IMG/VR virus record: IMGVR_UViG_3300024268_000001
Strand: one strand, 5' to 3'
Source: a virus
Taxonomy: Duplodnaviria; Heunggongvirae; Uroviricota; Caudoviricetes
Length of the DNA stretch: 64,000 bases
Shown here: one piece after another, positions 1 to 64,000 of the stretch
Position numbering within the stretch: position 1 is the stretch's first letter
Layout: every line of letters starts with the position of its first letter
Program-made: the position numbers and the translations under genes
The notes under the pieces: generated by a model
Database searches by the model: none
Told to the model about the DNA's origin: nothing
Seen by the model: only the letters and a program-made list of their open reading frames with translations

Positions 1-105
1 AAAATAGTTTTTACCGGGTTCGATTAAACTCAATAAATATTCCAGTTTTTCCTTATGACTACTACTCTGAATATTCGACCAATGTTCGTATTCGCTATCC
101 GTCAT
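1..105 (-). CDS. hypothetical protein, partial (runs off window start)
   Basis: ATG at 105-103 overlaps the TAA of the upstream gene (TAATG); open frame MTDSEYEHWSNIQ... to base 1. Confidence 0.6.
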   Translation of the reverse strand, partial: MTDSEYEHWSNIQSSSHKEKLEYLLSLIEPGKNYF

Positions 106-455
106 TATCCCAATACCTCCAATGTCTTCTCGACACAATAGTTGTTCAGTTCTTCCAGCATCTTCCGACCATCCTGGCAGGCCGAAATTATCAGAAGTCC
201 GGGCGGAATAGCCTTGAACCTGTAATGCAGGGCCTTGTTCGTACATGCAATAGAATCGCTCGCCCCTACCATCGGCGAACTCCCGTACTGCAAGAATATA
301 TGGTCATTCCAGAACGTAATGAAATAATCGCGTTCATCCCCAGTCTTCCGGATATATCTAACATACGTACTTGTAGAAACCGACTCGCTGTCATACACCG
401 AATACCCATGAGAAAGCAAATACTCTTCGTACTTGCGTAATTCAAACTTCGTCAC
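105..455 (-). CDS. hypothetical protein, LEVLG-tail paralog 1
   Basis: 116 aa; C-terminal YRFKAIPPGLL...EKTLEVLG shared with the next two genes; GTGA coupling. Confidence 0.8.
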   Translation of the reverse strand: MTKFELRKYEEYLLSHGYSVYDSESVSTSTYVRYIRKTGDERDYFITFWNDHIFLQYGSSPMVGASDSIACTNKALHYRFKAIPPGLLIISACQDGRKMLEELNNYCVEKTLEVLG

Positions 456-786
456 CCCAGAACCTCCAGGTTTCTATTAAGGTCATATTCGTATAGCTTC
501 TTGTGTATTTCTGAACTTTCTTCACACGCAATCTTCAACAATATGTCCGCAGGAACATTATATCTGTAATATATCCCGCCGCTTCCGTCATTATAGGCCA
601 GGCCACCCTTGTTATAATACAAGAATATGTTATTCTCGAATATCAACAGAGTATACTTGTTATCCGATTCTTTCACATAAAGGACATCGGTATTACGGTC
701 TACCTCCCTATATCCGTGTTTCTTCAAAAATCGTCATAATACCCGTACTGTATCAAAAAATCGTCATAGGCGCTGTACTCTTTCAT
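452..786 (-). pseudogene. LEVLG-tail paralog 2, split by a -1 frameshift in a T5 run
   Basis: Coupled ATG at 786 reads MKEYSAYDDFLIQYGYYDDF then TGA (726-724); the body (L)KKHGY...NRNLEVLG is in the -1 frame. Confidence 0.65.
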
Positions 787-1097
787 CCCAGAACCTCCAA
801 AGTCTTATTGACATCGTACTCGTACAGTTTCCTCCTAATATCCTCCGCAGGACCTACAGCTATATCCATCAATATATCAGCGGGAACGCCCATATATCTG
901 TAAATAGTCCCTGTACCGTCGGACACGCGGGAAGTAGCTATTCCCTCGCATTCATTAACGGACTCGTCATATATCAGACATACAAACGTAGTAAGAATTA
1001 TCAGACTGTACTTCCCCCGGATATAACTGCACCTTAAATCCTGCTTATACCCGTTCTCCAACGCCATCCTGATATATTTCTGAGAATCGAACTTCAT
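783..1097 (-). CDS. hypothetical protein, LEVLG-tail paralog 3
   Basis: 104 aa; YRYMGVPADILMDIA...KLYEYDVNKTLEVLG; ATGA overlaps. Confidence 0.8.
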   Translation of the reverse strand: MKFDSQKYIRMALENGYKQDLRCSYIRGKYSLIILTTFVCLIYDESVNECEGIATSRVSDGTGTIYRYMGVPADILMDIAVGPAEDIRRKLYEYDVNKTLEVLG

Positions 1098-1309
1098 CCA
1101 GCAATCTCTTCTTTTAACTTCGCCGGACTAAGCGTCCAGTTAGACAACTTGACACCGTTATATTCCGCGATATGCTTCATTTTTCTTTCGCTGTAATCCC
1201 CGCAGACAAACATCCATCTGGCCTTATTGGCTAGAATCTGCGCCTGCCTGTCACTTATTTCTTCTTCGGTCTCAATCGTAAACGGGAGATAAACTACCTT
1301 TTCAGCCAT
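1094..1309 (-). CDS. hypothetical protein
   Basis: 71 aa; GAGGA SD and own promoter. Confidence 0.7.
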   Translation of the reverse strand: MAEKVVYLPFTIETEEEISDRQAQILANKARWMFVCGDYSERKMKHIAEYNGVKLSNWTLSPAKLKEEIAG

Positions 1310-1335
1310 ATATTGTCCTCTGGTTCGTTATTTCA

Positions 1336-1364
1336 AATATAGCAAATCCATATAGGTTCGTCAA
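1336..1364 (-). promoter_or_regulatory. sigma70-type promoter TTGACG-N17-TATATT
   Basis: Exact 17-nt spacer; matches the window-wide promoter consensus. Confidence 0.75.
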
Positions 1365-1683
1365 CCTTAATTAACCCTTGCATATACTATAAACCGATAT
1401 ATATTAACATCATATTAACATAGAATCAATTAAGCCAAAAATATCCCAGAAATACCTATATAATCATAGGGGTAAAATCTATTAAGCAAAATCTCCCAAA
1501 TCCCTTTATTTTCAAGCATTTCGGCCAATTCTGAATATTCTTTAAATATCCAGAATATACCCCAAAATCTATTAAGATTTTCACAAGAAATTTCTACACA
1601 ATTTACTAACATTTTATTAACAGGCGAGCCCATCGAGACGTAAGTGTTTTTTAACCAATCCGGACCCATATATAGGAATCTAT

Positions 1684-1906
1684 GCCCGCCAAAATCTATT
1701 AAGTAGAAACTTGGCCCGCCAAAATCTATTAAGTAGAAACTTGGCCCGCCAAATCTATTAAGCATATTTACTTACTAGAAATCTGGCCCGCCAAAATCTA
1801 TTAAGTAGAAACTTGGCCCGCCAAATCTATTAAGCATATTTACTTACTAGAAATCTGGCCCGCCAAATCTATTAAGCATATTTACTTACTAGAAATCTGG
1901 CCCGCC
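1684..1906. repeat. tandem iteron-like array, 30/42-bp units in order A-A-B-A-B-B plus a partial unit
   Basis: GCCCGCC at 1684, 1714, 1744, 1786, 1816, 1858, 1900; core GCCCGCCAAA(A)TCTATTAAG; non-coding. Confidence 0.95.
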
Positions 1907-1926
1907 GGAATACTTAGATCTTAATT

Positions 1927-1977
1927 GTAAAAAATTTTTTACGCAAAAATTTTTTTTTCGTGAAAAAATTTTCGCGA
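1927..1977. other. A/T-tract palindromes next to the repeat array (candidate unwinding element)
   Basis: Perfect 16-bp palindrome GTAAAAAATTTTTTAC at 1927-1942, then TCGTGAAAA-AA-TTTTCGCGA. Confidence 0.55.
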
Positions 1978-1993
1978 TCCTGGTCCCCATTAT

Positions 1994-2030
1994 AAAAAAG
2001 AAAAACCCAGAATTAACTTCTGGATTTTCT
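1994..2030 (-). terminator. intrinsic terminator after gp62
   Basis: AGAAAATCCAGAA/TTCTGGGTTTT stem plus T run on the minus strand. Confidence 0.7.
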
Positions 2031-2049
2031 CTTCAAAAATCAATTAAGA

Positions 2050-2487
2050 TTAATCTTTGGGTTGTGCGGCGAGCCGGAAATAATCTTCCCATTTCTTGAC
2101 TATATGTTGTTTCTGTTCCTTGTTCAGGATTTGAAGATAGAATTTGGCTTCGCGGTCCGTGAGGTCGTATTCCTTCTTTACCGACTCGATTTCGACCGGA
2201 TCGTATTCCTGGGTTCCTTTGAAGTAGTCGTATTTGAAGTAATGCTTCGTGTGCTTTACATAGCCGATGAGGATATTGTAATGCATATCGTCGGTCAGTT
2301 TCTGTGTGGCGAGCTGGTCCGCGACGGGAATCAGATAGTCGTAGGAACAGATGAACCTGTTAATCATGAACTGGCTGTAGCCATTCTGGAGATCTTCCGG
2401 GAGGTCTTTCCATTCCGGGTACTGTTTGGTACAGAGTGCGGTCAGGATTTCCCAGAGAGGATTACGCTTTTTCTGTTTGGTTTCCAT
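2050..2487 (-). CDS. gp62: clamp loader small subunit (T4 gp62-like)
   Basis: YSQFMINRF...VKKEYDLTDREAKFYLQILNKEQ pattern typical of T4-like gp62; near gp44 and gp45. Confidence 0.75.
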   Translation of the reverse strand: METKQKKRNPLWEILTALCTKQYPEWKDLPEDLQNGYSQFMINRFICSYDYLIPVADQLATQKLTDDMHYNILIGYVKHTKHYFKYDYFKGTQEYDPVEIESVKKEYDLTDREAKFYLQILNKEQKQHIVKKWEDYFRLAAQPKD

Positions 2488-3277
2488 TATCTACCTTCTT
2501 GGTCGGCATGGTCTTGATTCTGGACATATCGAACTTTGAGAGTCTCGAAATCGGCCAGTTACCGTTAACCGCCGAAGTCCACTTGTTGAAGAAATTGAGT
2601 CTTAGCTGTTCCCAGTTCTTCGGGAGTTCACCTTGGGATTCATGTTTGACCGAAACCGCCACGGTAGCGACCCTATAGCCCGCGGCGAGCGCCTGGAGAC
2701 AGATGTCGGCATCGTAGAAGTGAAAATCCGGAAGTAATTCGTCGAATCTGAAACCTTTTTCGAAGAACCACTTGGGGAAGAACATGCAGCATCCGTCGAC
2801 GGTGGCCATGAACTTATGGTTACCCGGATAGTCGTTCATCGGGTATTCATAGTGTTCCATGACTGGATTTCCCTTATCGTCGAGGACCGGTTTCTTATTT
2901 TCGTCGAGTTTCGGTCGGATTCCGCCCTGGATGATGGAACCTGCGCCGTAGTTGGCTCTGCCTCCGGCGGACGGGACTCCGTGCCACCATGCACAGCCCT
3001 GGTCCAAGGCGATCGTGCCGATGACTCCCATGACCGCCGCGTTATATTCCTGGCAGACCTTATCTACTTTGAATTCGATAACGTCCAGAGGCGATCTCAG
3101 TTCCGTATCGTCGTGTCGGAAACAAACGTATTTTTCTTTGGAATTGAGAACGAACTGTTCTATGGCGCGGTTATACTTCTTGGCCATAGAATCGTGAGGA
3201 ATGTTTTCGATATACTTGATTGTGTCGGTATCGACTTGGTTTTCGGTTCTTTTATTTACCGGGATTATCTGAAGCAT
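2462..3277 (-). CDS. GT-A fold glycosyltransferase (GT2-like)
   Basis: CFRHDD metal motif, VDGCCMF, FDELLPDFHFYDADICLQA, terminal KHESQG. Confidence 0.75.
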   Translation of the reverse strand: MLQIIPVNKRTENQVDTDTIKYIENIPHDSMAKKYNRAIEQFVLNSKEKYVCFRHDDTELRSPLDVIEFKVDKVCQEYNAAVMGVIGTIALDQGCAWWHGVPSAGGRANYGAGSIIQGGIRPKLDENKKPVLDDKGNPVMEHYEYPMNDYPGNHKFMATVDGCCMFFPKWFFEKGFRFDELLPDFHFYDADICLQALAAGYRVATVAVSVKHESQGELPKNWEQLRLNFFNKWTSAVNGNWPISRLSKFDMSRIKTMPTKKVDNGNQTEKA

Positions 3278-3944
3278 CTAGGGTTTCCTTTATATTTCTG
3301 ATAACGAAGCTCGCGTCTTTGACCTTGGACATGTAGCCTGTCATGAGTCTTTGCGCGAAGTCGCTGTAAATATTGGTATTTTCGTCCTTGAAAATAACGA
3401 GTTTGGCGAGCCTGAAGCTGCCTTCGAAGAGTTTGAATCTCTTATCTTCGTCCAGATTCGGGCAGATCCGTTCGACATCTATAGGCAATTCCGAGAAATT
3501 TATGGCCTTATAGGTTAATTTTTCGCGGGTTTGCTCGTCGATTTCTGGCGGGAAAATATAGTATGCGGGCTCGCATTTGGATTTCAAAGCCTGCATTCTG
3601 TTACGTTTTTCCAGTTCGGATAGCGGTTTTGGGCCGAATTTTTCCAGTGAAGCGTAGATTTCTTTCAGTTGCAGTTCGAATAACTGGCCTAATCTTACGT
3701 ATTCCAGCTCGTTATCCCAGTAGCAGCAGGTCATAGGGAAAGCCGCGCGCTGGGTCATCTTGTAGACGAGATCTCTATCCCGTTGCGTATTTACCTCGAC
3801 GAAATAGAGATTTCCGTTATTGATATGTTCAATGGACTGTTTATACTTATGGCATATTTCGCAGGCATCCTGTGTCAGTACGTAGATGCCGTGCTTATAG
3901 CCTATGGCGAAGTCTTGAAACGATATTTTCTGTGAATCGAACAT
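3252..3944 (-). CDS. thioredoxin-fold CxxC protein with C-terminal extension
   Basis: YVLTQDACEICHKYK, FVEVN, AFPMT (cis-Pro-like). Confidence 0.6.
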   Translation of the reverse strand: MFDSQKISFQDFAIGYKHGIYVLTQDACEICHKYKQSIEHINNGNLYFVEVNTQRDRDLVYKMTQRAAFPMTCCYWDNELEYVRLGQLFELQLKEIYASLEKFGPKPLSELEKRNRMQALKSKCEPAYYIFPPEIDEQTREKLTYKAINFSELPIDVERICPNLDEDKRFKLFEGSFRLAKLVIFKDENTNIYSDFAQRLMTGYMSKVKDASFVIRNIKETLDASDNPGK

Positions 3945-3951
3945 AGTAACC

Positions 3952-3959
3952 TATTTATA
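3952..3959 (-). promoter_or_regulatory. T4-type late promoter TATAAATA
   Basis: Exact TATAAATA 7 nt upstream of the ATG at 3944, overlapping the gp44 stop codon. Confidence 0.55.
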
Positions 3960-4899
3960 CGCACTGGAACATCTGGATCAGACAGGCCAGGATATGGATT
4001 TCCGGGTCATTTGAAATCGAGGCTCTGGCATCGTATTCGGATAACTGGAGATAGGCATCGCCGCGTTTCTTCATCTTCGGGATGACATCTGTCTTGATGA
4101 AACCGAATACGTCGGTATAGCTGAGGCAATGTTCGTTGATATAGTTCATGGAATCTGTTAATTTCTTTTCGAGAATCATCTTGGCGAGCACGTCACCGAT
4201 GTTCACGTAATCCATTAAGCCCATGTCGATACGGCCCTTCATCATGGAATAGCACTGGAGTCTGGCCAGGATAGTTCTGATTGACGGGAACTTTTTTTCT
4301 ATTAAGCTCTTTACGGCTTCTTCCTCGAACGGGATTTGAAGATACTTAAGAATTCCGAAGATTCTCTTTTGAACTTGCGGAATGAGTTCTGCCCTATATT
4401 CCGGTTTTTGCATATCGAACTTTAAAGTCATGGTTCGACCGCCTTCGTCGTCACGGATGGCCGGGATGATCTTATTGGCGTAGTTACAGGTAAGAATGAA
4501 ACGGCAGTTATCGGAGAGGTCGTCGAGAATTTCTCTTAAGGCTTTTTGTGCTTCGGGAGTAAGACCGTCAGCCTCGTCCAGGAGAACGAGTTTAGGAGTA
4601 TCGTTGAAACTCATGGTCTTGGCGAACTCTTCGACTGTATTACGGATTGTATTAATGCCGTTTGAATTCGAAGCATTGAGTTTCATGAACTGTGCGCCGA
4701 GGTCATTGGCGAGCGCCTGTGCTACGGTAGTTTTACCAGTACCGCCTTTACGGGATTCGAGAAGGATATTGACGCCTGCGTTGTCCGCGACGATCTTATT
4801 GAAGAAATTCCGATAATCTTGTGGAAGGATAACGTCTTTTAATGTTTTAGGTCTGAAACGATGTTCCCAGATGTATTGATTAGTAGTAGAATCACTCAT
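3955..4899 (-). CDS. gp44: clamp loader large subunit (T4 gp44 / RFC-like AAA+)
   Basis: WEHRFRPKTLKDVILP, Walker A GGTGKTT, LLDEAD, SDNCRFILTCNY; start moved from 5004 to the ATG at 4899. Confidence 0.95.
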   Translation of the reverse strand: MSDSTTNQYIWEHRFRPKTLKDVILPQDYRNFFNKIVADNAGVNILLESRKGGTGKTTVAQALANDLGAQFMKLNASNSNGINTIRNTVEEFAKTMSFNDTPKLVLLDEADGLTPEAQKALREILDDLSDNCRFILTCNYANKIIPAIRDDEGGRTMTLKFDMQKPEYRAELIPQVQKRIFGILKYLQIPFEEEAVKSLIEKKFPSIRTILARLQCYSMMKGRIDMGLMDYVNIGDVLAKMILEKKLTDSMNYINEHCLSYTDVFGFIKTDVIPKMKKRGDAYLQLSEYDARASISNDPEIHILACLIQMFQCV

Positions 4900-5029
4900 T
4901 GTATTTGTACCTTTAGATAGTTTTACAGGATAAAGATAGAAAAAATCTATTAAGATAAAAAAGAAAGAGGGAAAATCATTCAGATTTTCCCTAGAAAGAT
5001 GCACTGTATCAAAGGAGGTAAGAAATTAT

Positions 5030-5323
5030 TTAGTGCTTCTTTGCTCTGCGTTCGGCTCTGTTCCTTGGGCGTAATTGTACGTCACCAACCTCTCTATCGG
5101 GCTTAGGGAACAGGCACGGGCACGGAACCGGTTCACCGGAATCAGCGTGCCTACCGAGGTAACCCCTGCCATGACACTTTTTGCAGTTAGGCTTGGGGTC
5201 ATTTAATAGAATGCCCATTGCTTCTGCGGCTCTGCGGATAACCTTCATCGCATTAACGTTATGAAGATCTTCTTCCGGGGCTCGCTTATCAGGAGGTACA
5301 AGAGACTGATAATCAATAGACAT
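5030..5323 (-). CDS. small zinc-finger protein
   Basis: CKKCHGRG...CPC motif, basic tail. Confidence 0.65.
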   Translation of the reverse strand: MSIDYQSLVPPDKRAPEEDLHNVNAMKVIRRAAEAMGILLNDPKPNCKKCHGRGYLGRHADSGEPVPCPCLFPKPDREVGDVQLRPRNRAERRAKKH

Positions 5324-6060
5324 TACTTTTTCCTCGACCAGTAGATGTTAAGTTTAATATCGTCTTCGCGGAGCTGCTCGAACTTCATGAGACCACGCTT
5401 GGCCACTGTGATGTTGTAAGCTGCAGACGGAAGAGTGTTAATACCACGAATAGGAACCATGAAATCAAACGGGATTTCAACATCGTTCTTAAGGTCATAC
5501 TGTGCACTGTAGGTATCGCCGCTGAACATACTTGTCAGGTTGGCCGTGCAGGTCTTACCTTCGAAATGGAACTGGATGGTATCTGCCTTGATGAGGGAAA
5601 CCATCGAGCTGAGATCGTTTACGTCTGATTCGGAGAAATAGAGTTCTGCATCGGCTGCCGGCATGTTAATCTGGTTGAACTGCGGCTTGGAGAGAACTTC
5701 AGGCATACCGAGCTTGTTGACGAAATGGCGGGCATCGATACTGGAAGCGATGTTCAAGATATAGGGCTCGCCGGATTCATTAACGTCGATACTGAGCTTT
5801 GGCGTATTTGAGACAGCAGGATCCTTGGACGGTTTATCGAAAATATCAAAATACTTCTTGAAAGTAGAGAAGTTGAAGAAACCAATCTTTTCACCCGGGA
5901 AATCGAAATACGAGAGCGGAGCCGTGAGGGTGAAGCAGACATTGAGCTTGTCATCGTTGGCACGCATCTTGAATACTTCACCATCCTTTTCCATAACCAG
6001 CTGTTGCTGAATATTTGAAAGCTGGGAAATCAAGTTAATAAGGTTTTTATTATAATTCAT
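5323..6060 (-). CDS. gp45: sliding clamp (T4 gp45-like)
   Basis: 245 aa; IGFFNFSTFKKYFDIFDKP resembles the gp45 AIYDLNGFLGIL segment; upstream of gp44. Confidence 0.75.
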   Translation of the reverse strand: MNYNKNLINLISQLSNIQQQLVMEKDGEVFKMRANDDKLNVCFTLTAPLSYFDFPGEKIGFFNFSTFKKYFDIFDKPSKDPAVSNTPKLSIDVNESGEPYILNIASSIDARHFVNKLGMPEVLSKPQFNQINMPAADAELYFSESDVNDLSSMVSLIKADTIQFHFEGKTCTANLTSMFSGDTYSAQYDLKNDVEIPFDFMVPIRGINTLPSAAYNITVAKRGLMKFEQLREDDIKLNIYWSRKK

Positions 6061-6105
6061 GTAAACTTTTCCTTAACGTTTGCATAAAATATAGTAAAAA
6101 TTCTA

Positions 6106-6891
6106 TTAAGCTTTTTTCCTGTTGTCAAAATATTCCAGGAATTTCTTGGAGTAATCCTGACAGAGATAGATTTCCGATTTAGAAGTTTCCTTATTCGGAA
6201 TCTGTACGAGCATCATCTCGCCAATCTTGATAGACGGACAATGTTTTTCCAGGATCGCCTTATACATTGACAGCTGCATACTATAATGTACACAGTTACA
6301 GTCATCTTCGGTTTCGAACGGAGCTTTCATCTTCTGGAATCTATTACTATGTTCGAACTTCTTGGATGTCTTCCAGTCAAGAATAGAATAACAGTTCTTC
6401 ACGGTATTATAGCATAGGAAGTCGATAGTACCAACCAGACCCCAATCGCGGTCATACACGATGAATTCGTTTTTCAACGGAATATAACGTTCCTTGAGTG
6501 TACTGATCAGAGCCTTTGCTTTCTTCTTTCGCCAGGCGAAGTCTTCAGGCATGCCTTCATACTGTTCAAGGAGATGCTGGTCAGGATAGAATTCCTTGTT
6601 CTGCCATTCGTATTCGGCTACGCTATGAACAGCAGTACCTAGAGTACATGCGTAACTGCCAGCAGCATCCCATTCGGCACGGATGTCCTTTACGTCCTTA
6701 CCGAAGTATTTTCCGCCGGCCTTCTTACTTGCACGTTCGGCGATCATGTCCCAATCCTTATCCGGTTCGAAGTTCTTGATAAAGGTCGTAACCGAAGTGA
6801 ACTTGGTACCGTATGAGTCAGTATACTTGTGGCCTACTTCTTCGAAATGAATATCATTAAATGCAGTCCATAATTCTTTAAAGAGTTCCAT
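6106..6891 (-). CDS. PD-(D/E)XK nuclease (RecB/Cas4-like phage exonuclease)
   Basis: SVTT, GTAVH, E...GTID...ILDWKT, QLSMY motifs. Confidence 0.85.
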   Translation of the reverse strand: MELFKELWTAFNDIHFEEVGHKYTDSYGTKFTSVTTFIKNFEPDKDWDMIAERASKKAGGKYFGKDVKDIRAEWDAAGSYACTLGTAVHSVAEYEWQNKEFYPDQHLLEQYEGMPEDFAWRKKKAKALISTLKERYIPLKNEFIVYDRDWGLVGTIDFLCYNTVKNCYSILDWKTSKKFEHSNRFQKMKAPFETEDDCNCVHYSMQLSMYKAILEKHCPSIKIGEMMLVQIPNKETSKSEIYLCQDYSKKFLEYFDNRKKA

Positions 6892-6898
6892 ATATTAC

Positions 6899-7759
6899 CT
6901 ATTTTAAATTCATCCATTCTCTTTCGAGGCGATCCAGCTGATGATTGTAAGACGAGTCCGCCCATGTCGGCATAATCTGTTTGAAATCGGAATAGGTGCC
7001 GCCGATATGTTTCCACCAGCAGGCGAGCGCGAATATTTGGTTATGCCTTGTTCCTTCGGGAGCTGATTCAATTGTTTTCTCTACGTATTCTTTAGCCTTG
7101 GTAAGATCGCCTGTCTTATTACGCTTACGAGACTTCATGTACGATGCTTCAAGATCTCTTAAGTAATTCTGTTGACGCCATTCGCATTCGTTGTAAGCCT
7201 GTTCAAAGAATTCGATTTCCTCGAAAGGATTAAACTTCTTTCCGTTGTTAATCTTATAATAATACGGCGAGCCTTTAGACTTGACCGCCGGGCACTTGAA
7301 GAACTGTGCTCTGACGAAAGATGCCGGGTCAACATGGTCGAAGAAATCAATTAAGTAGAAATACGGGCTCCACTGTTTCTGTGATCCCTTGAAGAAAAAT
7401 CTATTAATCTCGTATTCCTTGTCCAAGAACAGAAGGACACGGAACTTCTGATTCACACCGTCATAAGAATAACTGGTGTGCAGAATGTACCTGTAGTCCC
7501 TGAATCTGTTTTGGAATTGTTCGATTGTATACTCTGTAGAGTCATAGTCCAACATGAGAATATCGGTAGAACCCATATTCTCTGTGCAACGTTTCTCTCC
7601 TTTCATCGAACAGAACTTCCACTGTGGTATCTTAGACTTGTCTTCGACTACCATAGGGTTCATGATCGCCTTGATTGTATTCTCGGCGACAGCCTTGTTC
7701 CATTCGATAGGCTTGCACTTGTTGTCGAACTGATTTTTAATCGTTTGAATATACCGCAT
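6899..7759 (-). CDS. AEP/VirE-N-like primase-type protein with PriCT-like C-terminus
   Basis: LMLDYD, HTSYS...KFRVLL, VDPASF, EGTRHNQIFALA. Confidence 0.6.
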   Translation of the reverse strand: MRYIQTIKNQFDNKCKPIEWNKAVAENTIKAIMNPMVVEDKSKIPQWKFCSMKGEKRCTENMGSTDILMLDYDSTEYTIEQFQNRFRDYRYILHTSYSYDGVNQKFRVLLFLDKEYEINRFFFKGSQKQWSPYFYLIDFFDHVDPASFVRAQFFKCPAVKSKGSPYYYKINNGKKFNPFEEIEFFEQAYNECEWRQQNYLRDLEASYMKSRKRNKTGDLTKAKEYVEKTIESAPEGTRHNQIFALACWWKHIGGTYSDFKQIMPTWADSSYNHQLDRLEREWMNLK

Positions 7760-8606
7760 CTACAGCCAACTGTAATCTATTAAGTACGATCATTATGTCG
7801 TCGTTATACTTGAGCGGAATTCCACCAGCATGTGCGTGACCGCCGCCGACATTCATAATCTTGAACACCTTTGTAAGGTCGATTTCATTGCAACGGATAG
7901 AGAGGGCGTTCTTGTTCTTGATTGCGAACCACTTATAGCCTTCCTTCTTGAGTTCCTCGACACATTCGTTCATGAATCGGTCTGTCTCGAAGAACGCGCC
8001 GTTGTTAGAGAGGTCGGAGATTTCAAGGTTAGCATAAAGCTTTTTGAATTCGGCCTGAGCATCAATTAAGTATTTTTGTTCTTCCGGGTAGAGCTTCGTA
8101 TTTCCATTAAGGAATCTGCGGGTAAACCACTTAGGACCCATTTCCCAGTAAATGTTATTGAAGAATCGCGATCTCTTGTCTGACAGGATGAACATATCCC
8201 AGTCGTTCGTGATGTTAATGAGGTCGTCAAGGTAGGAAATATCTTTAAAGGTCTTGACGAATCTGTAGGTGAGCATCGCGCCGCAAGCAGAAGTATTAAT
8301 GATAACTGTCTTGTTGTCGTGGTATTTCTGTGCGGTCTCGTGGTGGTCCAGTACAAGAACGTTCGGGAAAGCTTCGCGAATCTGCGACATGGTTAGAGAC
8401 GGATAGAAATCGGTGATGATAACCAAATCAACCTTATCCTTGTACTTGGCGATCACGTTTGTAATAACACGTTCTTCTGACTGGTATGTAATATATTCGG
8501 TTTCAATGTCCTTATAGAAGTTACGAAGGACAATGTTAGACGATACACCGTCGAGGTCAGAATGTGTTAAGTTTAAAATTTTTAATTCGGGATTATTATA
8601 ATTCAT
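7737..8606 (-). CDS. DHH/DHHA1 phosphoesterase
   Basis: THSDLDG, ITDF, LDHH, GGGHAHAGG. Confidence 0.9.
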   Translation of the reverse strand: MNYNNPELKILNLTHSDLDGVSSNIVLRNFYKDIETEYITYQSEERVITNVIAKYKDKVDLVIITDFYPSLTMSQIREAFPNVLVLDHHETAQKYHDNKTVIINTSACGAMLTYRFVKTFKDISYLDDLINITNDWDMFILSDKRSRFFNNIYWEMGPKWFTRRFLNGNTKLYPEEQKYLIDAQAEFKKLYANLEISDLSNNGAFFETDRFMNECVEELKKEGYKWFAIKNKNALSIRCNEIDLTKVFKIMNVGGGHAHAGGIPLKYNDDIMIVLNRLQLAVDAVYSND

Positions 8607-8664
8607 ACTTATTAAATATAGTAAATTTTATTAAGGTTGTATACCGTTATAAAAATATAATCTG

Positions 8665-8695
8665 AAAAAGGGATAACACCTTTCGATGTTATCCC
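8665..8695 (-). terminator. intrinsic terminator after gp32
   Basis: GGGATAACA/TGTTATCCC stem plus T5. Confidence 0.8.
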
Positions 8696-8739
8696 TCCCA
8701 CATATAAACAGCGAACTAACTTAAGAGGTAATCAGAACT

Positions 8740-9906
8740 TTACTGTCCGTTCACAAGACGAGTAAAGAAATCATCCTGGTCTTCAGCTTCTTCGAACGGA
8801 CCGTTAGATCCGAGCGGAGCGGAAGTTGCCGGTGCAGGAGTAGACGGAGCAGCCGCCGGCTTTGCACTAAACATCATACTGTCATCAGATTCGACTGTAA
8901 TGGCCGGTTCAGTCTTCTTGGTTTCAAGAACAGTACCGGTAAACATTTCGTCATCTTCAGTCTGAACCTTACTTGCAGGCTTTGCAGCCGGAGCGGAGCT
9001 GACTTCGATATTGTCGAGTTCAGAAGCGAGGTCGATACCGCACTTGCTATTGACACGTTCAATAACCTGCTGGAAGGTCCAAAGCTTTTCAACCTTACGC
9101 GGAAGGTTAGCCAAAGTATAAAGCTTGGATTCGATAACTGCAATTTCTTCAGCGGTCAAACCAATCTTCTTGTTGTACGGAGTACCATTGGCCATAACTG
9201 CAGGTTCAATACGGCAGATACGGATCGGCTTGGTGAAGTTGGAATTGGAATAATCCGGACCATTGGAACCCGGTTCAGCCTGCCAAACGAAGTTAGCACC
9301 CGGACGAGCCTGCTTGGAAATTACTTCAGGATCATTCGGTCCATAGTAGGAATACGGATTAATCGGCGGAATCGGTTCGCCAGTTTCATCATCGACTGCA
9401 TCGGTAGTATTGACGCACTTATCGATAAGATCCTTAATCTGCTTACCGTACTTGAAGCGGAATACCTGGCCCTGAGTTTCAGGAGCGTTTTCGTTTTCGA
9501 TAATCAAAATGTTACAGATGTACTGAGGACGAGCGGTAGCGAGCTTGTGCTTGGAATAGCCCTTGTCTTCGTTCTTGTACTTTTCATACATCTTCTGGTT
9601 GTATTCACAAACCGGGCAACGAAGAGACTTACCTTCTGCATCCTTGAACTGCTTGCGACACGGAACGGAATAAGACTTACCGTTGGTCTGCTTGAGCCAG
9701 TGATCGCGAGATTCTTCGACGAATGCTGTATCTTCGGCTTCTACAGGCGGGAGGAAGCGGAGGGTAATCTTGAACTTACCTTCCTTGTTGTACGTTGGCT
9801 TGAAAAGTCCCTCGATTTCGGTGAAGCTCTGCTTTTCACCTGTACCGAAATTATCGCTCTTCTGATATGACGCGATGAGACTATCAAGATTCTTTCTAAT
9901 TGGCAT
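8740..9906 (-). CDS. gp32: single-stranded DNA-binding protein (T4 gp32-like)
   Basis: LRFLPP, CPVCE, YICNILII, GQVFRFKYGKQI, acidic C-terminal tail. Confidence 0.9.
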   Translation of the reverse strand: MPIRKNLDSLIASYQKSDNFGTGEKQSFTEIEGLFKPTYNKEGKFKITLRFLPPVEAEDTAFVEESRDHWLKQTNGKSYSVPCRKQFKDAEGKSLRCPVCEYNQKMYEKYKNEDKGYSKHKLATARPQYICNILIIENENAPETQGQVFRFKYGKQIKDLIDKCVNTTDAVDDETGEPIPPINPYSYYGPNDPEVISKQARPGANFVWQAEPGSNGPDYSNSNFTKPIRICRIEPAVMANGTPYNKKIGLTAEEIAVIESKLYTLANLPRKVEKLWTFQQVIERVNSKCGIDLASELDNIEVSSAPAAKPASKVQTEDDEMFTGTVLETKKTEPAITVESDDSMMFSAKPAAAPSTPAPATSAPLGSNGPFEEAEDQDDFFTRLVNGQ

Positions 9907-10522
9907 TGTTTACCTCATTCTTAAATTTTAAAATCAATTTAGACACCGTTATAAATCTCTTATACTCAATGTCCTTGACCTTTTGAATATCGACTTCGAA
10001 CTTCTTGGCCTCAAGACCTTTGATGAAGAACACCGGGCTAATCTTATGTTCTTGACACAGATAGTAGGCGTTATTCTTGTATTCGTTATCTAATCCAAAT
10101 AGTGTAAAATGTTTATCTGAAAATTCATTAAGACCAGAATTCTTTTCTTTAACTAGATTGTTAATAAAGTTAGTCTGCTCTATAATTTCATTTCTGTTCG
10201 TAAATATAGCAAATTTTTGCAGGCATGATGCCCTGTTACAGTCCTTTAATTCTGGAAATTTCCCTTCTATTAAGGCTTTTATGAGAACTTCCATTGCCCA
10301 TGTCTGAATGGTCATGACACCGCAACGGAATTCGTTGGCCAGGTTAATAGCATAGTTGGACATGTACTGGACATGGTTATTGTCTGCTATGAATTCAGAG
10401 ATGAGGAGATCTTCCGTGTTGGTCTCGAGAAGATCACGCACTGTGGAAGTATTAAATCTCTTCATGCCCCAAATTTTCTTAAGACGCTTATAAAGCGAAT
10501 AAATTTGAAATTTATCGTACAT
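9896..10522 (-). CDS. putative helicase loader (gp59-like)
   Basis: 208 aa directly upstream of gp32 as in T4; IYSLYKRLK and AYYLCQEHKISPVFFI recall gp59 segments. Confidence 0.45.
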   Translation of the reverse strand: MYDKFQIYSLYKRLKKIWGMKRFNTSTVRDLLETNTEDLLISEFIADNNHVQYMSNYAINLANEFRCGVMTIQTWAMEVLIKALIEGKFPELKDCNRASCLQKFAIFTNRNEIIEQTNFINNLVKEKNSGLNEFSDKHFTLFGLDNEYKNNAYYLCQEHKISPVFFIKGLEAKKFEVDIQKVKDIEYKRFITVSKLILKFKNEVNNAN

Positions 10523-10920
10523 TAGCTAAAGAACTCGCTTAAGTCGTTTCTTTTATTAAGTTTATATTTTTCTTTAAGACCATTCATGAGAGAATAGTAA
10601 TTCATTTCGTCAAGACACTTGATGGCCGGAGTTGGTTCGAGCCAGTCATCTACGAGGAATCCAACACTATCAATAATCTTGATTTTGTTTTCCTTGTGGA
10701 GCTTATATAATATGTTGTTGAACTTATTATATTCGGCTGATTCGTTCTTGAGAACTTTATTAAGGAATTTCGGCAAACGGGTTTCTTCGTCTATATCGTC
10801 GAAATCAATTCCCTGAGTCTTAAAGAATTTATATAGCTGTTCCTTCGTTTCGAATACTTCTGTACCGTCGTTACACTCAAGCGAACCATCACATGCTTTG
10901 TATTCTATATCTTCATCCAT
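10522..10920 (-). CDS. putative late-transcription coactivator (gp33-like)
   Basis: Start moved to ATG 10920; 33-59-32 gene order; C-terminal DLSEFFS resembles the gp33 clamp-binding TLDFLL. Confidence 0.35.
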   Translation of the reverse strand: MDEDIEYKACDGSLECNDGTEVFETKEQLYKFFKTQGIDFDDIDEETRLPKFLNKVLKNESAEYNKFNNILYKLHKENKIKIIDSVGFLVDDWLEPTPAIKCLDEMNYYSLMNGLKEKYKLNKRNDLSEFFS

Positions 10921-10930
10921 AAAAACTCCA

Positions 10931-12283
10931 TTAAGTAAAATCGTTAAAGTCAACTTCATTAGTTGCAGATGTATCAGGTATTTCCGCGGCAGGTTCCATG
11001 ATGTCATGTGCCGTTGTCTGTTCACTGTAGCTGAGATCCTGAAGTCTTTGTTTTTCAATATCAACACCAATCGTTGTTACAGTAGGACCGTTAATACCAT
11101 AACGAGTCTTAACCAATGCAACCTTGTACATACCGCCAGCCTTTAATTCAGGCGGTTGCGTAATAGCGAAAATGGCGTCAGCCTTGGTAACCTGGTCGAA
11201 CGAACTTGCAACGTCATCAAGCCCGATCTCTGCGGAACCGTAACCGCCACGGTTTACCTGTGCACCAGTAAGTAACGGGAAGTGGTACGTAGTCGCAATA
11301 GCACGCATCTGCATAGCAACAAGCATGAGACGCGTATTGTCATTCATGTCCTTACCAGGTTTGCCGTTAGGAACCATACAACCGATATAGTCCACGATAA
11401 CGACTTCAGGTACGAACTTGTTCTTCTCCTTGAGTTCCTTGATGTATGCGTTAATCATCATAGGGTTGGTGGAGAATTCAGGGTAATGACGAATCATCAA
11501 CTTACCGTTCATGCAGCGCTGCTTCATCATATTGAATCGCTTCATGAACGCTTCCTTTGTCATTGTCTTAAGTTCTGTCTGCGTAAGATCCATTAAGTTC
11601 TGGGCGATACGCTGATAGATTTTAAGTTCGGAATCTTCCATCGTAATATAAAGGACTCGCTTGTTCATTAGCAACAGGCTTGCTGCTACTGAACAGAATG
11701 AAAGAGTCTTACCAACGTTGGTAGGTGCGAGAAAGATAGTCATTGAGTCTTCATGTAGACCGCCACCGATCATATCATCCATGGTCTTGACACCCATTGG
11801 ATAAATCTTTTCGTTGGCAACAATGCCTTCATAAAGGAAATTCGGATTCTCAAGGAAGTCAATACCTAAATTGGTATCGAATGAAAAAGACTCTGCTGTG
11901 GCCATGTCATCAGCAAAGCTTGTATTCTTTAAACCTGTCCTTGCGTATTCTTGAGCACCATCAGTGACAATCTTAACAAGGCGGCGTCTCACGAATTCTT
12001 CAATAACGTTAATGGTGAAATCGGTAGTTACCTGTTCGTCAGGGATCGCCATACAGGTTTCGAATTCCGCGACGCTTCGCGGATCTGTTAAGAGCATTTT
12101 CATCTCTATTGCATTGGGGCGTTCACCGTAATCACCGCGATACTTCATGATAGCGCGGGCAATATACTTATGGTCAGGATCGAAAAACCATGTATCGTTT
12201 AAAACCGGAATGACTTTAGATGCTATGCTTGGATTTGCATAAATTGCTTTAATAATTATCTGTTCAAATTCTCTATCTGTCAT
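10931..12283 (-). CDS. gp41: replicative DnaB-like helicase (T4 gp41)
   Basis: APTNVGKT, YITME, VIVDYIG, TGAQVNRGG, KTRYG. Confidence 0.95.
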   Translation of the reverse strand: MTDREFEQIIIKAIYANPSIASKVIPVLNDTWFFDPDHKYIARAIMKYRGDYGERPNAIEMKMLLTDPRSVAEFETCMAIPDEQVTTDFTINVIEEFVRRRLVKIVTDGAQEYARTGLKNTSFADDMATAESFSFDTNLGIDFLENPNFLYEGIVANEKIYPMGVKTMDDMIGGGLHEDSMTIFLAPTNVGKTLSFCSVAASLLLMNKRVLYITMEDSELKIYQRIAQNLMDLTQTELKTMTKEAFMKRFNMMKQRCMNGKLMIRHYPEFSTNPMMINAYIKELKEKNKFVPEVVIVDYIGCMVPNGKPGKDMNDNTRLMLVAMQMRAIATTYHFPLLTGAQVNRGGYGSAEIGLDDVASSFDQVTKADAIFAITQPPELKAGGMYKVALVKTRYGINGPTVTTIGVDIEKQRLQDLSYSEQTTAHDIMEPAAEIPDTSATNEVDFNDFT

Positions 12284-12300
12284 TGTAGAATTAAATATAG

Positions 12301-12327
12301 AAAAAGAGCATCGCGGTGATGCTCTTT
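12301..12327. terminator. hairpin fused to the TATATT box upstream of gp41
   Basis: AAAGAGCATC-GCGGT-GATGCTCTTT; on the minus strand followed by TTCTATATT. Confidence 0.6.
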
Positions 12328-12358
12328 ATATATAGAAAAATCTGAACTTTGGTAAATT

Positions 12359-13939
12359 TTAGAATGCACCGAAGGCAAGTTCCTTCCAGTTCGGAAGATT
12401 TGCATAACGGAATTTATAAACATTCTGGAAAAGTCGGAAGGAAATTCGCTGACCAGCAACGCGAGGATCCTTGAGGAAGGTATCGGAGCTGATGTAGTTG
12501 AAGACTTCCTGCTTGAGTTCAGGATTGGTAATGTCACGGCCACGGGTATCAAATACTTCAACATGCGGGAGCATTGTCTGAATTCGAAGGATCACGTCCT
12601 TAGCGAGCAAGTTGATGTCCACGCTTGCGCAACGGCCAATCACTGCACCACCCGGGTCACGGGCTGCAATTTCCTGCTTATCCAGGTTAGAGATGAAAAT
12701 GCATGCACCCTTGAACTGGAAGTAATTCGGAGTTCCAACCTTTCCCTTATGCTGTGCAGACCAAGCGGCAAGGCGTTCTTCGATTTCTTCATGAGTTTCA
12801 CAACCGAACGTATCAACCATGTCAGCACCCTTGGTGTTCCAGCTGATTTCACGAACCTTACCGGAATCAAGTGCGCCTTTAAGAATATTAATACCGTCTG
12901 CCGTATCGAATACAGAGTCACAGTCATCGAACACAACAATCTTGTCGTAATTGTCGTAGAGGAACTTGAACATAGCAGAGTTGCTTGTCTTACCCTTCAT
13001 GATAACGTAATCCTTACCCTTAGTACCATAGGCAGAAAGAATTCGGTTAACGTTATAAGACTTACCGACACCGCCCTGACCGGTAATCAATAAAGCCGGA
13101 GTAATACCACGGGCAACCATGACCACATAAGAATTAAGCTTTTCGAACACCGGGAACGGATCGGCAATAAGAGTCTGTGCTAGCTCGTCGTCATTCTTAA
13201 CTGCAGAAGGATCCGGAGCAACTTCTTCCTTGGAACCAGGGATTTCGACAGTATCGATAGTACCAGATTCTTCGGTTTCTTCACATTCTTCCGGATAGGA
13301 ATCCTGGAGTTCAGCGCGAGTTTCCTTGGTAGCGACAGCAGGAAGCTTGTCAGCTTTCTGTTTCTTAACCATGGAAGCGCAGGCTTTTTTGATGAACGCA
13401 AGATTCGGCTTGACACACTGATCAGCAATATAAGAGATTACGTCTTCGCTGTCCATGTCGAAGGAATATACGAGCTTACGGACAGCTTCGAGCAAATCAT
13501 ATTCTGCCGTACCATCCGGAAGGATAATAACCGTGCGACGGTCACTTGAGATGTGGCCGTTGACTTCTTCATCTACAGAATTATCCATCTTGTTGAGCAT
13601 CGGTAATATCCCGCTGATAGTTTTACGTTCACGTTTTACTCGGTTCGTAATAACCAGTTCTTTATCTGGTGTCTTATCGAAGCCGAATTTTTCCCACTTG
13701 CTGAATGAGAAAGGCTTTCCATCCTTGAAGTTCATTCGCAAGCCTGAAGTACCAGAGATAAACAGAGGGCCAATAAAAGTTCCGAACTTGTTACGGAATT
13801 TCTGGGTATCTACGTAGACATACGTTTTATCATTAGTCTTGTCGTAGAGATCCATGAAACTCTTCGCGAAAGCAATCGGTTCAATCGGTGTGTCTTTCTC
13901 TTTCGTAGCTTCAGTTAATAATATAGCAAATAGTCCCAT
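12359..13939 (-). CDS. AAA-family P-loop ATPase with N-terminal domain and acidic linker
   Basis: GQGGVGKS, VVFDDCDSVF, ILKGALDS, IFISN; ATG 13939 is better spaced from GAGG than TTG 13948. Confidence 0.8.
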   Translation of the reverse strand: MGLFAILLTEATKEKDTPIEPIAFAKSFMDLYDKTNDKTYVYVDTQKFRNKFGTFIGPLFISGTSGLRMNFKDGKPFSFSKWEKFGFDKTPDKELVITNRVKRERKTISGILPMLNKMDNSVDEEVNGHISSDRRTVIILPDGTAEYDLLEAVRKLVYSFDMDSEDVISYIADQCVKPNLAFIKKACASMVKKQKADKLPAVATKETRAELQDSYPEECEETEESGTIDTVEIPGSKEEVAPDPSAVKNDDELAQTLIADPFPVFEKLNSYVVMVARGITPALLITGQGGVGKSYNVNRILSAYGTKGKDYVIMKGKTSNSAMFKFLYDNYDKIVVFDDCDSVFDTADGINILKGALDSGKVREISWNTKGADMVDTFGCETHEEIEERLAAWSAQHKGKVGTPNYFQFKGACIFISNLDKQEIAARDPGGAVIGRCASVDINLLAKDVILRIQTMLPHVEVFDTRGRDITNPELKQEVFNYISSDTFLKDPRVAGQRISFRLFQNVYKFRYANLPNWKELAFGAF

Positions 13940-13952
13940 CTTTGTCAACCTC

Positions 13953-14474
13953 TTAAAAGTGCATTTTATGTATTTCCATATATTTCGTTATATACAGTCT
14001 TGCCATGCGCTTGATAAAATTCTGCATCTGCACACAGTTAATCCTGCTGTTACCGCAATAGTCCTTGGGGTTTTCTTTTATATATTCAAGGAAATCATCT
14101 GCGCCACGATCCTTAATCTGATTCAGGAATACGAGCCTGCATGCCGTGGTATTCGGCGTGGAAAAGATCTTTACCCTGCTGTAACGTACTGGATTGAACA
14201 ATGCATCGTATGTAATCTTGAACGCAGTATCTAAGTCATCGGCATAATCCTTTTTCCTTTTCTCTATATAAGAAGCCGGAGCAACACTGTCGCGCTGCTT
14301 CTTATCGTTGAATTCCTGAACAATGTCCGGGCGATGCCATTCGCACTTGCGGATAATCTCGTTATAGTACTCATAAGCCGGTAACGTGTTGTAATGTTCC
14401 GGGTCTATTTCGAGTTCGCTGTACATGCGATCGCCAAGTTTAGACTGTATAAAAGATACTAATTCGTCGTTCAT
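13953..14474 (-). CDS. hypothetical protein
   Basis: 173-aa ORF downstream of TATAAATA. Confidence 0.7.
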   Translation of the reverse strand: MNDELVSFIQSKLGDRMYSELEIDPEHYNTLPAYEYYNEIIRKCEWHRPDIVQEFNDKKQRDSVAPASYIEKRKKDYADDLDTAFKITYDALFNPVRYSRVKIFSTPNTTACRLVFLNQIKDRGADDFLEYIKENPKDYCGNSRINCVQMQNFIKRMARLYITKYMEIHKMHF

Positions 14475-14484
14475 AATGTTATTA

Positions 14485-14492
14485 TATTTATA
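14485..14492 (-). promoter_or_regulatory. T4-type late promoter TATAAATA
   Basis: Exact match right after the sigma-gene terminator, 10 nt before the ATG at 14474. Confidence 0.55.
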
Positions 14493-14496
14493 AAAT

Positions 14497-14520
14497 AAAA
14501 ACCCTCGGTGTTCCCGAGGG
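14497..14520 (-). terminator. intrinsic terminator after the sigma gene
   Basis: CCCTCGG stem plus T run. Confidence 0.7.
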
Positions 14521-14530
14521 CCGTTAAAAT

Positions 14531-15358
14531 CTACTCTAGCGGAAACTCGTCCCGCGGAATCTTCTTCTTCAATCGCCTCAACGCCTTGTTCTTTATCTGT
14601 CGCACTCTTTCCCTTGAATAACCCGTAAGATCGCCGACATCTCCCAATGTATAATCCTTACCGTTAGTGCCGAAGAATAAATTCAGAATATCATTTTCTT
14701 TTGTCGTTGTATTGGTCAGTACATACTGCTTGAGTAACTTGTTACGGTTGGTAACCAAATACTTCTGCTGTGCGTTGGACTTCTGGTCTGGTACAATATC
14801 ATTCAGCGTATGATCTGTTTCCATGTTCATCCCGTGTTCACGCATCGTCACCGGTGTTTCCAATGAAATCGGTTCGAACGTATTCTGGATAAGTTTCATC
14901 GTATCGAGTTCCGCCTTGTTCTTTACCAAGTCTTCAAGCGGTAACCCTGTCTCACGCATATTACGCTGGAGTTCGAAGTAACGGTACTGCTGGTTGGACG
15001 GGATATGAATGAGTCGGCTCTTGCCGATAATGAATGCCAGCATGCTTTGACGAATCCACCATACCGCGTATGAAATGAACCTGATGTTACGCGAGGCATC
15101 GTATGTATTGATTGCATGGTACATGCCGGCCATGCCTTCGTTAACAAGATCTGCAAGACTGTAGTTTTTGCCGGTATATTTCTTAGCACATGAGACAACG
15201 AATAATAAATGACTGTTAGCTATCTTCTTGACAGCTGCTTGTCTGACGAGTTTATCCTTTGTTGACTTGATAATCGAAAAACATGCCGCCTCTTCTTTAT
15301 CTGTCATATGGCGGGTGTTTCGAATATCTCTCATGAACTGTTCAAATAGATATTCCAT
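14531..15358 (-). CDS. RNA polymerase sigma factor, sigma70 family (RpoD-like regions 1.2, 2, 3 and 4)
   Basis: DLVNEG, RFISYAVWWIRQ, ISLETPV, YTLGDVG...SRERVRQIKNKALRRL. Confidence 0.93.
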   Translation of the reverse strand: MEYLFEQFMRDIRNTRHMTDKEEAACFSIIKSTKDKLVRQAAVKKIANSHLLFVVSCAKKYTGKNYSLADLVNEGMAGMYHAINTYDASRNIRFISYAVWWIRQSMLAFIIGKSRLIHIPSNQQYRYFELQRNMRETGLPLEDLVKNKAELDTMKLIQNTFEPISLETPVTMREHGMNMETDHTLNDIVPDQKSNAQQKYLVTNRNKLLKQYVLTNTTTKENDILNLFFGTNGKDYTLGDVGDLTGYSRERVRQIKNKALRRLKKKIPRDEFPLE

Positions 15359-15360
15359 AA

Positions 15361-15495
15361 TTATTTCTCCGGCTTTCGCTTCTGTCTTTTTACGTGAAGC
15401 TTATTACGGACAGGAAGAACACAGCTGGTTGTATGTGTCACAAACAGGTTAAATATTGTTTTGCTATGCTCTTCTGTCCATAAACTTTTAATCAT
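15361..15495 (-). CDS. small hypothetical protein (44 aa)
   Basis: ATG 7 nt after a consensus -10 box; stop abuts the sigma start. Confidence 0.4.
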   Translation of the reverse strand: MIKSLWTEEHSKTIFNLFVTHTTSCVLPVRNKLHVKRQKRKPEK

Positions 15496-15502
15496 ATTTT
15501 TC

Positions 15503-15531
15503 AATATAGCATACGTTTTTTGTTTTGTAAA
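15503..15531 (-). promoter_or_regulatory. promoter TTTACA-N17-TATATT upstream of the sigma gene
   Basis: Exact consensus and spacing. Confidence 0.8.
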
Positions 15532-15546
15532 CCCCTTTGGCCATAT

Positions 15547-15637
15547 AAAAAACCCCATGTGACCGAAATCACATGGGGCCAAACCAACTACTCATCGTAG
15601 CAAAGGAGTCGTAACAATATGGCAAACAATCACGACC
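15547..15637 (-). ncRNA. candidate small RNA (~90 nt, three hairpins)
   Basis: Own promoter (15643-15671) and terminator (CCCCATGTGA/TCACATGGGG plus T run); no meaningful ORF on this strand. Confidence 0.45.
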
Positions 15638-15642
15638 TTTAT

Positions 15643-15671
15643 AATATAGCAAATAATTTTTCTTTCGTAAA
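15643..15671 (-). promoter_or_regulatory. promoter TTTACG-N17-TATATT
   Basis: Consensus spacing; points into the 15547-15637 segment. Confidence 0.7.
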
Positions 15672-15690
15672 CCCCCCGGAGGCAAAAAAA

Positions 15691-16539
15691 TTATACTGCT
15701 ACAGGGAACTTAATAGCCGGATGACTCTGGTAATCTTTCAATTCGAAATCGGTATACTTCCAGTCCCAGATAGTCCAGTTAGGATCGTCCGTGTTAAGGA
15801 TCTCTACTGACGGAGGTGTCATAGGCTCGCGAGTCAACTGTTCCCTCACACCATCAAGCTGGTTGACATAGATGTGGGAATCCGCGAAGAAACCGATAAC
15901 CTTGCCAGGCTTCATCTTTACCTGCTTGCAGATCAACGTGAGCAACATGGCATAAGATGCCAGGTCATATGGAACTCCGAGAGGAAAATCAGAACTACGC
16001 TGATTCCAGAGCAAATCAACGTAACCGTCATTAGACAGTAACTGGAAACAGTAGTGACAAGGAGGCAATGCCATTTCACCTAACTGCTGTGGGTTCCAGG
16101 CGGAGACCAACATACGTCTATCGGTAGGATTGGTCTGTAACGTGTGAATCACATTCTTCAACTGGTTGATGCCTGAATCGTTGAAGTTGTTCCACTGGTA
16201 ACCGTAGATTTTACCCAGGTCGTTTTCAGCGGCCATCTTCTTTTTGGTTTCTTCATCATTACCGTAAGGAACCTTAGCCGGGTTGGCCCACTCGTCCCAG
16301 ATATGGCAGTTACGTTCCTTGAGGAATTCCTTATTGGCGATGCCCTTGATGAACATCTCCAGTTCGGCGCATATATTCTTCAGTCCCATTTTCTTCGTGG
16401 TTAACAAAGGGAACTTTCCTGTAGACATATCGAATTCAATCATTGAACCCGAGATTGACAAAGTGTCCACACCTGTACGGTTATGTTTAATCTTTCCTTC
16501 CTTAAGAATTCTATCAAGTATGTCAAGATACTGTTTCAT
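15691..16539 (-). CDS. thyA: thymidylate synthase-fold enzyme with Asp at the Asn177-equivalent position (possible dCMP methyltransferase)
   Basis: RTG, IWDEW, YGYQW, DRR, LPPCH, QRSSD, HIY all present; GVPYDLASY in place of the canonical GLPFNIASY. Confidence 0.92.
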   Translation of the reverse strand: MKQYLDILDRILKEGKIKHNRTGVDTLSISGSMIEFDMSTGKFPLLTTKKMGLKNICAELEMFIKGIANKEFLKERNCHIWDEWANPAKVPYGNDEETKKKMAAENDLGKIYGYQWNNFNDSGINQLKNVIHTLQTNPTDRRMLVSAWNPQQLGEMALPPCHYCFQLLSNDGYVDLLWNQRSSDFPLGVPYDLASYAMLLTLICKQVKMKPGKVIGFFADSHIYVNQLDGVREQLTREPMTPPSVEILNTDDPNWTIWDWKYTDFELKDYQSHPAIKFPVAV

Positions 16540-16540
16540 G

Positions 16541-17056
16541 TTATTTCTCCATATGCTTGATTAGTGCGTCAATGAATCTCTGCGCGATAACGTCATGTGA
16601 TGCGTAGTGATCGCCATCATTGACCTTAATCATAAGTTTGTTTAATTTCGATTCCTGGAACTTCTTGATGAAGTCCTCTTGTTCTTCCTGTCTACGGCTG
16701 AAGTCATGGGACTGACCGTCATCCTGCATGATATTGAAATCCGTAGTATAGAGAAGGATGAAGATCGTGTTATACAGTTCGTCCCTGTATGAATCTTCCA
16801 TGATGCGTACGTAGTTAGGACTGTAATCCCTGTAACGTGGCGCATAGATGAGTTCGTCCCAATGCCCGCGGTTAAATACCACGTTGTTCTGGTAAGCCAG
16901 CGTCATGAAGTAATCCAGGTACTGAGACTTGGACCAGATAAGAGGATCCTTATCCTTAGGAGGCTTGTCCAGATGAATCTGCTTATAGCCTTTCAATACG
17001 TTATCAATAAAGGTATTCTTTCCAATGCGGTCGATTCCAGTAACTACGAAATTCAT
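16541..17056 (-). CDS. P-loop nucleoside monophosphate kinase (thymidylate-kinase-like)
   Basis: GIDRIGKNT P-loop, VFNRGHWDELIY; stop codon 1 nt from the TS start. Confidence 0.75.
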   Translation of the reverse strand: MNFVVTGIDRIGKNTFIDNVLKGYKQIHLDKPPKDKDPLIWSKSQYLDYFMTLAYQNNVVFNRGHWDELIYAPRYRDYSPNYVRIMEDSYRDELYNTIFILLYTTDFNIMQDDGQSHDFSRRQEEQEDFIKKFQESKLNKLMIKVNDGDHYASHDVIAQRFIDALIKHMEK

Positions 17057-18096
17057 TAAGACTGCTCCTTGTAACTGTTATACAATTCAGTAAAGCTTGC
17101 ATACAGTTCATCTTTGTTCAACGGTGTATCATGTTGTTCAAGGTATGTCTTAAACAATGACATGATATTATTAAGTGTCTCGCCCGACAGTTCAACTTCC
17201 TCTGTGGTGTCGTCCGCGGGCAGGATATTGATATTGACTGGATATGCCGGTTTCAATTTCTCAAGCTTATCCACGAGCGAATAGATCTTCTTCGTCTGGT
17301 CAGAGAGTTCAAAAGGTATCTCCAGGTCAACAACATTACCCGCGATGACAGACAGGTCTACGTCCGGGAAGGTATGCTTGGTGAACTTAATGGACTGCGT
17401 ATTCTCGTGTAACACGTCTTCGTTGGTGTCCAGGTCAAGTATGTGGTAACCCTTGGTGTCTCCGCGGTCTATTCTAGTAAGCTGGTATGGCGAACCGAGA
17501 TATGTAATGGACTTGTTCTTCTCGTACTTCCTGGTATAGCCGTTATGGTAATGACCCGAATAGACATGATCTATATGGTCGAGGAGTGTAGAAGCCATGA
17601 GACCCGAATCCGAAAGACGACCGCCCATGTTGAAACCGATAATATCAGCGTGGCAGAAGCAATACTCGTGATGCCCGGGTACTATCTCCTCGAACTTGGA
17701 GTAGTCAGTAATCCAGGGAAGCATAAGTATGTTATGTCCGTCCAGTGTAATTTCCGTGGGCTTTTCATACACGGTAACGTGAGGCATCAGGTCAAGAACC
17801 TTCAGGCTGTTTACCTCTGTGGTAGTAGTCATGTACATGTCGTGGTTACCTACTATAACATGTATGTCAAAATCCTTCAGCGTATTCTTGAACAGATCGA
17901 TGACCACGTTATCTGTCTGAACGTTAACTGCCTGGCGAGTGTCGAAGACGTCGCCAAGTATGAATAGCTTGGTAATACCTGCAGCCTTGAGCTCAGGAAC
18001 CAGTTGGTCAGTAAAAAACTTTAATTGTGAACGCTGGAAGATAGAATCTGATTTTTTAATTCCAGCATGCAAGTCTGCTATCAATGCTATTTTCAT
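17056..18096 (-). CDS. gp47: recombination nuclease subunit (T4 gp47 / Mre11 / SbcD-like)
   Basis: ADLH, LGDVFD, VGNHD, CHADI, SGHYH. Confidence 0.92.
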   Translation of the reverse strand: MKIALIADLHAGIKKSDSIFQRSQLKFFTDQLVPELKAAGITKLFILGDVFDTRQAVNVQTDNVVIDLFKNTLKDFDIHVIVGNHDMYMTTTTEVNSLKVLDLMPHVTVYEKPTEITLDGHNILMLPWITDYSKFEEIVPGHHEYCFCHADIIGFNMGGRLSDSGLMASTLLDHIDHVYSGHYHNGYTRKYEKNKSITYLGSPYQLTRIDRGDTKGYHILDLDTNEDVLHENTQSIKFTKHTFPDVDLSVIAGNVVDLEIPFELSDQTKKIYSLVDKLEKLKPAYPVNINILPADDTTEEVELSGETLNNIMSLFKTYLEQHDTPLNKDELYASFTELYNSYKEQS

Positions 18097-18302
18097 ATAC
18101 GATGTAAATGTAGTAAAATATTTGCGATGGTCTTATATAGTATATGTTAAACTTCTGAATATTTACAATCTACTAACGATCTACTAACAATGTGAATAAT
18201 AATGGCTCCCAATTTATTACGGGAAATATATATGCCGAAGAAAGTAGCATATATTCTAGTTCAATAAATTCGGTGCCATTTTCTTAAATTTTCTGAATTT
18301 TC

Positions 18303-19598
18303 TCATTTTAGCCTTATTTTTTTATATCTTATATTATTTTTATTGCAATATTTTCGGAAGTTTAGGCTTAGCCAATTTTCAGGAATTTGATAAACTTCGT
18401 ATAATTTTAGGCAATGATTTAATATTTCTTCGTACTGTTCTGTAGCTTTTCGTTTCTTATAATTATGCGTTTTACCTTTATCTGAACGTTCATTACAAAA
18501 GTCTTTTCTATAATAACGAAGAATGTTTTTAGCTATGTTTGCATCGCCTTCGGCTATATAACCTATTTGTTCTGTTACTTCGGATTCAGTTAAGCTGGCC
18601 AGATAGTCACGATGCGTATCATAAAGGAACTTGGCCGTAGATTCACGTGGCTTGTAGCTATAGCTTTCTTTTATACCAAATGTCTTACACAGTTCAGCAT
18701 AAAGAACATTTATATTCTTTAACTTCTGAATATTCCATTCATTATAGCAGCGTTTATAAATGTTGTTACGTACTTCAGATAAAAATGTTTTACCGTTTTC
18801 AAACTGCATGGCTATGATACAGCATACCTTATTGTATACGTCTATATAGTTATATGACCTGTTGTATAACGTATTAAGCATTATGGCATTAAACGTGGCA
18901 ACGATTATTATATAGTTCAGGCTATTTTGACGTTTACCTTCTGAAATGGTAATAAGCGTACGATGCCATGCGTTGTCATGGTATTTAAAATGATAGTATT
19001 TCCATTCGAGACGAGGATCGTTATATATCTGTTTACCCAGTAGACGATTCTTTTCTTGCTGGTTAACCGGTAAGAAAGCTTCGCGTTTAATCTTTGTTGT
19101 TCTGATGGATGCTATGTCATTGTAGAATACGGACTTATCCAGTCTATACTTGGGGTCATCTAGCATGATACCGAAGTTCAACTGGTATGGCGACTTCGTA
19201 CATTTATCTACCGATATGTCACAGAATGATTCGAAATCGGTTAAGATAGTTTCCATTAAGTCTATACAAATAGGATTAAACAGCTCGAGGAACACCTTGC
19301 ATTTCCCGGGCTTGCGCGAGCTGGAGTCAAATACGTGACAGGACTTTACGTCTAACGCGTTGGCAATGTCTGTAGTATGAGTATTAAGCCATTCGCGTTT
19401 ACCTTCGGGTAGATCGTCTATATCGACAATGATGAAATCCATTAAGTCGTTGTCGCCAATGTCCATGATATGGCCGGTCTGCCACAGGTAGATATAGTCA
19501 TAAAACCCGCCCTGGTGTAGTTTCCAGTGCAGGCGTTTACATTCGGACACCCAGTCAGGCTTATGAGTAAAGCTTTCCTTGGTATACTTGATGTTCAT
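18303..19598 (-). CDS. AT-rich gene with AEP/VirE-N-like motifs and a basic C-terminus
   Basis: IIVDIDD, DSSSRKPGKCKVF, VDKCTKSPYQL, EGKRQNSL, RSDKGKTH. Confidence 0.5.
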   Translation of the reverse strand: MNIKYTKESFTHKPDWVSECKRLHWKLHQGGFYDYIYLWQTGHIMDIGDNDLMDFIIVDIDDLPEGKREWLNTHTTDIANALDVKSCHVFDSSSRKPGKCKVFLELFNPICIDLMETILTDFESFCDISVDKCTKSPYQLNFGIMLDDPKYRLDKSVFYNDIASIRTTKIKREAFLPVNQQEKNRLLGKQIYNDPRLEWKYYHFKYHDNAWHRTLITISEGKRQNSLNYIIIVATFNAIMLNTLYNRSYNYIDVYNKVCCIIAMQFENGKTFLSEVRNNIYKRCYNEWNIQKLKNINVLYAELCKTFGIKESYSYKPRESTAKFLYDTHRDYLASLTESEVTEQIGYIAEGDANIAKNILRYYRKDFCNERSDKGKTHNYKKRKATEQYEEILNHCLKLYEVYQIPENWLSLNFRKYCNKNNIRYKKIRLK

Positions 19599-19840
19599 TA
19601 TCTATTAAGCTGTTCGATGAATTCCTTTACCGAGACCGGCTTGTCATCAATGCGGGGGTCGACCCAGAAGGAGACCGGATCGCCAAAGCTCGTACGGTAC
19701 TTGAACTTCATGCCAGTACCTTTCTTAATGAACTCGTCGGAACCGGATTCGTCAAATAGGTCTACTTCTTGATGTATAAAGTTCGATTGTTCAGTTAAGA
19801 GTCTGGCTTCCGCCATTGTTACCTGTTGCCAATTATTCAT
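19598..19840 (-). CDS. hypothetical protein
   Basis: 80 aa; overlaps both neighbours (ATGA / TAATG). Confidence 0.7.
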   Translation of the reverse strand: MNNWQQVTMAEARLLTEQSNFIHQEVDLFDESGSDEFIKKGTGMKFKYRTSFGDPVSFWVDPRIDDKPVSVKEFIEQLNR

Positions 19841-21594
19841 TTTACCTCCAGGGTGCTGAATCCACCCGGTTTCTTATCAATCTTGATTACGCTACTGATC
19901 GCTATCTTCGGCTCTGTGAGCTTGTGCGATACAATATATATGCCAAGTTTGTTCTTCTTGTTCTCGTTTACAATATTGTATAAAGTCGAAAGGAACTGGT
20001 CTATACCCGACTGGTCCACTCCGTTGTCGATCAGCTCGTCGATGAAAATGATGTTGCAGCTCCAGTTAGAGATGATTCGTGACGTGTTGAAGAAGCTGAG
20101 TAGGATGGACATGTCGATTCGGCTACGCTCGCCGCCAGAGAACTGGTTGTAGATTCGCGGGTAACGACCCTTCATCATAACTACCTTCATCTGATCGTCA
20201 AACGTAATCTTCACGGGCAGTTCAAACTTATGAAGGAAATCGTTAACGTTTTTATTAAGGATTAAGATTAACTTCTTGAAGAAATACTGTTTGATTCCAG
20301 TATCGCCGAGGATGTTAACCAGTTCGTTATCGATGTCAATCTTATGCTGGTACTCGTTAATCTCCTGCTCTACTGTCGCAAGCTGGGCAGAGAGAGTCTT
20401 AAGAGCATCGTGGTACTCGTCAAGGGTGATACTGCATTCCTTGTTCTGTTCTTCAACAAGACTGTCGTTCAGGCTCGCGATCCTGTTCTGCAGGTCAGTG
20501 ACAAGATTCGATTCCTCGCGAAGCTTGGTCTGAATGGTTGTAATGAATTCCGACTTGCGCTTATGTTCAATGTACTGCGTCTGGTACTCGTTGATACCTG
20601 CAGTGAGCTGAGGGATAAGCGTTTCGGAAATATTCTTCAGTTCTTCATTCAACTGTATGATATGCTGCTTGGCATGTCCTTCGTTCAACGGCGATCCGCA
20701 AATAGGACATTCGTTTTTCGTAGACAATCCTTTAAGAGTCTTCTCTATACGGGTTTTATCCGCGGTAGCGCCGCCAAGTTTCGTACTTAGCTCGCCATAG
20801 ACCGTACTGTCCGGAGCCGTGCCCAGTTCAGCCACGTGTTTCTCAAGCGCTTTTTGGCCTGTGGTCACGTTTTTCATGGCCTTAGTAAGTTTACCCTGTG
20901 CATCCTCGATCTGCTGCTTGATGCGATTTACCGCGGCTTCCTTAGTCTCATTGAAATTCGCGATGTACTTCTGCATATTCTCTATATAACGGTTGTTGTC
21001 TTCGATACGTCCGTTGATATAGCCCATCTCGTTGATTTTGATTTGCTGGTTAGCCGCGTTGACGGTCTTACGCTTCTTAACGTCCTTGCACATGAGTCCA
21101 AGGATGTCTATGTTAAAGATGTTTTCGATTAGGGCACGCTGATCGCCGATAGACATGGAGAGGAACGGCGTGTTGTTCGTGACGTTGGTTGCCACGATGT
21201 TCTTGAATAGCCTTATGTTGATGCCTAGGAGCTTATCTATCTCGTCCTGGTTAAGCTTCTTGGATGACAGCAAGTCTAACTGCTGCCCGTTCTTCGTAAT
21301 CTCAAGGATGGTTGGCTTCAGGCCTCTCGCGATGGTATAGGAATCCTTACCTATATTAAACGTTACCTCTGTGTAGAGATCTTTCTCGTTGATTTCATTT
21401 ATTAAGTTATTAAGTTTGATGTCCCTGTATGGTTTACCGAAGAGACAGAAGGTAAGAGCGTCGAGGATGGTAGACTTACCCGATCCGTTAGCCGCTGTGA
21501 CTATGTTAATCCCATTGTTGAAATCCAATTCTGTCATTTGGTTTCCATAGGATAATATATTCTTAAATCTGATTTTCTTGAATTCTATGTACAT
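19837..21594 (-). CDS. gp46: recombination ATPase subunit (T4 gp46 / Rad50 / SbcC-like)
   Basis: NGSGKSTILDAL, coiled coil, CPICG zinc hook, FSGGE, FIDE, SH. Confidence 0.95.
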   Translation of the reverse strand: MYIEFKKIRFKNILSYGNQMTELDFNNGINIVTAANGSGKSTILDALTFCLFGKPYRDIKLNNLINEINEKDLYTEVTFNIGKDSYTIARGLKPTILEITKNGQQLDLLSSKKLNQDEIDKLLGINIRLFKNIVATNVTNNTPFLSMSIGDQRALIENIFNIDILGLMCKDVKKRKTVNAANQQIKINEMGYINGRIEDNNRYIENMQKYIANFNETKEAAVNRIKQQIEDAQGKLTKAMKNVTTGQKALEKHVAELGTAPDSTVYGELSTKLGGATADKTRIEKTLKGLSTKNECPICGSPLNEGHAKQHIIQLNEELKNISETLIPQLTAGINEYQTQYIEHKRKSEFITTIQTKLREESNLVTDLQNRIASLNDSLVEEQNKECSITLDEYHDALKTLSAQLATVEQEINEYQHKIDIDNELVNILGDTGIKQYFFKKLILILNKNVNDFLHKFELPVKITFDDQMKVVMMKGRYPRIYNQFSGGERSRIDMSILLSFFNTSRIISNWSCNIIFIDELIDNGVDQSGIDQFLSTLYNIVNENKKNKLGIYIVSHKLTEPKIAISSVIKIDKKPGGFSTLEVK

Positions 21595-21662
21595 ATGCGT
21601 TAAATATAGTAATTCCAGAAAATAAGAATTAAGTATTAAGATGGTTTAATCTGTAAAAATAG

Positions 21663-21693
21663 AAAAGCCCGGAACTATTAAGTTCCGGACTTT
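21663..21693 (-). terminator. intrinsic terminator
   Basis: CCGGAACT/AGTTCCGG stem plus TTTT. Confidence 0.7.
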
Positions 21694-21722
21694 CGAGGTA
21701 TGACAGAATTGAAATTAAATCT

Positions 21723-22019
21723 TTAAAGCTTGGCCAATGCAAAATCTGTGCTAATAATATTCACAAGAATGTCATATTTCTCAGGCGAGTCCACGTGATA
21801 CATCTTGCCTTTCCATTTGACATAATAATCGTCATAACGGTACAGCCTTACGCATCCTTCACCGTCGGGCATATGTGATACGTAATATTTCTTACCTGAG
21901 TCTCGGAGGATCGAATCCTTGGTTGGTATCATGAAGTTGCCGGTCAGCTCAGTATTCCTTGAAAAATCTACTTGGACATAGTTCATCTCTGAACGTACAA
22001 AACCTTTACCGATTTTCAT
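21723..22019 (-). CDS. hypothetical protein, paralog of 26861-27118
   Basis: Shared VDFxR, IP, VRxY, KxYHVxS and ALAKL/ALARLK. Confidence 0.75.
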   Translation of the reverse strand: MKIGKGFVRSEMNYVQVDFSRNTELTGNFMIPTKDSILRDSGKKYYVSHMPDGEGCVRLYRYDDYYVKWKGKMYHVDSPEKYDILVNIISTDFALAKL

Positions 22020-22025
22020 ATTGTT

Positions 22026-22772
22026 TTATCCTTCCATAGCCAGGCATTTCTTACCGTCCTCACTATCACGTTTGAGCAACGGTGCGAAGTCGCTCTTGGG
22101 ACGAAGACGGTGTGCCTCTTCCCATGTTAAGTATGTATTCGCGACTTCGTTGTAAACCTTCATGACGTCATCCTTGAGCCACTTGTCCTTGAACTGGTTC
22201 GCGGGAAGTACGCCAAGACGATACCATTCAGCCGGGTAGTACGACGATGTGTCCTTGAACTTTGTCTTAAGGTGTTTTCCCTGTTTGGCTGCCCAGTATT
22301 GAATTCGAATTTCCTTTTTCTTTTTTATGAGACAGCCGTAAGGTTCGAACAGGTCTTGGATTTCACTGAAGTACATCTGTTCTTGGTCGAAGCGATCCAG
22401 TTCCTTTTCCATATCGCGGTTGTTGAATGTGGCGATGAGTTTCGCGGTCGCAGCATTCCAGAGTTCCTTGATTAACGGATTACCTGGGTCATCACCAATG
22501 AATTGCCAGAAGTGTTTGGATTCTACGGTCTTGTATCTTGCATAGGCACTGTAGCAGTCACGACACCCGTAGTTCAGGGAAGACTGCATCCAGTTGACGA
22601 TAACTCGACACATCTGCGTAGCCGTGTTGTAACGCTGTACCATCCAGTTTTGTTTCTTACGAACCCAGGTATGGGTAACCTGATATTCATAACGTTCAAA
22701 CGTAGACACCAGGAATGCCCTCAAGTTATCATTGAGACCGTCCCAAAAGTTCTTGAATTGTTTTTCTGTCAT
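22026..22772 (-). CDS. hypothetical protein
   Basis: 248 aa; GAGG SD and own promoter. Confidence 0.75.
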   Translation of the reverse strand: MTEKQFKNFWDGLNDNLRAFLVSTFERYEYQVTHTWVRKKQNWMVQRYNTATQMCRVIVNWMQSSLNYGCRDCYSAYARYKTVESKHFWQFIGDDPGNPLIKELWNAATAKLIATFNNRDMEKELDRFDQEQMYFSEIQDLFEPYGCLIKKKKEIRIQYWAAKQGKHLKTKFKDTSSYYPAEWYRLGVLPANQFKDKWLKDDVMKVYNEVANTYLTWEEAHRLRPKSDFAPLLKRDSEDGKKCLAMEG

Positions 22773-22835
22773 GTCATTACCTCTTATGTCTATAATATAG
22801 AAAAATACTTTGTGGTTGTAAGTCTTTTTACTATA

Positions 22836-23012
22836 CTATTTTATGCTCAGCAGACCAGTGATTTCGTCGTTAAGGATCTGAAACCTGTCCTGACAACGCA
22901 TCAGTTGCTGGCGAGCCTTTTGAGTAGGATTCTGTCTGAATTCGGTTTCGACTTCGGCCATACTGTTGAGGATGTTTTCCACGTTGCGGTAAAGCTTGGT
23001 GCTGTTCTTCAT
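22836..23012 (-). CDS. small helical hypothetical protein (58 aa, not in the ORF track)
   Basis: AAGAGGTATA-ATG; MKNSTKLYRNVENIL...GLLSIK. Confidence 0.65.
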   Translation of the reverse strand: MKNSTKLYRNVENILNSMAEVETEFRQNPTQKARQQLMRCQDRFQILNDEITGLLSIK

Positions 23013-23020
23013 TATACCTC

Positions 23021-23335
23021 TTAAGATAAAAGTTCTTCCATCTGTGTGTTGAGCATCTTGAGTCGGAACTTCAAGATGTCATCTTCTGTCTCGAGTTCTT
23101 TTTCAACGCCGTCGTTAATCCTGTAACGGAGATTCGGATAACCAGTGGTTATTATTTTTGACGACTGCATCATAGAGCCCAAATCTGAATAATTGAAAAC
23201 GAAACCAAACTGTTCGCCTTTAGGATTCGCGAGGGTACAGAGCCCGTGATTCGTCGGTTCAGAGATTTCAGCCGTTGCCGATACGATGAATACACGGGTA
23301 AATTTAAGCATTATGTCTCTTTCGTAGATTTTCAT
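23021..23335 (-). CDS. hypothetical protein, C-terminal-tail family
   Basis: 104 aa; YRINDG hairpin then a helix ending MEELLS. Confidence 0.7.
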   Translation of the reverse strand: MKIYERDIMLKFTRVFIVSATAEISEPTNHGLCTLANPKGEQFGFVFNYSDLGSMMQSSKIITTGYPNLRYRINDGVEKELETEDDILKFRLKMLNTQMEELLS

Positions 23336-23613
23336 TTTAGTTTAGTCTCTATTAAACTCCAGTTTAATACATTATAGAAATCTATAACGTCTTTTGGTGT
23401 TTTAACTACATATTCTTTTTCTTCGAAGATCCATTTCGTCGGATTGTCATGAAGAGGATGCGGTGCAATAGCGTAATCTATAAAATCCGTATGTATTGTA
23501 AAAGTTGCACCACATTGACCTTCTTCAATCGGCGATACCGAGATTAGATTAACAAGCGTGTCGAAGAAGTATTTCTTATTGGACGGACTATATGCGAAAC
23601 GCATCAATTTCAT
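23332..23613 (-). CDS. hypothetical protein, C-terminal-tail family
   Basis: 93 aa; ATGA coupling. Confidence 0.7.
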   Translation of the reverse strand: MKLMRFAYSPSNKKYFFDTLVNLISVSPIEEGQCGATFTIHTDFIDYAIAPHPLHDNPTKWIFEEKEYVVKTPKDVIDFYNVLNWSLIETKLK

Positions 23614-23855
23614 TCCAGACCTGCCAAATCTATTTCGGCCTTCAAGGTTGCATAAAGCTCTGTAAAGTCCGTCTTAGAGTTAAATGTTTTCCCGTTGATT
23701 TCAAACTTCTCGTTGACCCAGCCATAGACGAAGCTGGTGTTCACGAGACCCTTGTGATAATAGCGAAACACCGGGAGTTCACCCATGTTAAAGATTTCGC
23801 CGACACCGAGAACTTCTTCGGGTTCGCTGTCACCTCGTTTCATTAAGATAGCCAT
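23610..23855 (-). CDS. hypothetical protein, C-terminal-tail family
   Basis: 81 aa; EINGKTF...IDLAGLE. Confidence 0.7.
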   Translation of the reverse strand: MAILMKRGDSEPEEVLGVGEIFNMGELPVFRYYHKGLVNTSFVYGWVNEKFEINGKTFNSKTDFTELYATLKAEIDLAGLE

Positions 23856-23857
23856 GT

Positions 23858-24181
23858 TTACCTCGAAACGTTATAACCCATGGCCGTGAGCTTCGCGATC
23901 ATCTCGAGAGCGTCATCAGATTCCTGACGGATGAACCCGCCCTTGCGAAGATCCTCGTTGATGTCGTCCAGAGTCTGCATGGAGACACAGAGGAGTTCAT
24001 CGTAATTACCCGACGTTGCGAGAAGCTTATAGTTTTCGATGTTACCGTCAGTTAAGGCCTGCGGACGTTCAAACAGCCTTCCGGATTCACGGATCGCGTT
24101 GATTACGTAACCCATGACAGCAAAGGCGTTTCCGTCACAACCAACCAAAGTATATTCGTCGATTTGTTTTGCCATATTCAT
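23858..24181 (-). CDS. hypothetical protein
   Basis: 107 aa; LVGCDGNAFAVMGYV motif; own promoter. Confidence 0.75.
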   Translation of the reverse strand: MNMAKQIDEYTLVGCDGNAFAVMGYVINAIRESGRLFERPQALTDGNIENYKLLATSGNYDELLCVSMQTLDDINEDLRKGGFIRQESDDALEMIAKLTAMGYNVSR

Positions 24182-24193
24182 ACCTCATATTAT

Positions 24194-24229
24194 AATATAG
24201 AAAAAACGACCTAGGTTGTAAGTCGTTTT
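24194..24229 (-). promoter_or_regulatory. hairpin-enclosed promoter CTTACA-N17-TATATT
   Basis: AAAACGAC arms flank the -35 box. Confidence 0.75.
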
Positions 24230-24250
24230 ATTAAACAATTTTATTTCGTA

Positions 24251-24664
24251 TTAACCGGGGAGCTTATCGATGTGTCTTAACGTTTCGTCTTGCCGCATCT
24301 TGAGATATGACTTGAGATGCTGGTGGTACAGATCGTCCATGACTTGGCACAGTTCCTCAAAGGACTTTGCTTTCTTATACCTGTTAGTACCCTGGGTTGA
24401 CAGGTAAAGATGTTCTTTCTTGTACTTGAACATAAAGTTACCTGCTTCATCGATTAGCACCAACCCTGTACAATGCAACCGTAGGGATTCAGGTATGGTC
24501 GTATCGTGAATTACCCCAAGGTTAATATCAAGGCCGATCTTACCCATCATTGCACACAATGAACAGTCATACAATGTTATCCCGTCTTTGATATTACCAT
24601 ATTTGGCTTCGAACGTCTTTGCATACGGGCTAAGTTTTGCTTTGATTTCTTTTGTAAGTTCCAT
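24251..24664 (-). CDS. hypothetical protein, xLPG-tail subfamily
   Basis: Start moved to ATG 24664 (6 nt after TATATT); ends HIDKLPG. Confidence 0.75.
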   Translation of the reverse strand: MELTKEIKAKLSPYAKTFEAKYGNIKDGITLYDCSLCAMMGKIGLDINLGVIHDTTIPESLRLHCTGLVLIDEAGNFMFKYKKEHLYLSTQGTNRYKKAKSFEELCQVMDDLYHQHLKSYLKMRQDETLRHIDKLPG

Positions 24665-24810
24665 ATAATGAATATAGTAAAAAGAATAAAACCCGTACAT
24701 AACTATTTGACTTAAAAATTCCACGGGCTCGCCATATAGTATGTAAGGCCGAAAATTTTTTATGAATAATAATTATTTAAACCGGTTGGATAGTTTACTA
24801 TATTATGAAC

Positions 24811-25101
24811 ATGGATATAATAAGAATTAACGGCAAAAGAATGACATTTCACCCAGAAGCACCACTGGAGGTAAAGCCAGACGGTAGTTTTCTGTTGCGA
24901 ATCAAGAAATGTAAGGAAAAGAAAACGGCATGGGGATGGAGGTCATACTACGTTACTGAAACCTATCCTGTACCGGCGAAACGTAAGACTAATATTGAAT
25001 TCGACGGCGTTTCCTATACATGTAAGAATATGCCGATGAGCGAGGTCGTGAAACTCCGTGCACACATTGAGACAATGTTAACCCTGGATAACTTGAAATG
25101 A
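24811..25101 (+). CDS. hypothetical protein, C-terminal-tail family
   Basis: ATG 6 nt after TATATT (24799-24804); ends LTLDNLK. Confidence 0.75.
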   Translation: MDIIRINGKRMTFHPEAPLEVKPDGSFLLRIKKCKEKKTAWGWRSYYVTETYPVPAKRKTNIEFDGVSYTCKNMPMSEVVKLRAHIETMLTLDNLK

Positions 25102-25361
25102 ATGTCATCGGCTACAGATACCATGAAAACGACATGCATTATTTTATGCTGGATTTCCGCCGCGAATTTAAGGCGCGGGAATCTATGTTGGTAGTTCCGG
25201 TTATTAATAACGAGAATAAGAAGGAATATTTGTATCTTGAAAGAGATACTTTTGAAACCGTCCTATATGATGGCCGCGAATATGAAATGCTGAAACAAGA
25301 AGATTACGCTATTCTGAAAGAAATAATGTCTACACTTTTTGCAATAGAGAGTCTTGAATAA
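25098..25361 (+). CDS. hypothetical protein, C-terminal-tail family
   Basis: ATGA coupling; ends FAIESLE. Confidence 0.75.
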   Translation: MNVIGYRYHENDMHYFMLDFRREFKARESMLVVPVINNENKKEYLYLERDTFETVLYDGREYEMLKQEDYAILKEIMSTLFAIESLE

Positions 25362-25396
25362 TTCTATATTAAGCATATAATAAGGAATTACCCTCG

Positions 25397-25810
25397 ATGT
25401 ACGAAAAACAAATCAATGAACTGGAAATTATGATGGGTCGTTATCGTTACCTTGAAGACCTCGGTAAAAAGTATAAGACCAAGTTCGCCAATATATCCGG
25501 CAATTACAAATTTGAGATGGATCCCTGCTTATACAATATTAACACGCCTGAATTGGATATTAGAATTAAACGTACTAAACCTAATGGCAGTATTGTATTC
25601 TTAATTGCCGCACTTATCCAATATGTCCACGATACAAAACAATTTAAATATGAAATCCATCTATATAATGGGAAAGACAAAAACTTTACCTATCCTTCAG
25701 AAATTAGCCAGATGCGGGATTTTGAAATACTGTTTAATTACGAACTGAAGAAGTTTGCTAAGGACACCCAGAAAAAAATTATTGATTCAATCAATAAACT
25801 TCCCGGCTAG
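25397..25810 (+). CDS. hypothetical protein, xLPG-tail subfamily
   Basis: Ends IIDSINKLPG. Confidence 0.75.
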   Translation: MYEKQINELEIMMGRYRYLEDLGKKYKTKFANISGNYKFEMDPCLYNINTPELDIRIKRTKPNGSIVFLIAALIQYVHDTKQFKYEIHLYNGKDKNFTYPSEISQMRDFEILFNYELKKFAKDTQKKIIDSINKLPG

Positions 25811-25828
25811 ATTTACTATATTATAGTC

Positions 25829-26251
25829 ATGAATCAAAAAGAACAAGAAGCATATCATCACTTACACGATATTTTCAAGCAGTGTCAAGCCAAGTACGGT
25901 TATCTCGTTAACTGTGACTACTTCAACTTTGGTGGTGGCGTGTATGATGATGACTATTCGACTAATCTTGCAAATGAAATGGTTATCAACAGACAGCATG
26001 CAACGACAGGTAATATTATATTCTATGTAAGCTGTAAAATTGTATACCGCGGTTCTTCTGCCGGTATATTTGCTGATACGTATTCTTACAACCTTACTAT
26101 TGGTCGTCATGAAGACCGCAAGGTGAAAGAATTTCAGAGCGAAGAAAAATTGCTCGCCGAGTTTGACTGAGTTTTTAACCTGGAATACCGTAGGGTTATG
26201 AACGTCAAGAAAAGAAAATTGGCTCAAATAATCGACAATCTTCCTGGTTAA
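25829..26251 (+). pseudogene. xLPG-subfamily gene interrupted by an in-frame TGA at 26168-26170
   Basis: The same frame continues VFNLEYRRVMNVKKRKLAQIIDNLPG to TAA at 26249-26251. Confidence 0.7.
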
Positions 26252-26268
26252 TTTCCTATATTAAGACT

Positions 26269-26595
26269 ATGCAACGGTCAAAAGTAATTAAACTTATTTA
26301 TTCGGATAAACACTTAGACGACGATTCTGAAACGGAGTATCTTGTAATCGTTCATAAGGGTGTCGGCAGAACGAGGTTTTCCACGTCGTTAGGCGTACGA
26401 GATGCTTTCAACTTTACATATCGAAAAGATAATGTAGACTTGACTGAACACTTTCGCATTGTTCTTTCTGGTAACCATGAAGCGTTTTATCTAAAAGAAA
26501 CAAATAAATGGTATGACGTCGATAGACCTAAGGAATTCGAACAATTAAGACATGACCTTGAAACTGCTTGCACTCTTGCATTACTGGAGGGTTAA
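26269..26595 (+). CDS. hypothetical protein, C-terminal-tail family
   Basis: Leaderless-type start; ends LALLEG. Confidence 0.75.
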   Translation: MQRSKVIKLIYSDKHLDDDSETEYLVIVHKGVGRTRFSTSLGVRDAFNFTYRKDNVDLTEHFRIVLSGNHEAFYLKETNKWYDVDRPKEFEQLRHDLETACTLALLEG

Positions 26596-26597
26596 CT

Positions 26598-26864
26598 GTG
26601 TATTTGTATATAGGCTGTGACAAATATTGGGTAATGGAAATTATACCGCCGAAGATTTACGATGCGTATTATCTTCGTTGTAAGCTGCATCCGTTTACAA
26701 CGGTACCTTTTTCGCGTGAGGTAGACCGTGAAACATCCGTACAGCTCTGTGACGAAAATGGATTTAGGACCGGTAAAGTCTATAAAGGCGATGCCGCGAT
26801 CTCTCTGATGGAACACCTCATTGGTGTGCTGGCCGTTGAAAAATTAAATGGAGAAGACAAATGA
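26598..26864 (+). CDS. hypothetical protein, C-terminal-tail family
   Basis: GGAGG then GTG at 26598; LAVEKL near the end. Confidence 0.65.
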   Translation: MYLYIGCDKYWVMEIIPPKIYDAYYLRCKLHPFTTVPFSREVDRETSVQLCDENGFRTGKVYKGDAAISLMEHLIGVLAVEKLNGEDK

Positions 26865-27118
26865 AAGTAGATGTTGCACATTCCCGAATAAATTTGGGAC
26901 TATCGACCTTTAACGTCGATTTTAAACGCGAGGCATATGTTGGCTCTGAAGGTCAACTGGTTATACCGTTGGAACGCGGCTTGAATGTACGTGTATATCC
27001 GAACGAAGAATCATGGGTTAAGGTAGACAGGAAGGTCTATCATGTGAATTCGAAAGATAAGTGTGCGGCAATAGCGAACGATATTTTAAATAGAATTGCC
27101 TTGGCAAGACTCAAGTAA
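26861..27118 (+). CDS. hypothetical protein, paralog of 21723-22019
   Basis: Shared motifs; ends IALARLK. Confidence 0.75.
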   Translation: MKVDVAHSRINLGLSTFNVDFKREAYVGSEGQLVIPLERGLNVRVYPNEESWVKVDRKVYHVNSKDKCAAIANDILNRIALARLK

Positions 27119-27135
27119 TTTACTATATTATAGTC

Positions 27136-27588
27136 ATGACTGATATTGAAAAACATCTTAACATGTTTATTGAAAAACACCAAAGCCTTGTTGCGGCCTA
27201 TAAGCACGTATTACCTATGGCTGGACAATGGGAATCTAAGTTTGGGTGTTACAGACGCGATAGTCGTTATGATGGATTTGAGGTGAATGCCCGTGATTAC
27301 TCGAATAACGACTTTGATCCTGGGATATTCATACACATTTGGCGGTATAACGAAAAACGAAACTATGCATTCAAGATGGATGCTTCTGTAAGATATACCC
27401 GAGAAAAGAAATTTGAATATACGATTGAATTCAACAGAAAGCGAGTCAATATGCCCTCAGTCCTTCATTATAAGAATAATGACGAACTGATTGCTGCATT
27501 TGAAGAATTCCTTAAGGAAGACTGCGATAAGTTGCTGAAAGCCGAGAAACAAAAAATAAACAATATTCTCAACAGTCTTCCGGGTTAA
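27136..27588 (+). CDS. hypothetical protein, xLPG-tail subfamily
   Basis: Leaderless-type start; ends ILNSLPG. Confidence 0.75.
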   Translation: MTDIEKHLNMFIEKHQSLVAAYKHVLPMAGQWESKFGCYRRDSRYDGFEVNARDYSNNDFDPGIFIHIWRYNEKRNYAFKMDASVRYTREKKFEYTIEFNRKRVNMPSVLHYKNNDELIAAFEEFLKEDCDKLLKAEKQKINNILNSLPG

Positions 27589-27623
27589 TTTACTATATTA
27601 AGATAAAACAACGAGGTAATTTA

Positions 27624-28604
27624 ATGAAAACTTCTGTGAATGTGTATAATCCGGATATTAAGCTTTGGTACCATGAAGATGCGTTCGAAGAAGGCTCGAT
27701 TGAAGAGTCTTTCACGAACAACAAGATCATCGCAGATATTGGTAACGTTGTAAGAAAGATGTGTCCGTCGATTAAGATGAAAATACACACAGATACGTAT
27801 TGCTGCAGTACCAGACCTAACTATAATGTTGTCTACAAGCTTTGCCGTGACATGGATGATGCTAATGATGTAGGATTCGGCATTAAGGTAGAATATATGT
27901 TGTGTTGTGACAATACTGAACAATATAGACTTTACCTTATGGAATACAAGGCCGGCAGTAGTAATGAACTCTATCTTCCGACCCGCCTGGAAAAGATGGC
28001 GGACAAACGGAACCGTTGTTATATCGACGAACATAACAAGAGATTCGTGTGCAACCGTAATGACAGCGAATATATCTGCAGCATTGTCGATGCCATGGTT
28101 ACGAAGTACCGCAGGGAAGCGAATGAAATCAAAGTCGCTAACTATGAAAAACAGAAAGCCCTTGAAGAAATGGCACATAACCTGGTTGACTGTGAACTTC
28201 TCGAGGTATGGCCGGACATTAAGAAACTGGTCTATGATAAGTTATACAGGGATCTTCCAGAGCCTAATGTTTCCGGAGCTGGTAAGGAAACCGTATTGAT
28301 TGACTGTGCATTTGGTCGTTGTCTGAAAATCCAGTTCTATTCAGAATATATGTGTCTCAGGTATCTCCGTGGTGTTAATACTGATGATACGAAATCGGAT
28401 TATTCTATACTCGGTCTTATCATGGCGGCTATGAATGACCGTAAGATTGATTATGACAAGCACATCCTGTATAAAGACAAGGACTTGATGTTTGAACTGA
28501 TTACCCGAATTTGCGAAGCATATCGAATATGTGTAAATGTACGATATAGCCCCTGGAGCAACATAAGTCAAGGGTTATTGCTTCCCGGAAAAATTGTTGA
28601 GTAA
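27624..28604 (+). CDS. hypothetical protein (326 aa)
   Basis: Own promoter and GAGG SD. Confidence 0.8.
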   Translation: MKTSVNVYNPDIKLWYHEDAFEEGSIEESFTNNKIIADIGNVVRKMCPSIKMKIHTDTYCCSTRPNYNVVYKLCRDMDDANDVGFGIKVEYMLCCDNTEQYRLYLMEYKAGSSNELYLPTRLEKMADKRNRCYIDEHNKRFVCNRNDSEYICSIVDAMVTKYRREANEIKVANYEKQKALEEMAHNLVDCELLEVWPDIKKLVYDKLYRDLPEPNVSGAGKETVLIDCAFGRCLKIQFYSEYMCLRYLRGVNTDDTKSDYSILGLIMAAMNDRKIDYDKHILYKDKDLMFELITRICEAYRICVNVRYSPWSNISQGLLLPGKIVE

Positions 28605-28620
28605 CGTTGAACAAAAAATA

Positions 28621-28662
28621 AAAAAGAGATTTGCTTACAAGGCAAGTCTCTTTTTCTATATT
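28621..28662 (+). promoter_or_regulatory. hairpin-enclosed promoter
   Basis: Arms AAAAAGAGATTTGC/GCAAGTCTCTTTTT; CTTACA 28634-28639; TATATT 28657-28662. Confidence 0.85.
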
Positions 28663-28685
28663 AAGAATATAAACGAGAGGAAATT

Positions 28686-29603
28686 ATGGTAAACGTCAAA
28701 TTAAATAACACGTGGTTTGAAGCCGGCGATAACGGACAGTTTTGCAGACTTGCATATTCTAATGCTATTAACGAGGCGATAAGAAGCATCAAAAACGAAT
28801 ATGGGGAATTCTCGCATTTCAATTTTGGTCGTTCCACTAACAGTGAAAATGCTAGCATTTATTTCCACACGCCGTTGTTTCCTTATCTCGGCTTAGACGA
28901 ACCTCGTGGGGATTGCCACCCGTCTATCCGCGTCTATGCTGTTATTGAGCTGGGTCGTGGCAAGAAACATATTGACGAGAAGCATTTACGTATTGACGTG
29001 GACATCTTGTGTCATGGTAAAGTTGGAGCTCCGCTTGAATACAAGACGTTGCAAAAGCGACTTGAAGAAAAAGTGGGACGCAGCATGGACATAGTGCGTT
29101 TTCAAAGCGATCTCACTGAAGAACAGCTCTTAGATGCAACATATTTTCCTAAGATGGTCAGCCGGTATCTTGAGGAAGCTCGAACAATGGTAAGGGAAAC
29201 TTGGAGAGAGATTCAGGACGGTCAAACCGCTCGTGAAATCGATCTGTCTGATGTCGGCCCGCATATCGAAGAAATCTTTAAGGCTCATGGTGTACCTGCG
29301 GGCGTAGAAACCAGTACAGATATTCAACGCACAGTTATTTGTATTAGTGGACTGGATGAAGATGAAGCAGGTACTCTCACGTTGGAGAATACAGGCGATC
29401 AGTGGTACATTACGTCCGGTACTTATTGCTACGGGTTTGTCAACGAACTGTTTGATTTGCCGAAATACCATCATAAGTCTTATATTAAGCCTGAAAAGTT
29501 TGATGAACTGTTCGGGATGATCGCAGAAGAGTTCAAGCATGAACATGAATTGCGTAAACGTTTTGCTAAGGTCCGCGGAGATTTCATAAGCGATGTCGAT
29601 TAA
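28686..29603 (+). CDS. hypothetical protein (305 aa)
   Basis: Own promoter and GAGAGG SD. Confidence 0.8.
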   Translation: MVNVKLNNTWFEAGDNGQFCRLAYSNAINEAIRSIKNEYGEFSHFNFGRSTNSENASIYFHTPLFPYLGLDEPRGDCHPSIRVYAVIELGRGKKHIDEKHLRIDVDILCHGKVGAPLEYKTLQKRLEEKVGRSMDIVRFQSDLTEEQLLDATYFPKMVSRYLEEARTMVRETWREIQDGQTAREIDLSDVGPHIEEIFKAHGVPAGVETSTDIQRTVICISGLDEDEAGTLTLENTGDQWYITSGTYCYGFVNELFDLPKYHHKSYIKPEKFDELFGMIAEEFKHEHELRKRFAKVRGDFISDVD

Positions 29604-29669
29604 GGTCTTTTAAGTTTACTAAGCTTGTTTTGTTTTCTATATTAAGAACATAAACAAGAGGTATTAAAT

Positions 29670-30554
29670 ATGGCACAATGGAAAGAAATTTACTCACATG
29701 TCAAGCGGTATGACCGCGGTCCTGAAACTTCGTACATGTGTAAAGTTCCGTCGAACTCTTTGTTTTACGATCGTACACATGTTGTCTCACAGGTCGCAGA
29801 CATGATGTTGACATTCCCTCGTAAACGTGACGGGTTTTCATATTATACTACCGATTACAAGAACACTGCGGTATCAGAAAACCTTGGCTATACGTTTGAT
29901 GGAGCTTTTAATGAAGTCATTGCGCTCAAAGATGCCGGCAAGATCGATATTAAGTTCGAAGTTCTCAAGAGAGAAAAATTGGTTAACATGTCGCTTGTTA
30001 CAAGGACATATTGTACTAAGCTCAATGAATATCTGATGGTGCATCTTGGTAACAAGACGAACAAGACGGTCTATGTGTCTGAATTCATCGAGAACGATTG
30101 CGAAATCATGCGGAATTATGTAAAGAATATCTGCACAGAGATAGACACACTGGTTGTCCAGTATTACAACAAGTATTTGAATTCTAACATGGAATTCGAT
30201 ATTGAATATATGGACAATATCGCCAGCACAAAAGAACATTTGAGCCAATGCGGTCTCAAATTTATTATTGAAGAACATGAGACAAAAGGAAGAAAGATTA
30301 TCGTTGGTGTCAATGAAGACGACTGTGCGTATATTTACACAGATCCCTGTAAGCTTGATGATACTTATGGGCGTCTTAATGACTTGTTGAAATTCATGGG
30401 TATTGAAAAACAGACGAAGGCCTTCAAGAGCTATGAAGATATGTTTGGGTTCATCAACACCTTTGCGGATCTCTATAAGATATATAAGAACAGTCTTGAC
30501 ACGAAGTTTAGCGGTATCTTTGATTGTTTTGTAAAGCCTGCTGAAGCCGCTTGA
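29670..30554 (+). CDS. hypothetical protein (294 aa)
   Basis: Own promoter and AAGAGG SD. Confidence 0.8.
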   Translation: MAQWKEIYSHVKRYDRGPETSYMCKVPSNSLFYDRTHVVSQVADMMLTFPRKRDGFSYYTTDYKNTAVSENLGYTFDGAFNEVIALKDAGKIDIKFEVLKREKLVNMSLVTRTYCTKLNEYLMVHLGNKTNKTVYVSEFIENDCEIMRNYVKNICTEIDTLVVQYYNKYLNSNMEFDIEYMDNIASTKEHLSQCGLKFIIEEHETKGRKIIVGVNEDDCAYIYTDPCKLDDTYGRLNDLLKFMGIEKQTKAFKSYEDMFGFINTFADLYKIYKNSLDTKFSGIFDCFVKPAEAA

Positions 30555-30575
30555 TTTTCCATAATACCTCGTTGT

Positions 30576-30608
30576 AAGACGGACACTGTATGGTGCTCCG
30601 TCTTTTTT
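30576..30608 (+). terminator. intrinsic terminator
   Basis: AAGACGGA/TCCGTCTT stem plus T run. Confidence 0.7.
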
Positions 30609-30675
30609 ATTTTCTTCTAATCTATTTTACAAATTCAATTTAAAATCCTATATTATAATCAAACAAGGAAATAAT

Positions 30676-31311
30676 ATGGCACGCAAACAAAGAAAAGAAA
30701 CTATCCTGGCCTTTAGCGACATTGTAAAGTCTTTTAACGCTAAAGTTAAGCACTTTGACACTATCGCCGAACACATGAGCAAGTTGCCCATGTTAGACAA
30801 GACTATTTGCAAAACGTATAACATGGATGATCCTGCAAAGGACTTGGTGGTCAAGTGTACTTACAGAATCCCGTTCAAGATGGTGGAATCTCAGTTCATG
30901 GACTGGGAAAACTATAGCCATAAGCTTCTTTGTGTTATTCCCGCGGCAATCATGAAAGAGAGTAAGTGTGAATTAACTGTTAAGTTCGATATTAACAAAA
31001 ACGGGAAAATTCGCTTTAAGATTGATAACCTGCATTATAATGTATGGCGGAACACAAGAAATGGCAAAGACTGGATTACTCCGGCTGAATCGAAGAGTGT
31101 TAAGGAAACGTCTGTTAGCGACATTATTAAAAACGCTCTGGAAGACAACAAGAGAAGTAAGGTGTCCGCGAGACGTATCACTGACGATTTCGAATGGTTC
31201 AAGGATGCAGTCGAAGCATGTCTTAAGGCAATGTCCTCTGATCAGCTGAGAGATGCATACCAGGCCCGAAACATCCTGACGACTGGCCGTGCGATTGCTA
31301 CTCTGAAATAA
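30676..31311 (+). CDS. hypothetical protein
   Basis: 211 aa; ends RAIATLK. Confidence 0.8.
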   Translation: MARKQRKETILAFSDIVKSFNAKVKHFDTIAEHMSKLPMLDKTICKTYNMDDPAKDLVVKCTYRIPFKMVESQFMDWENYSHKLLCVIPAAIMKESKCELTVKFDINKNGKIRFKIDNLHYNVWRNTRNGKDWITPAESKSVKETSVSDIIKNALEDNKRSKVSARRITDDFEWFKDAVEACLKAMSSDQLRDAYQARNILTTGRAIATLK

Positions 31312-31379
31312 AAATAATTAAGAATTAAGTAGACAATTAAGCCATTATTTCCTATATTATAATCAAACGAGAGGATATT

Positions 31380-32054
31380 ATGATTAACGCCAGTATGACA
31401 ATCGACCAAGCATTTGACGAGAATGCAAAGCTGTTCCAGTATTACGAGCAGGCCCGAAAGATTATTAAGGAATTCCCGTTCCAGGAATACCTGCATGTCG
31501 GCTTCGGCGCCGGCGCTCTTAAGTCCAATGAACTTACGTTCAACCTTGAATACAGTTTCGTTCCGACTTACTGCGAATCTCCGTTTAGAGGGTACTACCA
31601 GGACAAGGACACAAAACAGTGGTACTATACGGATGTTCCGTATGAATGGATTAACGATGTCGTAAAGTCTCAGCCTACCCTGATTGACTTCCAGATGAAA
31701 TACCGCATTGACAAGGACGAATGGACTATTAAGCCGAAATATGTCTCCATGCCTTCCTATATCAACCGTAAGGTTTTCCGCAAGATGGAACGAGGTCGTC
31801 TGATGGAATACAATGTTCGAATGGTCATCCAGAAAGACGGTGAAGACGATTGTATTTACAATGCCGTTCAGAAACTGATCGGGTATAGTGCTAAGTGTAA
31901 GGCAGCCAACGCCGTGGCTCGTAAGACCAATGACATCAGTTTCTTTAAGAATCTGTATACTCGGTTAATCCCGGCTATTAAGAAGGACAGCCTGTTTGAA
32001 GTCTTGCAGCTCGTTCAAGATGCTAAGAACAACCGAGCAATAAAAATTCTTTAA
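31380..32054 (+). CDS. hypothetical protein
   Basis: 224 aa; ends RAIKIL. Confidence 0.8.
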   Translation: MINASMTIDQAFDENAKLFQYYEQARKIIKEFPFQEYLHVGFGAGALKSNELTFNLEYSFVPTYCESPFRGYYQDKDTKQWYYTDVPYEWINDVVKSQPTLIDFQMKYRIDKDEWTIKPKYVSMPSYINRKVFRKMERGRLMEYNVRMVIQKDGEDDCIYNAVQKLIGYSAKCKAANAVARKTNDISFFKNLYTRLIPAIKKDSLFEVLQLVQDAKNNRAIKIL

Positions 32055-32110
32055 ATTCTGTTTAGTATTAAGTCGAAATTTGCTATATTATAATCAAAAC
32101 GAGGTATTAA

Positions 32111-32632
32111 ATGGTAAAGCTTAAAGAATTGTATCTGAAGTTTCAAAGCGAAGAATGGATGCGTGAAGGTATCAACGATGAATTCCGTGATGCCCTCGGT
32201 GAAGTTCTGAGCGATAAGAACCTGGAACACGTGATGTACTGGATGGAGATCCTGCAGGAATGTGGCCAGGGCGAACACCAAGACGAAATGGACGATTGGG
32301 TTCCATTTGACGAAGAGGTCCTCTGTAAGGGCCTGGAGTCCGCGGCAAAGCTCGTGCTGGACAAGCACAAGGCTGATGCTCTCAATGCGTTGAGCGTCCT
32401 TGACGGTGACGAGATCACCGAAGACTTACGCTCTGAACGTATGAAGGACCTTGAAGCCTTGAATGCACTCGACGGTGTTGATTTCCTCGAAGACCTGGAA
32501 AACCAGGGAACCGAAGAGACACCGAACCAGTCTGCAGGTCCGGGCATGTCGGGTAACATCAAGAAGTTGGGCAATCTTGGTGGTACTCAGGTCTATGGTG
32601 TTGGCCCTGGCGGAGCAACGATCAGCCTTTAA
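32111..32632 (+). CDS. acidic hypothetical protein with Gly-rich tail
   Basis: 173 aa; D/E-rich. Confidence 0.8.
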   Translation: MVKLKELYLKFQSEEWMREGINDEFRDALGEVLSDKNLEHVMYWMEILQECGQGEHQDEMDDWVPFDEEVLCKGLESAAKLVLDKHKADALNALSVLDGDEITEDLRSERMKDLEALNALDGVDFLEDLENQGTEETPNQSAGPGMSGNIKKLGNLGGTQVYGVGPGGATISL

Positions 32633-32735
32633 GCAATACCGAAAATAAATTTAATTCAAAATCTATTTACGGTTTGGTTTTAAATTACTATATTATAATC
32701 AAACGTTAAACAATTAAACCCAAGAGGATATAATT

Positions 32736-33716
32736 ATGGCAAACAAGAATCTTGAAACTCTCAGCGACTCCGAATTCGATGCAATCTTCGGTTGCCTCGA
32801 TGGTGACGACAATACCGTGGAACAGGAAGCTCCGATGGCTGTCGAAACTCCCGTGGTCGAAGCTAAGGTCGAACAGCCGGTTGTGACCGACAATGTTGAA
32901 GAAATTCAGCCGGTCACCAAGTCCGTGATTGCTGGCACGCGTCACATCAGCAAGCCCCGTGTGGTTGTCAACAAGTATGCGGGTATGGCTCCGTTGACCG
33001 CACAGGAATCCGACGAATTCAACGGCTGGCTCGCATCTCACGGCCTCTGCAAGACCATCGGCGGTTACGCATCTACTAAGCGTATGCGTGTCTACCGCAA
33101 CCTCGGAACCAAGAAGAACAAGCAGATCCACAGCCGTGACTGCATCTATGTGGTCTCCGCTGATGCTTGGCGTAAGAACAAGGAAGGCGTGAAGAAGGTC
33201 ATCCTGAAGCTCAGCCAGAAGCAGATGGACGCTCAGAACGTCGTCAAGGTCGCTGAATATCGTCAGCAGATGAACCAGATTGAAGAAGATCTGTTGATGA
33301 ACCACAACATCGTGATGAACTGGTACAACGGAAAGTCTGCGACTTTCAAGAAAATCCAGCACAAGATTGTGGCTCAGGACGTTCTTGAAGCTCTCAACGA
33401 CGCCGTGAAGCACAATGACAATTACGATGTTCGCAACATGCACCTCCAGCGTTTCCGCATGGGTGCTCAGATTGAAGAACTCGGTATCGCACCGCAGTAC
33501 GACTGGCGTAACTTCGACGTCATCGTGAAGGGTGGCAAGGTTGTGTGTGCCTACAGCTACCGCGATTTGATCCCGTTGTATTCTGAAACCTTCAAGACCG
33601 GTTTCTTCGACAAGTTCGGCTACAACACCGGAATTGTCAACAGCGAAACCGTTGAAAAGGTCAAGGCTCTCGGTGCTGAGCACCAGTGCTACGAAGCAGA
33701 AACTAAGGCTGTCTAA
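32736..33716 (+). CDS. hypothetical protein (326 aa; acidic N-terminus, basic core)
   Basis: Own promoter and SD; C-ending codons strongly favoured. Confidence 0.85.
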   Translation: MANKNLETLSDSEFDAIFGCLDGDDNTVEQEAPMAVETPVVEAKVEQPVVTDNVEEIQPVTKSVIAGTRHISKPRVVVNKYAGMAPLTAQESDEFNGWLASHGLCKTIGGYASTKRMRVYRNLGTKKNKQIHSRDCIYVVSADAWRKNKEGVKKVILKLSQKQMDAQNVVKVAEYRQQMNQIEEDLLMNHNIVMNWYNGKSATFKKIQHKIVAQDVLEALNDAVKHNDNYDVRNMHLQRFRMGAQIEELGIAPQYDWRNFDVIVKGGKVVCAYSYRDLIPLYSETFKTGFFDKFGYNTGIVNSETVEKVKALGAEHQCYEAETKAV

Positions 33717-33734
33717 GCCTTTTGGTTCTTCAAG

Positions 33735-33778
33735 ACAGATGGAATCCTGTGACGACAGGGTTCCTCTGTTATTTTTTT
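33735..33778 (+). terminator. intrinsic terminator
   Basis: ACAGATGGAATCCTGT-GACG-ACAGGGTTCCTCTGT plus T run. Confidence 0.7.
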
Positions 33779-33867
33779 CTCTTCTTTATTTGTTTACACT
33801 TTGGCTCCAATTTCCTATATTATAAATGTTGATAGTTCAATCAACGATTTCACAAGAGGTAATAATT

Positions 33868-35202
33868 ATGGCAAATACGTACGGTTTAACCTGCGAAGAG
33901 AAGTTTGAACGCATGCAGCAAACCCTGTATGTGATTTATCCGAGCATCGCGAGCTTCTATGCGATGTGCAACAAGCGTGTACTTCCGAAGGAATCCGGTG
34001 TGACGCTCCGCATGAACACTAAGGAAGGTTCGACGCCGTTCATCGAGTATACTGAAAGCTTCCTCAAGACTCTCAGTATCGAAAGTTTCACGGTTCTTAC
34101 GAGCATCGAACTCTTCCGCTTGCTTCTGCACCACATCACTACACGTCTTCAGCCGAATCCGGGGTTGACTGTGCAGGCTTCGAACTTCATCTGTTGCGAC
34201 TCGAAAATCCGCAACTGTCTGTTGCCCAAGGACTTGAAAGAGGTCTTCCCGGATGTCTCTGAACTTCTGGCGATGGAACCGAACTTCAACGTTGTCGAAG
34301 ACCTGTATCTTGAAAAGGTCTATGCGATTCTGGAACGTCAGAAGGGTGACGGAAAGGGACAAGGCCAAGGTGGTGGTGCTCCGCAGCCTCAGAGTCAACC
34401 GGGTGGCGGTGAAGGTGAAGGCGATGGTCAACCGCAGGATGGCGACGGTGATGGCGAAGGTAAGTCCGAGAAGGAACAGGAACAGGATTCTCTGAAGCGT
34501 CACTTCAGCGAACAGCAGAGCAAGAAGAACTCTGAAGGCTGGGGTGAAAACGAACTCGTTGACGCACAGGTTTCTGATGAGGTCAACAAGAGACAAATCA
34601 CCAGCTGGTCTGACGTTGGTGAAGGAATGCAGAAGAGAATTCTTAAGGCTAACGAACTTCAGTTTGACCCGTGGACTGTTATTAAGCGCTTCACGACTTC
34701 GGTCTTCTCCGATGCCATTGCATTCACGAGAATGCGTCCGAATCGCCGCCTTCCTGACATGACGGGTCTTCTGCCGGGTAAGCGTCACAGCATGAAGGCT
34801 AAGGTACTCTTTGCGATTGACTGCAGCGGTTCCATGGCTGAAAGCGAAATCGAACGTGGCTGTGCGGTCGTTAACTCTGCGCTCAAGCATGCTGAAGTGG
34901 ATTACTGCTTCTGGGATTGCGGTTGCTCTGACTTCACGAAGAAGCGCACCAAGGCTTCGGACTTCAAGGGTCTCGGTGGTGGTGGTACGAACCCGGATTG
35001 CGTCATCAAGAAGTTGGAAAAGGAAAAGGTGAGATACGATGGTCTCGTGTTCATCACTGACTGCTACTTCGATTGGCAGCAACCCGCAGGGAAGTACAAG
35101 ATTTTCATCCTGCACACCAAGGGTGCTGGTGAACCGCCGAGCTGGTGTCGCTGGCACTTGGGCATGGACGACATCGAAAAGATCCAGAAGTCCCGCTCTT
35201 AA
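33868..35202 (+). CDS. vWA-domain protein, DUF2201-like (metallopeptidase-like N-domain, G/Q/E linker, vWA)
   Basis: FAIDCSGSM, GGGGTN, LVFITDCY; start moved to ATG 33868 after AAGAGG. Confidence 0.85.
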   Translation: MANTYGLTCEEKFERMQQTLYVIYPSIASFYAMCNKRVLPKESGVTLRMNTKEGSTPFIEYTESFLKTLSIESFTVLTSIELFRLLLHHITTRLQPNPGLTVQASNFICCDSKIRNCLLPKDLKEVFPDVSELLAMEPNFNVVEDLYLEKVYAILERQKGDGKGQGQGGGAPQPQSQPGGGEGEGDGQPQDGDGDGEGKSEKEQEQDSLKRHFSEQQSKKNSEGWGENELVDAQVSDEVNKRQITSWSDVGEGMQKRILKANELQFDPWTVIKRFTTSVFSDAIAFTRMRPNRRLPDMTGLLPGKRHSMKAKVLFAIDCSGSMAESEIERGCAVVNSALKHAEVDYCFWDCGCSDFTKKRTKASDFKGLGGGGTNPDCVIKKLEKEKVRYDGLVFITDCYFDWQQPAGKYKIFILHTKGAGEPPSWCRWHLGMDDIEKIQKSRS

Positions 35203-35221
35203 TCTTTGCCTCAGTGAAACC

Positions 35222-35253
35222 AAGGGGTCAGCCGAAAGGTTGACCTCTTTTTT
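35222..35253 (+). terminator. intrinsic terminator
   Basis: GGGGTCAGCC-GAAA-GGTTGACCTC plus T run. Confidence 0.8.
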
Positions 35254-35339
35254 ATTGTAATATCGAAAATAAAATTTTAGATTGTTTAGTTTACAAAATT
35301 GAAATTAAATTCTATATTAAGATAAAAAGAGGTTATTGA

Positions 35340-35909
35340 ATGATAAAAAGATATAAGATAAGGACTTCTGCGACTTGGTGGGAGAAGGAAGGTGACCCGA
35401 ACGTGTATGTCTACGGCAACGTCGACGCGGCCGGTGAACCTACGAATGACGGTTTCTTTAAAGACTCGACCAACAACGCGATCTTCCCTCGTGCACGCAA
35501 GAAGCTTCTCCGCACGGCCATAGTGGAGGAAACCCAGGCTTACAAGTTCTTTGAACAGTTCAACTACAGTTCCCAAAGGGATTCGGACGGTATGAGCGTC
35601 AAGCCTACAGGCGAGTTTCGCCGTTATGTCGATGTGGTTGGACGAAAGAAAACGACGGGCACGAAGTCCACGTATGTGAAGGGGGAATACAAGAGCCATA
35701 CCTATAACACTACTGTGAACATCTACAAGCTGAACTGGGCTGGCCAGCAAAAGCGCGACGAACTGCGGAAGGAACAGAAACCGGATTTGACGAGTGTCAA
35801 CCAGCGTTTAGCTGAAGAGATCAAGCGTGCAGAAAAGGAATCCGCCCGGTTCTTCGGAGCCTATCACAACTGGAACGTCGAAAACCTGCTCAGCAAGCTC
35901 GACATTTAA
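35340..35909 (+). CDS. hypothetical protein
   Basis: 189 aa; own promoter and SD. Confidence 0.8.
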   Translation: MIKRYKIRTSATWWEKEGDPNVYVYGNVDAAGEPTNDGFFKDSTNNAIFPRARKKLLRTAIVEETQAYKFFEQFNYSSQRDSDGMSVKPTGEFRRYVDVVGRKKTTGTKSTYVKGEYKSHTYNTTVNIYKLNWAGQQKRDELRKEQKPDLTSVNQRLAEEIKRAEKESARFFGAYHNWNVENLLSKLDI

Positions 35910-36139
35910 TTTGATAAAAAATAAGTTTAACCCTTAACCCAAAATTACTATCTTATAAAGCATGTTGAATATCGAATGTTTAATGATTGAAATTCCTGCG
36001 GGTTTTACGAAGCTCGCTGGAACAACGAAAGAAAAAATCTTAAATCTTTTCGTTTACAACTCAATCTTAAAATTCTATATTTAACACGTAAGCAATAACG
36101 CTTACAACGTTCAACAAATCAACAAAAGGAAATCTGAAT

Positions 36140-37294
36140 ATGAATATTGCTCAGCTCACCAAAGCCATCAAGTATCTGCCCACCCGTAAGTCCATTCTTC
36201 TCAAGGGTACCCACGGTATCGGCAAGACTGAATGGGTCTCTCACATGGCCGATGTCCTCGGTCTCAAGCTGGTCATCTGGCATGCAAGCCATGCTGCAGA
36301 TGCTGGCGACATCACTGGTCTTCCTTTCCGCATCACTGAAACGGATGCTGAAACTGGCAAGAGCTACGAAGTGACTCGCTTTGCTAAGCCGCAGTGGATG
36401 ATCCAGAACAAGCCGGTGCTTCTGTTGCTCGACGAAATCAACCGTGGCCTCAGCATCGCTTTGAATGCTATCATGCAGCTCACGAACAACGGCACTTACG
36501 ATGACATCAGCCTCCCTGAAGGTTCTCGCATCTTCGCATGTATCAACCCTGAAGAAGACGGTAAGTACGATGTGGGTACTATGGACGCAGCTCAGCTTGA
36601 CCGCTTTGCTATCTACGAATTCAAGCCGACTGTGGAAGAATGGCTTGAATGGGCTGTCAAGAAGGGTTTGGACTACCGTGTGACCGGGTACATCCAGAGC
36701 CATCCGACGAACCTCGACCCGTATACGAACCAGGAACTTGTCAAGTCTGTCCAGGGTCACGACTGTGCAGTTCTTCCTTCTCGTCGTTGCTGGGAACAGG
36801 TCAGCGACACCATCAAGAATGGTGAAGCTGATAAGGCTTGGGAAGGCGGTGAAGGTCACAAGCTTCTCACTGAAATTGTTGCTGGTCTCGTGGGCAGCGG
36901 AGCTGCTCTTGACTTCATCAGCTACTTCAAGGCTCAGGATAATGCACTCTCGCCGAAGATGTTGATGGAAGCTGAAAAGATTGATGCTTCCCTGAAGCAG
37001 AAGATTGAAAAGCTCTGCAAGACCGACTTCCCGAACGCAGTCAAGCTCGTCGGTGGTTGCACGCTCTGGATGAAGGAACACGAAAAGGAAATCCCGGGCG
37101 AAGTCGGAGCTCGTATGGCTCACAACTTCTACGACGTCCTTGAAGCTCTCAACAAGGACACTCGAATCGCTGCGGTCAAGGACTGTGTGATTGAAGCTGT
37201 GAAGAAGCAGGAAGCTTGGGCCATCGGCATCAGCAAGCACGAATCTCGACTCAAGGCACTCTACAAGAATGCTATGATTAGCCGAGACCTGTAA
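36140..37294 (+). CDS. MoxR-type AAA+ ATPase (partner of the vWA protein)
   Basis: GTHGIGKT, LLLDEINRG, FACINP, DAAQLDRF. Confidence 0.9.
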   Translation: MNIAQLTKAIKYLPTRKSILLKGTHGIGKTEWVSHMADVLGLKLVIWHASHAADAGDITGLPFRITETDAETGKSYEVTRFAKPQWMIQNKPVLLLLDEINRGLSIALNAIMQLTNNGTYDDISLPEGSRIFACINPEEDGKYDVGTMDAAQLDRFAIYEFKPTVEEWLEWAVKKGLDYRVTGYIQSHPTNLDPYTNQELVKSVQGHDCAVLPSRRCWEQVSDTIKNGEADKAWEGGEGHKLLTEIVAGLVGSGAALDFISYFKAQDNALSPKMLMEAEKIDASLKQKIEKLCKTDFPNAVKLVGGCTLWMKEHEKEIPGEVGARMAHNFYDVLEALNKDTRIAAVKDCVIEAVKKQEAWAIGISKHESRLKALYKNAMISRDL

Positions 37295-37326
37295 GACTTG
37301 TGAGCCTTCGGGCTCTTTGTTGAACG

Positions 37327-37362
37327 AAAGGTGGTAGTCTGAAATATGACTACCACTTTTTT
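37327..37362 (+). terminator. intrinsic terminator, preceded by a GAGCC-TTCG-GGCTC hairpin
   Basis: GGTGGTAGTC/GACTACCACT plus T run. Confidence 0.8.
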
Positions 37363-37616
37363 GTACTCTTGAAAGAGTTATGCGATCCCGGTCTAAACTC
37401 AATTTAAAGACTTGTTTATTTGACCAATATATTTTATTGTCTTTTTTAAAATAGGTCTTTAAAATGCGTTTATGGCTTAAATTTTTATATTATAAAAATA
37501 TATCCACATAATATAAAAGACTTTCCCATTGCGATTCCGTAATAAAAAATCTTTGACTTTTTCATTTACGATTATTCCAAACTTTTCTATATTATAGACA
37601 AACAGTAGAGGTAATT

Positions 37617-38318
37617 ATGAGTACAAGTATTGTTTCAGGCTTTAACGAAGTTGTTCTCAAGGACAACTCGCAGTTCGCGGAAGGTCGCAAAGACTACTTC
37701 AAGTACATTATGGGAAAGCTTGAAGAAGTCGATAACGAACCTGAACGTTTTGGCTTTGCTGGGGCTGCGTTCATTCTCGGGCGTAAGCTCGAAAACATAG
37801 GCGGTTATTTCACGGGTCGTGACAGTATCGCTCGAATCGTCCTTCCCGAGGATTCCGCAACTTACGATGAAACCACGAAGGAACTGGAATTCAAGGATGA
37901 CCGTGAGTTTGCCATCTTCGTCCACGAATCGTCCCACTTCATTCATCTTGTCTGTGACAAGGGGGAATTCATGAGTCCAGAATTCGAGAAGCTCAAACCT
38001 ATGAGCAGAGCAGCCGAATATGGCCAGGTGAAGACGAACACGAAGTATATCGAATACGAAGCGGGCTGGAGAAGCCTGTACAGTAACCGTTGCTTTGAAA
38101 TGTTCCCGGACGATTCGCTCATCTTTGAAATGAATCTCCAGAACATGCTGCACTACATGGAGTTCGACGCTTCCGATGCCTTCAAGAAAGACTTGAAGGA
38201 AGCCAAGACACCTGAAGACCTCAAGAAGGCCTGTGACGCACACAAGGACGAATATGACAATGCTGTCAAGGACATCAAGAAGTGGTCGCAGATTTCCTCG
38301 TTCGTAGTCAAGGGCTAG
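37617..38318 (+). CDS. putative zincin-like metallopeptidase-fold protein
   Basis: FVHESSHFIH (HExxH) and downstream EYEA. Confidence 0.5.
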   Translation: MSTSIVSGFNEVVLKDNSQFAEGRKDYFKYIMGKLEEVDNEPERFGFAGAAFILGRKLENIGGYFTGRDSIARIVLPEDSATYDETTKELEFKDDREFAIFVHESSHFIHLVCDKGEFMSPEFEKLKPMSRAAEYGQVKTNTKYIEYEAGWRSLYSNRCFEMFPDDSLIFEMNLQNMLHYMEFDASDAFKKDLKEAKTPEDLKKACDAHKDEYDNAVKDIKKWSQISSFVVKG

Positions 38319-38337
38319 TTCGAAAGAAAAATATATT

Positions 38338-38375
38338 AAAATCTGGATTACAAAAACTCCAGATTTTTCTATATT
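38338..38375 (+). promoter_or_regulatory. hairpin-enclosed promoter
   Basis: AAAATCTGGA-TTACAAAAAC-TCCAGATTTT; TATATT 38370-38375. Confidence 0.85.
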
Positions 38376-38398
38376 AAAGATATAAACGAGAGGTTATT

Positions 38399-39070
38399 AT
38401 GGCAACGTTTTATGTCGGTAAAGATAAGGTAAGCTGGAATGCAGTTATGCTTCGCATCGGTTCATATTTTCCGTATGTAAATGGAACTGGTGTTCGTGGC
38501 ATTCCTGGTGATCCGAAACACTTTGTGCATTACCATTCTGGCGATGACGAATATAAAATAAATGAGAAACCAGATTCGGCTTACAATTATTTCGGTGAAA
38601 CCCAAATTAACCTCAAGTATGTCCCGAAGAAGCTCAAGAACGCCGAATACAATAGTTTCGTTGACTGGTTCAAGGCTGTCTATAGTTTCATCCGCGAATC
38701 CAAAGACACTGCGTCAATGAAGTCTAAGATGAAGACTCAGCAGAACCGTACAAGTAACCAACTCGAATTCTTCGGAGTCGACTCTCAACTTCAGGATGTC
38801 ATGAACAAGACAGGATTCGTTCCTGCACCGTTGGACTACTGGATGAGAAAGAGCGAGACTGCGAAGAAAAACGATTGGACTACAATGAACGAAGTCAATC
38901 GGCATTATAAGAAACTCCGTGTCCAGTATGAAAAACAATTCGACAAAGACCGTAAGATTGAACTGCAGGCAGAAGTTCAGCGTAAGCAGACGGTCAAGCT
39001 GACAGTACAGGGCTTGGACGCTACTAAGATGCAGGAACTGATTTCGTTGGTCATGGAACAGTTGAAGTAA
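38399..39070 (+). CDS. hypothetical protein
   Basis: 223 aa; SD. Confidence 0.8.
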   Translation: MATFYVGKDKVSWNAVMLRIGSYFPYVNGTGVRGIPGDPKHFVHYHSGDDEYKINEKPDSAYNYFGETQINLKYVPKKLKNAEYNSFVDWFKAVYSFIRESKDTASMKSKMKTQQNRTSNQLEFFGVDSQLQDVMNKTGFVPAPLDYWMRKSETAKKNDWTTMNEVNRHYKKLRVQYEKQFDKDRKIELQAEVQRKQTVKLTVQGLDATKMQELISLVMEQLK

Positions 39071-39143
39071 AAATAATCTTCTTTTTTCCTTTACAACTAA
39101 GTCTAAAATTCCTATATTATAGGTATAACAAAGAGGTAATTAA

Positions 39144-39503
39144 ATGAAAGACTCCGATTACAAGATTGCCAATGAAATGACTGATGAAAATTTGATTCAG
39201 CACATCCGCGATGCAGTTCCTGACTCTAAGGACAACATGCGAGCCAGTGACATCCTGAAAAAGGAACCGTACAACGGATCTCAGCGAACCATGCTGGCCA
39301 ACAAGCAGCTTCGTGCGATTACTGACACGTCGAAGTTCTATCGTCGAGCCAAGGCTTTCCTGATGAAGGAAATCAACATCAGCTTCAGCGGTACCATCTT
39401 CAGTCACTGTAACACCATCGAAGCACAGAACTTCATCAAGTACACTCGGGAAATCGTGAAACGAAACCGTGAAACAATGGAGGCTCTTGACAGGCTGGAT
39501 TAA
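39144..39503 (+). CDS. hypothetical protein
   Basis: 119 aa; ends MEALDRLD. Confidence 0.8.
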   Translation: MKDSDYKIANEMTDENLIQHIRDAVPDSKDNMRASDILKKEPYNGSQRTMLANKQLRAITDTSKFYRRAKAFLMKEINISFSGTIFSHCNTIEAQNFIKYTREIVKRNRETMEALDRLD

Positions 39504-39536
39504 GTTTCGGCTAGTCCATAGCCCTCATGAGGTTAA

Positions 39537-39956
39537 ATGCGGGAGATCACTATGGATTACAAGAAATTAAAACGAGACGTAACGAAAGGCCTCACCAGGA
39601 TGTTCGACCATCTTGGTGATACCTACACGCTCGCTGAATTCCAACAGGAAGTCTTCAGACGGACTGGATTCGTAGTGAAACCGGATTCGGACGAAACACA
39701 GTTGACTTTCCATAACGGGATAAGCGTGCATTCAAAGAACTATACGCATGAACCCACTGGTCTCACGTTCGGGGTCAGCGGTGTGTGGGGCAAGAGGATC
39801 CGTAGTACCGTAGAATTTGACGGGCATTACACTGAACGCCTCATGCAGCAGTGCGTGAACACAGGAAACCAAATCAAAAGGACTTTATTTTATGGGAAAC
39901 AAGGAAAAACAAGTTACAATGGCGATGCTTCAAAAGGTACAGGAACGAATCCGTAA
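39537..39956 (+). CDS. hypothetical protein
   Basis: 139 aa; GAGG SD. Confidence 0.7.
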   Translation: MREITMDYKKLKRDVTKGLTRMFDHLGDTYTLAEFQQEVFRRTGFVVKPDSDETQLTFHNGISVHSKNYTHEPTGLTFGVSGVWGKRIRSTVEFDGHYTERLMQQCVNTGNQIKRTLFYGKQGKTSYNGDASKGTGTNP

Positions 39957-40053
39957 CGGAACGCCCAGGTTCGGCGATCACGGTCTCGTGAAGATGTATC
40001 AGGCCAAGCTGGGAATCACAAAGGCAACACCGCAGAAAATTAAAATTATTTAA
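39892..40053 (+). CDS. small hypothetical protein (53 aa, not in the ORF track)
   Basis: MGNKEKQVTMAMLQKVQ...; overlaps the end of the previous ORF. Confidence 0.45.
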   Translation: MGNKEKQVTMAMLQKVQERIRNGTPRFGDHGLVKMYQAKLGITKATPQKIKII

Positions 40054-40125
40054 TTACTTACAACAAAGACGGAATTTTCTATATTAAGAATATCAAGCAA
40101 CAAACATCAACAAAGAGGTAAGAAT

Positions 40126-40320
40126 ATGAAAGTTGCAGTTCTGAGTCGCACTGAATCCTGTGGTCGTCGCATTCTCGAAGGATGCTTCGTGGACGATCCG
40201 GTCACCGGCGAAACCGCTATGGACAAGGCCAAGAAGGCCAAGTCCAGTCTCCTGAAACGTTATTGTGCACCGAGCCGCCTCTGTGCCGATACCGAAATCG
40301 ACATGATGGAGGCCCAGTAA
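40126..40320 (+). CDS. hypothetical protein
   Basis: 64 aa; own promoter and SD. Confidence 0.7.
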   Translation: MKVAVLSRTESCGRRILEGCFVDDPVTGETAMDKAKKAKSSLLKRYCAPSRLCADTEIDMMEAQ

Positions 40321-40640
40321 TGGGTAAGCGGAAGAAAGAGAGAATTCCGTCGAAAAAGATGGTTATCTCTGTCGCTATCGCCGAATATGACGAATGCGGC
40401 AGCGATGGCCTCTGCATCGACAACGTTGTAAGGTTTAAGAAGTCTTTGACCGCGGCAAAGTTTATCGCGGCGGATCTCAACAAGACCGTCGGAGACATGG
40501 CTGAGTATCTGGGCTTCGAACGTGTGAACTTCCGTGACGTTAACCGTAGCATCATGAGCCTCGACCGCGGGGAGAACAAGGAATGGCAGACTCCTGAAGG
40601 TACTCCGACATGGTTGAAGTGGAAGGTATTCCGTCACTAA
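40320..40640 (+). CDS. hypothetical protein
   Basis: TAATG-coupled start at 40320 (MGKRKKE...). Confidence 0.7.
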   Translation: MGKRKKERIPSKKMVISVAIAEYDECGSDGLCIDNVVRFKKSLTAAKFIAADLNKTVGDMAEYLGFERVNFRDVNRSIMSLDRGENKEWQTPEGTPTWLKWKVFRH

Positions 40641-40730
40641 AATTTCACACAAAGAACGTTTACGGAATTAGAATATTTTATTATATTTTAATTCCGAACA
40701 AACATTAACAATCAAACCAAAGGAAAAAAT

Positions 40731-41018
40731 ATGAAGAGCAATTTTGTTGAATCCGAAGCCAAGTCTGAATCCAAGCGTGGTCGTCTGAAGAAGGACTCGC
40801 TCGAATTCGTCCTCAAGCACGCAGTCCAGCCGGGTCGCGGACGTAAGCTTCTCAAGGCGAACTGTGCCGAACTTGCAATCCAGGCCGGTCACGGTGTCGC
40901 TGGCTATCATGCAATCTGGTATCGCGAAGGCGACGGCGTGAAGTTCGGCTGTAAGTCTGATCTGTATTTCCATCAGACCTGTCAGAAGCTCGGCTACACC
41001 GTCATCAAGGTTAAGTAG
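40731..41018 (+). CDS. hypothetical protein
   Basis: 95 aa; AAGGA SD. Confidence 0.75.
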   Translation: MKSNFVESEAKSESKRGRLKKDSLEFVLKHAVQPGRGRKLLKANCAELAIQAGHGVAGYHAIWYREGDGVKFGCKSDLYFHQTCQKLGYTVIKVK

Positions 41019-41040
41019 CAAGCCCGCGAAAAAATATTCT

Positions 41041-41079
41041 AAAGTCCAGACTTACAAAAGTCTGGATTTTTTCTATATT
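41041..41079 (+). promoter_or_regulatory. hairpin-enclosed promoter
   Basis: AAAGTCCAGAC-TTACAAAA-GTCTGGATTTT; TATATT 41074-41079. Confidence 0.85.
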
Positions 41080-41103
41080 ATAAACATAACGACGAGGTAA
41101 TAA

Positions 41104-41391
41104 ATGATTATTGAATACGCTTGGAAACCGGAGTATGACGGAGGCTGGCTTGATACCAACGAACTCCAGCAATGTGTACCCATAAAAGATGACGAATTGC
41201 ACATGCATTTCAAAGGTGGCGACGATACCTATATCAGGGCCGGCGGATATATTATTGTCAACGGTGTAAGAATTAGCGGGAATAAGGCAATTTCACGTAA
41301 GCTCCATGAAATCGTGTCAATCGAACGTCTTGGTGAATCAAACGCGGCCATTGTACTCTCGAATAAAAAATCCACCAAGAAAAAAGTTTAA
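41104..41391 (+). CDS. hypothetical protein, small beta-rich family
   Basis: YIIVNGV motif similar to 43701 and 44533. Confidence 0.75.
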   Translation: MIIEYAWKPEYDGGWLDTNELQQCVPIKDDELHMHFKGGDDTYIRAGGYIIVNGVRISGNKAISRKLHEIVSIERLGESNAAIVLSNKKSTKKKV

Positions 41392-41439
41392 AACCTATCC
41401 AGATTTTTCTATATTATGAATATCAACGAGAGGTAACGA

Positions 41440-42021
41440 ATGCTTATTTTAAATAATCCTAATCTGGTAAGGATGAGCCGACAACATGGATTCTGGTATG
41501 GCAAGATTCATATCAAGGTACAACGTTTTGACGTCTATGCCATCTTGACTACCAAAGAACATGGAAGCTGGAAAACTCCGCTTACACAGCCTGTGTTCGT
41601 TGAATACCGCAGACAGTTGAAAATCTGGTTACAAGAAGAACGTGTCAAAGCCGATGCGAGAAGCGAAGCACGAAAGAAGACACTTGCGGCGAACAAGGCT
41701 AACAGTCCTTGGACCGCATTCGAATGGCGTAAGAAGTTCCTGTTGGAAATGGGCTGGTATACGGATCGTGTCCGCGGTGGAAGTGCGTTCCAGTTCCATG
41801 AAGTCTTGCGACTTGCACCTGATGCTATCGACGAAAAGGCCAAGTGTTTCTACACCGGTTGTATTGACTTCGTGAGGAAACCTCTTGGAAGGTATGAAGC
41901 GAAGAGAATCTACTCGCCTGAATCGTATGCGGCGGCAATAGCCAAGGTAAAGGAAGACATGCTCGCAGAAAGCAAAATAGAATATAACAAGACAATGAAG
42001 GCTATCGAGGCACTTGCGTAA
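41440..42021 (+). CDS. hypothetical protein
   Basis: 193 aa; ends KAIEALA. Confidence 0.8.
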   Translation: MLILNNPNLVRMSRQHGFWYGKIHIKVQRFDVYAILTTKEHGSWKTPLTQPVFVEYRRQLKIWLQEERVKADARSEARKKTLAANKANSPWTAFEWRKKFLLEMGWYTDRVRGGSAFQFHEVLRLAPDAIDEKAKCFYTGCIDFVRKPLGRYEAKRIYSPESYAAAIAKVKEDMLAESKIEYNKTMKAIEALA

Positions 42022-42094
42022 ATAATAATCTTTAATCTCTTGTTTACGACTTCTGAATATTTAACTATATTATAGACATAAACAAGAGGTTATT

Positions 42095-42571
42095 ATGATT
42101 GAAATTGAAGAAAAGTTTTTGAAGCCCGCGATTGAAATTGCACAGGAAATCATTGGTGATGCCGGTAAAATTTTCAAGGTGAAAGATGGTGACCTCAAGG
42201 ATCTTGAATTCTGTCTGGCCATGATGACCGATAATGACAAGCATGCCTGGCAAGTAAGAATGGCGACGATTAACCTGGAAGTTGCACGAAAGGAACGTGA
42301 AGTTGAAGACGCAATGAACTGGGACCGTGTAGAAAAAGCTCGTCTTGCTGCCGAAACGCCGTATATCTATGGTGACGAACATCGTTGGTGGTGCTTGGTC
42401 ACTGACCTCGTGGCATGTTTCTTTGATGGACGTTTTGCAAAACATAACGACGAAGAAGTGGACTTCTATTGCGATATGATTCCGTTATTGCGTGAAGACT
42501 GTACAACTGAACAAACAGCAATGGCAGGTCGGGTTGCTAAGATACGAGTATGCAGAAATAGCGGACTTTAA
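42095..42571 (+). CDS. hypothetical protein
   Basis: 158 aa; own promoter and SD. Confidence 0.8.
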   Translation: MIEIEEKFLKPAIEIAQEIIGDAGKIFKVKDGDLKDLEFCLAMMTDNDKHAWQVRMATINLEVARKEREVEDAMNWDRVEKARLAAETPYIYGDEHRWWCLVTDLVACFFDGRFAKHNDEEVDFYCDMIPLLREDCTTEQTAMAGRVAKIRVCRNSGL

Positions 42572-42619
42572 TAAAAAGTGGTTTACAATGAAGAAGTAAA
42601 TAACTATATTTGAACAGCT

Positions 42620-42703
42620 GGCCTTGTGGTGAAATTGGTATACACATTTGACTTAAGATCAAACGCCGGTAACGGCATGAGAGTTCGAGTCTCTCCGGGG
42701 CTA
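42620..42703 (+). tRNA. trnL: tRNA-Leu (anticodon TAA), CCA not encoded
   Basis: Cloverleaf: anticodon arm TTTGA-CTTAAGA-TCAAA, long variable arm, GAGAG-TTCGAGT-CTCTC; own promoter at about 42582-42610. Confidence 0.9.
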
Positions 42704-42739
42704 TTCTGGTAAACATTGCGGATTTGGTAAACATTCCTT

Positions 42740-42747
42740 TATAAATA
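42740..42747 (+). promoter_or_regulatory. T4-type late promoter TATAAATA
   Basis: Exact match 4 nt before the HNH ATG. Confidence 0.5.
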
Positions 42748-42751
42748 AAAT

Positions 42752-43234
42752 ATGAAGGAAAATGATTTATCAGATCAAGAGTTTATCGAAATTGTTAAAC
42801 AAACCAAATCTATGTTGTATGCGTCTAAACTTTGTGGCATGGCATATACTACATTTATTAGGCGGGCTAAAAAACTAGGCGTTTATGAACCAAATCAAAG
42901 CGGAAAAGGTTTACCTAAAAAACAACCGTTAACACCGTTAAATGAAATTTTTAATGGAATGCATCCAGAATATCAGACCTATAAATTAAAAATAAGGTTG
43001 ATACGAGAAGGATATATAGAAGACAAATGCTCTATATGCGGATGGGATAAAAAGCCTGCGGGAAGAGAATTTACACCATGCGAGCTTGACCATATAAATG
43101 GAAATCCAACCGACCATAGATTAGAAAATTTGCGTTTAATATGCCCGAATTGCCATAGTTTAACACAAACATATAGATTTAGGCGCGGTAAAACTAATAA
43201 TAAGAATGGAAAAGAATTTTTAGAAAACAGTTAG
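42752..43234 (+). CDS. HNH endonuclease (free-standing, next to tRNA)
   Basis: CSICG...ELDHINGNPTDHRLENLRLICPNCHS. Confidence 0.9.
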   Translation: MKENDLSDQEFIEIVKQTKSMLYASKLCGMAYTTFIRRAKKLGVYEPNQSGKGLPKKQPLTPLNEIFNGMHPEYQTYKLKIRLIREGYIEDKCSICGWDKKPAGREFTPCELDHINGNPTDHRLENLRLICPNCHSLTQTYRFRRGKTNNKNGKEFLENS

Positions 43235-43256
43235 CCTCCTTCTTTGGGTTGAAGGG

Positions 43257-43290
43257 AACCGGTAGATCTGTAAGGGTCTGCCGGTTTTTT
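43257..43290 (+). terminator. intrinsic terminator
   Basis: AACCGGTAGATC/GGTCTGCCGGTT plus T run. Confidence 0.75.
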
Positions 43291-43342
43291 ATTTCTAATT
43301 ATTTCTATTTACAAGATATTCAGAATTTACTATATTATAGTC

Positions 43343-43630
43343 ATGGAAATCAATAAGACTATTAAAATTAAACACGGCCGCGGCCAATCGATGCTAGAGT
43401 TAAAAATCCGCAACATTCTGGATGTCGTAAAATCGACGGGATATATCGAGCTTAGATTCTGGAGTCCGGAAGATAGCCATAAAAAGTTTTTATACATTTT
43501 CGACGACGAACCGATTACGTGGTACGACAAGGACGGTAACGAATCCACTGACTACGAGAAGTTGGTAGATACGTTGTCGGTTTACGCCGAACAGACGAAA
43601 CTAAAAGATGCCCTGGCAAGTCTGAATTAA
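43343..43630 (+). CDS. hypothetical protein, paralog of 44913
   Basis: Leaderless-type start; ends KDALASLN. Confidence 0.75.
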   Translation: MEINKTIKIKHGRGQSMLELKIRNILDVVKSTGYIELRFWSPEDSHKKFLYIFDDEPITWYDKDGNESTDYEKLVDTLSVYAEQTKLKDALASLN

Positions 43631-43700
43631 AACTCAATTAGATTTTGATTTACAAGACTTTTAGAATTTTCTATATTATAGTCATGCAAGAGAGGTTAAA

Positions 43701-44006
43701 ATGGTAATTCACGGTACTAATAGTGATGACATGCCGATACTGTTTGATACGACGAAGATCGATGCAACATACTGTTGCCAGAATGATCACGGTTTATGGA
43801 AAGTTGTATTGACCCTTAGTAACGGCCTGGAATTCTGGTTGCCGCGATATAACACTATCAAAATCAACGGCGTCAACATTATGCATGAGGGCGATATGGC
43901 TAAGTATAAGAAGATGGCCGAGGTCATCAATACAATCATTGATCTCGAACGTCAGGACCCTCCGATAGACATGGAAAAGTACGCTGAGATTGGCAAGTCG
44001 AAGTAA
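43701..44006 (+). CDS. hypothetical protein, paralog of 44533
   Basis: PILFDTTKI...INGV...DPPIDMEK. Confidence 0.8.
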   Translation: MVIHGTNSDDMPILFDTTKIDATYCCQNDHGLWKVVLTLSNGLEFWLPRYNTIKINGVNIMHEGDMAKYKKMAEVINTIIDLERQDPPIDMEKYAEIGKSK

Positions 44007-44060
44007 AGAAAAACTAAATAAGTCGTTTCCAAACTTCTAATAATTTCCTATATTATAGTC

Positions 44061-44459
44061 ATGAGCATTAACAAGACATCAAAACTGCTTCGCATTCTTA
44101 AAACACATACTGGTCTGATTCAAACAAAGCCAGTCGGAAAGGAATTGAGGTTTGACTACAACTTTCAAGGGTTTCATCTGCCTGTTGTAGAACCGTATCT
44201 CATGAGTGAAGGTTATCTTCAAAAGAAGTATTTTTGGATTTATAACTTTTTTGACTATTCACACCTGCATGACTATTGCATGGAAGACATATTGTCTGGT
44301 AGAAATAATGTAAACAATAATACTGTATTCGTAGTCCAGTATGACAGGATGACAGTGCCCAAGCTGCCTAAGTTTATTGACCAACAAATTGAATACATCC
44401 AAAAGGCTATCATGCGGTTTGAACAGCAAAAGATTGAAAAGGCATTGGATGCTCTGTAA
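44061..44459 (+). CDS. hypothetical protein, C-terminal-tail family
   Basis: Leaderless-type start; ends EKALDAL. Confidence 0.75.
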   Translation: MSINKTSKLLRILKTHTGLIQTKPVGKELRFDYNFQGFHLPVVEPYLMSEGYLQKKYFWIYNFFDYSHLHDYCMEDILSGRNNVNNNTVFVVQYDRMTVPKLPKFIDQQIEYIQKAIMRFEQQKIEKALDAL

Positions 44460-44532
44460 TAAAATTCTTTAAACAAATCGTTTCCAATCTTCTAACAATT
44501 TTCTATATTATGAATATCAACGAGAGGCTATA

Positions 44533-44874
44533 ATGTTTATCACCGGCTATAAAACAATGAATAACATAAAAGTCCCGATGTGTTTCGAGACAAAGGACAT
44601 TTGCGCTATTATACCGTTTTTGAATGACGGACATTATTGGGAAGGTCGAATAAGGAAGGAAGACCGCGTAATAACTATCTTTCTTAATACGATAGGCGGG
44701 CAACAGATCGGTATTTCTGATGGCGAAACTATCATGATTAACGGTGTTCCGGTAACGAATGACTGCACGGAAAATGCACTTAAGATTATCGAGCACTTTA
44801 TGATGTGCATGAATCTGGAGACTACTGATCCTCCCGTGGACTTGGACAAGCTGAAAGAAAAAGTTAAGAAATAA
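44533..44874 (+). CDS. hypothetical protein, paralog of 43701
   Basis: PMCFETKDI...INGV...DPPVDLDK. Confidence 0.8.
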   Translation: MFITGYKTMNNIKVPMCFETKDICAIIPFLNDGHYWEGRIRKEDRVITIFLNTIGGQQIGISDGETIMINGVPVTNDCTENALKIIEHFMMCMNLETTDPPVDLDKLKEKVKK

Positions 44875-44912
44875 AGGTTTACAACATTCGGATATTTAAC
44901 TATATTTAGAAC

Positions 44913-45209
44913 ATGAAACGAATCAAGATTGAACGCCTCACGGAAAAAGACTTATTTATCCCGTATGAGAAGATAGTTGGAGTAACCGGCGGGCCAAGTA
45001 CGATTCTGATAGATTACAAGACCGTCGACGATATGGGCTGGCATGTATGGCTCGCAAACGAGACCACGATGAGCTGGACAAGAATCGACGACGACGGAAG
45101 CCAGGTAAAGAATACGCTGGTAACTAACGAGGATTTCAAGGCGTTTGTCGAATTCCTCACCGCAGTTGCCAAACAGAACGAGAGTGTCAAGGCGATAGAA
45201 AGTTTATAG
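44913..45209 (+). CDS. hypothetical protein, paralog of 43343
   Basis: Leaderless-type start; ends KAIESL. Confidence 0.75.
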   Translation: MKRIKIERLTEKDLFIPYEKIVGVTGGPSTILIDYKTVDDMGWHVWLANETTMSWTRIDDDGSQVKNTLVTNEDFKAFVEFLTAVAKQNESVKAIESL

Positions 45210-45301
45210 TTATGGAACACCGCAATAAAAATTTTACTAGATTCCGGGTTTACAAGTTCCAAGAATTTAACTATAACAATAAACAAAAAGGAAACAAAAT
45301 C

Positions 45302-45832
45302 ATGAGTACTAAAAGTGCAGAAGAAACCATCCGCGGACTGATTCAGGCCGCTAAGGAAAACGCTCCCGAACACCAGACGGTCGACGGAATCGAATCCTGG
45401 AAGATTACCATGGACGGTGAAGTCTACAAGGTGTCTGTCGCGGACCGCAAGGCGAAGACCGGTCGAGCGTTCAACTGTCATGGCCTGGTGAAGATTCTCC
45501 CGGACGGAACGGAAGAAACGGTTAACCTCGGCGCCTGGAAGAAGAAGTTGTTCTACACTCTGGCCTACAACCTCCAGCAGGGCAAGGTGTTCAAGAAGAA
45601 CGAACAGAATCCGACCAAGGTGAAGGCAATCGTCAAGGACATGAAGGAAAACCCGGCCAACTACACCAAGAGCGAAGACCTTATCCAGGGCACGTTCAAC
45701 GGCAAGCCGATTACCGTTTCCCGCACGAAGAAGACCTACAAGTCTGGCAAGAGCATGTATCGCATCACGATGAGCGAATGCGGCATCGTCACCCTGAAGG
45801 GTTCCCAGCTCCAGCCGCTCTTCAAGGCATAA
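45302..45832 (+). CDS. hypothetical protein
   Basis: Start moved to ATG 45302 after AAAGGA; 176 aa. Confidence 0.8.
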   Translation: MSTKSAEETIRGLIQAAKENAPEHQTVDGIESWKITMDGEVYKVSVADRKAKTGRAFNCHGLVKILPDGTEETVNLGAWKKKLFYTLAYNLQQGKVFKKNEQNPTKVKAIVKDMKENPANYTKSEDLIQGTFNGKPITVSRTKKTYKSGKSMYRITMSECGIVTLKGSQLQPLFKA

Positions 45833-45913
45833 CCGAAAGAAAAAACCCAAATGTTTCTGTTTACGCCTTGTCCATGGTTTTCTATATTGTAATTAACAAC
45901 GAGAGGAAAGATT

Positions 45914-46075
45914 ATGGACAAGGCTAAAGAAACAAAGAGAATGCGTGATGAAAGAATCAAAGAATCCGAAAACGGTCGCAAGCTCCGAACCAAAACTGTC
46001 CGAGACCGAACAAAGTATACCCGAAAAGGAAAACTTCGTTTTGACAGTAAAACAGGAGAGATACAACGGCCTTAG
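45914..46075 (+). CDS. small basic protein (53 aa, not in the ORF track)
   Basis: GAGAGG SD after a promoter; MDKAKETK...RTKYTRKGKLRF. Confidence 0.55.
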   Translation: MDKAKETKRMRDERIKESENGRKLRTKTVRDRTKYTRKGKLRFDSKTGEIQRP

Positions 46076-46295
46076 CCGCAACATCTACGCTGTTGACCTC
46101 GTGAAGATCGAAGAAGACGAATATGACCCGGAGGAATACGAACTGACCTATAACGGGCCGGGCGGAACACATACGTTGTCTATTCGTAAAAAGGACACGT
46201 ACCTTGTCAACGGAAAGGAAATCCCTTTCGAAAAGGTACAGGCCTATCTCGAGAACCTGAGGACCGCTGCTGTAATCGATGCTCTCCCGGAATAA
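45945..46295 (+). CDS. hypothetical protein, C-terminal-tail family (start uncertain)
   Basis: YLVNGKEI...AVIDALPE; overlaps the 45914 ORF in the +1 frame. Confidence 0.6.
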   Translation: MMKESKNPKTVASSEPKLSETEQSIPEKENFVLTVKQERYNGLSRNIYAVDLVKIEEDEYDPEEYELTYNGPGGTHTLSIRKKDTYLVNGKEIPFEKVQAYLENLRTAAVIDALPE

Positions 46296-46373
46296 TTATT
46301 TTCTTCCTTGTCGTTTACAAAAAGAGAAAATTATTCTATATTAAAAATATCAACCAACAACAAGAGGTAATAA

Positions 46374-47018
46374 ATGTCTGAAAAGAACGAATCCGTAGAA
46401 CAGAAGGCCGAAGCCCAGCAGGAAGCACCCAAGGTCATCTACATCTACAAGAAACACAAGAACAAGAAGAAAAAGAAGACGAATCCCAAGCCCTGTCACA
46501 ACGGCGGTTATCGCATGGCCGATTTGGAAAAGGTCATGACTCCGCTCGAACTCGCCCAGTATAACAAGAAGAAGGAAGATCTTAACAAGGCCCTTACGGA
46601 ACTCAACAAGCTCAAGACGCAGGCCAACAACCTCAGTGAATATACGGACCGGGTGTTTAATCGCCTCAGTCTCGGTAACATCGACGGTTACATCAAGCTT
46701 CTCTCCAAGCAGGTCAGACCGCTTCTTGAAAATATCAAGCGCTGGAAGAGCTGTGTCAATGATATTCGTGCCGATATTAAGGGAATCCTTGCACCGGCCA
46801 TCAAGCGTCTTGACAATATCAATTCCAAGGAACCGTACAAGCCGCAGGAAGTTCTTCGCCGCTTTACAGCCGATGTCAAGGCCGGCGAAAGCACTCCGAA
46901 GAAGGGAAGCTACACCCTCAGCCGACACGATGCTCTCGTGCTTGTGAAGGAAATTTCCGATGTCATCACTGGAAATCCCAAGGCACAACGCATTGAAATC
47001 TTTATCGCATCGAATTAG
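46374..47018 (+). CDS. hypothetical protein with Lys-rich tract and coiled coil
   Basis: 214 aa; KKHKNKKKKK. Confidence 0.8.
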   Translation: MSEKNESVEQKAEAQQEAPKVIYIYKKHKNKKKKKTNPKPCHNGGYRMADLEKVMTPLELAQYNKKKEDLNKALTELNKLKTQANNLSEYTDRVFNRLSLGNIDGYIKLLSKQVRPLLENIKRWKSCVNDIRADIKGILAPAIKRLDNINSKEPYKPQEVLRRFTADVKAGESTPKKGSYTLSRHDALVLVKEISDVITGNPKAQRIEIFIASN

Positions 47019-47125
47019 AGTTTATCCTCTAGTTGATTGGGACGGACGATCTACAGGATCGCCCGTCTTTTTATTTGGCAATATTTTATGTTTACGACTT
47101 CTATGTATTTTATTATATTTGGAAT

Positions 47126-47509
47126 ATGAGGTTATTACTAAACATTGAACAGATTGCAAAAGAACTTGGACTTGAATGCTGGAACGAATCCGGTTTTGTC
47201 AATGTCCGAATCGGTATGGCTGACTGGGATGGGACAGGTATCGAAACCGACATGGTTATAAAATACTATCATGGACCATATACCGACGAATGGGGTCATA
47301 CCGCGATGAAACGTGAAGAATTCCAGTTGATAACTAGACAACTATTCCCCGGGTCTATATCTTTAAACTACATAGACAACGATGACAAGCTTTTTTCGTT
47401 CTTGGCTGGGTTTATATTGGTCAAGAATGATATTGGCTCATGGAGAAAAAACTACATAACTGCCCAATATAACCGGGAAATGGAAGCGATGCTGGCGGTC
47501 CTGAGCTAA
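47126..47509 (+). CDS. hypothetical protein, C-terminal-tail family
   Basis: Start moved to ATG 47126, 6 nt after TATATT; ends AMLAVLS. Confidence 0.75.
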   Translation: MRLLLNIEQIAKELGLECWNESGFVNVRIGMADWDGTGIETDMVIKYYHGPYTDEWGHTAMKREEFQLITRQLFPGSISLNYIDNDDKLFSFLAGFILVKNDIGSWRKNYITAQYNREMEAMLAVLS

Positions 47510-47563
47510 AAATTCTCTTCCGTTCCTGTTTACATCTTCCGAATATTTACCTATATTATAAGC

Positions 47564-47908
47564 ATGGAAGCAAAAGTAAGTTCTTTAACAAATGCACAGG
47601 TCAAACAGTTACGTGCAGAAGGTATATTGGATTCGGAAGGTGCATATAACCTGCCTACTTCATCGTTTTTTGAAGCACTTACTGTAAACAATATGCTTTG
47701 GGAGTATAAGGAAAGCGAGTTTGACAGTTGTTATCTAAAAAACGGTAGACTAGAGTGTAAGTTTGAGCCTGGCTCAGTACCTGTCGTTAAAAGTAGCCGT
47801 AAAGAGTTGTATAATTATGCGGTAACTGTGCATAAGAGGCTTTGGTCCATTTATAATAAGCTTCGCAACAAGGAACTGTTGGACATGATTGATAAGAACC
47901 TGGGATAA
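47564..47908 (+). CDS. hypothetical protein, C-terminal-tail family
   Basis: Leaderless-type start; ends MIDKNLG. Confidence 0.75.
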   Translation: MEAKVSSLTNAQVKQLRAEGILDSEGAYNLPTSSFFEALTVNNMLWEYKESEFDSCYLKNGRLECKFEPGSVPVVKSSRKELYNYAVTVHKRLWSIYNKLRNKELLDMIDKNLG

Positions 47909-47988
47909 TCCGTAATAAAATTTCCTTTGGTTTGAGTTTACAACTTCCGACTATTTAACTATATTTAGAACATAAACAAGAGGTTATA

Positions 47989-48483
47989 ATGTTTATCGAA
48001 TTCTTCAAAAGATTTTTGCCCGGTGTTAAATCGTTCCATGACATGGTGCAGGACAGGAAAAATTATATCGATGCGCTCCGTAGAACTACACCGTCGATTT
48101 TAAGAAAGAGTCTAAACCATGTAACAGACCGTAAGTTTATGAAAGATCTCTTGAGACGTCTGTATTGTTATAAGGACCATTCTGTTCGTTATCGGATTGT
48201 CTTTACAGATAACCTCACTTATGGTGGTAGTCTCAAAACCATTTTTAATATAAACAAGAATTTTGGCCTTGCATTTGACGAATCTGAAATCAGGTTCTAT
48301 TTCAACAACGATTTACAACTTGCCGATTACGACTATGAAACAACGATAAAGGAAACGCTTGACCAAATCTTAAGTCCTTATGACCTTATGGTTATACAGG
48401 ATGACTACCATAGAAATATAATAACTCCTGTCAGCGATGCCGATAAGGAACTTGCGACCTATTGTCGTAATGCCTGGGACTAA
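47989..48483 (+). CDS. hypothetical protein
   Basis: 164 aa; own promoter and SD. Confidence 0.75.
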   Translation: MFIEFFKRFLPGVKSFHDMVQDRKNYIDALRRTTPSILRKSLNHVTDRKFMKDLLRRLYCYKDHSVRYRIVFTDNLTYGGSLKTIFNINKNFGLAFDESEIRFYFNNDLQLADYDYETTIKETLDQILSPYDLMVIQDDYHRNIITPVSDADKELATYCRNAWD

Positions 48484-48561
48484 TCGAAAAGAATTTTAGA
48501 AAAGATTTGGCTTACAACTTCTAAATCTTTTTCTATATTAAGAATATCAAAAGAGGAATAA

Positions 48562-49452
48562 ATGATTAAATACAAAACCATCCACGTCGACACCACTTCC
48601 CTTGACAACATCTTCAAGAATGTTCTCGACCTTCACAAGAAGGTAAGCGACATCAAGTGCCCGACGCTCCAGTGTCCGCAACCTGATACTCCGGAAGTCA
48701 AAAAGTACCAAGAAGACCGAGCAAAGGCGACAGTCAAAGTCAGACTGGAACAGGTCAAATACATGAAGGAATTCTTCAAGCTGTTCAAGGACCGTTACAT
48801 CAAGCTGTGCTGGCAGGGACAGAAGGCAAGGTATTACCATATCGGTGACGTGAACATTAAGGCTGTGCCGAAGAAAAAGATTGACCAATGTACTTGGTGG
48901 GAACAGACGTTCGCGATTGACGAAAACAAAACCTACTTGGCGACATCTTCCAATACTGTGTCTTTGTCCACAAGCTTTGTCGATGCGTATGTTCGTGGTT
49001 CCAGAGTCCCGGGTGGTTTCCCGTTCAGTGAATACAACACCATGTACATTACGGAAATTACCAAGAAGGAATTCGCCGCCATCGACAAGACTGCACTTCC
49101 CGAAGGCATTAACCATAACGTATCGTGTGCCATCAGCCCGTGGGTAATGAAAAATGGCGGTAACATTACCGACCGTGCCGAATTGAAACGTCTTGAACTT
49201 GAAATTACGCTCGCCAACAAGCAGCTTGCTTTGGTCAAGGAACGTAAGAACAACTTCTGCATCCGTCAAAACCAGGTCGAAACGATTAAGAAGGCACCAA
49301 AGGAAGTAAAGACTGCGTTCAAGTATGCGTTCAAGGACCAGATTGAAAAGTCTGACCACAAGATTGAACTTCTTGAAAAACAGATCGCGAAGTACAAGGA
49401 CGAACTTAAAAATAAAACCTATCTTGATAAGGTTGACAAGAAAAAGAAATAA
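48562..49452 (+). CDS. hypothetical coiled-coil protein
   Basis: 296 aa; hairpin promoter at 48498-48539. Confidence 0.8.
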   Translation: MIKYKTIHVDTTSLDNIFKNVLDLHKKVSDIKCPTLQCPQPDTPEVKKYQEDRAKATVKVRLEQVKYMKEFFKLFKDRYIKLCWQGQKARYYHIGDVNIKAVPKKKIDQCTWWEQTFAIDENKTYLATSSNTVSLSTSFVDAYVRGSRVPGGFPFSEYNTMYITEITKKEFAAIDKTALPEGINHNVSCAISPWVMKNGGNITDRAELKRLELEITLANKQLALVKERKNNFCIRQNQVETIKKAPKEVKTAFKYAFKDQIEKSDHKIELLEKQIAKYKDELKNKTYLDKVDKKKK

Positions 49453-49470
49453 AGCTATATTGATAGCGTT

Positions 49471-49544
49471 GGATGGATAGCTCAATCGGTTAGAGCTCCG
49501 GACTCATAACCCGTAGGTTCTCGGTTCAAGTCCGAGTCCATCCA
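49471..49544 (+). tRNA. tRNA with CAT anticodon (elongator Met or Ile2), CCA not encoded
   Basis: GGATGGA/TCCATCC acceptor stem, GCTC/GAGC D-stem, CTCATAA loop, CTCGG-TTCAAGT-CCGAG. Confidence 0.88.
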
Positions 49545-49551
49545 TGAAAGC

Positions 49552-49624
49552 CTTCAGGTAACACTGAAGGTTTTTTCTTTATATAATCGGTTTACAACTT
49601 CTAAGTATTTAACTATATTTAGAA
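49552..49624 (+). repeat. 73-bp direct repeat, copy 1 (terminator + promoter)
   Basis: Identical to 50375-50447. Confidence 0.95.
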
Positions 49625-49644
49625 CATAAACAAGAGGTTATTAA

Positions 49645-50340
49645 ATGATAGATATAATTATTGGTTCTGCTATTAGTGCTGCAATCGCTGCTCCTGATAT
49701 GGGTTCTGTATATTATACAATTAAAAATCTTGAAAGCCGTATAACAGAATCTATAAGAACTATACAAGGTCAATTGGATATTATTAAAGCATTACAAATA
49801 CTTACAATTTATGGTGCAGTAAAAGATGCTACCGGTAATATTGTATATACTGCTGAAGATAACAGTAAAATTGAATATAATATTGAACATAATGATATTC
49901 GTTGTTATTTATCAACGGGTGAATTGTTTTCAATAAACGGAGTAAAACAAATAGTTTTTAAAGAATTTTCTGCAAATGATGGAAGCATATTTACAATAGG
50001 TTTTTGTGATGATTTTGTTGTTATAATCGCAAAAGATAAAAAAGTAATTGACATTCCAACATATTTGCCAAGAGATGAACATTTAATTGAGAAACATTGG
50101 TATAATAAGAAAAAGCGTTATAATTATTTGATAAATATACGACAAAAGCGATTATTAAATAATAATACCGTTAAAAATTTTTTAAATAAATATCCGGAAA
50201 TTATACCATATTACAATAAATGGATATTTAACATATATGATAAAACGTTGTTTCGAGCATTTATTGCATCACGGCTGCATGGTAATATTTCAACGTCTGC
50301 ATATAATCATGTTATGTATCTGTATAATCGAAATCGATGA
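49645..50340 (+). CDS. AT-rich hypothetical protein between the 73-bp repeats
   Basis: 231 aa; A/T-ending codons, unlike its neighbours. Confidence 0.7.
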   Translation: MIDIIIGSAISAAIAAPDMGSVYYTIKNLESRITESIRTIQGQLDIIKALQILTIYGAVKDATGNIVYTAEDNSKIEYNIEHNDIRCYLSTGELFSINGVKQIVFKEFSANDGSIFTIGFCDDFVVIIAKDKKVIDIPTYLPRDEHLIEKHWYNKKKRYNYLINIRQKRLLNNNTVKNFLNKYPEIIPYYNKWIFNIYDKTLFRAFIASRLHGNISTSAYNHVMYLYNRNR

Positions 50341-50374
50341 GATGATTTAAATAATATTTGATATTTTTCGCAAT

Positions 50375-50447
50375 CTTCAGGTAACACTGAAGGTTTTTTC
50401 TTTATATAATCGGTTTACAACTTCTAAGTATTTAACTATATTTAGAA
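50375..50447 (+). repeat. 73-bp direct repeat, copy 2
   Basis: Identical to 49552-49624. Confidence 0.95.
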
Positions 50448-50448
50448 T

Positions 50449-50769
50449 ATGATAACGTTAAAGCTAAGATATGATAAGACAGTTTCGTTGAATTCTCGAG
50501 TTTGTGACATAGAGAATATATCGATGGCGTTCAGTAGGGTACTGGACGAAGGGTATATCAATGTGACAAAGAAATGTGTCCCACCGATACAGATATATAC
50601 GCCGCGAAACGTGGACCAACGGATTACATTTTACGATTCCGGACGGAAGATGAAGGAATTTGTTTTGCCGGCGAATTCGGGCGTAAAAACGTTAATTAAC
50701 ATGTGCGAACAGGTTAAAATGTTCAACGAGTACGCGAAGACAATCACTGCGATAGACAATCTGAAATAA
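50449..50769 (+). CDS. hypothetical protein, C-terminal-tail family
   Basis: Leaderless-type start; ends TAIDNLK. Confidence 0.75.
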   Translation: MITLKLRYDKTVSLNSRVCDIENISMAFSRVLDEGYINVTKKCVPPIQIYTPRNVDQRITFYDSGRKMKEFVLPANSGVKTLINMCEQVKMFNEYAKTITAIDNLK

Positions 50770-50843
50770 AATATTAAACAGGTTTTATTTACAACATTTG
50801 AATATTTAACTATATTTAGAACATAAACAAGAGGTTATTAAGT

Positions 50844-51293
50844 ATGAGACCAATAGAATTTGCAATGGTTATGAAGAATTTTCCGTATAATAATCAAACG
50901 ATGATTATCCGTAAGCAGCCAAAACTTCACGGTATTGGTATCTGCACGGCCATTCAGGACTATGCCAAGGCTAACAACGTTGAATGTGTGGTAATCAATT
51001 TGGCCACATGCGATGACTTCTTCCTCCATGAACTTGACGCATTAATAACGTTCCGCCAGGGAAAGAACTTCGTCTGTGTGTTTGATTTCACCACTGGATG
51101 TGGTAAGCCGGACAGTTCGCTCAAGGAACATCTCATGCAACTGTTGATTCATCGCGAACATAATGGCTTTAAGATTCCATATAACGTGAAGGTTGTTATC
51201 TATGACAACATCCTTGAAGAAAAAGAATACGAACGGATTAACTTTGACGTTGCTATGATGGACAAATGTTTCGTCTGTAAGATTGAAGAATAA
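50844..51293 (+). CDS. catalytically dead MoxR-like AAA domain (paralog of 36140)
   Basis: HGIGIC for HGIGKT, VFDF for LLDE, LMQL...KIP, DVAMMDKCF for DAAQLDRF. Confidence 0.6.
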   Translation: MRPIEFAMVMKNFPYNNQTMIIRKQPKLHGIGICTAIQDYAKANNVECVVINLATCDDFFLHELDALITFRQGKNFVCVFDFTTGCGKPDSSLKEHLMQLLIHREHNGFKIPYNVKVVIYDNILEEKEYERINFDVAMMDKCFVCKIEE

Positions 51294-51344
51294 AACCTTT
51301 ATGGTTTTATTTACAGCTTCTGGATATTTAACTATATTTAGAAC

Positions 51345-51887
51345 ATGAAAAAGAAATACGAATTTACGGAAATTACCGTTAACGATGCCGGATTCATCAT
51401 GCATCAAATCCGAGCGCTCAAAGACTTCGATGACGTGAAAGCTGGTGACCTTGGCGGCTTTATCCTTAACGAAAGCAATCTGTCTCACAAGGGTAATTGC
51501 TGGGTCTATCCTGGTTCTTTCATCGGAAACAAGGCCAGAGTGACCGGCAATGCAAAGGTAAAAGGCAATAGTGTTGTTCGTAATACGGCCAGGGTTTATG
51601 AAAATGCGGTCATTGACAACGGTGCGGATATTTACACCGCGGCTAGGATTCATGGCAATGCCTATGTTGGCGGTCAGTTAGAAGTTAACCGTTCAGAAAT
51701 CTGTGGTGATGCTCATGTAGAAGGTCATGGTATCGGTTGCCATATCTCAGGGCAGACAGTTATCCGTGACAATGCACATGTATACCTTGAAGAAATGTCC
51801 ATCTATGGAAAGATTATCAAGGACAATGAAAAAGTTGTTAAGATTAAATCACATAAAGAAACGATGGAAGCCCTTGCCAAGCTGTAA
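51345..51887 (+). CDS. hexapeptide-repeat (left-handed beta-helix-like) phage protein
   Basis: RALKDF..VKAGDLGGFI..NLSH.GNCWV then ARVTGN/AKVKGN/ARVYEN repeats; ends MEALAKL. Confidence 0.8.
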   Translation: MKKKYEFTEITVNDAGFIMHQIRALKDFDDVKAGDLGGFILNESNLSHKGNCWVYPGSFIGNKARVTGNAKVKGNSVVRNTARVYENAVIDNGADIYTAARIHGNAYVGGQLEVNRSEICGDAHVEGHGIGCHISGQTVIRDNAHVYLEEMSIYGKIIKDNEKVVKIKSHKETMEALAKL

Positions 51888-51961
51888 CAAAAATCTATTC
51901 AATAAAGGTGTACAAGTTCTAAGTATTTAACTATATTTAGAACATAACCAAGAGGTATTAA

Positions 51962-52945
51962 ATGAGCGAAAATAAAGAAAACAAAACCGAAAACAGCATG
52001 CCGAATGTCAAGAATATCAAGAAGTATTTGCCGAAGTTGCTTAAATCGGTAATCGGATTCGATAAAATCAAAGATGTGGTTAAAGATTCGAGCGGCAAGA
52101 CTGTTCAGGTCAACACATCGAGCAGCACGTTTAATTATCCGAATTCATTCTATACAGGATATAACGACAAGGGTGAAGCTGTCGCCGTCTTGAAACAAGG
52201 TACGGACTGCGACAAGAAGCCTTTTACTTATGTTCAATGGGATGACCCTGCCGGCAAACATCATTTCAGTATCGGGGCGGTCGGGTATGATTTGACAATA
52301 CGTCCTAACATTCCCGAACCAGTCTTGAGCGATTTCAAAGAAGACTTTGCTGTCGAAGTTCATAACAATGACCGTAAGCAGACCCCGGATGTCAAGGTTC
52401 GTGATTTCAAGGGACGACTCGTCTTTAGCCAGACCGAAAAGGGTGACTATACCACTTATACGTATTTGCGGAATACTAAAGCGGTCACGGACTATTCGAA
52501 AACCGAATATAATACTAAGTTGAATAAAGAAAGCAGTGGCATCAAGGAATATTATGCGACGCAGACTGTGGTTCATTACGAATACAAGGCGACCGATCCT
52601 TACTATTGCAGTAACATCATCCCGAAGTATGCTTGCGAAACGGAAAACGGTGTTCTCGTCAAGGAATTTTTCATTGAAGAAGATGCAGTCGGCGGGTTTG
52701 TGCATGTTATCGACTACAAGAATAATGAAGAATGGTGGACTGAACGTGACTATCACTACAAATATCCGGAACAGGGTTGTGCACATCCGTCACATTTGTA
52801 TATGGAAGGCGCACAGAAGTTCAAGAGCCGCGAAGAATACGATCTCTATCGAGGTAAAAAAATTGACGATATGAAAGTAAAGGAAAAGGCACGAGAAATG
52901 ATGATGGCCCATCCCATGAGAATGTGCGGCCCTTGGTTCGGTTAA
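51962..52945 (+). CDS. hypothetical protein (327 aa)
   Basis: Own promoter and SD. Confidence 0.8.
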   Translation: MSENKENKTENSMPNVKNIKKYLPKLLKSVIGFDKIKDVVKDSSGKTVQVNTSSSTFNYPNSFYTGYNDKGEAVAVLKQGTDCDKKPFTYVQWDDPAGKHHFSIGAVGYDLTIRPNIPEPVLSDFKEDFAVEVHNNDRKQTPDVKVRDFKGRLVFSQTEKGDYTTYTYLRNTKAVTDYSKTEYNTKLNKESSGIKEYYATQTVVHYEYKATDPYYCSNIIPKYACETENGVLVKEFFIEEDAVGGFVHVIDYKNNEEWWTERDYHYKYPEQGCAHPSHLYMEGAQKFKSREEYDLYRGKKIDDMKVKEKAREMMMAHPMRMCGPWFG

Positions 52946-52967
52946 GCATATCTGAAGAAAAATAATT

Positions 52968-53007
52968 AAGACTAGAAGCTTACAACTTCTGGTCTTTTTT
53001 CTATATT
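52968..53007 (+). promoter_or_regulatory. hairpin-enclosed promoter
   Basis: AAGACTAGAAG-CTTACAA-CTTCTGGTCTT; TATATT 53002-53007. Confidence 0.85.
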
Positions 53008-53035
53008 AAGAATATAAACAAGAGGTAACAAACAA

Positions 53036-53710
53036 ATGATTAACAATGAAACTATCGCTAAGGTCAATGAACAGTTCAACGATGCACTCCGTATGACAAA
53101 GGAAATGAATCACGTTTGTAAAAATGCGGACAACGTGATGTGTACAATGAACACTATTCGCCGTAAATTCGAAGAATATTGTAACATCTATGATGAACTT
53201 ACTTCGAAGCATGCAAAGAACTGCACAAGACTCATCGAAACGCAGGCTAGCCTTGCAAAGTTCATTGAAGGACCGGCTGAAGACCGTATTAAGGCCCTTG
53301 CAGAAGAATACAATTCGACTTCCGGCCCGAAGTATTCGCTTCTGTATGCATCGAACTATGTGGACCTTAAAAACGAACAGACTGAACTCGAAAAAGAAAT
53401 CGTCAAGTACGAAACTGCGGCGAATGCCAAAGTAATGCTCATTGATAGCTGTCACTACGCTATCAAGAACTTGTATGTGAAGTTCCAGAACTCTATGGCC
53501 GAAGCCATCCGACAGAAAGAAGCAGTACAGAAGGAACAGGCAAAGAAGCGTATCACGGTGTTTATCGACAACAGCTGGCCGATGAGTCCTCGTCAAATCC
53601 AGCAGGCAATCGATACTCTCACCGCATTCGTAAAGGTTCAGGGTGAAGGTGATGGCCCTATCGAAAAGGGAATCGAAGGACTCAAAGCTTTGAAGAAAGG
53701 CGTCGAATAA
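53036..53710 (+). CDS. coiled-coil protein with a vWA-like C-terminal fragment
   Basis: ITVFIDNSWPMSPRQIQQAI resembles VLFAIDCSGSMAESEIERG of 33868. Confidence 0.7.
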   Translation: MINNETIAKVNEQFNDALRMTKEMNHVCKNADNVMCTMNTIRRKFEEYCNIYDELTSKHAKNCTRLIETQASLAKFIEGPAEDRIKALAEEYNSTSGPKYSLLYASNYVDLKNEQTELEKEIVKYETAANAKVMLIDSCHYAIKNLYVKFQNSMAEAIRQKEAVQKEQAKKRITVFIDNSWPMSPRQIQQAIDTLTAFVKVQGEGDGPIEKGIEGLKALKKGVE

Positions 53711-53849
53711 GACATCATGGACAATACCAAATGTGTCCAGGACGGTATGTACTTCAAACTGAAGGTTGTCGAATAAAAAATTCTAATCTTTCTTTGCTTA
53801 CGATATAGGATTAAATTCCTATATTATAAGCATACAAGAGAGGTTAACA

Positions 53850-54176
53850 ATGAAAACAATTCTATTCCACGCACTTGACCAGTTTGAAATGCAGGGCATC
53901 GCCAAGATGATTAAAGATCTCAACGGCGAACTGTTCAAGATTTGCTGGTACGAAGAAGAAAGAGTAATCCGTCTTGACGAATTCGACCATGCTTTCGTGG
54001 TAAGGACCGAAGATAACGAGGTGATTATGGCTATCCCGCGAGGACCTGACAATCTCGTTAACCGTCCGATTACTGACTTGTTCAAGCCTGACGTTACGCT
54101 TGGATGGCTGTATGCGGTCTGTTCTCTGCCGTGCATTTTTCTTAAGGGTTTTGACAAAACAAAGGAAAGAGGTTAA
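53850..54176 (+). CDS. hypothetical protein
   Basis: 108 aa; own promoter and SD. Confidence 0.75.
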   Translation: MKTILFHALDQFEMQGIAKMIKDLNGELFKICWYEEERVIRLDEFDHAFVVRTEDNEVIMAIPRGPDNLVNRPITDLFKPDVTLGWLYAVCSLPCIFLKGFDKTKERG

Positions 54177-54277
54177 ATGAAGGCGAAACTGAATTAAAAT
54201 TCTTTACTAATTTCATTTACCAAACCAACAAAAATTTCTAAATTATAAATGTAACAATTAACAAAGAGGTACAAAAC

Positions 54278-54700
54278 ATGATTAAATTCATCGGAACAAT
54301 TCTTTTTATCATCTTGCTCGCCATCGGAGGTTACGCGGTCTATCGCGGGCTCACTGGTGACAACGACAATGCTGACAAGGTTGCGTCGAAGGCGAGCGAA
54401 CTGGTCTCTTCCGTGGCCGACACGTTCTCTGACGGAGCCAAGGACATTGCCAACGATGCCAAGAGCCTAGGGGCTGAAGCGACAGATTCAGTAAAGTCAG
54501 CGGTACTAAGGGCTGGTGATTCAGTTAAGTCCGCGACACTACGAACAGTCGATTCTGTTAAGGATGGTACATCAAGGGCAGTCGATTCAGCTAAGTCTGG
54601 TGTTGCGTCAAGGATTGGTGACATAAGGGAAGCGAATAAGAAGAAATTTAACGAAGCCAAGAATGCCGCAAAAGACAAGATTGATTCGCTAAGGAAATGA
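54278..54700 (+). CDS. membrane-anchored protein with 11-residue amphipathic repeats
   Basis: N-terminal TM FIGTILFIILLAIGGYAVY; xxDSVKSxxxR repeats. Confidence 0.8.
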   Translation: MIKFIGTILFIILLAIGGYAVYRGLTGDNDNADKVASKASELVSSVADTFSDGAKDIANDAKSLGAEATDSVKSAVLRAGDSVKSATLRTVDSVKDGTSRAVDSAKSGVASRIGDIREANKKKFNEAKNAAKDKIDSLRK

Positions 54701-54803
54701 CGATGGATGGACGCACGGCAGAACGAACCGTGCAGGAAAGACGAGAGTAAAATCTCGTCTTTTTCTTATTTAAAATTACTTCTAAATTTTCTATATTATA
54801 ATC

Positions 54804-55217
54804 ATGAGCGTAATTCTTAAAATCGAATGGTTAAATCGTTATACGAATAACTGCGGGCCGACAGGTTCCGTACAGGGTTCGTTCCAGGCCGGATTAAAGT
54901 TTATCAAGGCGGAAATGGAATGGTTTGGCGTAGATATAAAAGAAATGACAAAACCCGACGATTACTCAAGTTATGTTGCAAGACATGTTAGGTTCGCGGA
55001 ACCGGCTGTAATGACCGGACCTCCACACCAAGAAAGCGGTGAATATGACCAAAGGCTCACCATATTCGACCACATGACCGGTGAAGTATTCTATAAGGCT
55101 GAGATGCTGGCAAGAAACTATAAACCCGGTTCCAATGAACCGTTTGAACTGTACAGAGAAGTAATCTATAACATAATGAAATATAAGGCGGTCATACCTA
55201 TTGTTGAAAACCTGTAA
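54804..55217 (+). CDS. hypothetical protein, paralog of 62104
   Basis: MSVILKIEWL..., DQRLTIFD...GEVFYK, ends VENL. Confidence 0.8.
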   Translation: MSVILKIEWLNRYTNNCGPTGSVQGSFQAGLKFIKAEMEWFGVDIKEMTKPDDYSSYVARHVRFAEPAVMTGPPHQESGEYDQRLTIFDHMTGEVFYKAEMLARNYKPGSNEPFELYREVIYNIMKYKAVIPIVENL

Positions 55218-55315
55218 TAAAATTTTAAAATCTTTTTGTTGACACAACATCTGAATTTTTCTATATTTAAACATGTGGTTGAATGGTTCAACTACTTAAA
55301 ATAACTGAGGTTAAT

Positions 55316-55603
55316 ATGAATTCTCGTGAAGTTCTCCAGACTTATGCTCCGATGTACAAGGATCTCTCCGATGCCGCACTCTTCCACAAGCTGAGCGACA
55401 TTGCATACCGTCAGATTGGACACGGAATGAGTCACGAATACTGGAAGAAGACCTGGGGAGCCAAGGGCTATATCAAGCCGAACAACATCCGCGAACATAT
55501 CGAAAACGCGATCGCCGAAGACAAGAACTATAGCGATGCCGCAATGGCTGCTGGTCTCAAGCGTTATCGTAACCGACAGGCCCAGGAACTTGTTCTCGGG
55601 TAG
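55316..55603 (+). CDS. hypothetical protein
   Basis: Start moved to ATG 55316 after GAGG. Confidence 0.75.
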   Translation: MNSREVLQTYAPMYKDLSDAALFHKLSDIAYRQIGHGMSHEYWKKTWGAKGYIKPNNIREHIENAIAEDKNYSDAAMAAGLKRYRNRQAQELVLG

Positions 55604-55613
55604 TTCGTAAATA

Positions 55614-55661
55614 AAAAATCCAGATTAAATGGTTTACATTTGGTCTGGATTTTTCTATATT
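55614..55661 (+). promoter_or_regulatory. hairpin-enclosed promoter
   Basis: AAAAATCCAGA..AAATG / CATTT..TCTGGATTTTT; TTTACA 55633-55638; TATATT 55656-55661. Confidence 0.85.
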
Positions 55662-55684
55662 ATGAATATACAAGAGAGGTTAAT

Positions 55685-56002
55685 ATGAGTCTTCAAGAAA
55701 AGCTTAAGAACTATGCAAACGACATTATCGCCTATTCGAAGATGAGACGAGATCGCCAGTCCAACGTCATCATGCTCAATAACCTGTACAACAGACTGTG
55801 TGCCAACTGGGGAAACGTTATCCCTGACTTGATGATTAACAAGATGCTTGACAACAAGGCGGATGGCGAAGACGTTCTCAATGCGTTGATTGTGAGGGAA
55901 AATAACCAGGCGATTGAAATGAGTGTCGAACTCTTCACCAAAATCTACGAGAACAACGGTGAACAAGCGTTTAAGTGTGTCCTCTGTGTTACCGAAGGAT
56001 AA
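55685..56002 (+). CDS. hypothetical protein
   Basis: Start moved to ATG 55685. Confidence 0.75.
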   Translation: MSLQEKLKNYANDIIAYSKMRRDRQSNVIMLNNLYNRLCANWGNVIPDLMINKMLDNKADGEDVLNALIVRENNQAIEMSVELFTKIYENNGEQAFKCVLCVTEG

Positions 56003-56068
56003 AATCTAACTAATTCCATTTACAAAACATTTGGAATTAGCTATATTTAAATCAAACAAGAGGTTAAC

Positions 56069-56416
56069 ATGGTAAATAAACGTTGTGTACGAATCTTCTT
56101 CATTCCCGACCCGCATCAGCGCGTTCCCGACGACATTTACAACTATTTGGAAGACAATAAGATTGTCTGGCCGGATAATGGCCTTCCGTATATCCAATCT
56201 GAATCCGGAAACTCAAGACTTTACTTCAAGAGTAGCGAGGCTATCCGTTACGGGTTCGCGAAGAACAGTGAAGATGCGGAAAAGAACATTTTCTATGCGA
56301 AGGGTTTTCTCAATACCGATGAAGGAATCATCGAATTCTGTCATCTCTTCGACAAGGAAAAGTACGCCGACAAGCTTGATAAGACTTTGGAGGTTTTGCC
56401 TACTGTAAATCCGTGA
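56069..56416 (+). CDS. hypothetical protein, C-terminal-tail family
   Basis: DKLDKTLEVLP matches the KTLEVLG tail of genes at 105-1097. Confidence 0.75.
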   Translation: MVNKRCVRIFFIPDPHQRVPDDIYNYLEDNKIVWPDNGLPYIQSESGNSRLYFKSSEAIRYGFAKNSEDAEKNIFYAKGFLNTDEGIIEFCHLFDKEKYADKLDKTLEVLPTVNP

Positions 56417-56489
56417 ATAATTTCCCAGTCTTTTTCACTTACAAAAAGTTCGGAATTAACTATATTTGAAATATACAAGAGAGGTTACA

Positions 56490-56825
56490 ATGTTTATTTC
56501 TTTCGTGAATTCCAAGACTGGTGAAGAACTGTTTGACAAGGCACAGAGTTTGCATCTCGGTAGCGATGAACCGAATGGATATTCTTTGCAAGTGCGGACG
56601 ACAGATTTCGAAGTTTCGCTGTATGATACATGCAGTTGGGACATAATCGAACTTTGGCAATCGGATGAATGCTTTACCTACAAGTTTAACGAAACAACGA
56701 AGAAGTATGAAGGGCCTTGCCTGAAGTATATCAAAAGCGTGTTTTCGTCGAATCCGATTAAACCCACAATCGAATCTTATACGAGACCGGAGCTCGCACA
56801 TATCATGAAGTGGCTTATTGCATAA
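56490..56825 (+). CDS. hypothetical protein
   Basis: Start moved to ATG 56490. Confidence 0.75.
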   Translation: MFISFVNSKTGEELFDKAQSLHLGSDEPNGYSLQVRTTDFEVSLYDTCSWDIIELWQSDECFTYKFNETTKKYEGPCLKYIKSVFSSNPIKPTIESYTRPELAHIMKWLIA

Positions 56826-56845
56826 GACAATGTTAACCTCCTGTA

Positions 56846-56873
56846 AGACTGGGAATAATTTCCCAGTCTTTTT
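56846..56873 (+). terminator. intrinsic terminator
   Basis: AAGACTGGGAA/TTCCCAGTCTT plus T run. Confidence 0.75.
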
Positions 56874-56927
56874 CATTTACAAAAGATTCAGAAGTTTCTA
56901 TATTATAATCAAACAAGAGAGGTTAAT

Positions 56928-57302
56928 ATGCACGTTATTTACAAAAACAAGAACAGTGAACGCGAAGTGGCTCGTCTCAAGGGCATTGCGTTTGAACATG
57001 GTGAATGCTCCGTTTATCTTTCTTCGGGCAATATCCTAAAGTTTGGTGTACTTTCTACGTTCACGGAAGTGACGTTTATTTGCCGTGATGTGTTCTATAA
57101 CGGTGACCCTTGTAAGCACGTTTGCGAATTGAAATATGTTCCAAAAGCAGTTCCGGGCGGTGGAGTAAGAGCCTTTGGCCCAGATACTTCGATTTGTGAC
57201 CCGACGACAAGCAGTCGCCTCGGAAACAATGAACTGACCTGGCAACGTTTCTATGAGGTAATCGAATATTATTACCTGAGGGAACTTGAAGGAAATCTTT
57301 AA
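56928..57302 (+). CDS. hypothetical protein
   Basis: 124 aa; own promoter and SD. Confidence 0.75.
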   Translation: MHVIYKNKNSEREVARLKGIAFEHGECSVYLSSGNILKFGVLSTFTEVTFICRDVFYNGDPCKHVCELKYVPKAVPGGGVRAFGPDTSICDPTTSSRLGNNELTWQRFYEVIEYYYLRELEGNL

Positions 57303-57367
57303 TGGTTTTCTTCTTTACAAAAAGTTCAGAAGTTTCTATATTATAATCAAACAAGAGAGGTTAATAA

Positions 57368-57754
57368 ATGTTTTTGAAAATGAATCGAGAAACCCTGTTC
57401 ACTCTGGTACGTGCATTTTTTCCTGAAGCAAAGATTACTCGCGTCCTGCATCCTGAATATGGAGATGGCGGTGACATTTGTTTGAGAACCGACCGAACGA
57501 TTGCATTTGATGAATTTGAAGACGGTCAGTGTGAGGTTCGTGTCTGTACGCTTGACGAAAACAAAGATGTCATTGCTACACAGGATTTCGCCACTGAAGA
57601 AGAACTTGCGAACTACCTCAAGCAGAAGAAATTTGAATGGTCCAAATACGGCTATGACTGGGATGTTCTCTCGGCAAAGATTTCTAACCTGCAGGCACAG
57701 GGTATGACCATGGACCAGATTGCAGAAAAGGCAATCAAGGAAGGTAAGCTCTAA
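57368..57754 (+). CDS. hypothetical protein
   Basis: 128 aa; own promoter and SD. Confidence 0.75.
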   Translation: MFLKMNRETLFTLVRAFFPEAKITRVLHPEYGDGGDICLRTDRTIAFDEFEDGQCEVRVCTLDENKDVIATQDFATEEELANYLKQKKFEWSKYGYDWDVLSAKISNLQAQGMTMDQIAEKAIKEGKL

Positions 57755-57993
57755 TGGATATTAAAAAGCTCAAGAAACTAATGAAGAAGATGCCCAGCGA
57801 AACCATGCTTAAGGGTAAGAAACATAATCCACCGAAAGGCTGGCCGACTCTCGAAGAAGTCCAGGCCAGGGCAAAGAAACGAGATGACATTCTCTTCGCA
57901 CTTTGCAACGAAAAGGGAATCACTGTTGTTCACCATAAGTTGACGAAGGAATACGATTGCGGTGACATCAAGGGCTTGCCGGAATTTAAGTAA
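57754..57993 (+). CDS. small basic hypothetical protein
   Basis: TAATG coupling. Confidence 0.7.
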   Translation: MDIKKLKKLMKKMPSETMLKGKKHNPPKGWPTLEEVQARAKKRDDILFALCNEKGITVVHHKLTKEYDCGDIKGLPEFK

Positions 57994-58010
57994 CCAAGGG
58001 GAGGAGACAA

Positions 58011-58076
58011 ATGATTGCATTGATTCCAGTATTCGCGTTCATCACGTCTGTTGCTACGGCCATTATCACGCAGTAA
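58011..58076 (+). CDS. 21-aa hydrophobic peptide (not in the ORF track)
   Basis: GGAGGAG SD; MIALIPVFAFITSVATAIITQ. Confidence 0.5.
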   Translation: MIALIPVFAFITSVATAIITQ

Positions 58077-58084
58077 AGACGAAA

Positions 58085-58134
58085 GAAAAATCCAGATAAT
58101 AACTATTTACTAATTGTCTGGATTTTTCTATATT
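58085..58134 (+). promoter_or_regulatory. hairpin-enclosed promoter
   Basis: 16-bp arms GAAAAATCCAGATAAT/ATTGTCTGGATTTTTC; TTTACT; TATATT 58129-58134. Confidence 0.85.
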
Positions 58135-58157
58135 ATAATCAAACAAGAGAGGTTAAT

Positions 58158-58571
58158 ATGTCTTTTATCAACGAAATCCGTAACATTCAGGCTGAAACTA
58201 TCGTCAAGCACGAAGAAGAAATGCGTCGTGACCGCGATATTGTTCTTAAGGTCGTTCACATCATCAAGGACAGGATTAAGGCCAAGGTGTCCAACTATCT
58301 GTATGCAAAAGATGAAACGTCCGAAGAAGTCAAGTTTATTATAACGGATATGTTGAACATGGACAAATATAAGTTTTCCTACACTGTTGATAAGAAGGTA
58401 GAAGATATTGAATTAACCCAGCCGGAATACCGTTCCGTCGTCGACATCTTCCTTAAAGAAGGTTTCAAGGTAAGTCAACGTGACAGTCATGAAGAATATT
58501 ATCGTGATGGCCAGTGTCCAGGATTCGGTCACAGTGTTCGCCCTATAAGAAAGCTTATTCTGGAATGGTAA
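58158..58571 (+). CDS. hypothetical protein
   Basis: 137 aa; own promoter and SD. Confidence 0.75.
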   Translation: MSFINEIRNIQAETIVKHEEEMRRDRDIVLKVVHIIKDRIKAKVSNYLYAKDETSEEVKFIITDMLNMDKYKFSYTVDKKVEDIELTQPEYRSVVDIFLKEGFKVSQRDSHEEYYRDGQCPGFGHSVRPIRKLILEW

Positions 58572-58653
58572 TCCCGAGAATAATTTCCAATCAAAATCAA
58601 CTTACAAAACAAACAAAAGTTTCTATCTTTAGAATATCAACAAGAGGTTAACA

Positions 58654-58947
58654 ATGGCTCAACGTAATTGCTTTGACTGGCCGACGATTCAACGGAATAA
58701 CAAGGAAGCGCTGGAAAAAATCCGTCCGTATGTCGGCGATAAACTGACGGAGAAGTTCAAGGAGATCCTGGCCGAACCGTCTGACTTTGACGTCTTGGAA
58801 CCATGTGAAGATGATTCCGCCCAACATCAAAAGACGAACTTCATTCCTCCGACCTGGGCGAGCGAAATGAACAAGGACAAACCGGCCGTGATGTTCTTGG
58901 ACGAATACAGAATCGAAAACGGAAAGGAATGGCATAACGGGAAGTAA
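58654..58947 (+). CDS. chimeric small protein containing an AAA Walker-B fragment
   Basis: TNFIPPTW...KPAVMFLDE vs TRFAKPQW...KPVLLLLDE of 36140. Confidence 0.6.
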   Translation: MAQRNCFDWPTIQRNNKEALEKIRPYVGDKLTEKFKEILAEPSDFDVLEPCEDDSAQHQKTNFIPPTWASEMNKDKPAVMFLDEYRIENGKEWHNGK

Positions 58948-58949
58948 CT

Positions 58950-59276
58950 ATGTTTATCTACGGAATTCTAAGAAATAAGCTCCGTATCTCGGAGGAAAAG
59001 GCAAACGAACTGGCCAAGATTCTGCACGACGAGGTGGAAAAGGAAAAGGAAAAGGACAAGGTCCGCCAGGAATACATCAAGAAGATGGAAGAACAGGCCG
59101 CAAGCTATGAAAAGACCATCGAAGACATGAAGAACGAATCCCTTGACTCTATGGTTAAAAGGATCGCTGCCGAAACGGTTGAAAAGTCCATCAGGGAAAA
59201 CCTTACGCTCGAAATCCATGCCTGGGGTGGAGCAGATGTCAACGGGCATTTGGAATGGAACGGAAAGGAATTCTAA
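58950..59276 (+). CDS. coiled-coil hypothetical protein
   Basis: 108 aa; E/K-rich. Confidence 0.75.
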   Translation: MFIYGILRNKLRISEEKANELAKILHDEVEKEKEKDKVRQEYIKKMEEQAASYEKTIEDMKNESLDSMVKRIAAETVEKSIRENLTLEIHAWGGADVNGHLEWNGKEF

Positions 59277-59293
59277 GTTTAGTTAACCTCGAG

Positions 59294-59324
59294 AGGCCTG
59301 CGGGAAATCCAGCGGGTCTTTTTC
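59294..59324 (+). terminator. intrinsic terminator
   Basis: GC-rich stem with GAAA-type loop plus T run. Confidence 0.65.
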
Positions 59325-59537
59325 TTTTATATACTCATTAAAAACTCTTTATTATTCGTCCATATTTGAGTTATACGGGCTTTATTTAATAAAAGAGTAT
59401 AAGTTATAAGCCATTTAAATAAGAGTCTTTAAATGATGTTTATATCGGCTGTGCAATAGATTAAATTTTCTACTCATTTTCTATTGACAACTTCTAGTTT
59501 TATTTCTATATTATGAACATAAACAAGAGGTTAACGA

Positions 59538-59780
59538 ATGTCTGAACTTGAACGTGCGATTAGAAGCTACTGGCCAACGATGAGTCCTAGCGAAAGAATG
59601 TTCGCAATGATGGATTTGAGCGAAGAATTTAAAATTCCATCTATAACTGTTGACGAATGGCTTGAATGGATTGGCAAACCCAGGGTCAATCTTCGTCAGA
59701 TTCCGACAGAACAGGTCCCGCCGAAGTGGTACCTGGAAATGAACAAACCTGGTTTTCACTGTGCACTTTTGGAGAATTAA
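59538..59780 (+). CDS. hypothetical protein
   Basis: 80 aa; TTGACA-type promoter and SD. Confidence 0.75.
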   Translation: MSELERAIRSYWPTMSPSERMFAMMDLSEEFKIPSITVDEWLEWIGKPRVNLRQIPTEQVPPKWYLEMNKPGFHCALLEN

Positions 59781-59781
59781 C

Positions 59782-59976
59782 ATGATTATTCGTAACAAGA
59801 AAACAAACCAATATGTAGCAGGGATGCAACTCCTTCCTGGAAATAAGCTTTCGCTACTTTGGACTGACGATCCTCACAAGGCAGAACATATGGTGCCGTT
59901 CCAGAACGACTGGGAAAAGGGTTTCAAATCTTTCCAGAAGGCCATGAAGCTTGAACTTGAAATCGTGGAAGACTGA
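59782..59976 (+). CDS. hypothetical protein
   Basis: Start moved to ATG 59782 after GGAG. Confidence 0.65.
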   Translation: MIIRNKKTNQYVAGMQLLPGNKLSLLWTDDPHKAEHMVPFQNDWEKGFKSFQKAMKLELEIVED

Positions 59977-60052
59977 AAATAAAAATCTAAATAAAACCTC
60001 TTTACAAAAACCTTAGAATTAACTATATTATAGACATACAAGAGAGGTTAAC

Positions 60053-60676
60053 ATGAATGCATCTGAACTTACTAATCCGGCTATCGTGAAAGTGTCCAAG
60101 TCCGACGGAAACTATTTCTGGTACGGAAAGGAAAAGTTTAAGTTCACCGGCTGTTTTTCCACGACCGATTCGCAAATACAACATATCGCATCGGGAGTAG
60201 AATCCTACATCAAGCGTGATTCTGACGTGTACAAGGAAATTCACCGCCAGTGGGAAGTAAACCTTGAAGAAAAGAAGGCGAAAGATAAGGCGAAGCGTGA
60301 AGCCAAGAAGAAGGTTCTCCTCGAGCTCGCGAAAGATTCGACGATGACTGCACTTGAATGGAGGATTAAGCTCCTCAAGGAACATGGCCTGTTGCTCAAG
60401 TCCAGACCGTACGGGCACGATTACGAAGTATTCCAGTGCAACGTGGGTTGGAATGATTCGTTCCTGGTTACTAAGGCGGACGGTTCGCAGAACCTCGACG
60501 TAAAGACTATTAAGAAGTTCTGCTGTGTGGACAAGATTACCAATGCTGACCCTTACAGCAGGTTCAACGACATAACCATCAAAGAAGTCCTGGAAAAGGT
60601 CGCTCGAATCCAACGCAAGGAAATGGAAAAGAATAAGGCTGAAATAATTAATGCCATCGATACTCTTGCCGGCTAA
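60053..60676 (+). CDS. hypothetical protein, C-terminal-tail family
   Basis: 207 aa; ends IINAIDTLAG. Confidence 0.8.
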   Translation: MNASELTNPAIVKVSKSDGNYFWYGKEKFKFTGCFSTTDSQIQHIASGVESYIKRDSDVYKEIHRQWEVNLEEKKAKDKAKREAKKKVLLELAKDSTMTALEWRIKLLKEHGLLLKSRPYGHDYEVFQCNVGWNDSFLVTKADGSQNLDVKTIKKFCCVDKITNADPYSRFNDITIKEVLEKVARIQRKEMEKNKAEIINAIDTLAG

Positions 60677-60757
60677 TCTGTAAAGAAAACTCTAAATTAA
60701 ATAGTTTACAAAAAGTTTAGAGTTTTCTATATTATGAATATCAACAAGAGGTTAAAC

Positions 60758-61195
60758 ATGAAAGTTTCTGTAGATTTGGATTTGGACATTAAGATTACCG
60801 GTGTCAGCCAGGATGTGGCCGAGTACGCCAAGGACAGGTTTGACAACTTCTACGATGCCAACGGACTTCTGTTCCTGGACATGGAAGAAGAGGACGGTGA
60901 TTTCAACATTTTGACGAACTGGAGCGCCGGTTATTCCCTCCCGACTCCGAACACGTTGAAGGAACAGTTCGAACGCTGGATTGGAGAGAAGGCCAAGGCC
61001 AGTGTCGGCGATACGATTCAGATTCTGGACTTCGCCCGTGACAATGGCAGTGAACTTCCCCAGTCCGAACAGAAGCTTATCGGTAAAACCGGTGTAGTGA
61101 CTGACATCGGCGGTATGGGCGAGCTTCACGGTACTTGGGGTGGACTCGCTATCCTTACCGACGACAAGTACAAAGTCATTGCATTCGCGGAGTAA
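60758..61195 (+). CDS. acidic hypothetical protein with a KOW/SH3-like C-terminal segment
   Basis: VGDTIQI...GKTGVVTDI...LHGTWG; start moved to 60758. Confidence 0.7.
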   Translation: MKVSVDLDLDIKITGVSQDVAEYAKDRFDNFYDANGLLFLDMEEEDGDFNILTNWSAGYSLPTPNTLKEQFERWIGEKAKASVGDTIQILDFARDNGSELPQSEQKLIGKTGVVTDIGGMGELHGTWGGLAILTDDKYKVIAFAE

Positions 61196-61267
61196 AAATT
61201 CTAATCTTTTCTTGTTTACGACTATGATGTAATTTACTATATTATAGTCATACAAGAGAGGTTAACT

Positions 61268-61495
61268 ATGTGTAAGAAAGCAACATTCGGTCAAATCGCA
61301 GCATCCTTGATGAACGCACGGGCGGAGCATCCCGAGCTTCGAGACATGGAGCTGGCTGTCGAAATCCGCGAAGGGAAGGAATACAGGAACATTACCGGTA
61401 TCGAATCGTTCTTCCGTTGCCACGTGGACACGAGCAAGAACAAGGTTGACAAGATGACTACGGCCATGGCGTTCAAGCTCGACTGGGACAACTAG
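61268..61495 (+). CDS. hypothetical protein
   Basis: 75 aa; own promoter and SD. Confidence 0.7.
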   Translation: MCKKATFGQIAASLMNARAEHPELRDMELAVEIREGKEYRNITGIESFFRCHVDTSKNKVDKMTTAMAFKLDWDN

Positions 61496-61578
61496 TCCGA
61501 AAATAAAAACCGGACTAAATATGTTTACGATTTAATCCGGTTTTACTATCTTTTAATCATAACGAAGAGGTTAACAAT

Positions 61579-61728
61579 ATGAGAAAAAGAACTTACATCC
61601 TGTACGTGCGTAACAATAACGGCCTGAACCAGGTAGGTACGGCTGGCGAAGAAGAATACGAAAGCCTTGACAAGAAATGTGCCGATATGCGTAAGAACGG
61701 TGAAAATGCATTCATTTGGGAGATTTAA
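61579..61728 (+). CDS. small hypothetical protein (49 aa, not in the ORF track)
   Basis: AAGAGG SD after a hairpin promoter; MRKRTYILYVRNN... Confidence 0.65.
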   Translation: MRKRTYILYVRNNNGLNQVGTAGEEEYESLDKKCADMRKNGENAFIWEI

Positions 61729-61816
61729 CTTGAGAAAAGATGTATATTATACTGAAGAGAGCTGGGAAGAGTTAAGAAAGAAATGGGACGAGCTTCAGCG
61801 TCGGAATAAATAAAAT

Positions 61817-62026
61817 ATGGAGATGGGGCCGGAAGAATTCAAAGATTTCATGGATGCGCAAAAGGACGCAATAGAAGTTGCCAAGTGGTTATGGGGCGAG
61901 AAAATCGGCCGAGACCCTGGCGACGAGTTCGTCATCAAGTGGATTAAGGAAAACGCAGAAGATTTCAGAAAGAACTGGCCCACTTATTACGAAGAGTGGA
62001 AGAAAAAGAAACAGAGTTTGCATTAA
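61817..62026 (+). CDS. small protein with a DUF4032-like motif
   Basis: AKWLWGEKIGRDPGDEFVIKWIKENAEDFR resembles the HKW..SE..G.D.G....W pattern. Confidence 0.55.
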   Translation: MEMGPEEFKDFMDAQKDAIEVAKWLWGEKIGRDPGDEFVIKWIKENAEDFRKNWPTYYEEWKKKKQSLH

Positions 62027-62035
62027 CCTCCTGGA

Positions 62036-62067
62036 AAGCCCGCGGGAAAAATTCCTGCGGGTTTTTT
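62036..62067 (+). terminator. intrinsic terminator
   Basis: AAGCCCGCGGG/CCTGCGGGTTT plus T run. Confidence 0.75.
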
Positions 62068-62103
62068 ATTTACAAAACCTTCGGAATTAATTATATTATA
62101 GTC

Positions 62104-62496
62104 ATGAGCGTAATTCTTGAAATTCAATATTTGGAAAGATATAATACTGACCGTGTGAAAAAGGGACAGATTCATTACGCAGATCCTATTTCGTTAAAAG
62201 AAGTAACGGGTTCTTCAATAGAATGGTTTGGACTGGACATTAAATGGGAAAACAGTTTTGGCGATATTCAGCATATTGAGTTCTGCGAGCCCTGTGCATC
62301 ATTAAAGTATGACCAACGGCTTATTATCTACAACGACAAGACAAATGAAGAATTCTATAGAGTCGAACAAATCCAGGAAGAAAACAGAAAATACAAAGAC
62401 CCGGAGCGATGCCAGCGGGCGTTTGCTATTTGTCGTGATGCCCTTTGGAACATAGAAAAATACAAGACGATAATCGCTATTGAAGAAAACCTGTAG
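62104..62496 (+). CDS. hypothetical protein, paralog of 54804
   Basis: Leaderless-type start; ends IAIEENL. Confidence 0.8.
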   Translation: MSVILEIQYLERYNTDRVKKGQIHYADPISLKEVTGSSIEWFGLDIKWENSFGDIQHIEFCEPCASLKYDQRLIIYNDKTNEEFYRVEQIQEENRKYKDPERCQRAFAICRDALWNIEKYKTIIAIEENL

Positions 62497-62548
62497 AAAA
62501 ATTCTAATCTTTTTCTATTGACAAAAAGCTCAGAAGTTTCTATATTAT
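62485..62548 (+). repeat. 64-bp direct repeat, copy 1 (last codons + promoter)
   Basis: Matches 62735-62798 with 2 mismatches. Confidence 0.9.
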
Positions 62549-62569
62549 GAATATACAAGAGAGGTTAAT

Positions 62570-62746
62570 ATGGAAGCTGAAGAAATTAAATCTATCGTGA
62601 AGGACCACCTTGTCAGCAAGGGATGTTCGGTTGAGCTCGCGGACGAGTACCTGGCGAGCTATGCAGAGACAATCTATGAAGATTTCGAGAATGGCGAATC
62701 CTGCGAAGAAATAGCCCAGACCATTCTCGACAATGAAAACCTGTAG
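62570..62746 (+). CDS. small acidic protein (58 aa, not in the ORF track)
   Basis: SD-led ATG 62570; ends ILDNENL. Confidence 0.7.
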   Translation: MEAEEIKSIVKDHLVSKGCSVELADEYLASYAETIYEDFENGESCEEIAQTILDNENL

Positions 62747-62798
62747 AAAAATTCTAATCTTTTTCTATTGACAAAAAGCTTGGAAGTTTCTATATTAT
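62735..62798 (+). repeat. 64-bp direct repeat, copy 2
   Basis: Matches 62485-62548. Confidence 0.9.
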
Positions 62799-62820
62799 AA
62801 TCATCAACAAGAGGTTAACA

Positions 62821-63273
62821 ATGAAAAAGATTTATAAGATTACTGGTTGCACCACCGACGTTCATGAAGATTCTTACAAGGACGGAGAAGGTGCTTTCTG
62901 CAACAACTGGAGCATTCGCGAGACTAACGCTCCGCTCGAACTCAAGGAATATCCTTCGCTGAAGGAACTGTTGGCGGAAGTCGGCGAAAAGTACCTTATT
63001 CTTCCGTACAAGCAGAAGGCCGAAGAAATCGAGAAGTATTGGTTCCATTTCGAAGACCCGGACTTGAAGGATGAACTTCGTTTCGATAACGACTGCATGG
63101 TGGACGTGAATAACGAACGAATCGACGACAATGACCTCGCCAAGTGGAAGAAAGGGAAGATGAAGCTTTATAACGCTCACACTGTGCTCTACGTGAAGGC
63201 GTTCCTCGTCGAAGACGTCAAGCTCGAGGATATGGAAAAGGACGCAAACGACTTGAAGATTGAATATTGTTAA
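62821..63273 (+). CDS. acidic hypothetical protein
   Basis: 150 aa; own promoter and SD. Confidence 0.8.
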   Translation: MKKIYKITGCTTDVHEDSYKDGEGAFCNNWSIRETNAPLELKEYPSLKELLAEVGEKYLILPYKQKAEEIEKYWFHFEDPDLKDELRFDNDCMVDVNNERIDDNDLAKWKKGKMKLYNAHTVLYVKAFLVEDVKLEDMEKDANDLKIEYC

Positions 63274-63280
63274 CCTGAAG

Positions 63281-63330
63281 AAAAATACCGGAACAAATCT
63301 ATGGACAAGTTCCGGTATTTTTTCTATATT
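63281..63330 (+). promoter_or_regulatory. hairpin-enclosed promoter
   Basis: Perfect 14-bp arms AAAAATACCGGAAC/GTTCCGGTATTTTT; TGGACA; TATATT 63325-63330. Confidence 0.85.
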
Positions 63331-63353
63331 ATGAATATACAAGAGAGGTTAAC

Positions 63354-63461
63354 ATGACTGCATTAGTAATTATTATCGGTTCTGTCGCTGTAACGGCTGT
63401 TGTCACTAATCCCAAGATGTATGACCTCTTTGACAAGGCTAAGTCGAAGGAAAAAAACTAA
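63354..63461 (+). CDS. 35-aa single-TM peptide (not in the ORF track)
   Basis: SD-led; MTALVIIIGSVAVTAVVTNPKMYDLFDKAKSKEKN. Confidence 0.65.
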   Translation: MTALVIIIGSVAVTAVVTNPKMYDLFDKAKSKEKN

Positions 63462-63525
63462 ATCTTTTGGCTTACGACTTCTAAAAATCTTTCTATATTA
63501 TAATCATCAACAAGAGGTTAACACA

Positions 63526-63921
63526 ATGGATAAAATCAAGGCTGTACGCTTCCACAACGAACTCGACGCACTCATCAAGAAATTTGCCCAGGAACACGGA
63601 ATGGATGTTCATTCGGGAAGATGCTCGTTCACTTCCACGGGACTGTCCTATAACATCTCGCTCTACGAAACCGACGGAGACGGTAACGAAGCGATGAGCG
63701 AATACGCTTGGAACCAGATGATGAGCAGGGCCAATCGTTTCGGTCTCGGGTTTGACCCTCGTGGCCATAAGTTCTACACGAACACCGCCCGCCCGAAGCC
63801 GTTGCAAATCATGGGTTATGACCCGTACAAGAAGTATTGCTGGTCCTGCAAGGATCCGGTTACGGGAAGTGAATTCACTTGCAACTCGGATTATATCGAC
63901 TGGAACCGTCACATCGGCTAG
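63526..63921 (+). CDS. hypothetical protein
   Basis: Start moved to ATG 63526 (MDKIKAVRF). Confidence 0.8.
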   Translation: MDKIKAVRFHNELDALIKKFAQEHGMDVHSGRCSFTSTGLSYNISLYETDGDGNEAMSEYAWNQMMSRANRFGLGFDPRGHKFYTNTARPKPLQIMGYDPYKKYCWSCKDPVTGSEFTCNSDYIDWNRHIG

Positions 63922-63930
63922 TCCGAAAGA

Positions 63931-64000
63931 AAAAGTCCGGACTAAAATGTTTACAAAGTTCGGACTTTTTTCTATATTATAATCAACAACAAGAGGTTAA
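63931..64000 (+). promoter_or_regulatory. hairpin-enclosed promoter plus SD leader for the next gene
   Basis: TTTACA 63950-63955, TATATT 63973-63978, CAAGAGGTTAA. Confidence 0.8.

Follow-up and report, generated by a model that had tools for sequence, protein, structure and literature searches.

A phage thymidylate synthase homologue with a natural Asn-to-Asp switch as a probable dCMP C5-methyltransferase

Introduction

A gene on the minus strand of the 64,000-nucleotide stretch of phage DNA analyzed here (the window) codes for a protein that looks like an ordinary thymidylate synthase (TS) in nearly every respect, except that Asp occupies the position equivalent to Asn177 of E. coli ThyA. 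This position is the pyrimidine-specificity residue of the family. Does the phage protein still convert dUMP to dTMP, or does it act on dCMP, and if so, which product does it make and what becomes of this product in the phage?

The literature provides a residue code with which to approach this question. The substitution of Asn177 by Asp makes dCMP methylases of the enzymes from E. coli and L. casei, as cited in PMC8670742. The MetaGPA study of viromes identified positions 177 and 147 as the most discriminating in TS (PMC8670742). At position 177, unmodified contigs contain Asn and modified contigs contain Asp (PMC8670742), while position 147 is usually not His in the TS homologues of modified contigs (PMC8670742). 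A more recent study assigns dCMP as the substrate of enzymes with N177D (PMC13326640, 2026). According to the same work, a bulky hydrophobic residue at L143 keeps water out, which leads to a methyl product, while T4 gp42 and MilA are acidic there, and D169N marks flavin-dependent 5-hydroxy-dCMP synthases (PMC13326640). In vivo, 5mdC was made by the TS homologue of phage Xp12 and by five of seven metavirome TS homologues of the Asp type (bioRxiv 10.1101/2024.12.05.627091). Neighboring enzymes of the dCMP-deaminase family were proposed to turn 5-methyl-dCTP into dTTP, and full replacement of C by 5mC accompanies the pathway in every characterized case, namely, Xp12 and PaMx74 (bioRxiv 10.1101/2024.12.05.627091).

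Results and Discussion

The features of the TS gene that matter for its assignment are the following.
15691–16539, minus strand: ThyA-family gene of 282 amino acids, predicted dCMP C5-methyltransferase (5-methyl-dCMP synthase); full-length match to PF00303 with 304 bits
16066–16068, minus strand: TTG codon of Leu158, equivalent to E. coli L143 (sequence and alignment)
16057–16059, minus strand: TGT codon of the catalytic cysteine, Cys161 (C146 in E. coli), with His162 (H147) as the next residue (sequence and alignment)
15988–15990, minus strand: GAT codon of Asp184, equivalent to E. coli D169 (sequence and alignment)
15964–15966, minus strand: GAC codon of Asp192, at the pyrimidine-specificity position (Asn177 in E. 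coli ThyA) (sequence and alignment)
15551–15580, minus strand: terminator-like hairpin with a 13-bp stem and a T run, approximately 110 nt beyond the stop codon of TS

Membership of this protein in the ThyA family is clear. The match to PF00303 scores 304.3 bits against a cut-off of 24.3 and spans the entire profile (1–266 of 266). The protein also matches phrog_160 in a PHROG profile search and is 42% identical to E. coli ThyA. A search of PDB sequences returned bacterial and protozoan thymidylate synthases as the top matches (E about 1e-63), and solved TS structures share 42–44% identity with the phage protein. The second-best match in this search, a TS chain from L. casei, carries Asp at the very same column (1njc/1njd). 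The catalytic set of the superfamily is complete and consists of C161, R21, R141, R142, R181, E59, Y112, H222, and Y224, which correspond to Cys146, Arg21/126/127/166, Glu58, Tyr94, and His207/Tyr209 in E. coli. An initial annotation of this DNA had described a full-length TS homologue with the motif GVPYDLASY and with Cys161 as the nucleophile. We found this motif, the other motifs named there, and the position of the cysteine to be correct; the catalytic-water glutamate, which had been given as E60, is residue 59 (E. coli E58).

The agreement with E. coli ThyA extends well beyond the catalytic set. Trp80, Trp83, Ala142, Leu143, His147, Gln165, Ser167, Asp169, and Gly173 of the E. coli enzyme are all kept. 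The folate-site tryptophans are Trp81 and Trp84 in the numbering of the phage protein, and the C-terminus that closes the active site reads KFPVAV. Of the 12 residues that lie within 6 Å of C5, as listed in PMC13326640, two differ between the proteins: C168S and N177D. The mark of dUMP-specific TS (EC 2.1.1.45), Asn at E. coli position 177, is not present. Its place is taken by Asp192, and reading 15966 to 15964 on the minus strand directly confirms the GAC codon that had been assigned to this residue.

At positions 143, 169, and 177, the phage protein has Leu, Asp, and Asp, and T4 gp42 has Asp at all three; the Asp at the specificity site of gp42, which the initial annotation had cited as a precedent, is thus visible in the alignment. 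By the published code, the combination Leu/Asp/Asp reads as a 5-methyl-dCMP synthase and fits neither a hydroxymethylase nor a 5-hydroxy-dCMP synthase. With a Leu158 that is not acidic and a canonical C-terminus, the protein falls outside the gp42 type. With Asp184, and no Asn, at the D169 position, it also falls outside the type represented by RB69 gp48 and DLP3 gp80. Since Asn, and no hydrophobic residue, occupies the L143 column in the validated methylase from Xp12 (in an alignment with an indel nearby), the L143 rule is not absolute and serves as a guide only. The phage protein keeps His162 at the 147 position, unlike most TS homologues of modified contigs.

The protein also passes the NCBI equivalog model for thymidylate synthase (TIGR03284) with 270.7 bits against a cut-off of 108.35, where the Xp12 TS scores 99.6 bits and T4 gp42 scores 30.6 bits. 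Because the score lies above the equivalog threshold, annotation pipelines will label this protein a plain TS and thereby hide the pathway.

The assignment depends on one codon, and we turned to the question as to whether this codon is genuine. Asp occupies the 177 column in all of the best 120 homologues (65–95% identity) from a collection of 5.8 billion proteins, and relatives encode it by GAC or GAT. The initial annotation had proposed to check orthologues for GAC; the orthologues keep the amino acid with either codon. A comparison with a relative at 91% protein identity revealed 120 synonymous and 24 nonsynonymous codon differences, with 54% identity at third positions. The corresponding numbers for a strain-level contig are 31 and 1. 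The TS gene is under strong purifying selection. Contigs from four independent runs, including DNA and RNA libraries, cover the Asp codon at 96–99% identity, and among their listed differences, none falls at 15964–15966; a further 22 differences lie beyond this list. The gene and the region of the Asp codon were seen in DNA runs from feces and bovine gut and in four metatranscriptome libraries (Logan contigs, which are no proof of transcription). The presence of Asp in all of the best 120 homologues, the use of both Asp codons, and purifying selection allow us to eliminate the possibility that Asp192 is an error or a private variant. A blastn comparison of this region with the phages in GenBank yielded a single 96-bp match, in TS, and no cultured close relative.

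A phylogenetic tree of 153 sequences, comprising cluster representatives and E. coli ThyA, was calculated after removal of the 177 column; Xp12 and gp42 were excluded as long branches. The phage protein falls inside an all-Asp clade (SH-aLRT 88), the sister of which is an Asn-type sequence. This clade and its sister are nested in a well-supported group that mixes both types. Well-supported branches force at least 8 changes between Asn and Asp, and the best tree contains 12–14. Placement in this tree and the TIGR03284 scores indicate that the protein and the Xp12 enzyme are not orthologues. The phage protein looks like a recent conversion of an ordinary ThyA that took place independently. Such repeated switching between Asn and Asp is the natural counterpart of the classic N177D and N229D mutagenesis.

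Upstream of the TS gene lie further genes on the minus strand.
16541–17056, minus strand: P-loop kinase of 171 amino acids, candidate (modified) dNMP kinase (weak match to phrog_761, and fold)
17056–18096, minus strand: SbcD/gp47-like nuclease subunit (phrog_100 1e-65, Pfam Metallophos)
19837–21594, minus strand: SbcC/gp46-like subunit (phrog_77 3e-102)

The kinase lies 1 nt upstream of the TS start: its TAA stop codon is followed by one base and then by the ATG of TS. The stop codon of SbcD overlaps the start of the kinase by 1 nt, which places SbcD in the same operon. SbcD, kinase, and TS are, as judged from this 1-nt overlap and the 1-nt spacer, translationally coupled. The kinase matches phrog_761 (thymidylate kinase) weakly and no Pfam or NCBIfam family above the cut-offs. 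Its AF2 model (pLDDT 90.8) has a P-loop NMP-kinase fold. The closest folds are those of the SPbeta prophage protein YorR (2axp/3kb2), followed by thymidylate kinases, and the structure of gp1 is absent among the 50 best fold matches listed. The block SbcC-SbcD-kinase-TS is conserved in the related loci L004–L006, where the flanking proteins are 50–60% identical to those of the window.

The window as a whole is part of a T4-like replication module with clamp loader subunits, a gp32-like protein, a DnaB-like helicase, a sigma factor, and SbcC/SbcD. A GT2 glycosyltransferase is encoded at 2462–3277, between the clamp-loader genes and 13 kb from TS, and is conserved in the two complete relatives described below. 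Several palindromes are avoided in the window: GCGC occurs 48 times where 99 are expected, GATC 144 times where 233 are expected, and GATATC is absent where 15 are expected. CCGG, GGCC, and CGCG are not avoided.

Information on the remaining genes of a possible pathway comes from relatives. We searched the entire genomes of two relatives, both of them complete and with terminal repeats: G001 (415,750 bp, with a TS that is 91% identical) and G002 (424,163 bp, TS 77% identical). The dihydrofolate reductase (DHFR), deaminase, and pyrophosphatase discussed here are genes of these relatives, in which core genes are only 50–60% identical to those of the window. Queried with the DHFR, deaminase, gp56-like protein, ADP-ribosylglycohydrolase, and FEN from G001, the 64-kb window gave no tblastn matches.

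The initial annotation had suggested looking elsewhere in the genome for a second TS, a DHFR, and a dCTPase. The complete relatives contain no second TS, since PF00303 has exactly one match in each genome, of the Asp type, and ThyX was found in neither. Each genome encodes one DHFR with a strong match (188 bits) and one gene of the dCMP-deaminase family. In G001, the deaminase overlaps the DHFR start by 4 nt and the two are translationally coupled (phrog_174 and phrog_316), approximately 72 kb away from TS; in G002, the two genes are far apart. The G001 deaminase shares only 25% identity with that of Xp12, and for this reason its substrate (dCMP or 5-methyl-dC nucleotides) is not readable from similarity. 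In a Pfam search of five related records, G001 and G002 gave no MazG, PRA-PH, or dUTPase. A candidate dCTPase was nevertheless found in both genomes with T4 gp56 as the query. This 250-amino-acid protein matches phrog_173 (nucleoside triphosphate pyrophosphohydrolase) at 7e-13 and the C-terminal third of T4 gp56 in BLASTP at 5e-7. A search of the relatives for a C5 DNA methyltransferase gave no match. Tet_JBP was likewise not detected, but neither was it in the control genomes.

The presence of a DHFR in a phage without a dUMP-type TS is best explained if dihydrofolate is a product of the Asp-type enzyme, which would then be a reductive methylase. G005, a relative with an N-type TS (49% identical), contains neither DHFR nor deaminase. 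The complete relatives thus have a gene set similar to that of Xp12: an Asp-type TS as the sole TS, a DHFR, a DCTD-like deaminase, and candidates for a dCTPase and a dNMP kinase.

The deoxycytidylate C5-methyltransferase (EC 2.1.1.54) of Xp12 (QNN97214, MT664984) and of phages of the PaMx74 type is also a member of the ThyA family with Asp at N177. The Xp12 gene, with the motif LPYD, neighbors those of a dCMP deaminase and a DHFR, and no other TS is annotated in this phage. In contrast to the protein studied here, however, the H147 position of the Xp12 enzyme is Pro, its L143 column is Asn, and an insertion precedes the catalytic Cys. The Xp12 enzyme also differs at Q165, has another C-terminus, and is 29% identical to E. 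coli ThyA. The phages themselves differ as well: Xp12 is a 64-kb siphovirus of Xanthomonas, whereas the phage of the window is a T4-like gut megaphage of roughly 400 kb, in the relatives of which TS, DHFR, and deaminase do not form one cluster.

The same architecture as in the phage enzyme is found in the mutants N177D of E. coli ThyA and N229D of L. casei TS (1njc/1njd), in which a canonical TS has Asn replaced by Asp and keeps the rest of the first shell. These are laboratory point mutants, whereas the change described here is natural, fixed in a large clade, and under purifying selection. The metavirome TS homologues from MetaGPA (PMC8670742; bioRxiv 10.1101/2024.12.05.627091) likewise belong to uncultured phages and have Asp177. 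They are tied to modified-cytosine contigs with neighbors of the dCMP-deaminase family, and most do not have His at 147. The phage gene differs from them in that His147 is kept and in that a deaminase is not found within 3 kb of TS. T4 gp42 shares with the phage enzyme membership in the ThyA superfamily and Asp at the specificity position. Its substrate is dCMP, and its partners in a T4-like phage are a dCTPase (gp56) and a dNMP kinase. Unlike in the phage enzyme, positions L143 and H147 of gp42 are Asp and Thr, Trp83 is missing, and the chain ends early without the TS C-terminus. The identity of gp42 to E. coli ThyA is only 24%, and its reaction yields a hydroxymethyl group with release of THF.

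Judged by its active-site residues and its gene context, the phage enzyme probably methylates dCMP at C5 and thereby feeds the synthesis of DNA that contains 5-methylcytosine. One first-shell change, Asn177 to Asp, would shift an ordinary ThyA from dUMP to dCMP. In the proposed reaction, Cys161 would attack C6 of dCMP, while Asp192 would form hydrogen bonds to N3 and N4 of the cytosine. The methylene group of CH2-THF would then be passed to C5. Since the protein has the folate pocket, the Leu158, and the closing C-terminus of a true TS, a hydride from THF would then reduce the exocyclic methylene, and the products would be 5-methyl-dCMP and dihydrofolate. The small coupled kinase may phosphorylate 5-methyl-dCMP, from which the NDP kinase of the host would give 5-methyl-dCTP for the phage replisome. 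The DHFR seen in the relatives would recycle dihydrofolate. Their gp56-like NTP pyrophosphatase probably converts dCTP to dCMP, and their dCMP-deaminase-family enzyme probably acts on 5-methyl-dC nucleotides to give thymidine nucleotides, or on dCMP to give dUMP. The expected result would be phage DNA with most or all of its cytosine replaced by 5-methylcytosine.

This assignment agrees with that of the initial annotation, which had read the gene as a dCMP methyltransferase and had favored methyl- over hydroxymethyl-dCMP. The first point is supported by the dCMP-specifying Asp in a protein that keeps Leu143, Asp169, Trp80/Trp83, and KFPVAV. The second is in line with the TS-type Leu, the folate tryptophans, and the C-terminus, and with the DHFR of relatives that have no dUMP-type TS.

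The closest alternative accepts that dCMP is methylated and differs in the fate of the product. The 5-methyl-dC nucleotides would mainly be intermediates on the way to dTTP, by means of a DCTD-like deaminase, and the cytosine in virions would be ordinary or partly substituted. We consider this unlikely, albeit worth serious attention, since relatives without a dUMP-type TS or ThyX do have a dCMP-deaminase-family gene that is coupled to DHFR, and since such a role of the deaminase was proposed for Xp12-like phages (bioRxiv 10.1101/2024.12.05.627091). The lack of any MazG-, PRA-PH-, or dUTPase-type dCTPase by Pfam would also fit, as would the continued avoidance of the C-containing palindromes GCGC and GATC. 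Avoidance of GCGC, GATC, and GATATC is not obviously expected if all cytosines are methylated; the cytosines could be incompletely protected, or the nucleases that cut the avoided sites could be indifferent to 5mC. On the other hand, both complete relatives contain the gp56-like NTP pyrophosphatase, a dedicated kinase is coupled to TS, and the pathway goes with full replacement by 5mC in Xp12 and PaMx74. A supply of dTTP and the production of 5mC DNA are, moreover, not mutually exclusive roles. An ordinary or dual-specificity TS, which would convert dUMP to dTMP in a lineage that tolerates Asp, is more improbable. Such an enzyme would be consistent with a score of 270.7 against the equivalog cut-off of 108.35 bits, with C168S as the one other first-shell difference, with the status of the gene as the sole TS-family gene in complete relatives, and with a dCMP deaminase that could supply dUMP. 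However, the same exchange of Asn for Asp turns the E. coli and L. casei enzymes into dCMP methylases (as PMC8670742 cites), the natural Asp-type homologues tested so far gave products of the 5mdC or 5hmdC type, and a large clade retains Asp without exception.

The other two alternatives concern the chemistry at C5. A dCMP hydroxymethylase like T4 gp42 would provide 5hmC for subsequent glycosylation, for example, by the GT2 enzyme at 2462–3277. Asp at 177 is common to both proteins, the gene sits in a T4-like replication module, and a conserved glycosyltransferase is nearby. We give this possibility as little credence as the ordinary TS, since Leu occupies position L143 where gp42 and MilA have Asp, and since Trp83, His147, Gln165, and the closing C-terminus are kept, all of which gp42 lacks. 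The TS equivalog scores (270.7 bits compared to 30.6 for gp42) and the DHFR in relatives without a dUMP-type TS, which fits the production of dihydrofolate, point in the same direction, and the Pfam family of the GT2 enzyme is of the GT-A type and widespread in phages. A flavin-dependent 5-hydroxy-dCMP synthase of the type of RB69 gp48 or DLP3 gp80, which would feed glycosylated 5-hydroxycytosine, would equally agree with Asp at 177 and with a glycosyltransferase in the window. The diagnostic D169N is absent (Asp184), as is L143E, and we regard this activity as hardly credible. The conserved GT2 glycosyltransferase keeps the hydroxymethyl and hydroxy readings alive at low probability. The decisive residues and the gene content of the relatives both point to dCMP C5-methylation as the most likely function.

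Conclusions

The enzyme class discussed here has been known since Xp12, and natural 5-methyl-dCMP synthases of the Asp type have been validated in the form of the Xp12 enzyme and five metavirome enzymes. The present case extends this known biology and opens no new field. It does come with a warning for annotation: an Asp-type enzyme can score above a curated TS threshold, and the name of a normal TS then masks the pathway.

A broader reading is more tentative, and we put it forward as a possibility that may well fail. The sole TS-family enzyme of these ruminant-gut megaphages of roughly 400 kb may methylate dCMP in order to support both the full replacement of C by 5mC and, together with the DCTD-like deaminase and DHFR, a route to dTTP that is independent of dUMP. 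If the minimum of 8 flips between Asn and Asp among closely related TS sequences is true, cytosine-methylating synthases would arise easily and repeatedly from ordinary ThyA and would not descend from one old phage lineage. If the proposed function is true, widespread and very large phages in the guts of cattle and sheep build their DNA with 5-methylcytosine. This would bear on their escape from restriction and possibly from CRISPR nucleases, and on their exposure to attack by methyl-dependent (type IV) restriction. It would also alter the behavior of phage DNA in methylation-aware sequencing of gut viromes.

Gene context in the window and in relatives

The gene for the predicted dCMP C5-methyltransferase (TS, a ThyA-family protein) shares its replication module with the following genes:

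2462–3277, minus strand: GT2-type glycosyltransferase (Pfam Glyco_tranf_2_5), with clamp-loader genes on both sides
7737–8606, minus strand: DHH-family phosphoesterase (RecJ/nanoRNase-like)
14531–15358, minus strand: phage sigma-70-family factor, regions 2 and 4

The glycosyltransferase belongs to a family that is common among phages. It is kept in both complete relatives, G001 and G002, with 56–57% identity and at a genome position different from that in the window.

In G001, the operon with the deaminase–DHFR pair continues with an ADP-ribosylglycohydrolase-family gene (L028 120–929, minus strand; phrog_6572, 6e-60), which has a FEN/RNase H-like gene upstream of it. The DHFR match in G004, a 240-kb relative with an Asp-type TS (Asp at the position of E. 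coli ThyA Asn177), maps to 150185–150991 (L024/L025) and falls into two separate stretches. Both lie within a single 292-aa frame, and the split points to an inserted segment. G004 also contains a dUTPase-family match; none was found in G001 and G002.

Insertions in TS homologues

Many close TS homologues, Asp and Asn types alike, contain an insertion of 150–270 aa that immediately follows YG in the Tyr94 motif. Examples are P0084 (428 aa), P0126 (550 aa), P0128 (467 aa), and P0140 (532 aa). In several homologues the insert matches an I-HmuI NUMOD-like homing-endonuclease domain. These inserts are probably intron- or insertion-borne endonucleases that were read through by gene callers. The equivalent point in the window lies near 16200–16210, and the window's own TS gene lacks the insert.

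Palindrome usage

Across window 1–64000, GCGC, CTAG, and GATC occur at 0.48, 0.49, and 0.62 of expectation, respectively. GATATC is absent (15 expected) and AGTACT occurs twice (13 expected). CCGG, GGCC, and CGCG are not under-represented over the same range.

Variation around the TS gene

The intergenic stretch 3' of TS (15527–15690) is replaced in other strains. Contigs from sequencing runs X10 and X15 diverge into unrelated sequence at 15643, 15675, and 15691, and the genes flanking this stretch on either side are 96–100% identical in these contigs.

Divergence is also uneven along the SbcC–SbcD–kinase–TS block, as seen by comparing window 15691–21594 with L004/L006. Protein identity to G001 is 91% for TS, 58% for the adjacent kinase, 61% for SbcD, and 52% for SbcC. 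The third codon positions of TS are near saturation between the window and G001, so the contrast in identity comes from very strong purifying selection rather than from recent transfer.

Follow-up and report, generated by a model that had tools for sequence, protein, structure and literature searches.

We found that approximately one-third of this phage's small early proteins end in an eight-residue helix of the form T-x-x-A-I/L-D/E-x-L, and we read this tail as a lineage-specific, portable short linear motif that most likely, if still tentatively, acts as a docking helix for one common partner. As judged by sequence comparison, it sits on at least 14 unrelated kinds of small early proteins driven by sigma70 promoters, in the phage and its relatives, the "early" status of the carriers being taken from promoter shape only. 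We favor docking because the C-terminal enrichment is strong and is missing in core genes, the first 50 kb of T4, and an unrelated phage; because a β-solenoid family has the tail in this lineage only; and because the clamp-binding tails of gp43 and gp55 in T4, a member of the same phage family, set a precedent.

The motif spans about two turns of an amphipathic helix, T(−7)-h-x-A(−4)-[I/L](−3)-[D/E/A](−2)-x-L(0), usually followed by 0–2 residues; position −1 is occupied by K, S, A, N, T, R, or V, whereas K, E, G, or PG make up the trailing residues. The strict pattern [AT][IL][DE]xL, within 4 residues of the stop codon, was present in 10 of the 105 proteins of the window (the whole 64,000-nt stretch of DNA analyzed) against 0.09 expected from 3 internal matches in 18,700 positions (Poisson P = 6e-18), and the looser form [ATSV][ILVM][DENQKAS]xL gave 22 C-terminal matches in 20 proteins where 1.0 was expected. 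A simple structural rule (L at 0, I/L/V/M at −3, a small or aliphatic residue at −4, and at most 4 trailing residues) was satisfied by 26 of 80 early proteins, where internal positions predict 4.6%, and by none of the 23 core replication proteins in the window, which agrees with the original prediction that such proteins lack the tail. That prediction had named motif discovery against background as its check; with internal positions as the control, C-terminal enrichment was present, and unsupervised EM run on the C-terminal 14 aa yielded x-x-x-A-[LI]-[EAD]-x-L de novo. When 14 body groups, each with one representative, were aligned at the final Leu, the 99th percentile of random columns was exceeded at −10, −7, −4, −3, −2, and 0 alone, with columns −7, −2, and −10 lying outside the selection rule used to pick carriers, and no conservation was found upstream of −10 in this alignment. 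The extended 8-mer pattern occurred 14 times in ~200 ORFs of the lineage: 9 times no more than 2 aa from the end, 4 times at 17–28 aa, and once at 52 aa, in a doubtful ORF. Since the protein encoded at 41104..41391 has the full motif well before its end (Table 1), the motif tolerates a C-terminal extension.

Most of the endings listed in the original prediction are real and were located at the gene ends given there, with a few corrections. The KTLEVLP ending has 5 trailing residues after KTLEVL, while IAIEENL, ILDNENL, and PIVENL are off register with respect to the motif and belong to a DNA repeat (see below). The letters of IIDNLPG (26171–26251) are present but sit after an in-frame TGA. In that gene, the 26 codons after the TGA remain open, and comparison with an uninterrupted 140-aa ortholog (L015:11206-11628; 55% identity) aligns the TGA with an Arg of the ortholog.

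Table 1. Tail-bearing and off-pattern genes of the window, followed by candidate hub genes
Position	Strand	Description	Length (aa)	Tail (codons)	Remarks
105..1097	−	Three paralogs (105-455, 452-727, 783-1097)		[TN]LEVLG	
21723..22019	−	Family A	98	TDFALAKL (21726-21749)	Paralog of 24805, 25098, 26269, 26861
24251..24724	−	LPG group	157	TLRHIDKLPG (24254-24283)	
24805..25101	+	Family A		TMLTLDNLK (25072-25098)	C-module HMM E 4e-14
25098..25361	+	Family A		TLFAIESLE (25332-25358)	Paralogy, module HMM
25397..25810	+	LPG family	137	IIDSINKLPG (25778-25807)	Orthologs in L015
25829..26251	+	LPG family			In-frame TGA at 26168-26170
26269..26595	+	Family A		TACTLALLEG (26563-26592)	Paralogy, module HMM
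26861..27118	+	Family A		NRIALARLK (27089-27115)	Paralogy, module HMM
27136..27588	+	LPG family	150	INNILNSLPG (27556-27585)	
30676..31311	+	Protein	211	TGRAIATLK (31282-31308)	Paralog of 31380
31380..32054	+	Protein	224	NNRAIKIL (32028-32051)	Paralog of 30676
39144..39503	+	Singleton	119	TMEALDRLD (39474-39500)	
41104..41391	+	Protein	95	EIVSIERL	Full motif 19 residues from end; conserved in L001:4819
41440..42021	+	Protein	193	TMKAIEALA (41992-42018)	
43343..43630	+	Singleton	95	LKDALASLN (43601-43627)	
44061..44459	+	Singleton	132	IEKALDAL (44433-44456)	
44913..45209	+	Singleton	98	SVKAIESL (45183-45206)	
45945..46295	+	Singleton	116	TAAVIDALPE (46263-46292)	
47033..47509	+	Protein	158	MEAMLAVLS (47480-47506)	
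50449..50769	+	Singleton	106	TITAIDNLK (50740-50766)	
51345..51887	+	YdcK-like left-handed β-solenoid	180	TMEALAKL (51861-51884)	
54804..55217, 61996-62496, 62570-62746	+	ENL group, three genes			
56069..56416	+	Protein	115	KTLEVL, then 5 residues	
60053..60676	+	Protein	207	IINAIDTLAG (60644-60673)	
5323..6060	−	gp45-like sliding clamp			Candidate hub; phrog_223 E 5e-9; 130 homologs
33826-35202	+	DUF2201 vWA/metallopeptidase-like protein			Part of the originally proposed hub; PF13203 E 1e-5
36140-37294	+	MoxR-type AAA+ ATPase			Part of the originally proposed hub; phrog_1297 E 2e-40

The bodies that carry the tail are unrelated as far as sequence profiles reach, and demonstrably so in one case. 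The ~26 carriers reduce to ~14 body groups without detectable mutual homology after tail removal, and a bodies-only comparison of 20 carrier clusters, made with shallow profiles (1–5 sequences per cluster), found homology in one pair only; given this shallowness, several small carriers may share a very old common ancestry. The original description of the proteins as unrelated-looking fits the body groups, but it overstated their independence, as approximately half of the carriers are paralogs in six groups. Among the LPG proteins, hhalign on bodies only linked 25397 and 27136 with 73% probability over 102 columns, while 24251..24724 is grouped with these two by its LPG ending alone. The proteins at 41440 and 60053 have the N-terminal domain alone in common, and orthologs of the former retain the tail at 25%–47% identity. 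The body encoded at 39144..39503 showed no homology to other carriers in the bodies-only comparison, and its ortholog (L001:2921) retains the tail; likewise, the pattern persists in the L001 and L005 orthologs of 47033..47509, at 34%–70% body identity.

The clearest case of a tail grafted onto an unrelated body is the protein encoded at 51345..51887, whose body fits the YdcK-like left-handed β-solenoid class (phrog_5070, PF18836) in both sequence and fold. The phrog_5070 profile covers residues 1–164 only (E = 8e-42), and among PDB structures YdcK is the nearest (2f9c; Z = 18.4, rmsd 2.9 over 168 aligned residues). AF2 modeled the solenoid at a pLDDT of 90–99, followed by a separate terminal helix (residues 170–179, pLDDT 65–77). 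The tail is kept by 11 close orthologs (53%–96% identity) and was absent from more than 100 distant homologs; within the solenoid family, it is found in this lineage only. As this solenoid and a PH-like β-sandwich are demonstrably unrelated, the claim that the tail sits on very different bodies stands.

Family A presents a different picture. Its members, small β-sandwich paralogs with a C-terminal helix (5 window genes together with members in L001 and L015), share a 33-residue C-terminal hairpin-helix module, the HMM of which matches 21723, 24805, 25098, 26269, and 26861 (E = 6e-22 to 4e-14). The AF2 model of 21723..22019 consists of nine strands and a helix at residues 79–96, with a pLDDT of 94–98; because the model packs this 18-residue helix so confidently, the family A tail, which forms its end, may be merely structural. 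FALA[KQR]L is retained in 86 orthologs of this protein, and an ortholog of 24805..25101 (L015:9366) retains its tail at 34% body identity. From such observations, and from the weight of the six paralog groups among the carriers, the tail might be read as an inherited structural element, namely, the end of the capping helix in a single, very large family of rapidly diverging small β-sandwich proteins. Most carriers would then be unrecognizably diverged members, a few foreign bodies would have gained the family 3′ end by gene fusion, and the conserved residues would serve their own fold or self-association rather than a shared partner. We consider this unlikely, although it is the strongest rival to docking. 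The module HMM stops at family A and reached none of the other carriers (next E = 0.1), and conservation across the 14 groups ends at −10. Moreover, the packing of a helix on solenoid, sandwich, and larger α/β bodies needs no common C-terminal register of T, A, I/L, an acidic residue, and L, and model confidence for the solenoid protein is lowest in the helix.

Purifying selection maintains the tail at the amino acid level. Third codon positions at −4, −2, −6, and −7 carry 0.00–0.11 bits, whereas first and second positions reach 1.8 bits, and selection must therefore act on the protein. Each of the 18 ortholog pairs examined kept the simple rule, even where body identity fell to 25%–34%, with synonymous codon changes at L0 in 9 of the 18 pairs and at −3 in 7. 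A point against docking is that identity of tail residues between orthologs (47%) is no greater than that of the bodies (45%), and only the pattern is retained.

These data bear directly on the alternative offered with the original prediction, that the shared ending is a by-product of recombination at gene ends overlapping the next promoter, and on its wider form, in which promoter, Shine-Dalgarno, or recombination sequences at gene ends shape the tail. It holds for the three ENL genes, in which the last 9–12 coding bases and the ~45 nt of downstream promoter/stem-loop form one DNA repeat, nearly identical, stop codon included, in the two genes at 61996-62496 and 62570-62746. There are further hints of overlap: 4 carriers end 2–5 nt ahead of a −10 box, the sole tail whose codons double as a good −35 box (TTGGCA) of the next promoter is that of 26861..27118, and the LEV codons of the TLEVLG group (105..1097) include GGAGG. 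For most carriers, however, a DNA-level origin is refuted by promoter distance and free synonymous positions. The −10 box lies a median of 40 nt after the stop codon, and at least 28 nt past it in 15 of the 19 carriers for which a promoter could be detected; outside the ENL trio, carriers have different downstream DNA except for the promoter consensus. As a general account of the tail, we therefore regard a DNA-level by-product as the least probable of the readings.

T4-type phages are known for hyperplastic regions and PeSL (promoter-early stem-loop) cassettes (Arbiol et al. 2010, PMC2839356; Comeau et al. 2014, PMC4122927). The carriers resemble such cassettes in being small ORFan genes behind a TTTACA-N17-TATATT promoter, often within a stem-loop, and in that relatives vary by whole-gene cassette replacement with breakpoints in promoters. 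However, PeSL is an intergenic DNA element, whereas the tail is an intragenic protein motif whose codons, save in the ENL trio, are unconserved as DNA. A PeSL-linked repeat reaching the gene end was rejected for most carriers: nucleotide continuity was found in 54804, 61996, and 62570 only, and elsewhere third positions are random and the downstream DNA is different. Expanded early multigene families of jumbo phages likewise comprise many small, fast-evolving early proteins with one short conserved segment, but there the motif belongs to one homologous domain, whereas the tail studied here also sits on foreign bodies.

Bacteria and phages commonly use C-terminal degrons (ssrA, MuA, lambda CII), and the tail could be a degradation or timing tag recognized by a protease or unfoldase of either host or phage, such as the neighboring MoxR AAA+ and vWA/metallopeptidase-like proteins, which would clear the early proteins together. 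The confinement of the tail to early-type genes suits this idea, and so does gene content, since the early region also encodes the MoxR ATPase, an HExxH protein (37617-38318), and the DUF2201 vWA/peptidase-like protein. Nevertheless, we judge it improbable. The fixed carboxylate register and non-polar last residues of ClpX/ssrA-type degrons were not found: the tail is followed by 0–5 residues, frequently charged, and by up to 19–28 in conserved cases, and, rather than being unstructured and non-polar, it forms a short amphipathic helix that includes an acidic residue. In addition, MoxR/vWA pairs are widespread in phages without the tail (L008, L009).

One short terminal peptide on many unrelated proteins is also the hallmark of sorting signals, as in T4 internal proteins and Dot/Icm effectors, and the tail might play, from the C-terminus, a role in capsid loading or export like that of the T4 capsid-targeting sequence or of the signals for effector translocation. 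Both the T4 sequence and the tail resemble an address label of ~10 residues common to unrelated proteins of a T4-type phage. The former, however, is N-terminal and is cleaved by the prohead protease on late-packaged internal proteins, whereas the window tail is C-terminal. The carrier genes follow early-type −35/−10 promoters rather than late ones, structural and packaging genes are absent nearby, and there is no evidence of cleavage, all of which makes a sorting role very improbable.

The tail recurs in three related metagenomic phages, and relatives retain it at 25%–45% body identity. With a matrix trained on the window, 22% of C-termini in the held-out relative L001 (P = 3e-6) and 17% in the held-out relative L005 exceeded the internal 99th percentile; in comparison, the unrelated phage L008 showed no C-terminal enrichment (0 of 36). 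The first 50 kb of T4 contained just 1 strict match among 81 ORFs, i.e., no recurrence of the tail, and 4 loose matches, 2 of which were the gp43 and gp55 tails. The source phage of the tail-bearing proteins is a giant T4-like gut/rumen phage of ~411–412 kb.

The closest known parallel to a portable docking helix is found in T4, where the C-tails of gp43, gp55, and gp33 (S-L-D-F-L-[F/Y]) are interchangeable sliding-clamp-binding epitopes (Geiduschek and Kassavetis 2010, PMC2988020). Read directly from T4, the tails are SLDFLFG (gp43) and SLDFLYEAND (gp55). Both systems place a short hydrophobic-acidic motif at or near the C-terminus of unrelated proteins in a T4-family phage; [AST][IL][DE]xL plus 0–5 residues fits the window tails as well as gp43 and gp55, and the window too encodes a gp45-like clamp, a candidate hub. 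There are also differences: T4 SLDFLF has F at position 4 and F/Y at position 6, whereas no carrier has aromatic residues flanking the second Leu, position −1 being free and mostly polar; the window tail is predicted to be helical; and a single 64-kb window has it on ~26 small early proteins, compared with three replication/transcription proteins in T4. Genes for DNA polymerase, gp55, and gp33 were not found within the 64-kb window.

Under the docking interpretation, the conserved face of A, I/L, and L, together with the acidic residue beside it, would fit into a groove on one common partner, much as the hydrophobic-acidic C-tails tether gp43, gp55, and gp33 to the gp45 clamp. An eight-residue tag is easily added at the 3′ end of a gene, either by point evolution or by 3′-end recombination between neighboring cassettes, which would allow the tail to spread. 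Docking of this kind would bring many different early proteins of the phage to the same place.

The original prediction had noticed a common amphipathic C-terminal tail on small proteins of this phage, and the tail proved to be real. Among 105 genes (the longest non-overlapping ORFs on the dominant strand), the strict pattern [AT][IL][DE]xL ended ≤4 residues from the stop in 10 cases, with 0.09 expected (P = 6e-18), and occurred only three times at the remaining 18,700 positions; a looser pattern, [ATSV][ILVM][DENQKAS]xL, matched 22 times, in 20 proteins, where 1.0 match was expected. The first 50 kb of T4 held 1 strict match among 81 ORFs. Expectation-maximisation run on the C-terminal 14 residues without any preset pattern recovered x-x-x-A-[L/I]-[E/A/D]-x-L at a likelihood exceeding that of internal and shuffled controls. 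We found that a matrix trained on the window alone, with the related metagenomic phages L001 and L005 kept out of training, placed 22% of L001 C-termini (P = 3e-6) and 17% of L005 C-termini above the internal 99th percentile, with no enrichment in 23 core genes or in the unrelated phage L008. A simple rule requiring L at 0, one of I/L/V/M at -3, a small or aliphatic residue at -4 and ≤4 trailing residues (4.6% expected) held for 26/80 early proteins of the window, 11/41 in L001, 5/31 in L005 and 11/28 in a third relative, L015. It held for 0/23 core proteins of the window, in keeping with the earlier statement that core replication proteins lack the tail. That the tail is a capsid or export signal seems to us highly unlikely.

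The source of the window is a distant T4-like phage; replication genes occupy the minus strand (~1,400 to 21,600), and about 75 small genes the plus strand from 24,805 to 64,000. Most of these small genes are preceded by a TTTACA-N17-cTATATTa promoter, the -35 box of which often lies within a stem-loop; the arrangement is that of PeSL cassettes in the hyperplastic regions of T4-type phages (PMC2839356, PMC4122927). Two genes are inserted between the clamp-loader genes, one of them a family-2 glycosyltransferase (PF13712, E 1e-9), and the early region also contains two tRNA genes. An early-region cluster comprises a DUF2201 vWA protein, whose metallopeptidase-like N-domain bears HHxxxR instead of HExxH, a MoxR-type AAA+ ATPase and a 233-aa protein with HExxH intact (VHESSHFIH). 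Metagenomic contigs of 411-428 kb, obtained from animal gut and faecal samples, encode identical or near-identical proteins. Two window segments had no megablast match in cultured phages, no close relative was found in Genome_contigs, and the IMG/VR relatives of the clamp were short contigs.

Features of the window (single numbers are gene starts)
Feature	Position	Strand	Remark
gp46-like	19837-21594	minus	
gp47-like	17056-18096	minus	
Thymidylate-synthase-like	15691-16539	minus	
Sigma70-family factor	14531-15358	minus	
Helicase	10931-12283	minus	
gp32-like	8740-9906	minus	
gp45-like clamp	5323-6060	minus	
Clamp loader, gp44-like	3955-5004	minus	
Glycosyltransferase insert	2462-3277		
Clamp loader, gp62-like	2050-2487	minus	PF16790
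vWA/MoxR/HExxH cluster	33826-38318		HExxH protein, 37617-38318
tRNA-Leu(TAA)	42619-42704		
tRNA-Met(CAT)	49470-49545		
Family A	21723, 24805, 25098, 26269, 26861		paralog group
LPG family	25397, 27136, 25829, 24251		paralog group; 25829 interrupted, 24251 probable
TLEVLG trio	105-1097		paralog group
Unnamed pair	30676, 31380		paralog group
Unnamed pair	41440, 60053		paralog group; N-terminal domain only in common
Unnamed pair	54804, 61996		paralog group
ENL repeat	61996-62810, 54804-55280		

In an alignment of one representative from each of 14 groups, anchored at the last Leu, only six columns rose above the 99th percentile of random columns: -10 (N/Q/Y), -7 (predominantly T), -4 (predominantly A), -3 (I/L), -2 (D/E/A) and 0; no column upstream of -10 did so. 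Columns -7, -2 and -10 had played no part in choosing the sequences and thus provide independent confirmation of the motif. The 8-mer [TSNQKE]xx[AST][IL][DE]xL occurs 14 times in about 200 ORFs of the lineage: nine times ≤2 residues from the end, four times at 17-28 residues (the protein of 41104-41391 and its ortholog among them) and once at 52 residues, in a doubtful ORF. The residues after the motif vary (none, K, G, E, D, N, S, A, PG, AG or PE) and differ even between close orthologs. Together with the internal 8-mers, this variation indicates that the motif does not need a free carboxylate at a fixed distance. The 224-aa protein of 53036-53710 contains QQAIDTL 27 residues before its end, which may be a former C-terminus that was later extended. 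We regard it as improbable that the tail is a degron.

The description of the proteins bearing the tail (carriers) as unrelated-looking stands insofar as they span more than one family, and fails in that BLASTP and iterated profile searches placed six paralog groups among them. When 20 carrier clusters were compared profile to profile without their last 16 residues, only 25397 and 27136 were linked (73% probability), all other pairs remaining below 17%. An HMM of the 33-residue hairpin-helix module of family A (five small beta-sandwich paralogs) recovered all family members (E 6e-22 to 3e-13) and nothing outside the family better than E 0.05 (best carrier, E 0.1). The carriers thus appear to form about 14 body groups, a count that rests on shallow profiles. 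Family A makes up 5 of the roughly 26 carriers in the window. By eye, 43343, 44913, 45945 and 23610 had seemed to bear the family A module, for which the HMM gave no support, and a link between 47033 and the tail-less 50844 from the first clustering was not upheld by direct comparison. Database searches with carriers returned little: apart from the solenoid protein considered below, PHROGs gave one marginal match for 29 carriers (24251-24724, phrog_33913, E 9e-4), Pfam none for 10, and the ESM Atlas no usable match for 41440-42021.

A rival reading takes the tail to be a purely structural helix passed on by inheritance. It can point to the paralogs and to the AF2 model of family A, in which a nine-stranded body carries an 18-residue helix (pLDDT 94-98) whose final two turns are the tail; a fold search with this model gave only weak PH/EVH1/Ran-binding-like rows (Z ≤4.2, TM ≤0.48), too weak to name the fold. 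Against it stand the diversity of bodies and the YdcK-like protein of 51345-51887, and we hold it to be unlikely, if still a serious contender. Residues 1-164 of the latter protein match phrog_5070 (E 8e-42), and AF2 models it as a left-handed beta-solenoid whose nearest structure is YdcK (2f9c, Z 18.4), the tail forming a separate helix at 170-179 (pLDDT 65-77; solenoid, 90-99). Among 120 listed homologs, the closest 11 (53-96% identity), all belonging to this phage group, end in xT[LM][EK][AS]I[DEAN]xL, whereas more distant ones, e.g., from Bartonella prophages, have unrelated endings of differing lengths. As judged from these homologs, the tail was therefore added onto a foreign solenoid body in this lineage, a graft showing that the tail is also transferred to foreign bodies or arises on them.

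Conservation of the tail acts on protein and not on DNA, the ENL trio (54804, 61996 and 62570, named for their shared ending) excepted. In 26 aligned tails, third codon positions at -7, -6, -4 and -2 carried 0.00-0.11 bits, and first and second positions up to 1.8 bits. All 18 ortholog pairs tested kept the simple rule, at body identities down to 25-34%, with synonymous codon changes at L0 in 9/18 and at -3 in 7/18; position -1 changes freely. Overall, tail identity between orthologs (47%) was no higher than that of bodies (45%), and what is kept is the pattern rather than the identity of residues. The tail had alternatively been explained as a by-product of recombination at gene ends overlapping the next promoter. 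This applies to the ENL trio, the off-register examples of the original prediction, in which a single repeat of PeSL type takes in the coding end (its last 9-12 bases), the stop codon and about 45 nt of the cassette downstream. For most other carriers it is contradicted by the near-empty third positions. The -10 box of carriers lies at a median of 40 nt past the stop, so that the -35 box is likewise outside the gene; the stop lies 2-5 nt ahead of a -10 box in four carriers only, and a good -35 box within the tail was found only in 26861-27118. As a general account of the tail, a DNA by-product is hardly credible. The repeats after 61996-62496 and 62570-62746 are nearly identical (…GAAAACCTG, stop, -35/stem-loop/-10 cassette), and that after 54804-55217 is similar.

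For 39000-48000, relatives of 90-95% similarity are present on contigs from four metatranscriptome libraries, which are not informative on transcription or timing. Within 41400-43700, these contigs break or switch partner at 41403-41434, 42065 and 43665, inside promoter cassettes, and the loose ends bear other TTTACA/TTGACA boxes. One contig has the body of 41440-42021 replaced or diverged over ~520 nt, with the last 66 nt (the tail region) still aligned. The LPG-family gene 25829-26251 contains a single in-frame TGA (26168-26170) that aligns with an Arg (a CGA-to-TGA type change) of the intact 140-aa ortholog L015:11206-11628; the 26 codons beyond it are open, conserved and end in the tail IIDNLPG. 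The TGA is either a recent nonsense mutation or a site of read-through yielding tailed and tail-less forms. Overlapping the stop of 783-1097 (ATGA) is a 20-codon ORF, 728-790, whose product looks like the N-terminal part of the TLEVLG paralogs (K-x-Y…L-x-x-x-G-Y); 452-727 could accordingly be a copy that has been frameshifted or rearranged.

The same register (T, A, I/L, acidic, L) on differing bodies, kept throughout the divergence of these phages, is best explained by recognition by a common factor, and we therefore tentatively read the tail as a docking helix, at somewhat below even probability. Such a factor would recognise it on the solenoid, the beta-sandwich and several larger bodies. 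The nearest working precedent is found within this phage family, at the C-termini of T4 gp43 (SLDFLFG) and gp55 (SLDFLYEAND). Both fit the loose pattern (2 of its 4 matches in the first 50 kb of T4), and the hydrophobic-acidic epitopes of gp43, gp55 and gp33, which can be exchanged for one another, attach to the gp45 clamp (PMC2988020). The tail could be this lineage's form of that epitope, with either the phage's gp45-like sliding clamp or the beta clamp of the host as hub; in that case, dozens of small early proteins would be carried on the clamp or would compete for it. However, the tails lack the aromatic residues of the T4 epitopes, and a complex prediction for the clamp trimer and the C-terminal 35 residues of the solenoid protein scored 0.00, which we count neither for nor against binding; we consider the clamp a decidedly improbable partner. 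Other candidate hubs for the docking helix are the DUF2201 vWA/peptidase-like protein with the MoxR ATPase, the HExxH protein, the phage chaperonin of L015 and any host protein. This chaperonin (Cpn60/GroEL-type, PF00118; L015:1254-2870) is encoded a few kb from the L015 array of tail-bearing genes.

If the clamp were the partner, the T4 "mobile enhancer/tool-belt" idea would extend to host takeover, and the clamp would be a general landing pad for host-takeover proteins, not a tool-belt for three replication/transcription factors. In the literature, we found nothing relevant on a common C-terminal motif of phage early proteins or on this rumen phage group. No reservoir of proteins of unknown function is larger than the early genes of phages, and a shared, transferable eight-residue tag on a third of the early proteins offers one common experimental entry point; pulling down partners with a single peptide could show the site of action for dozens of ORFan proteins. 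To our knowledge, the repeated gain of a docking peptide is well described in eukaryotes and their viruses and hardly at all in phages. The tail would exemplify such short-linear-motif evolution in a prokaryotic virus, with the same docking peptide gained repeatedly on unrelated bodies.
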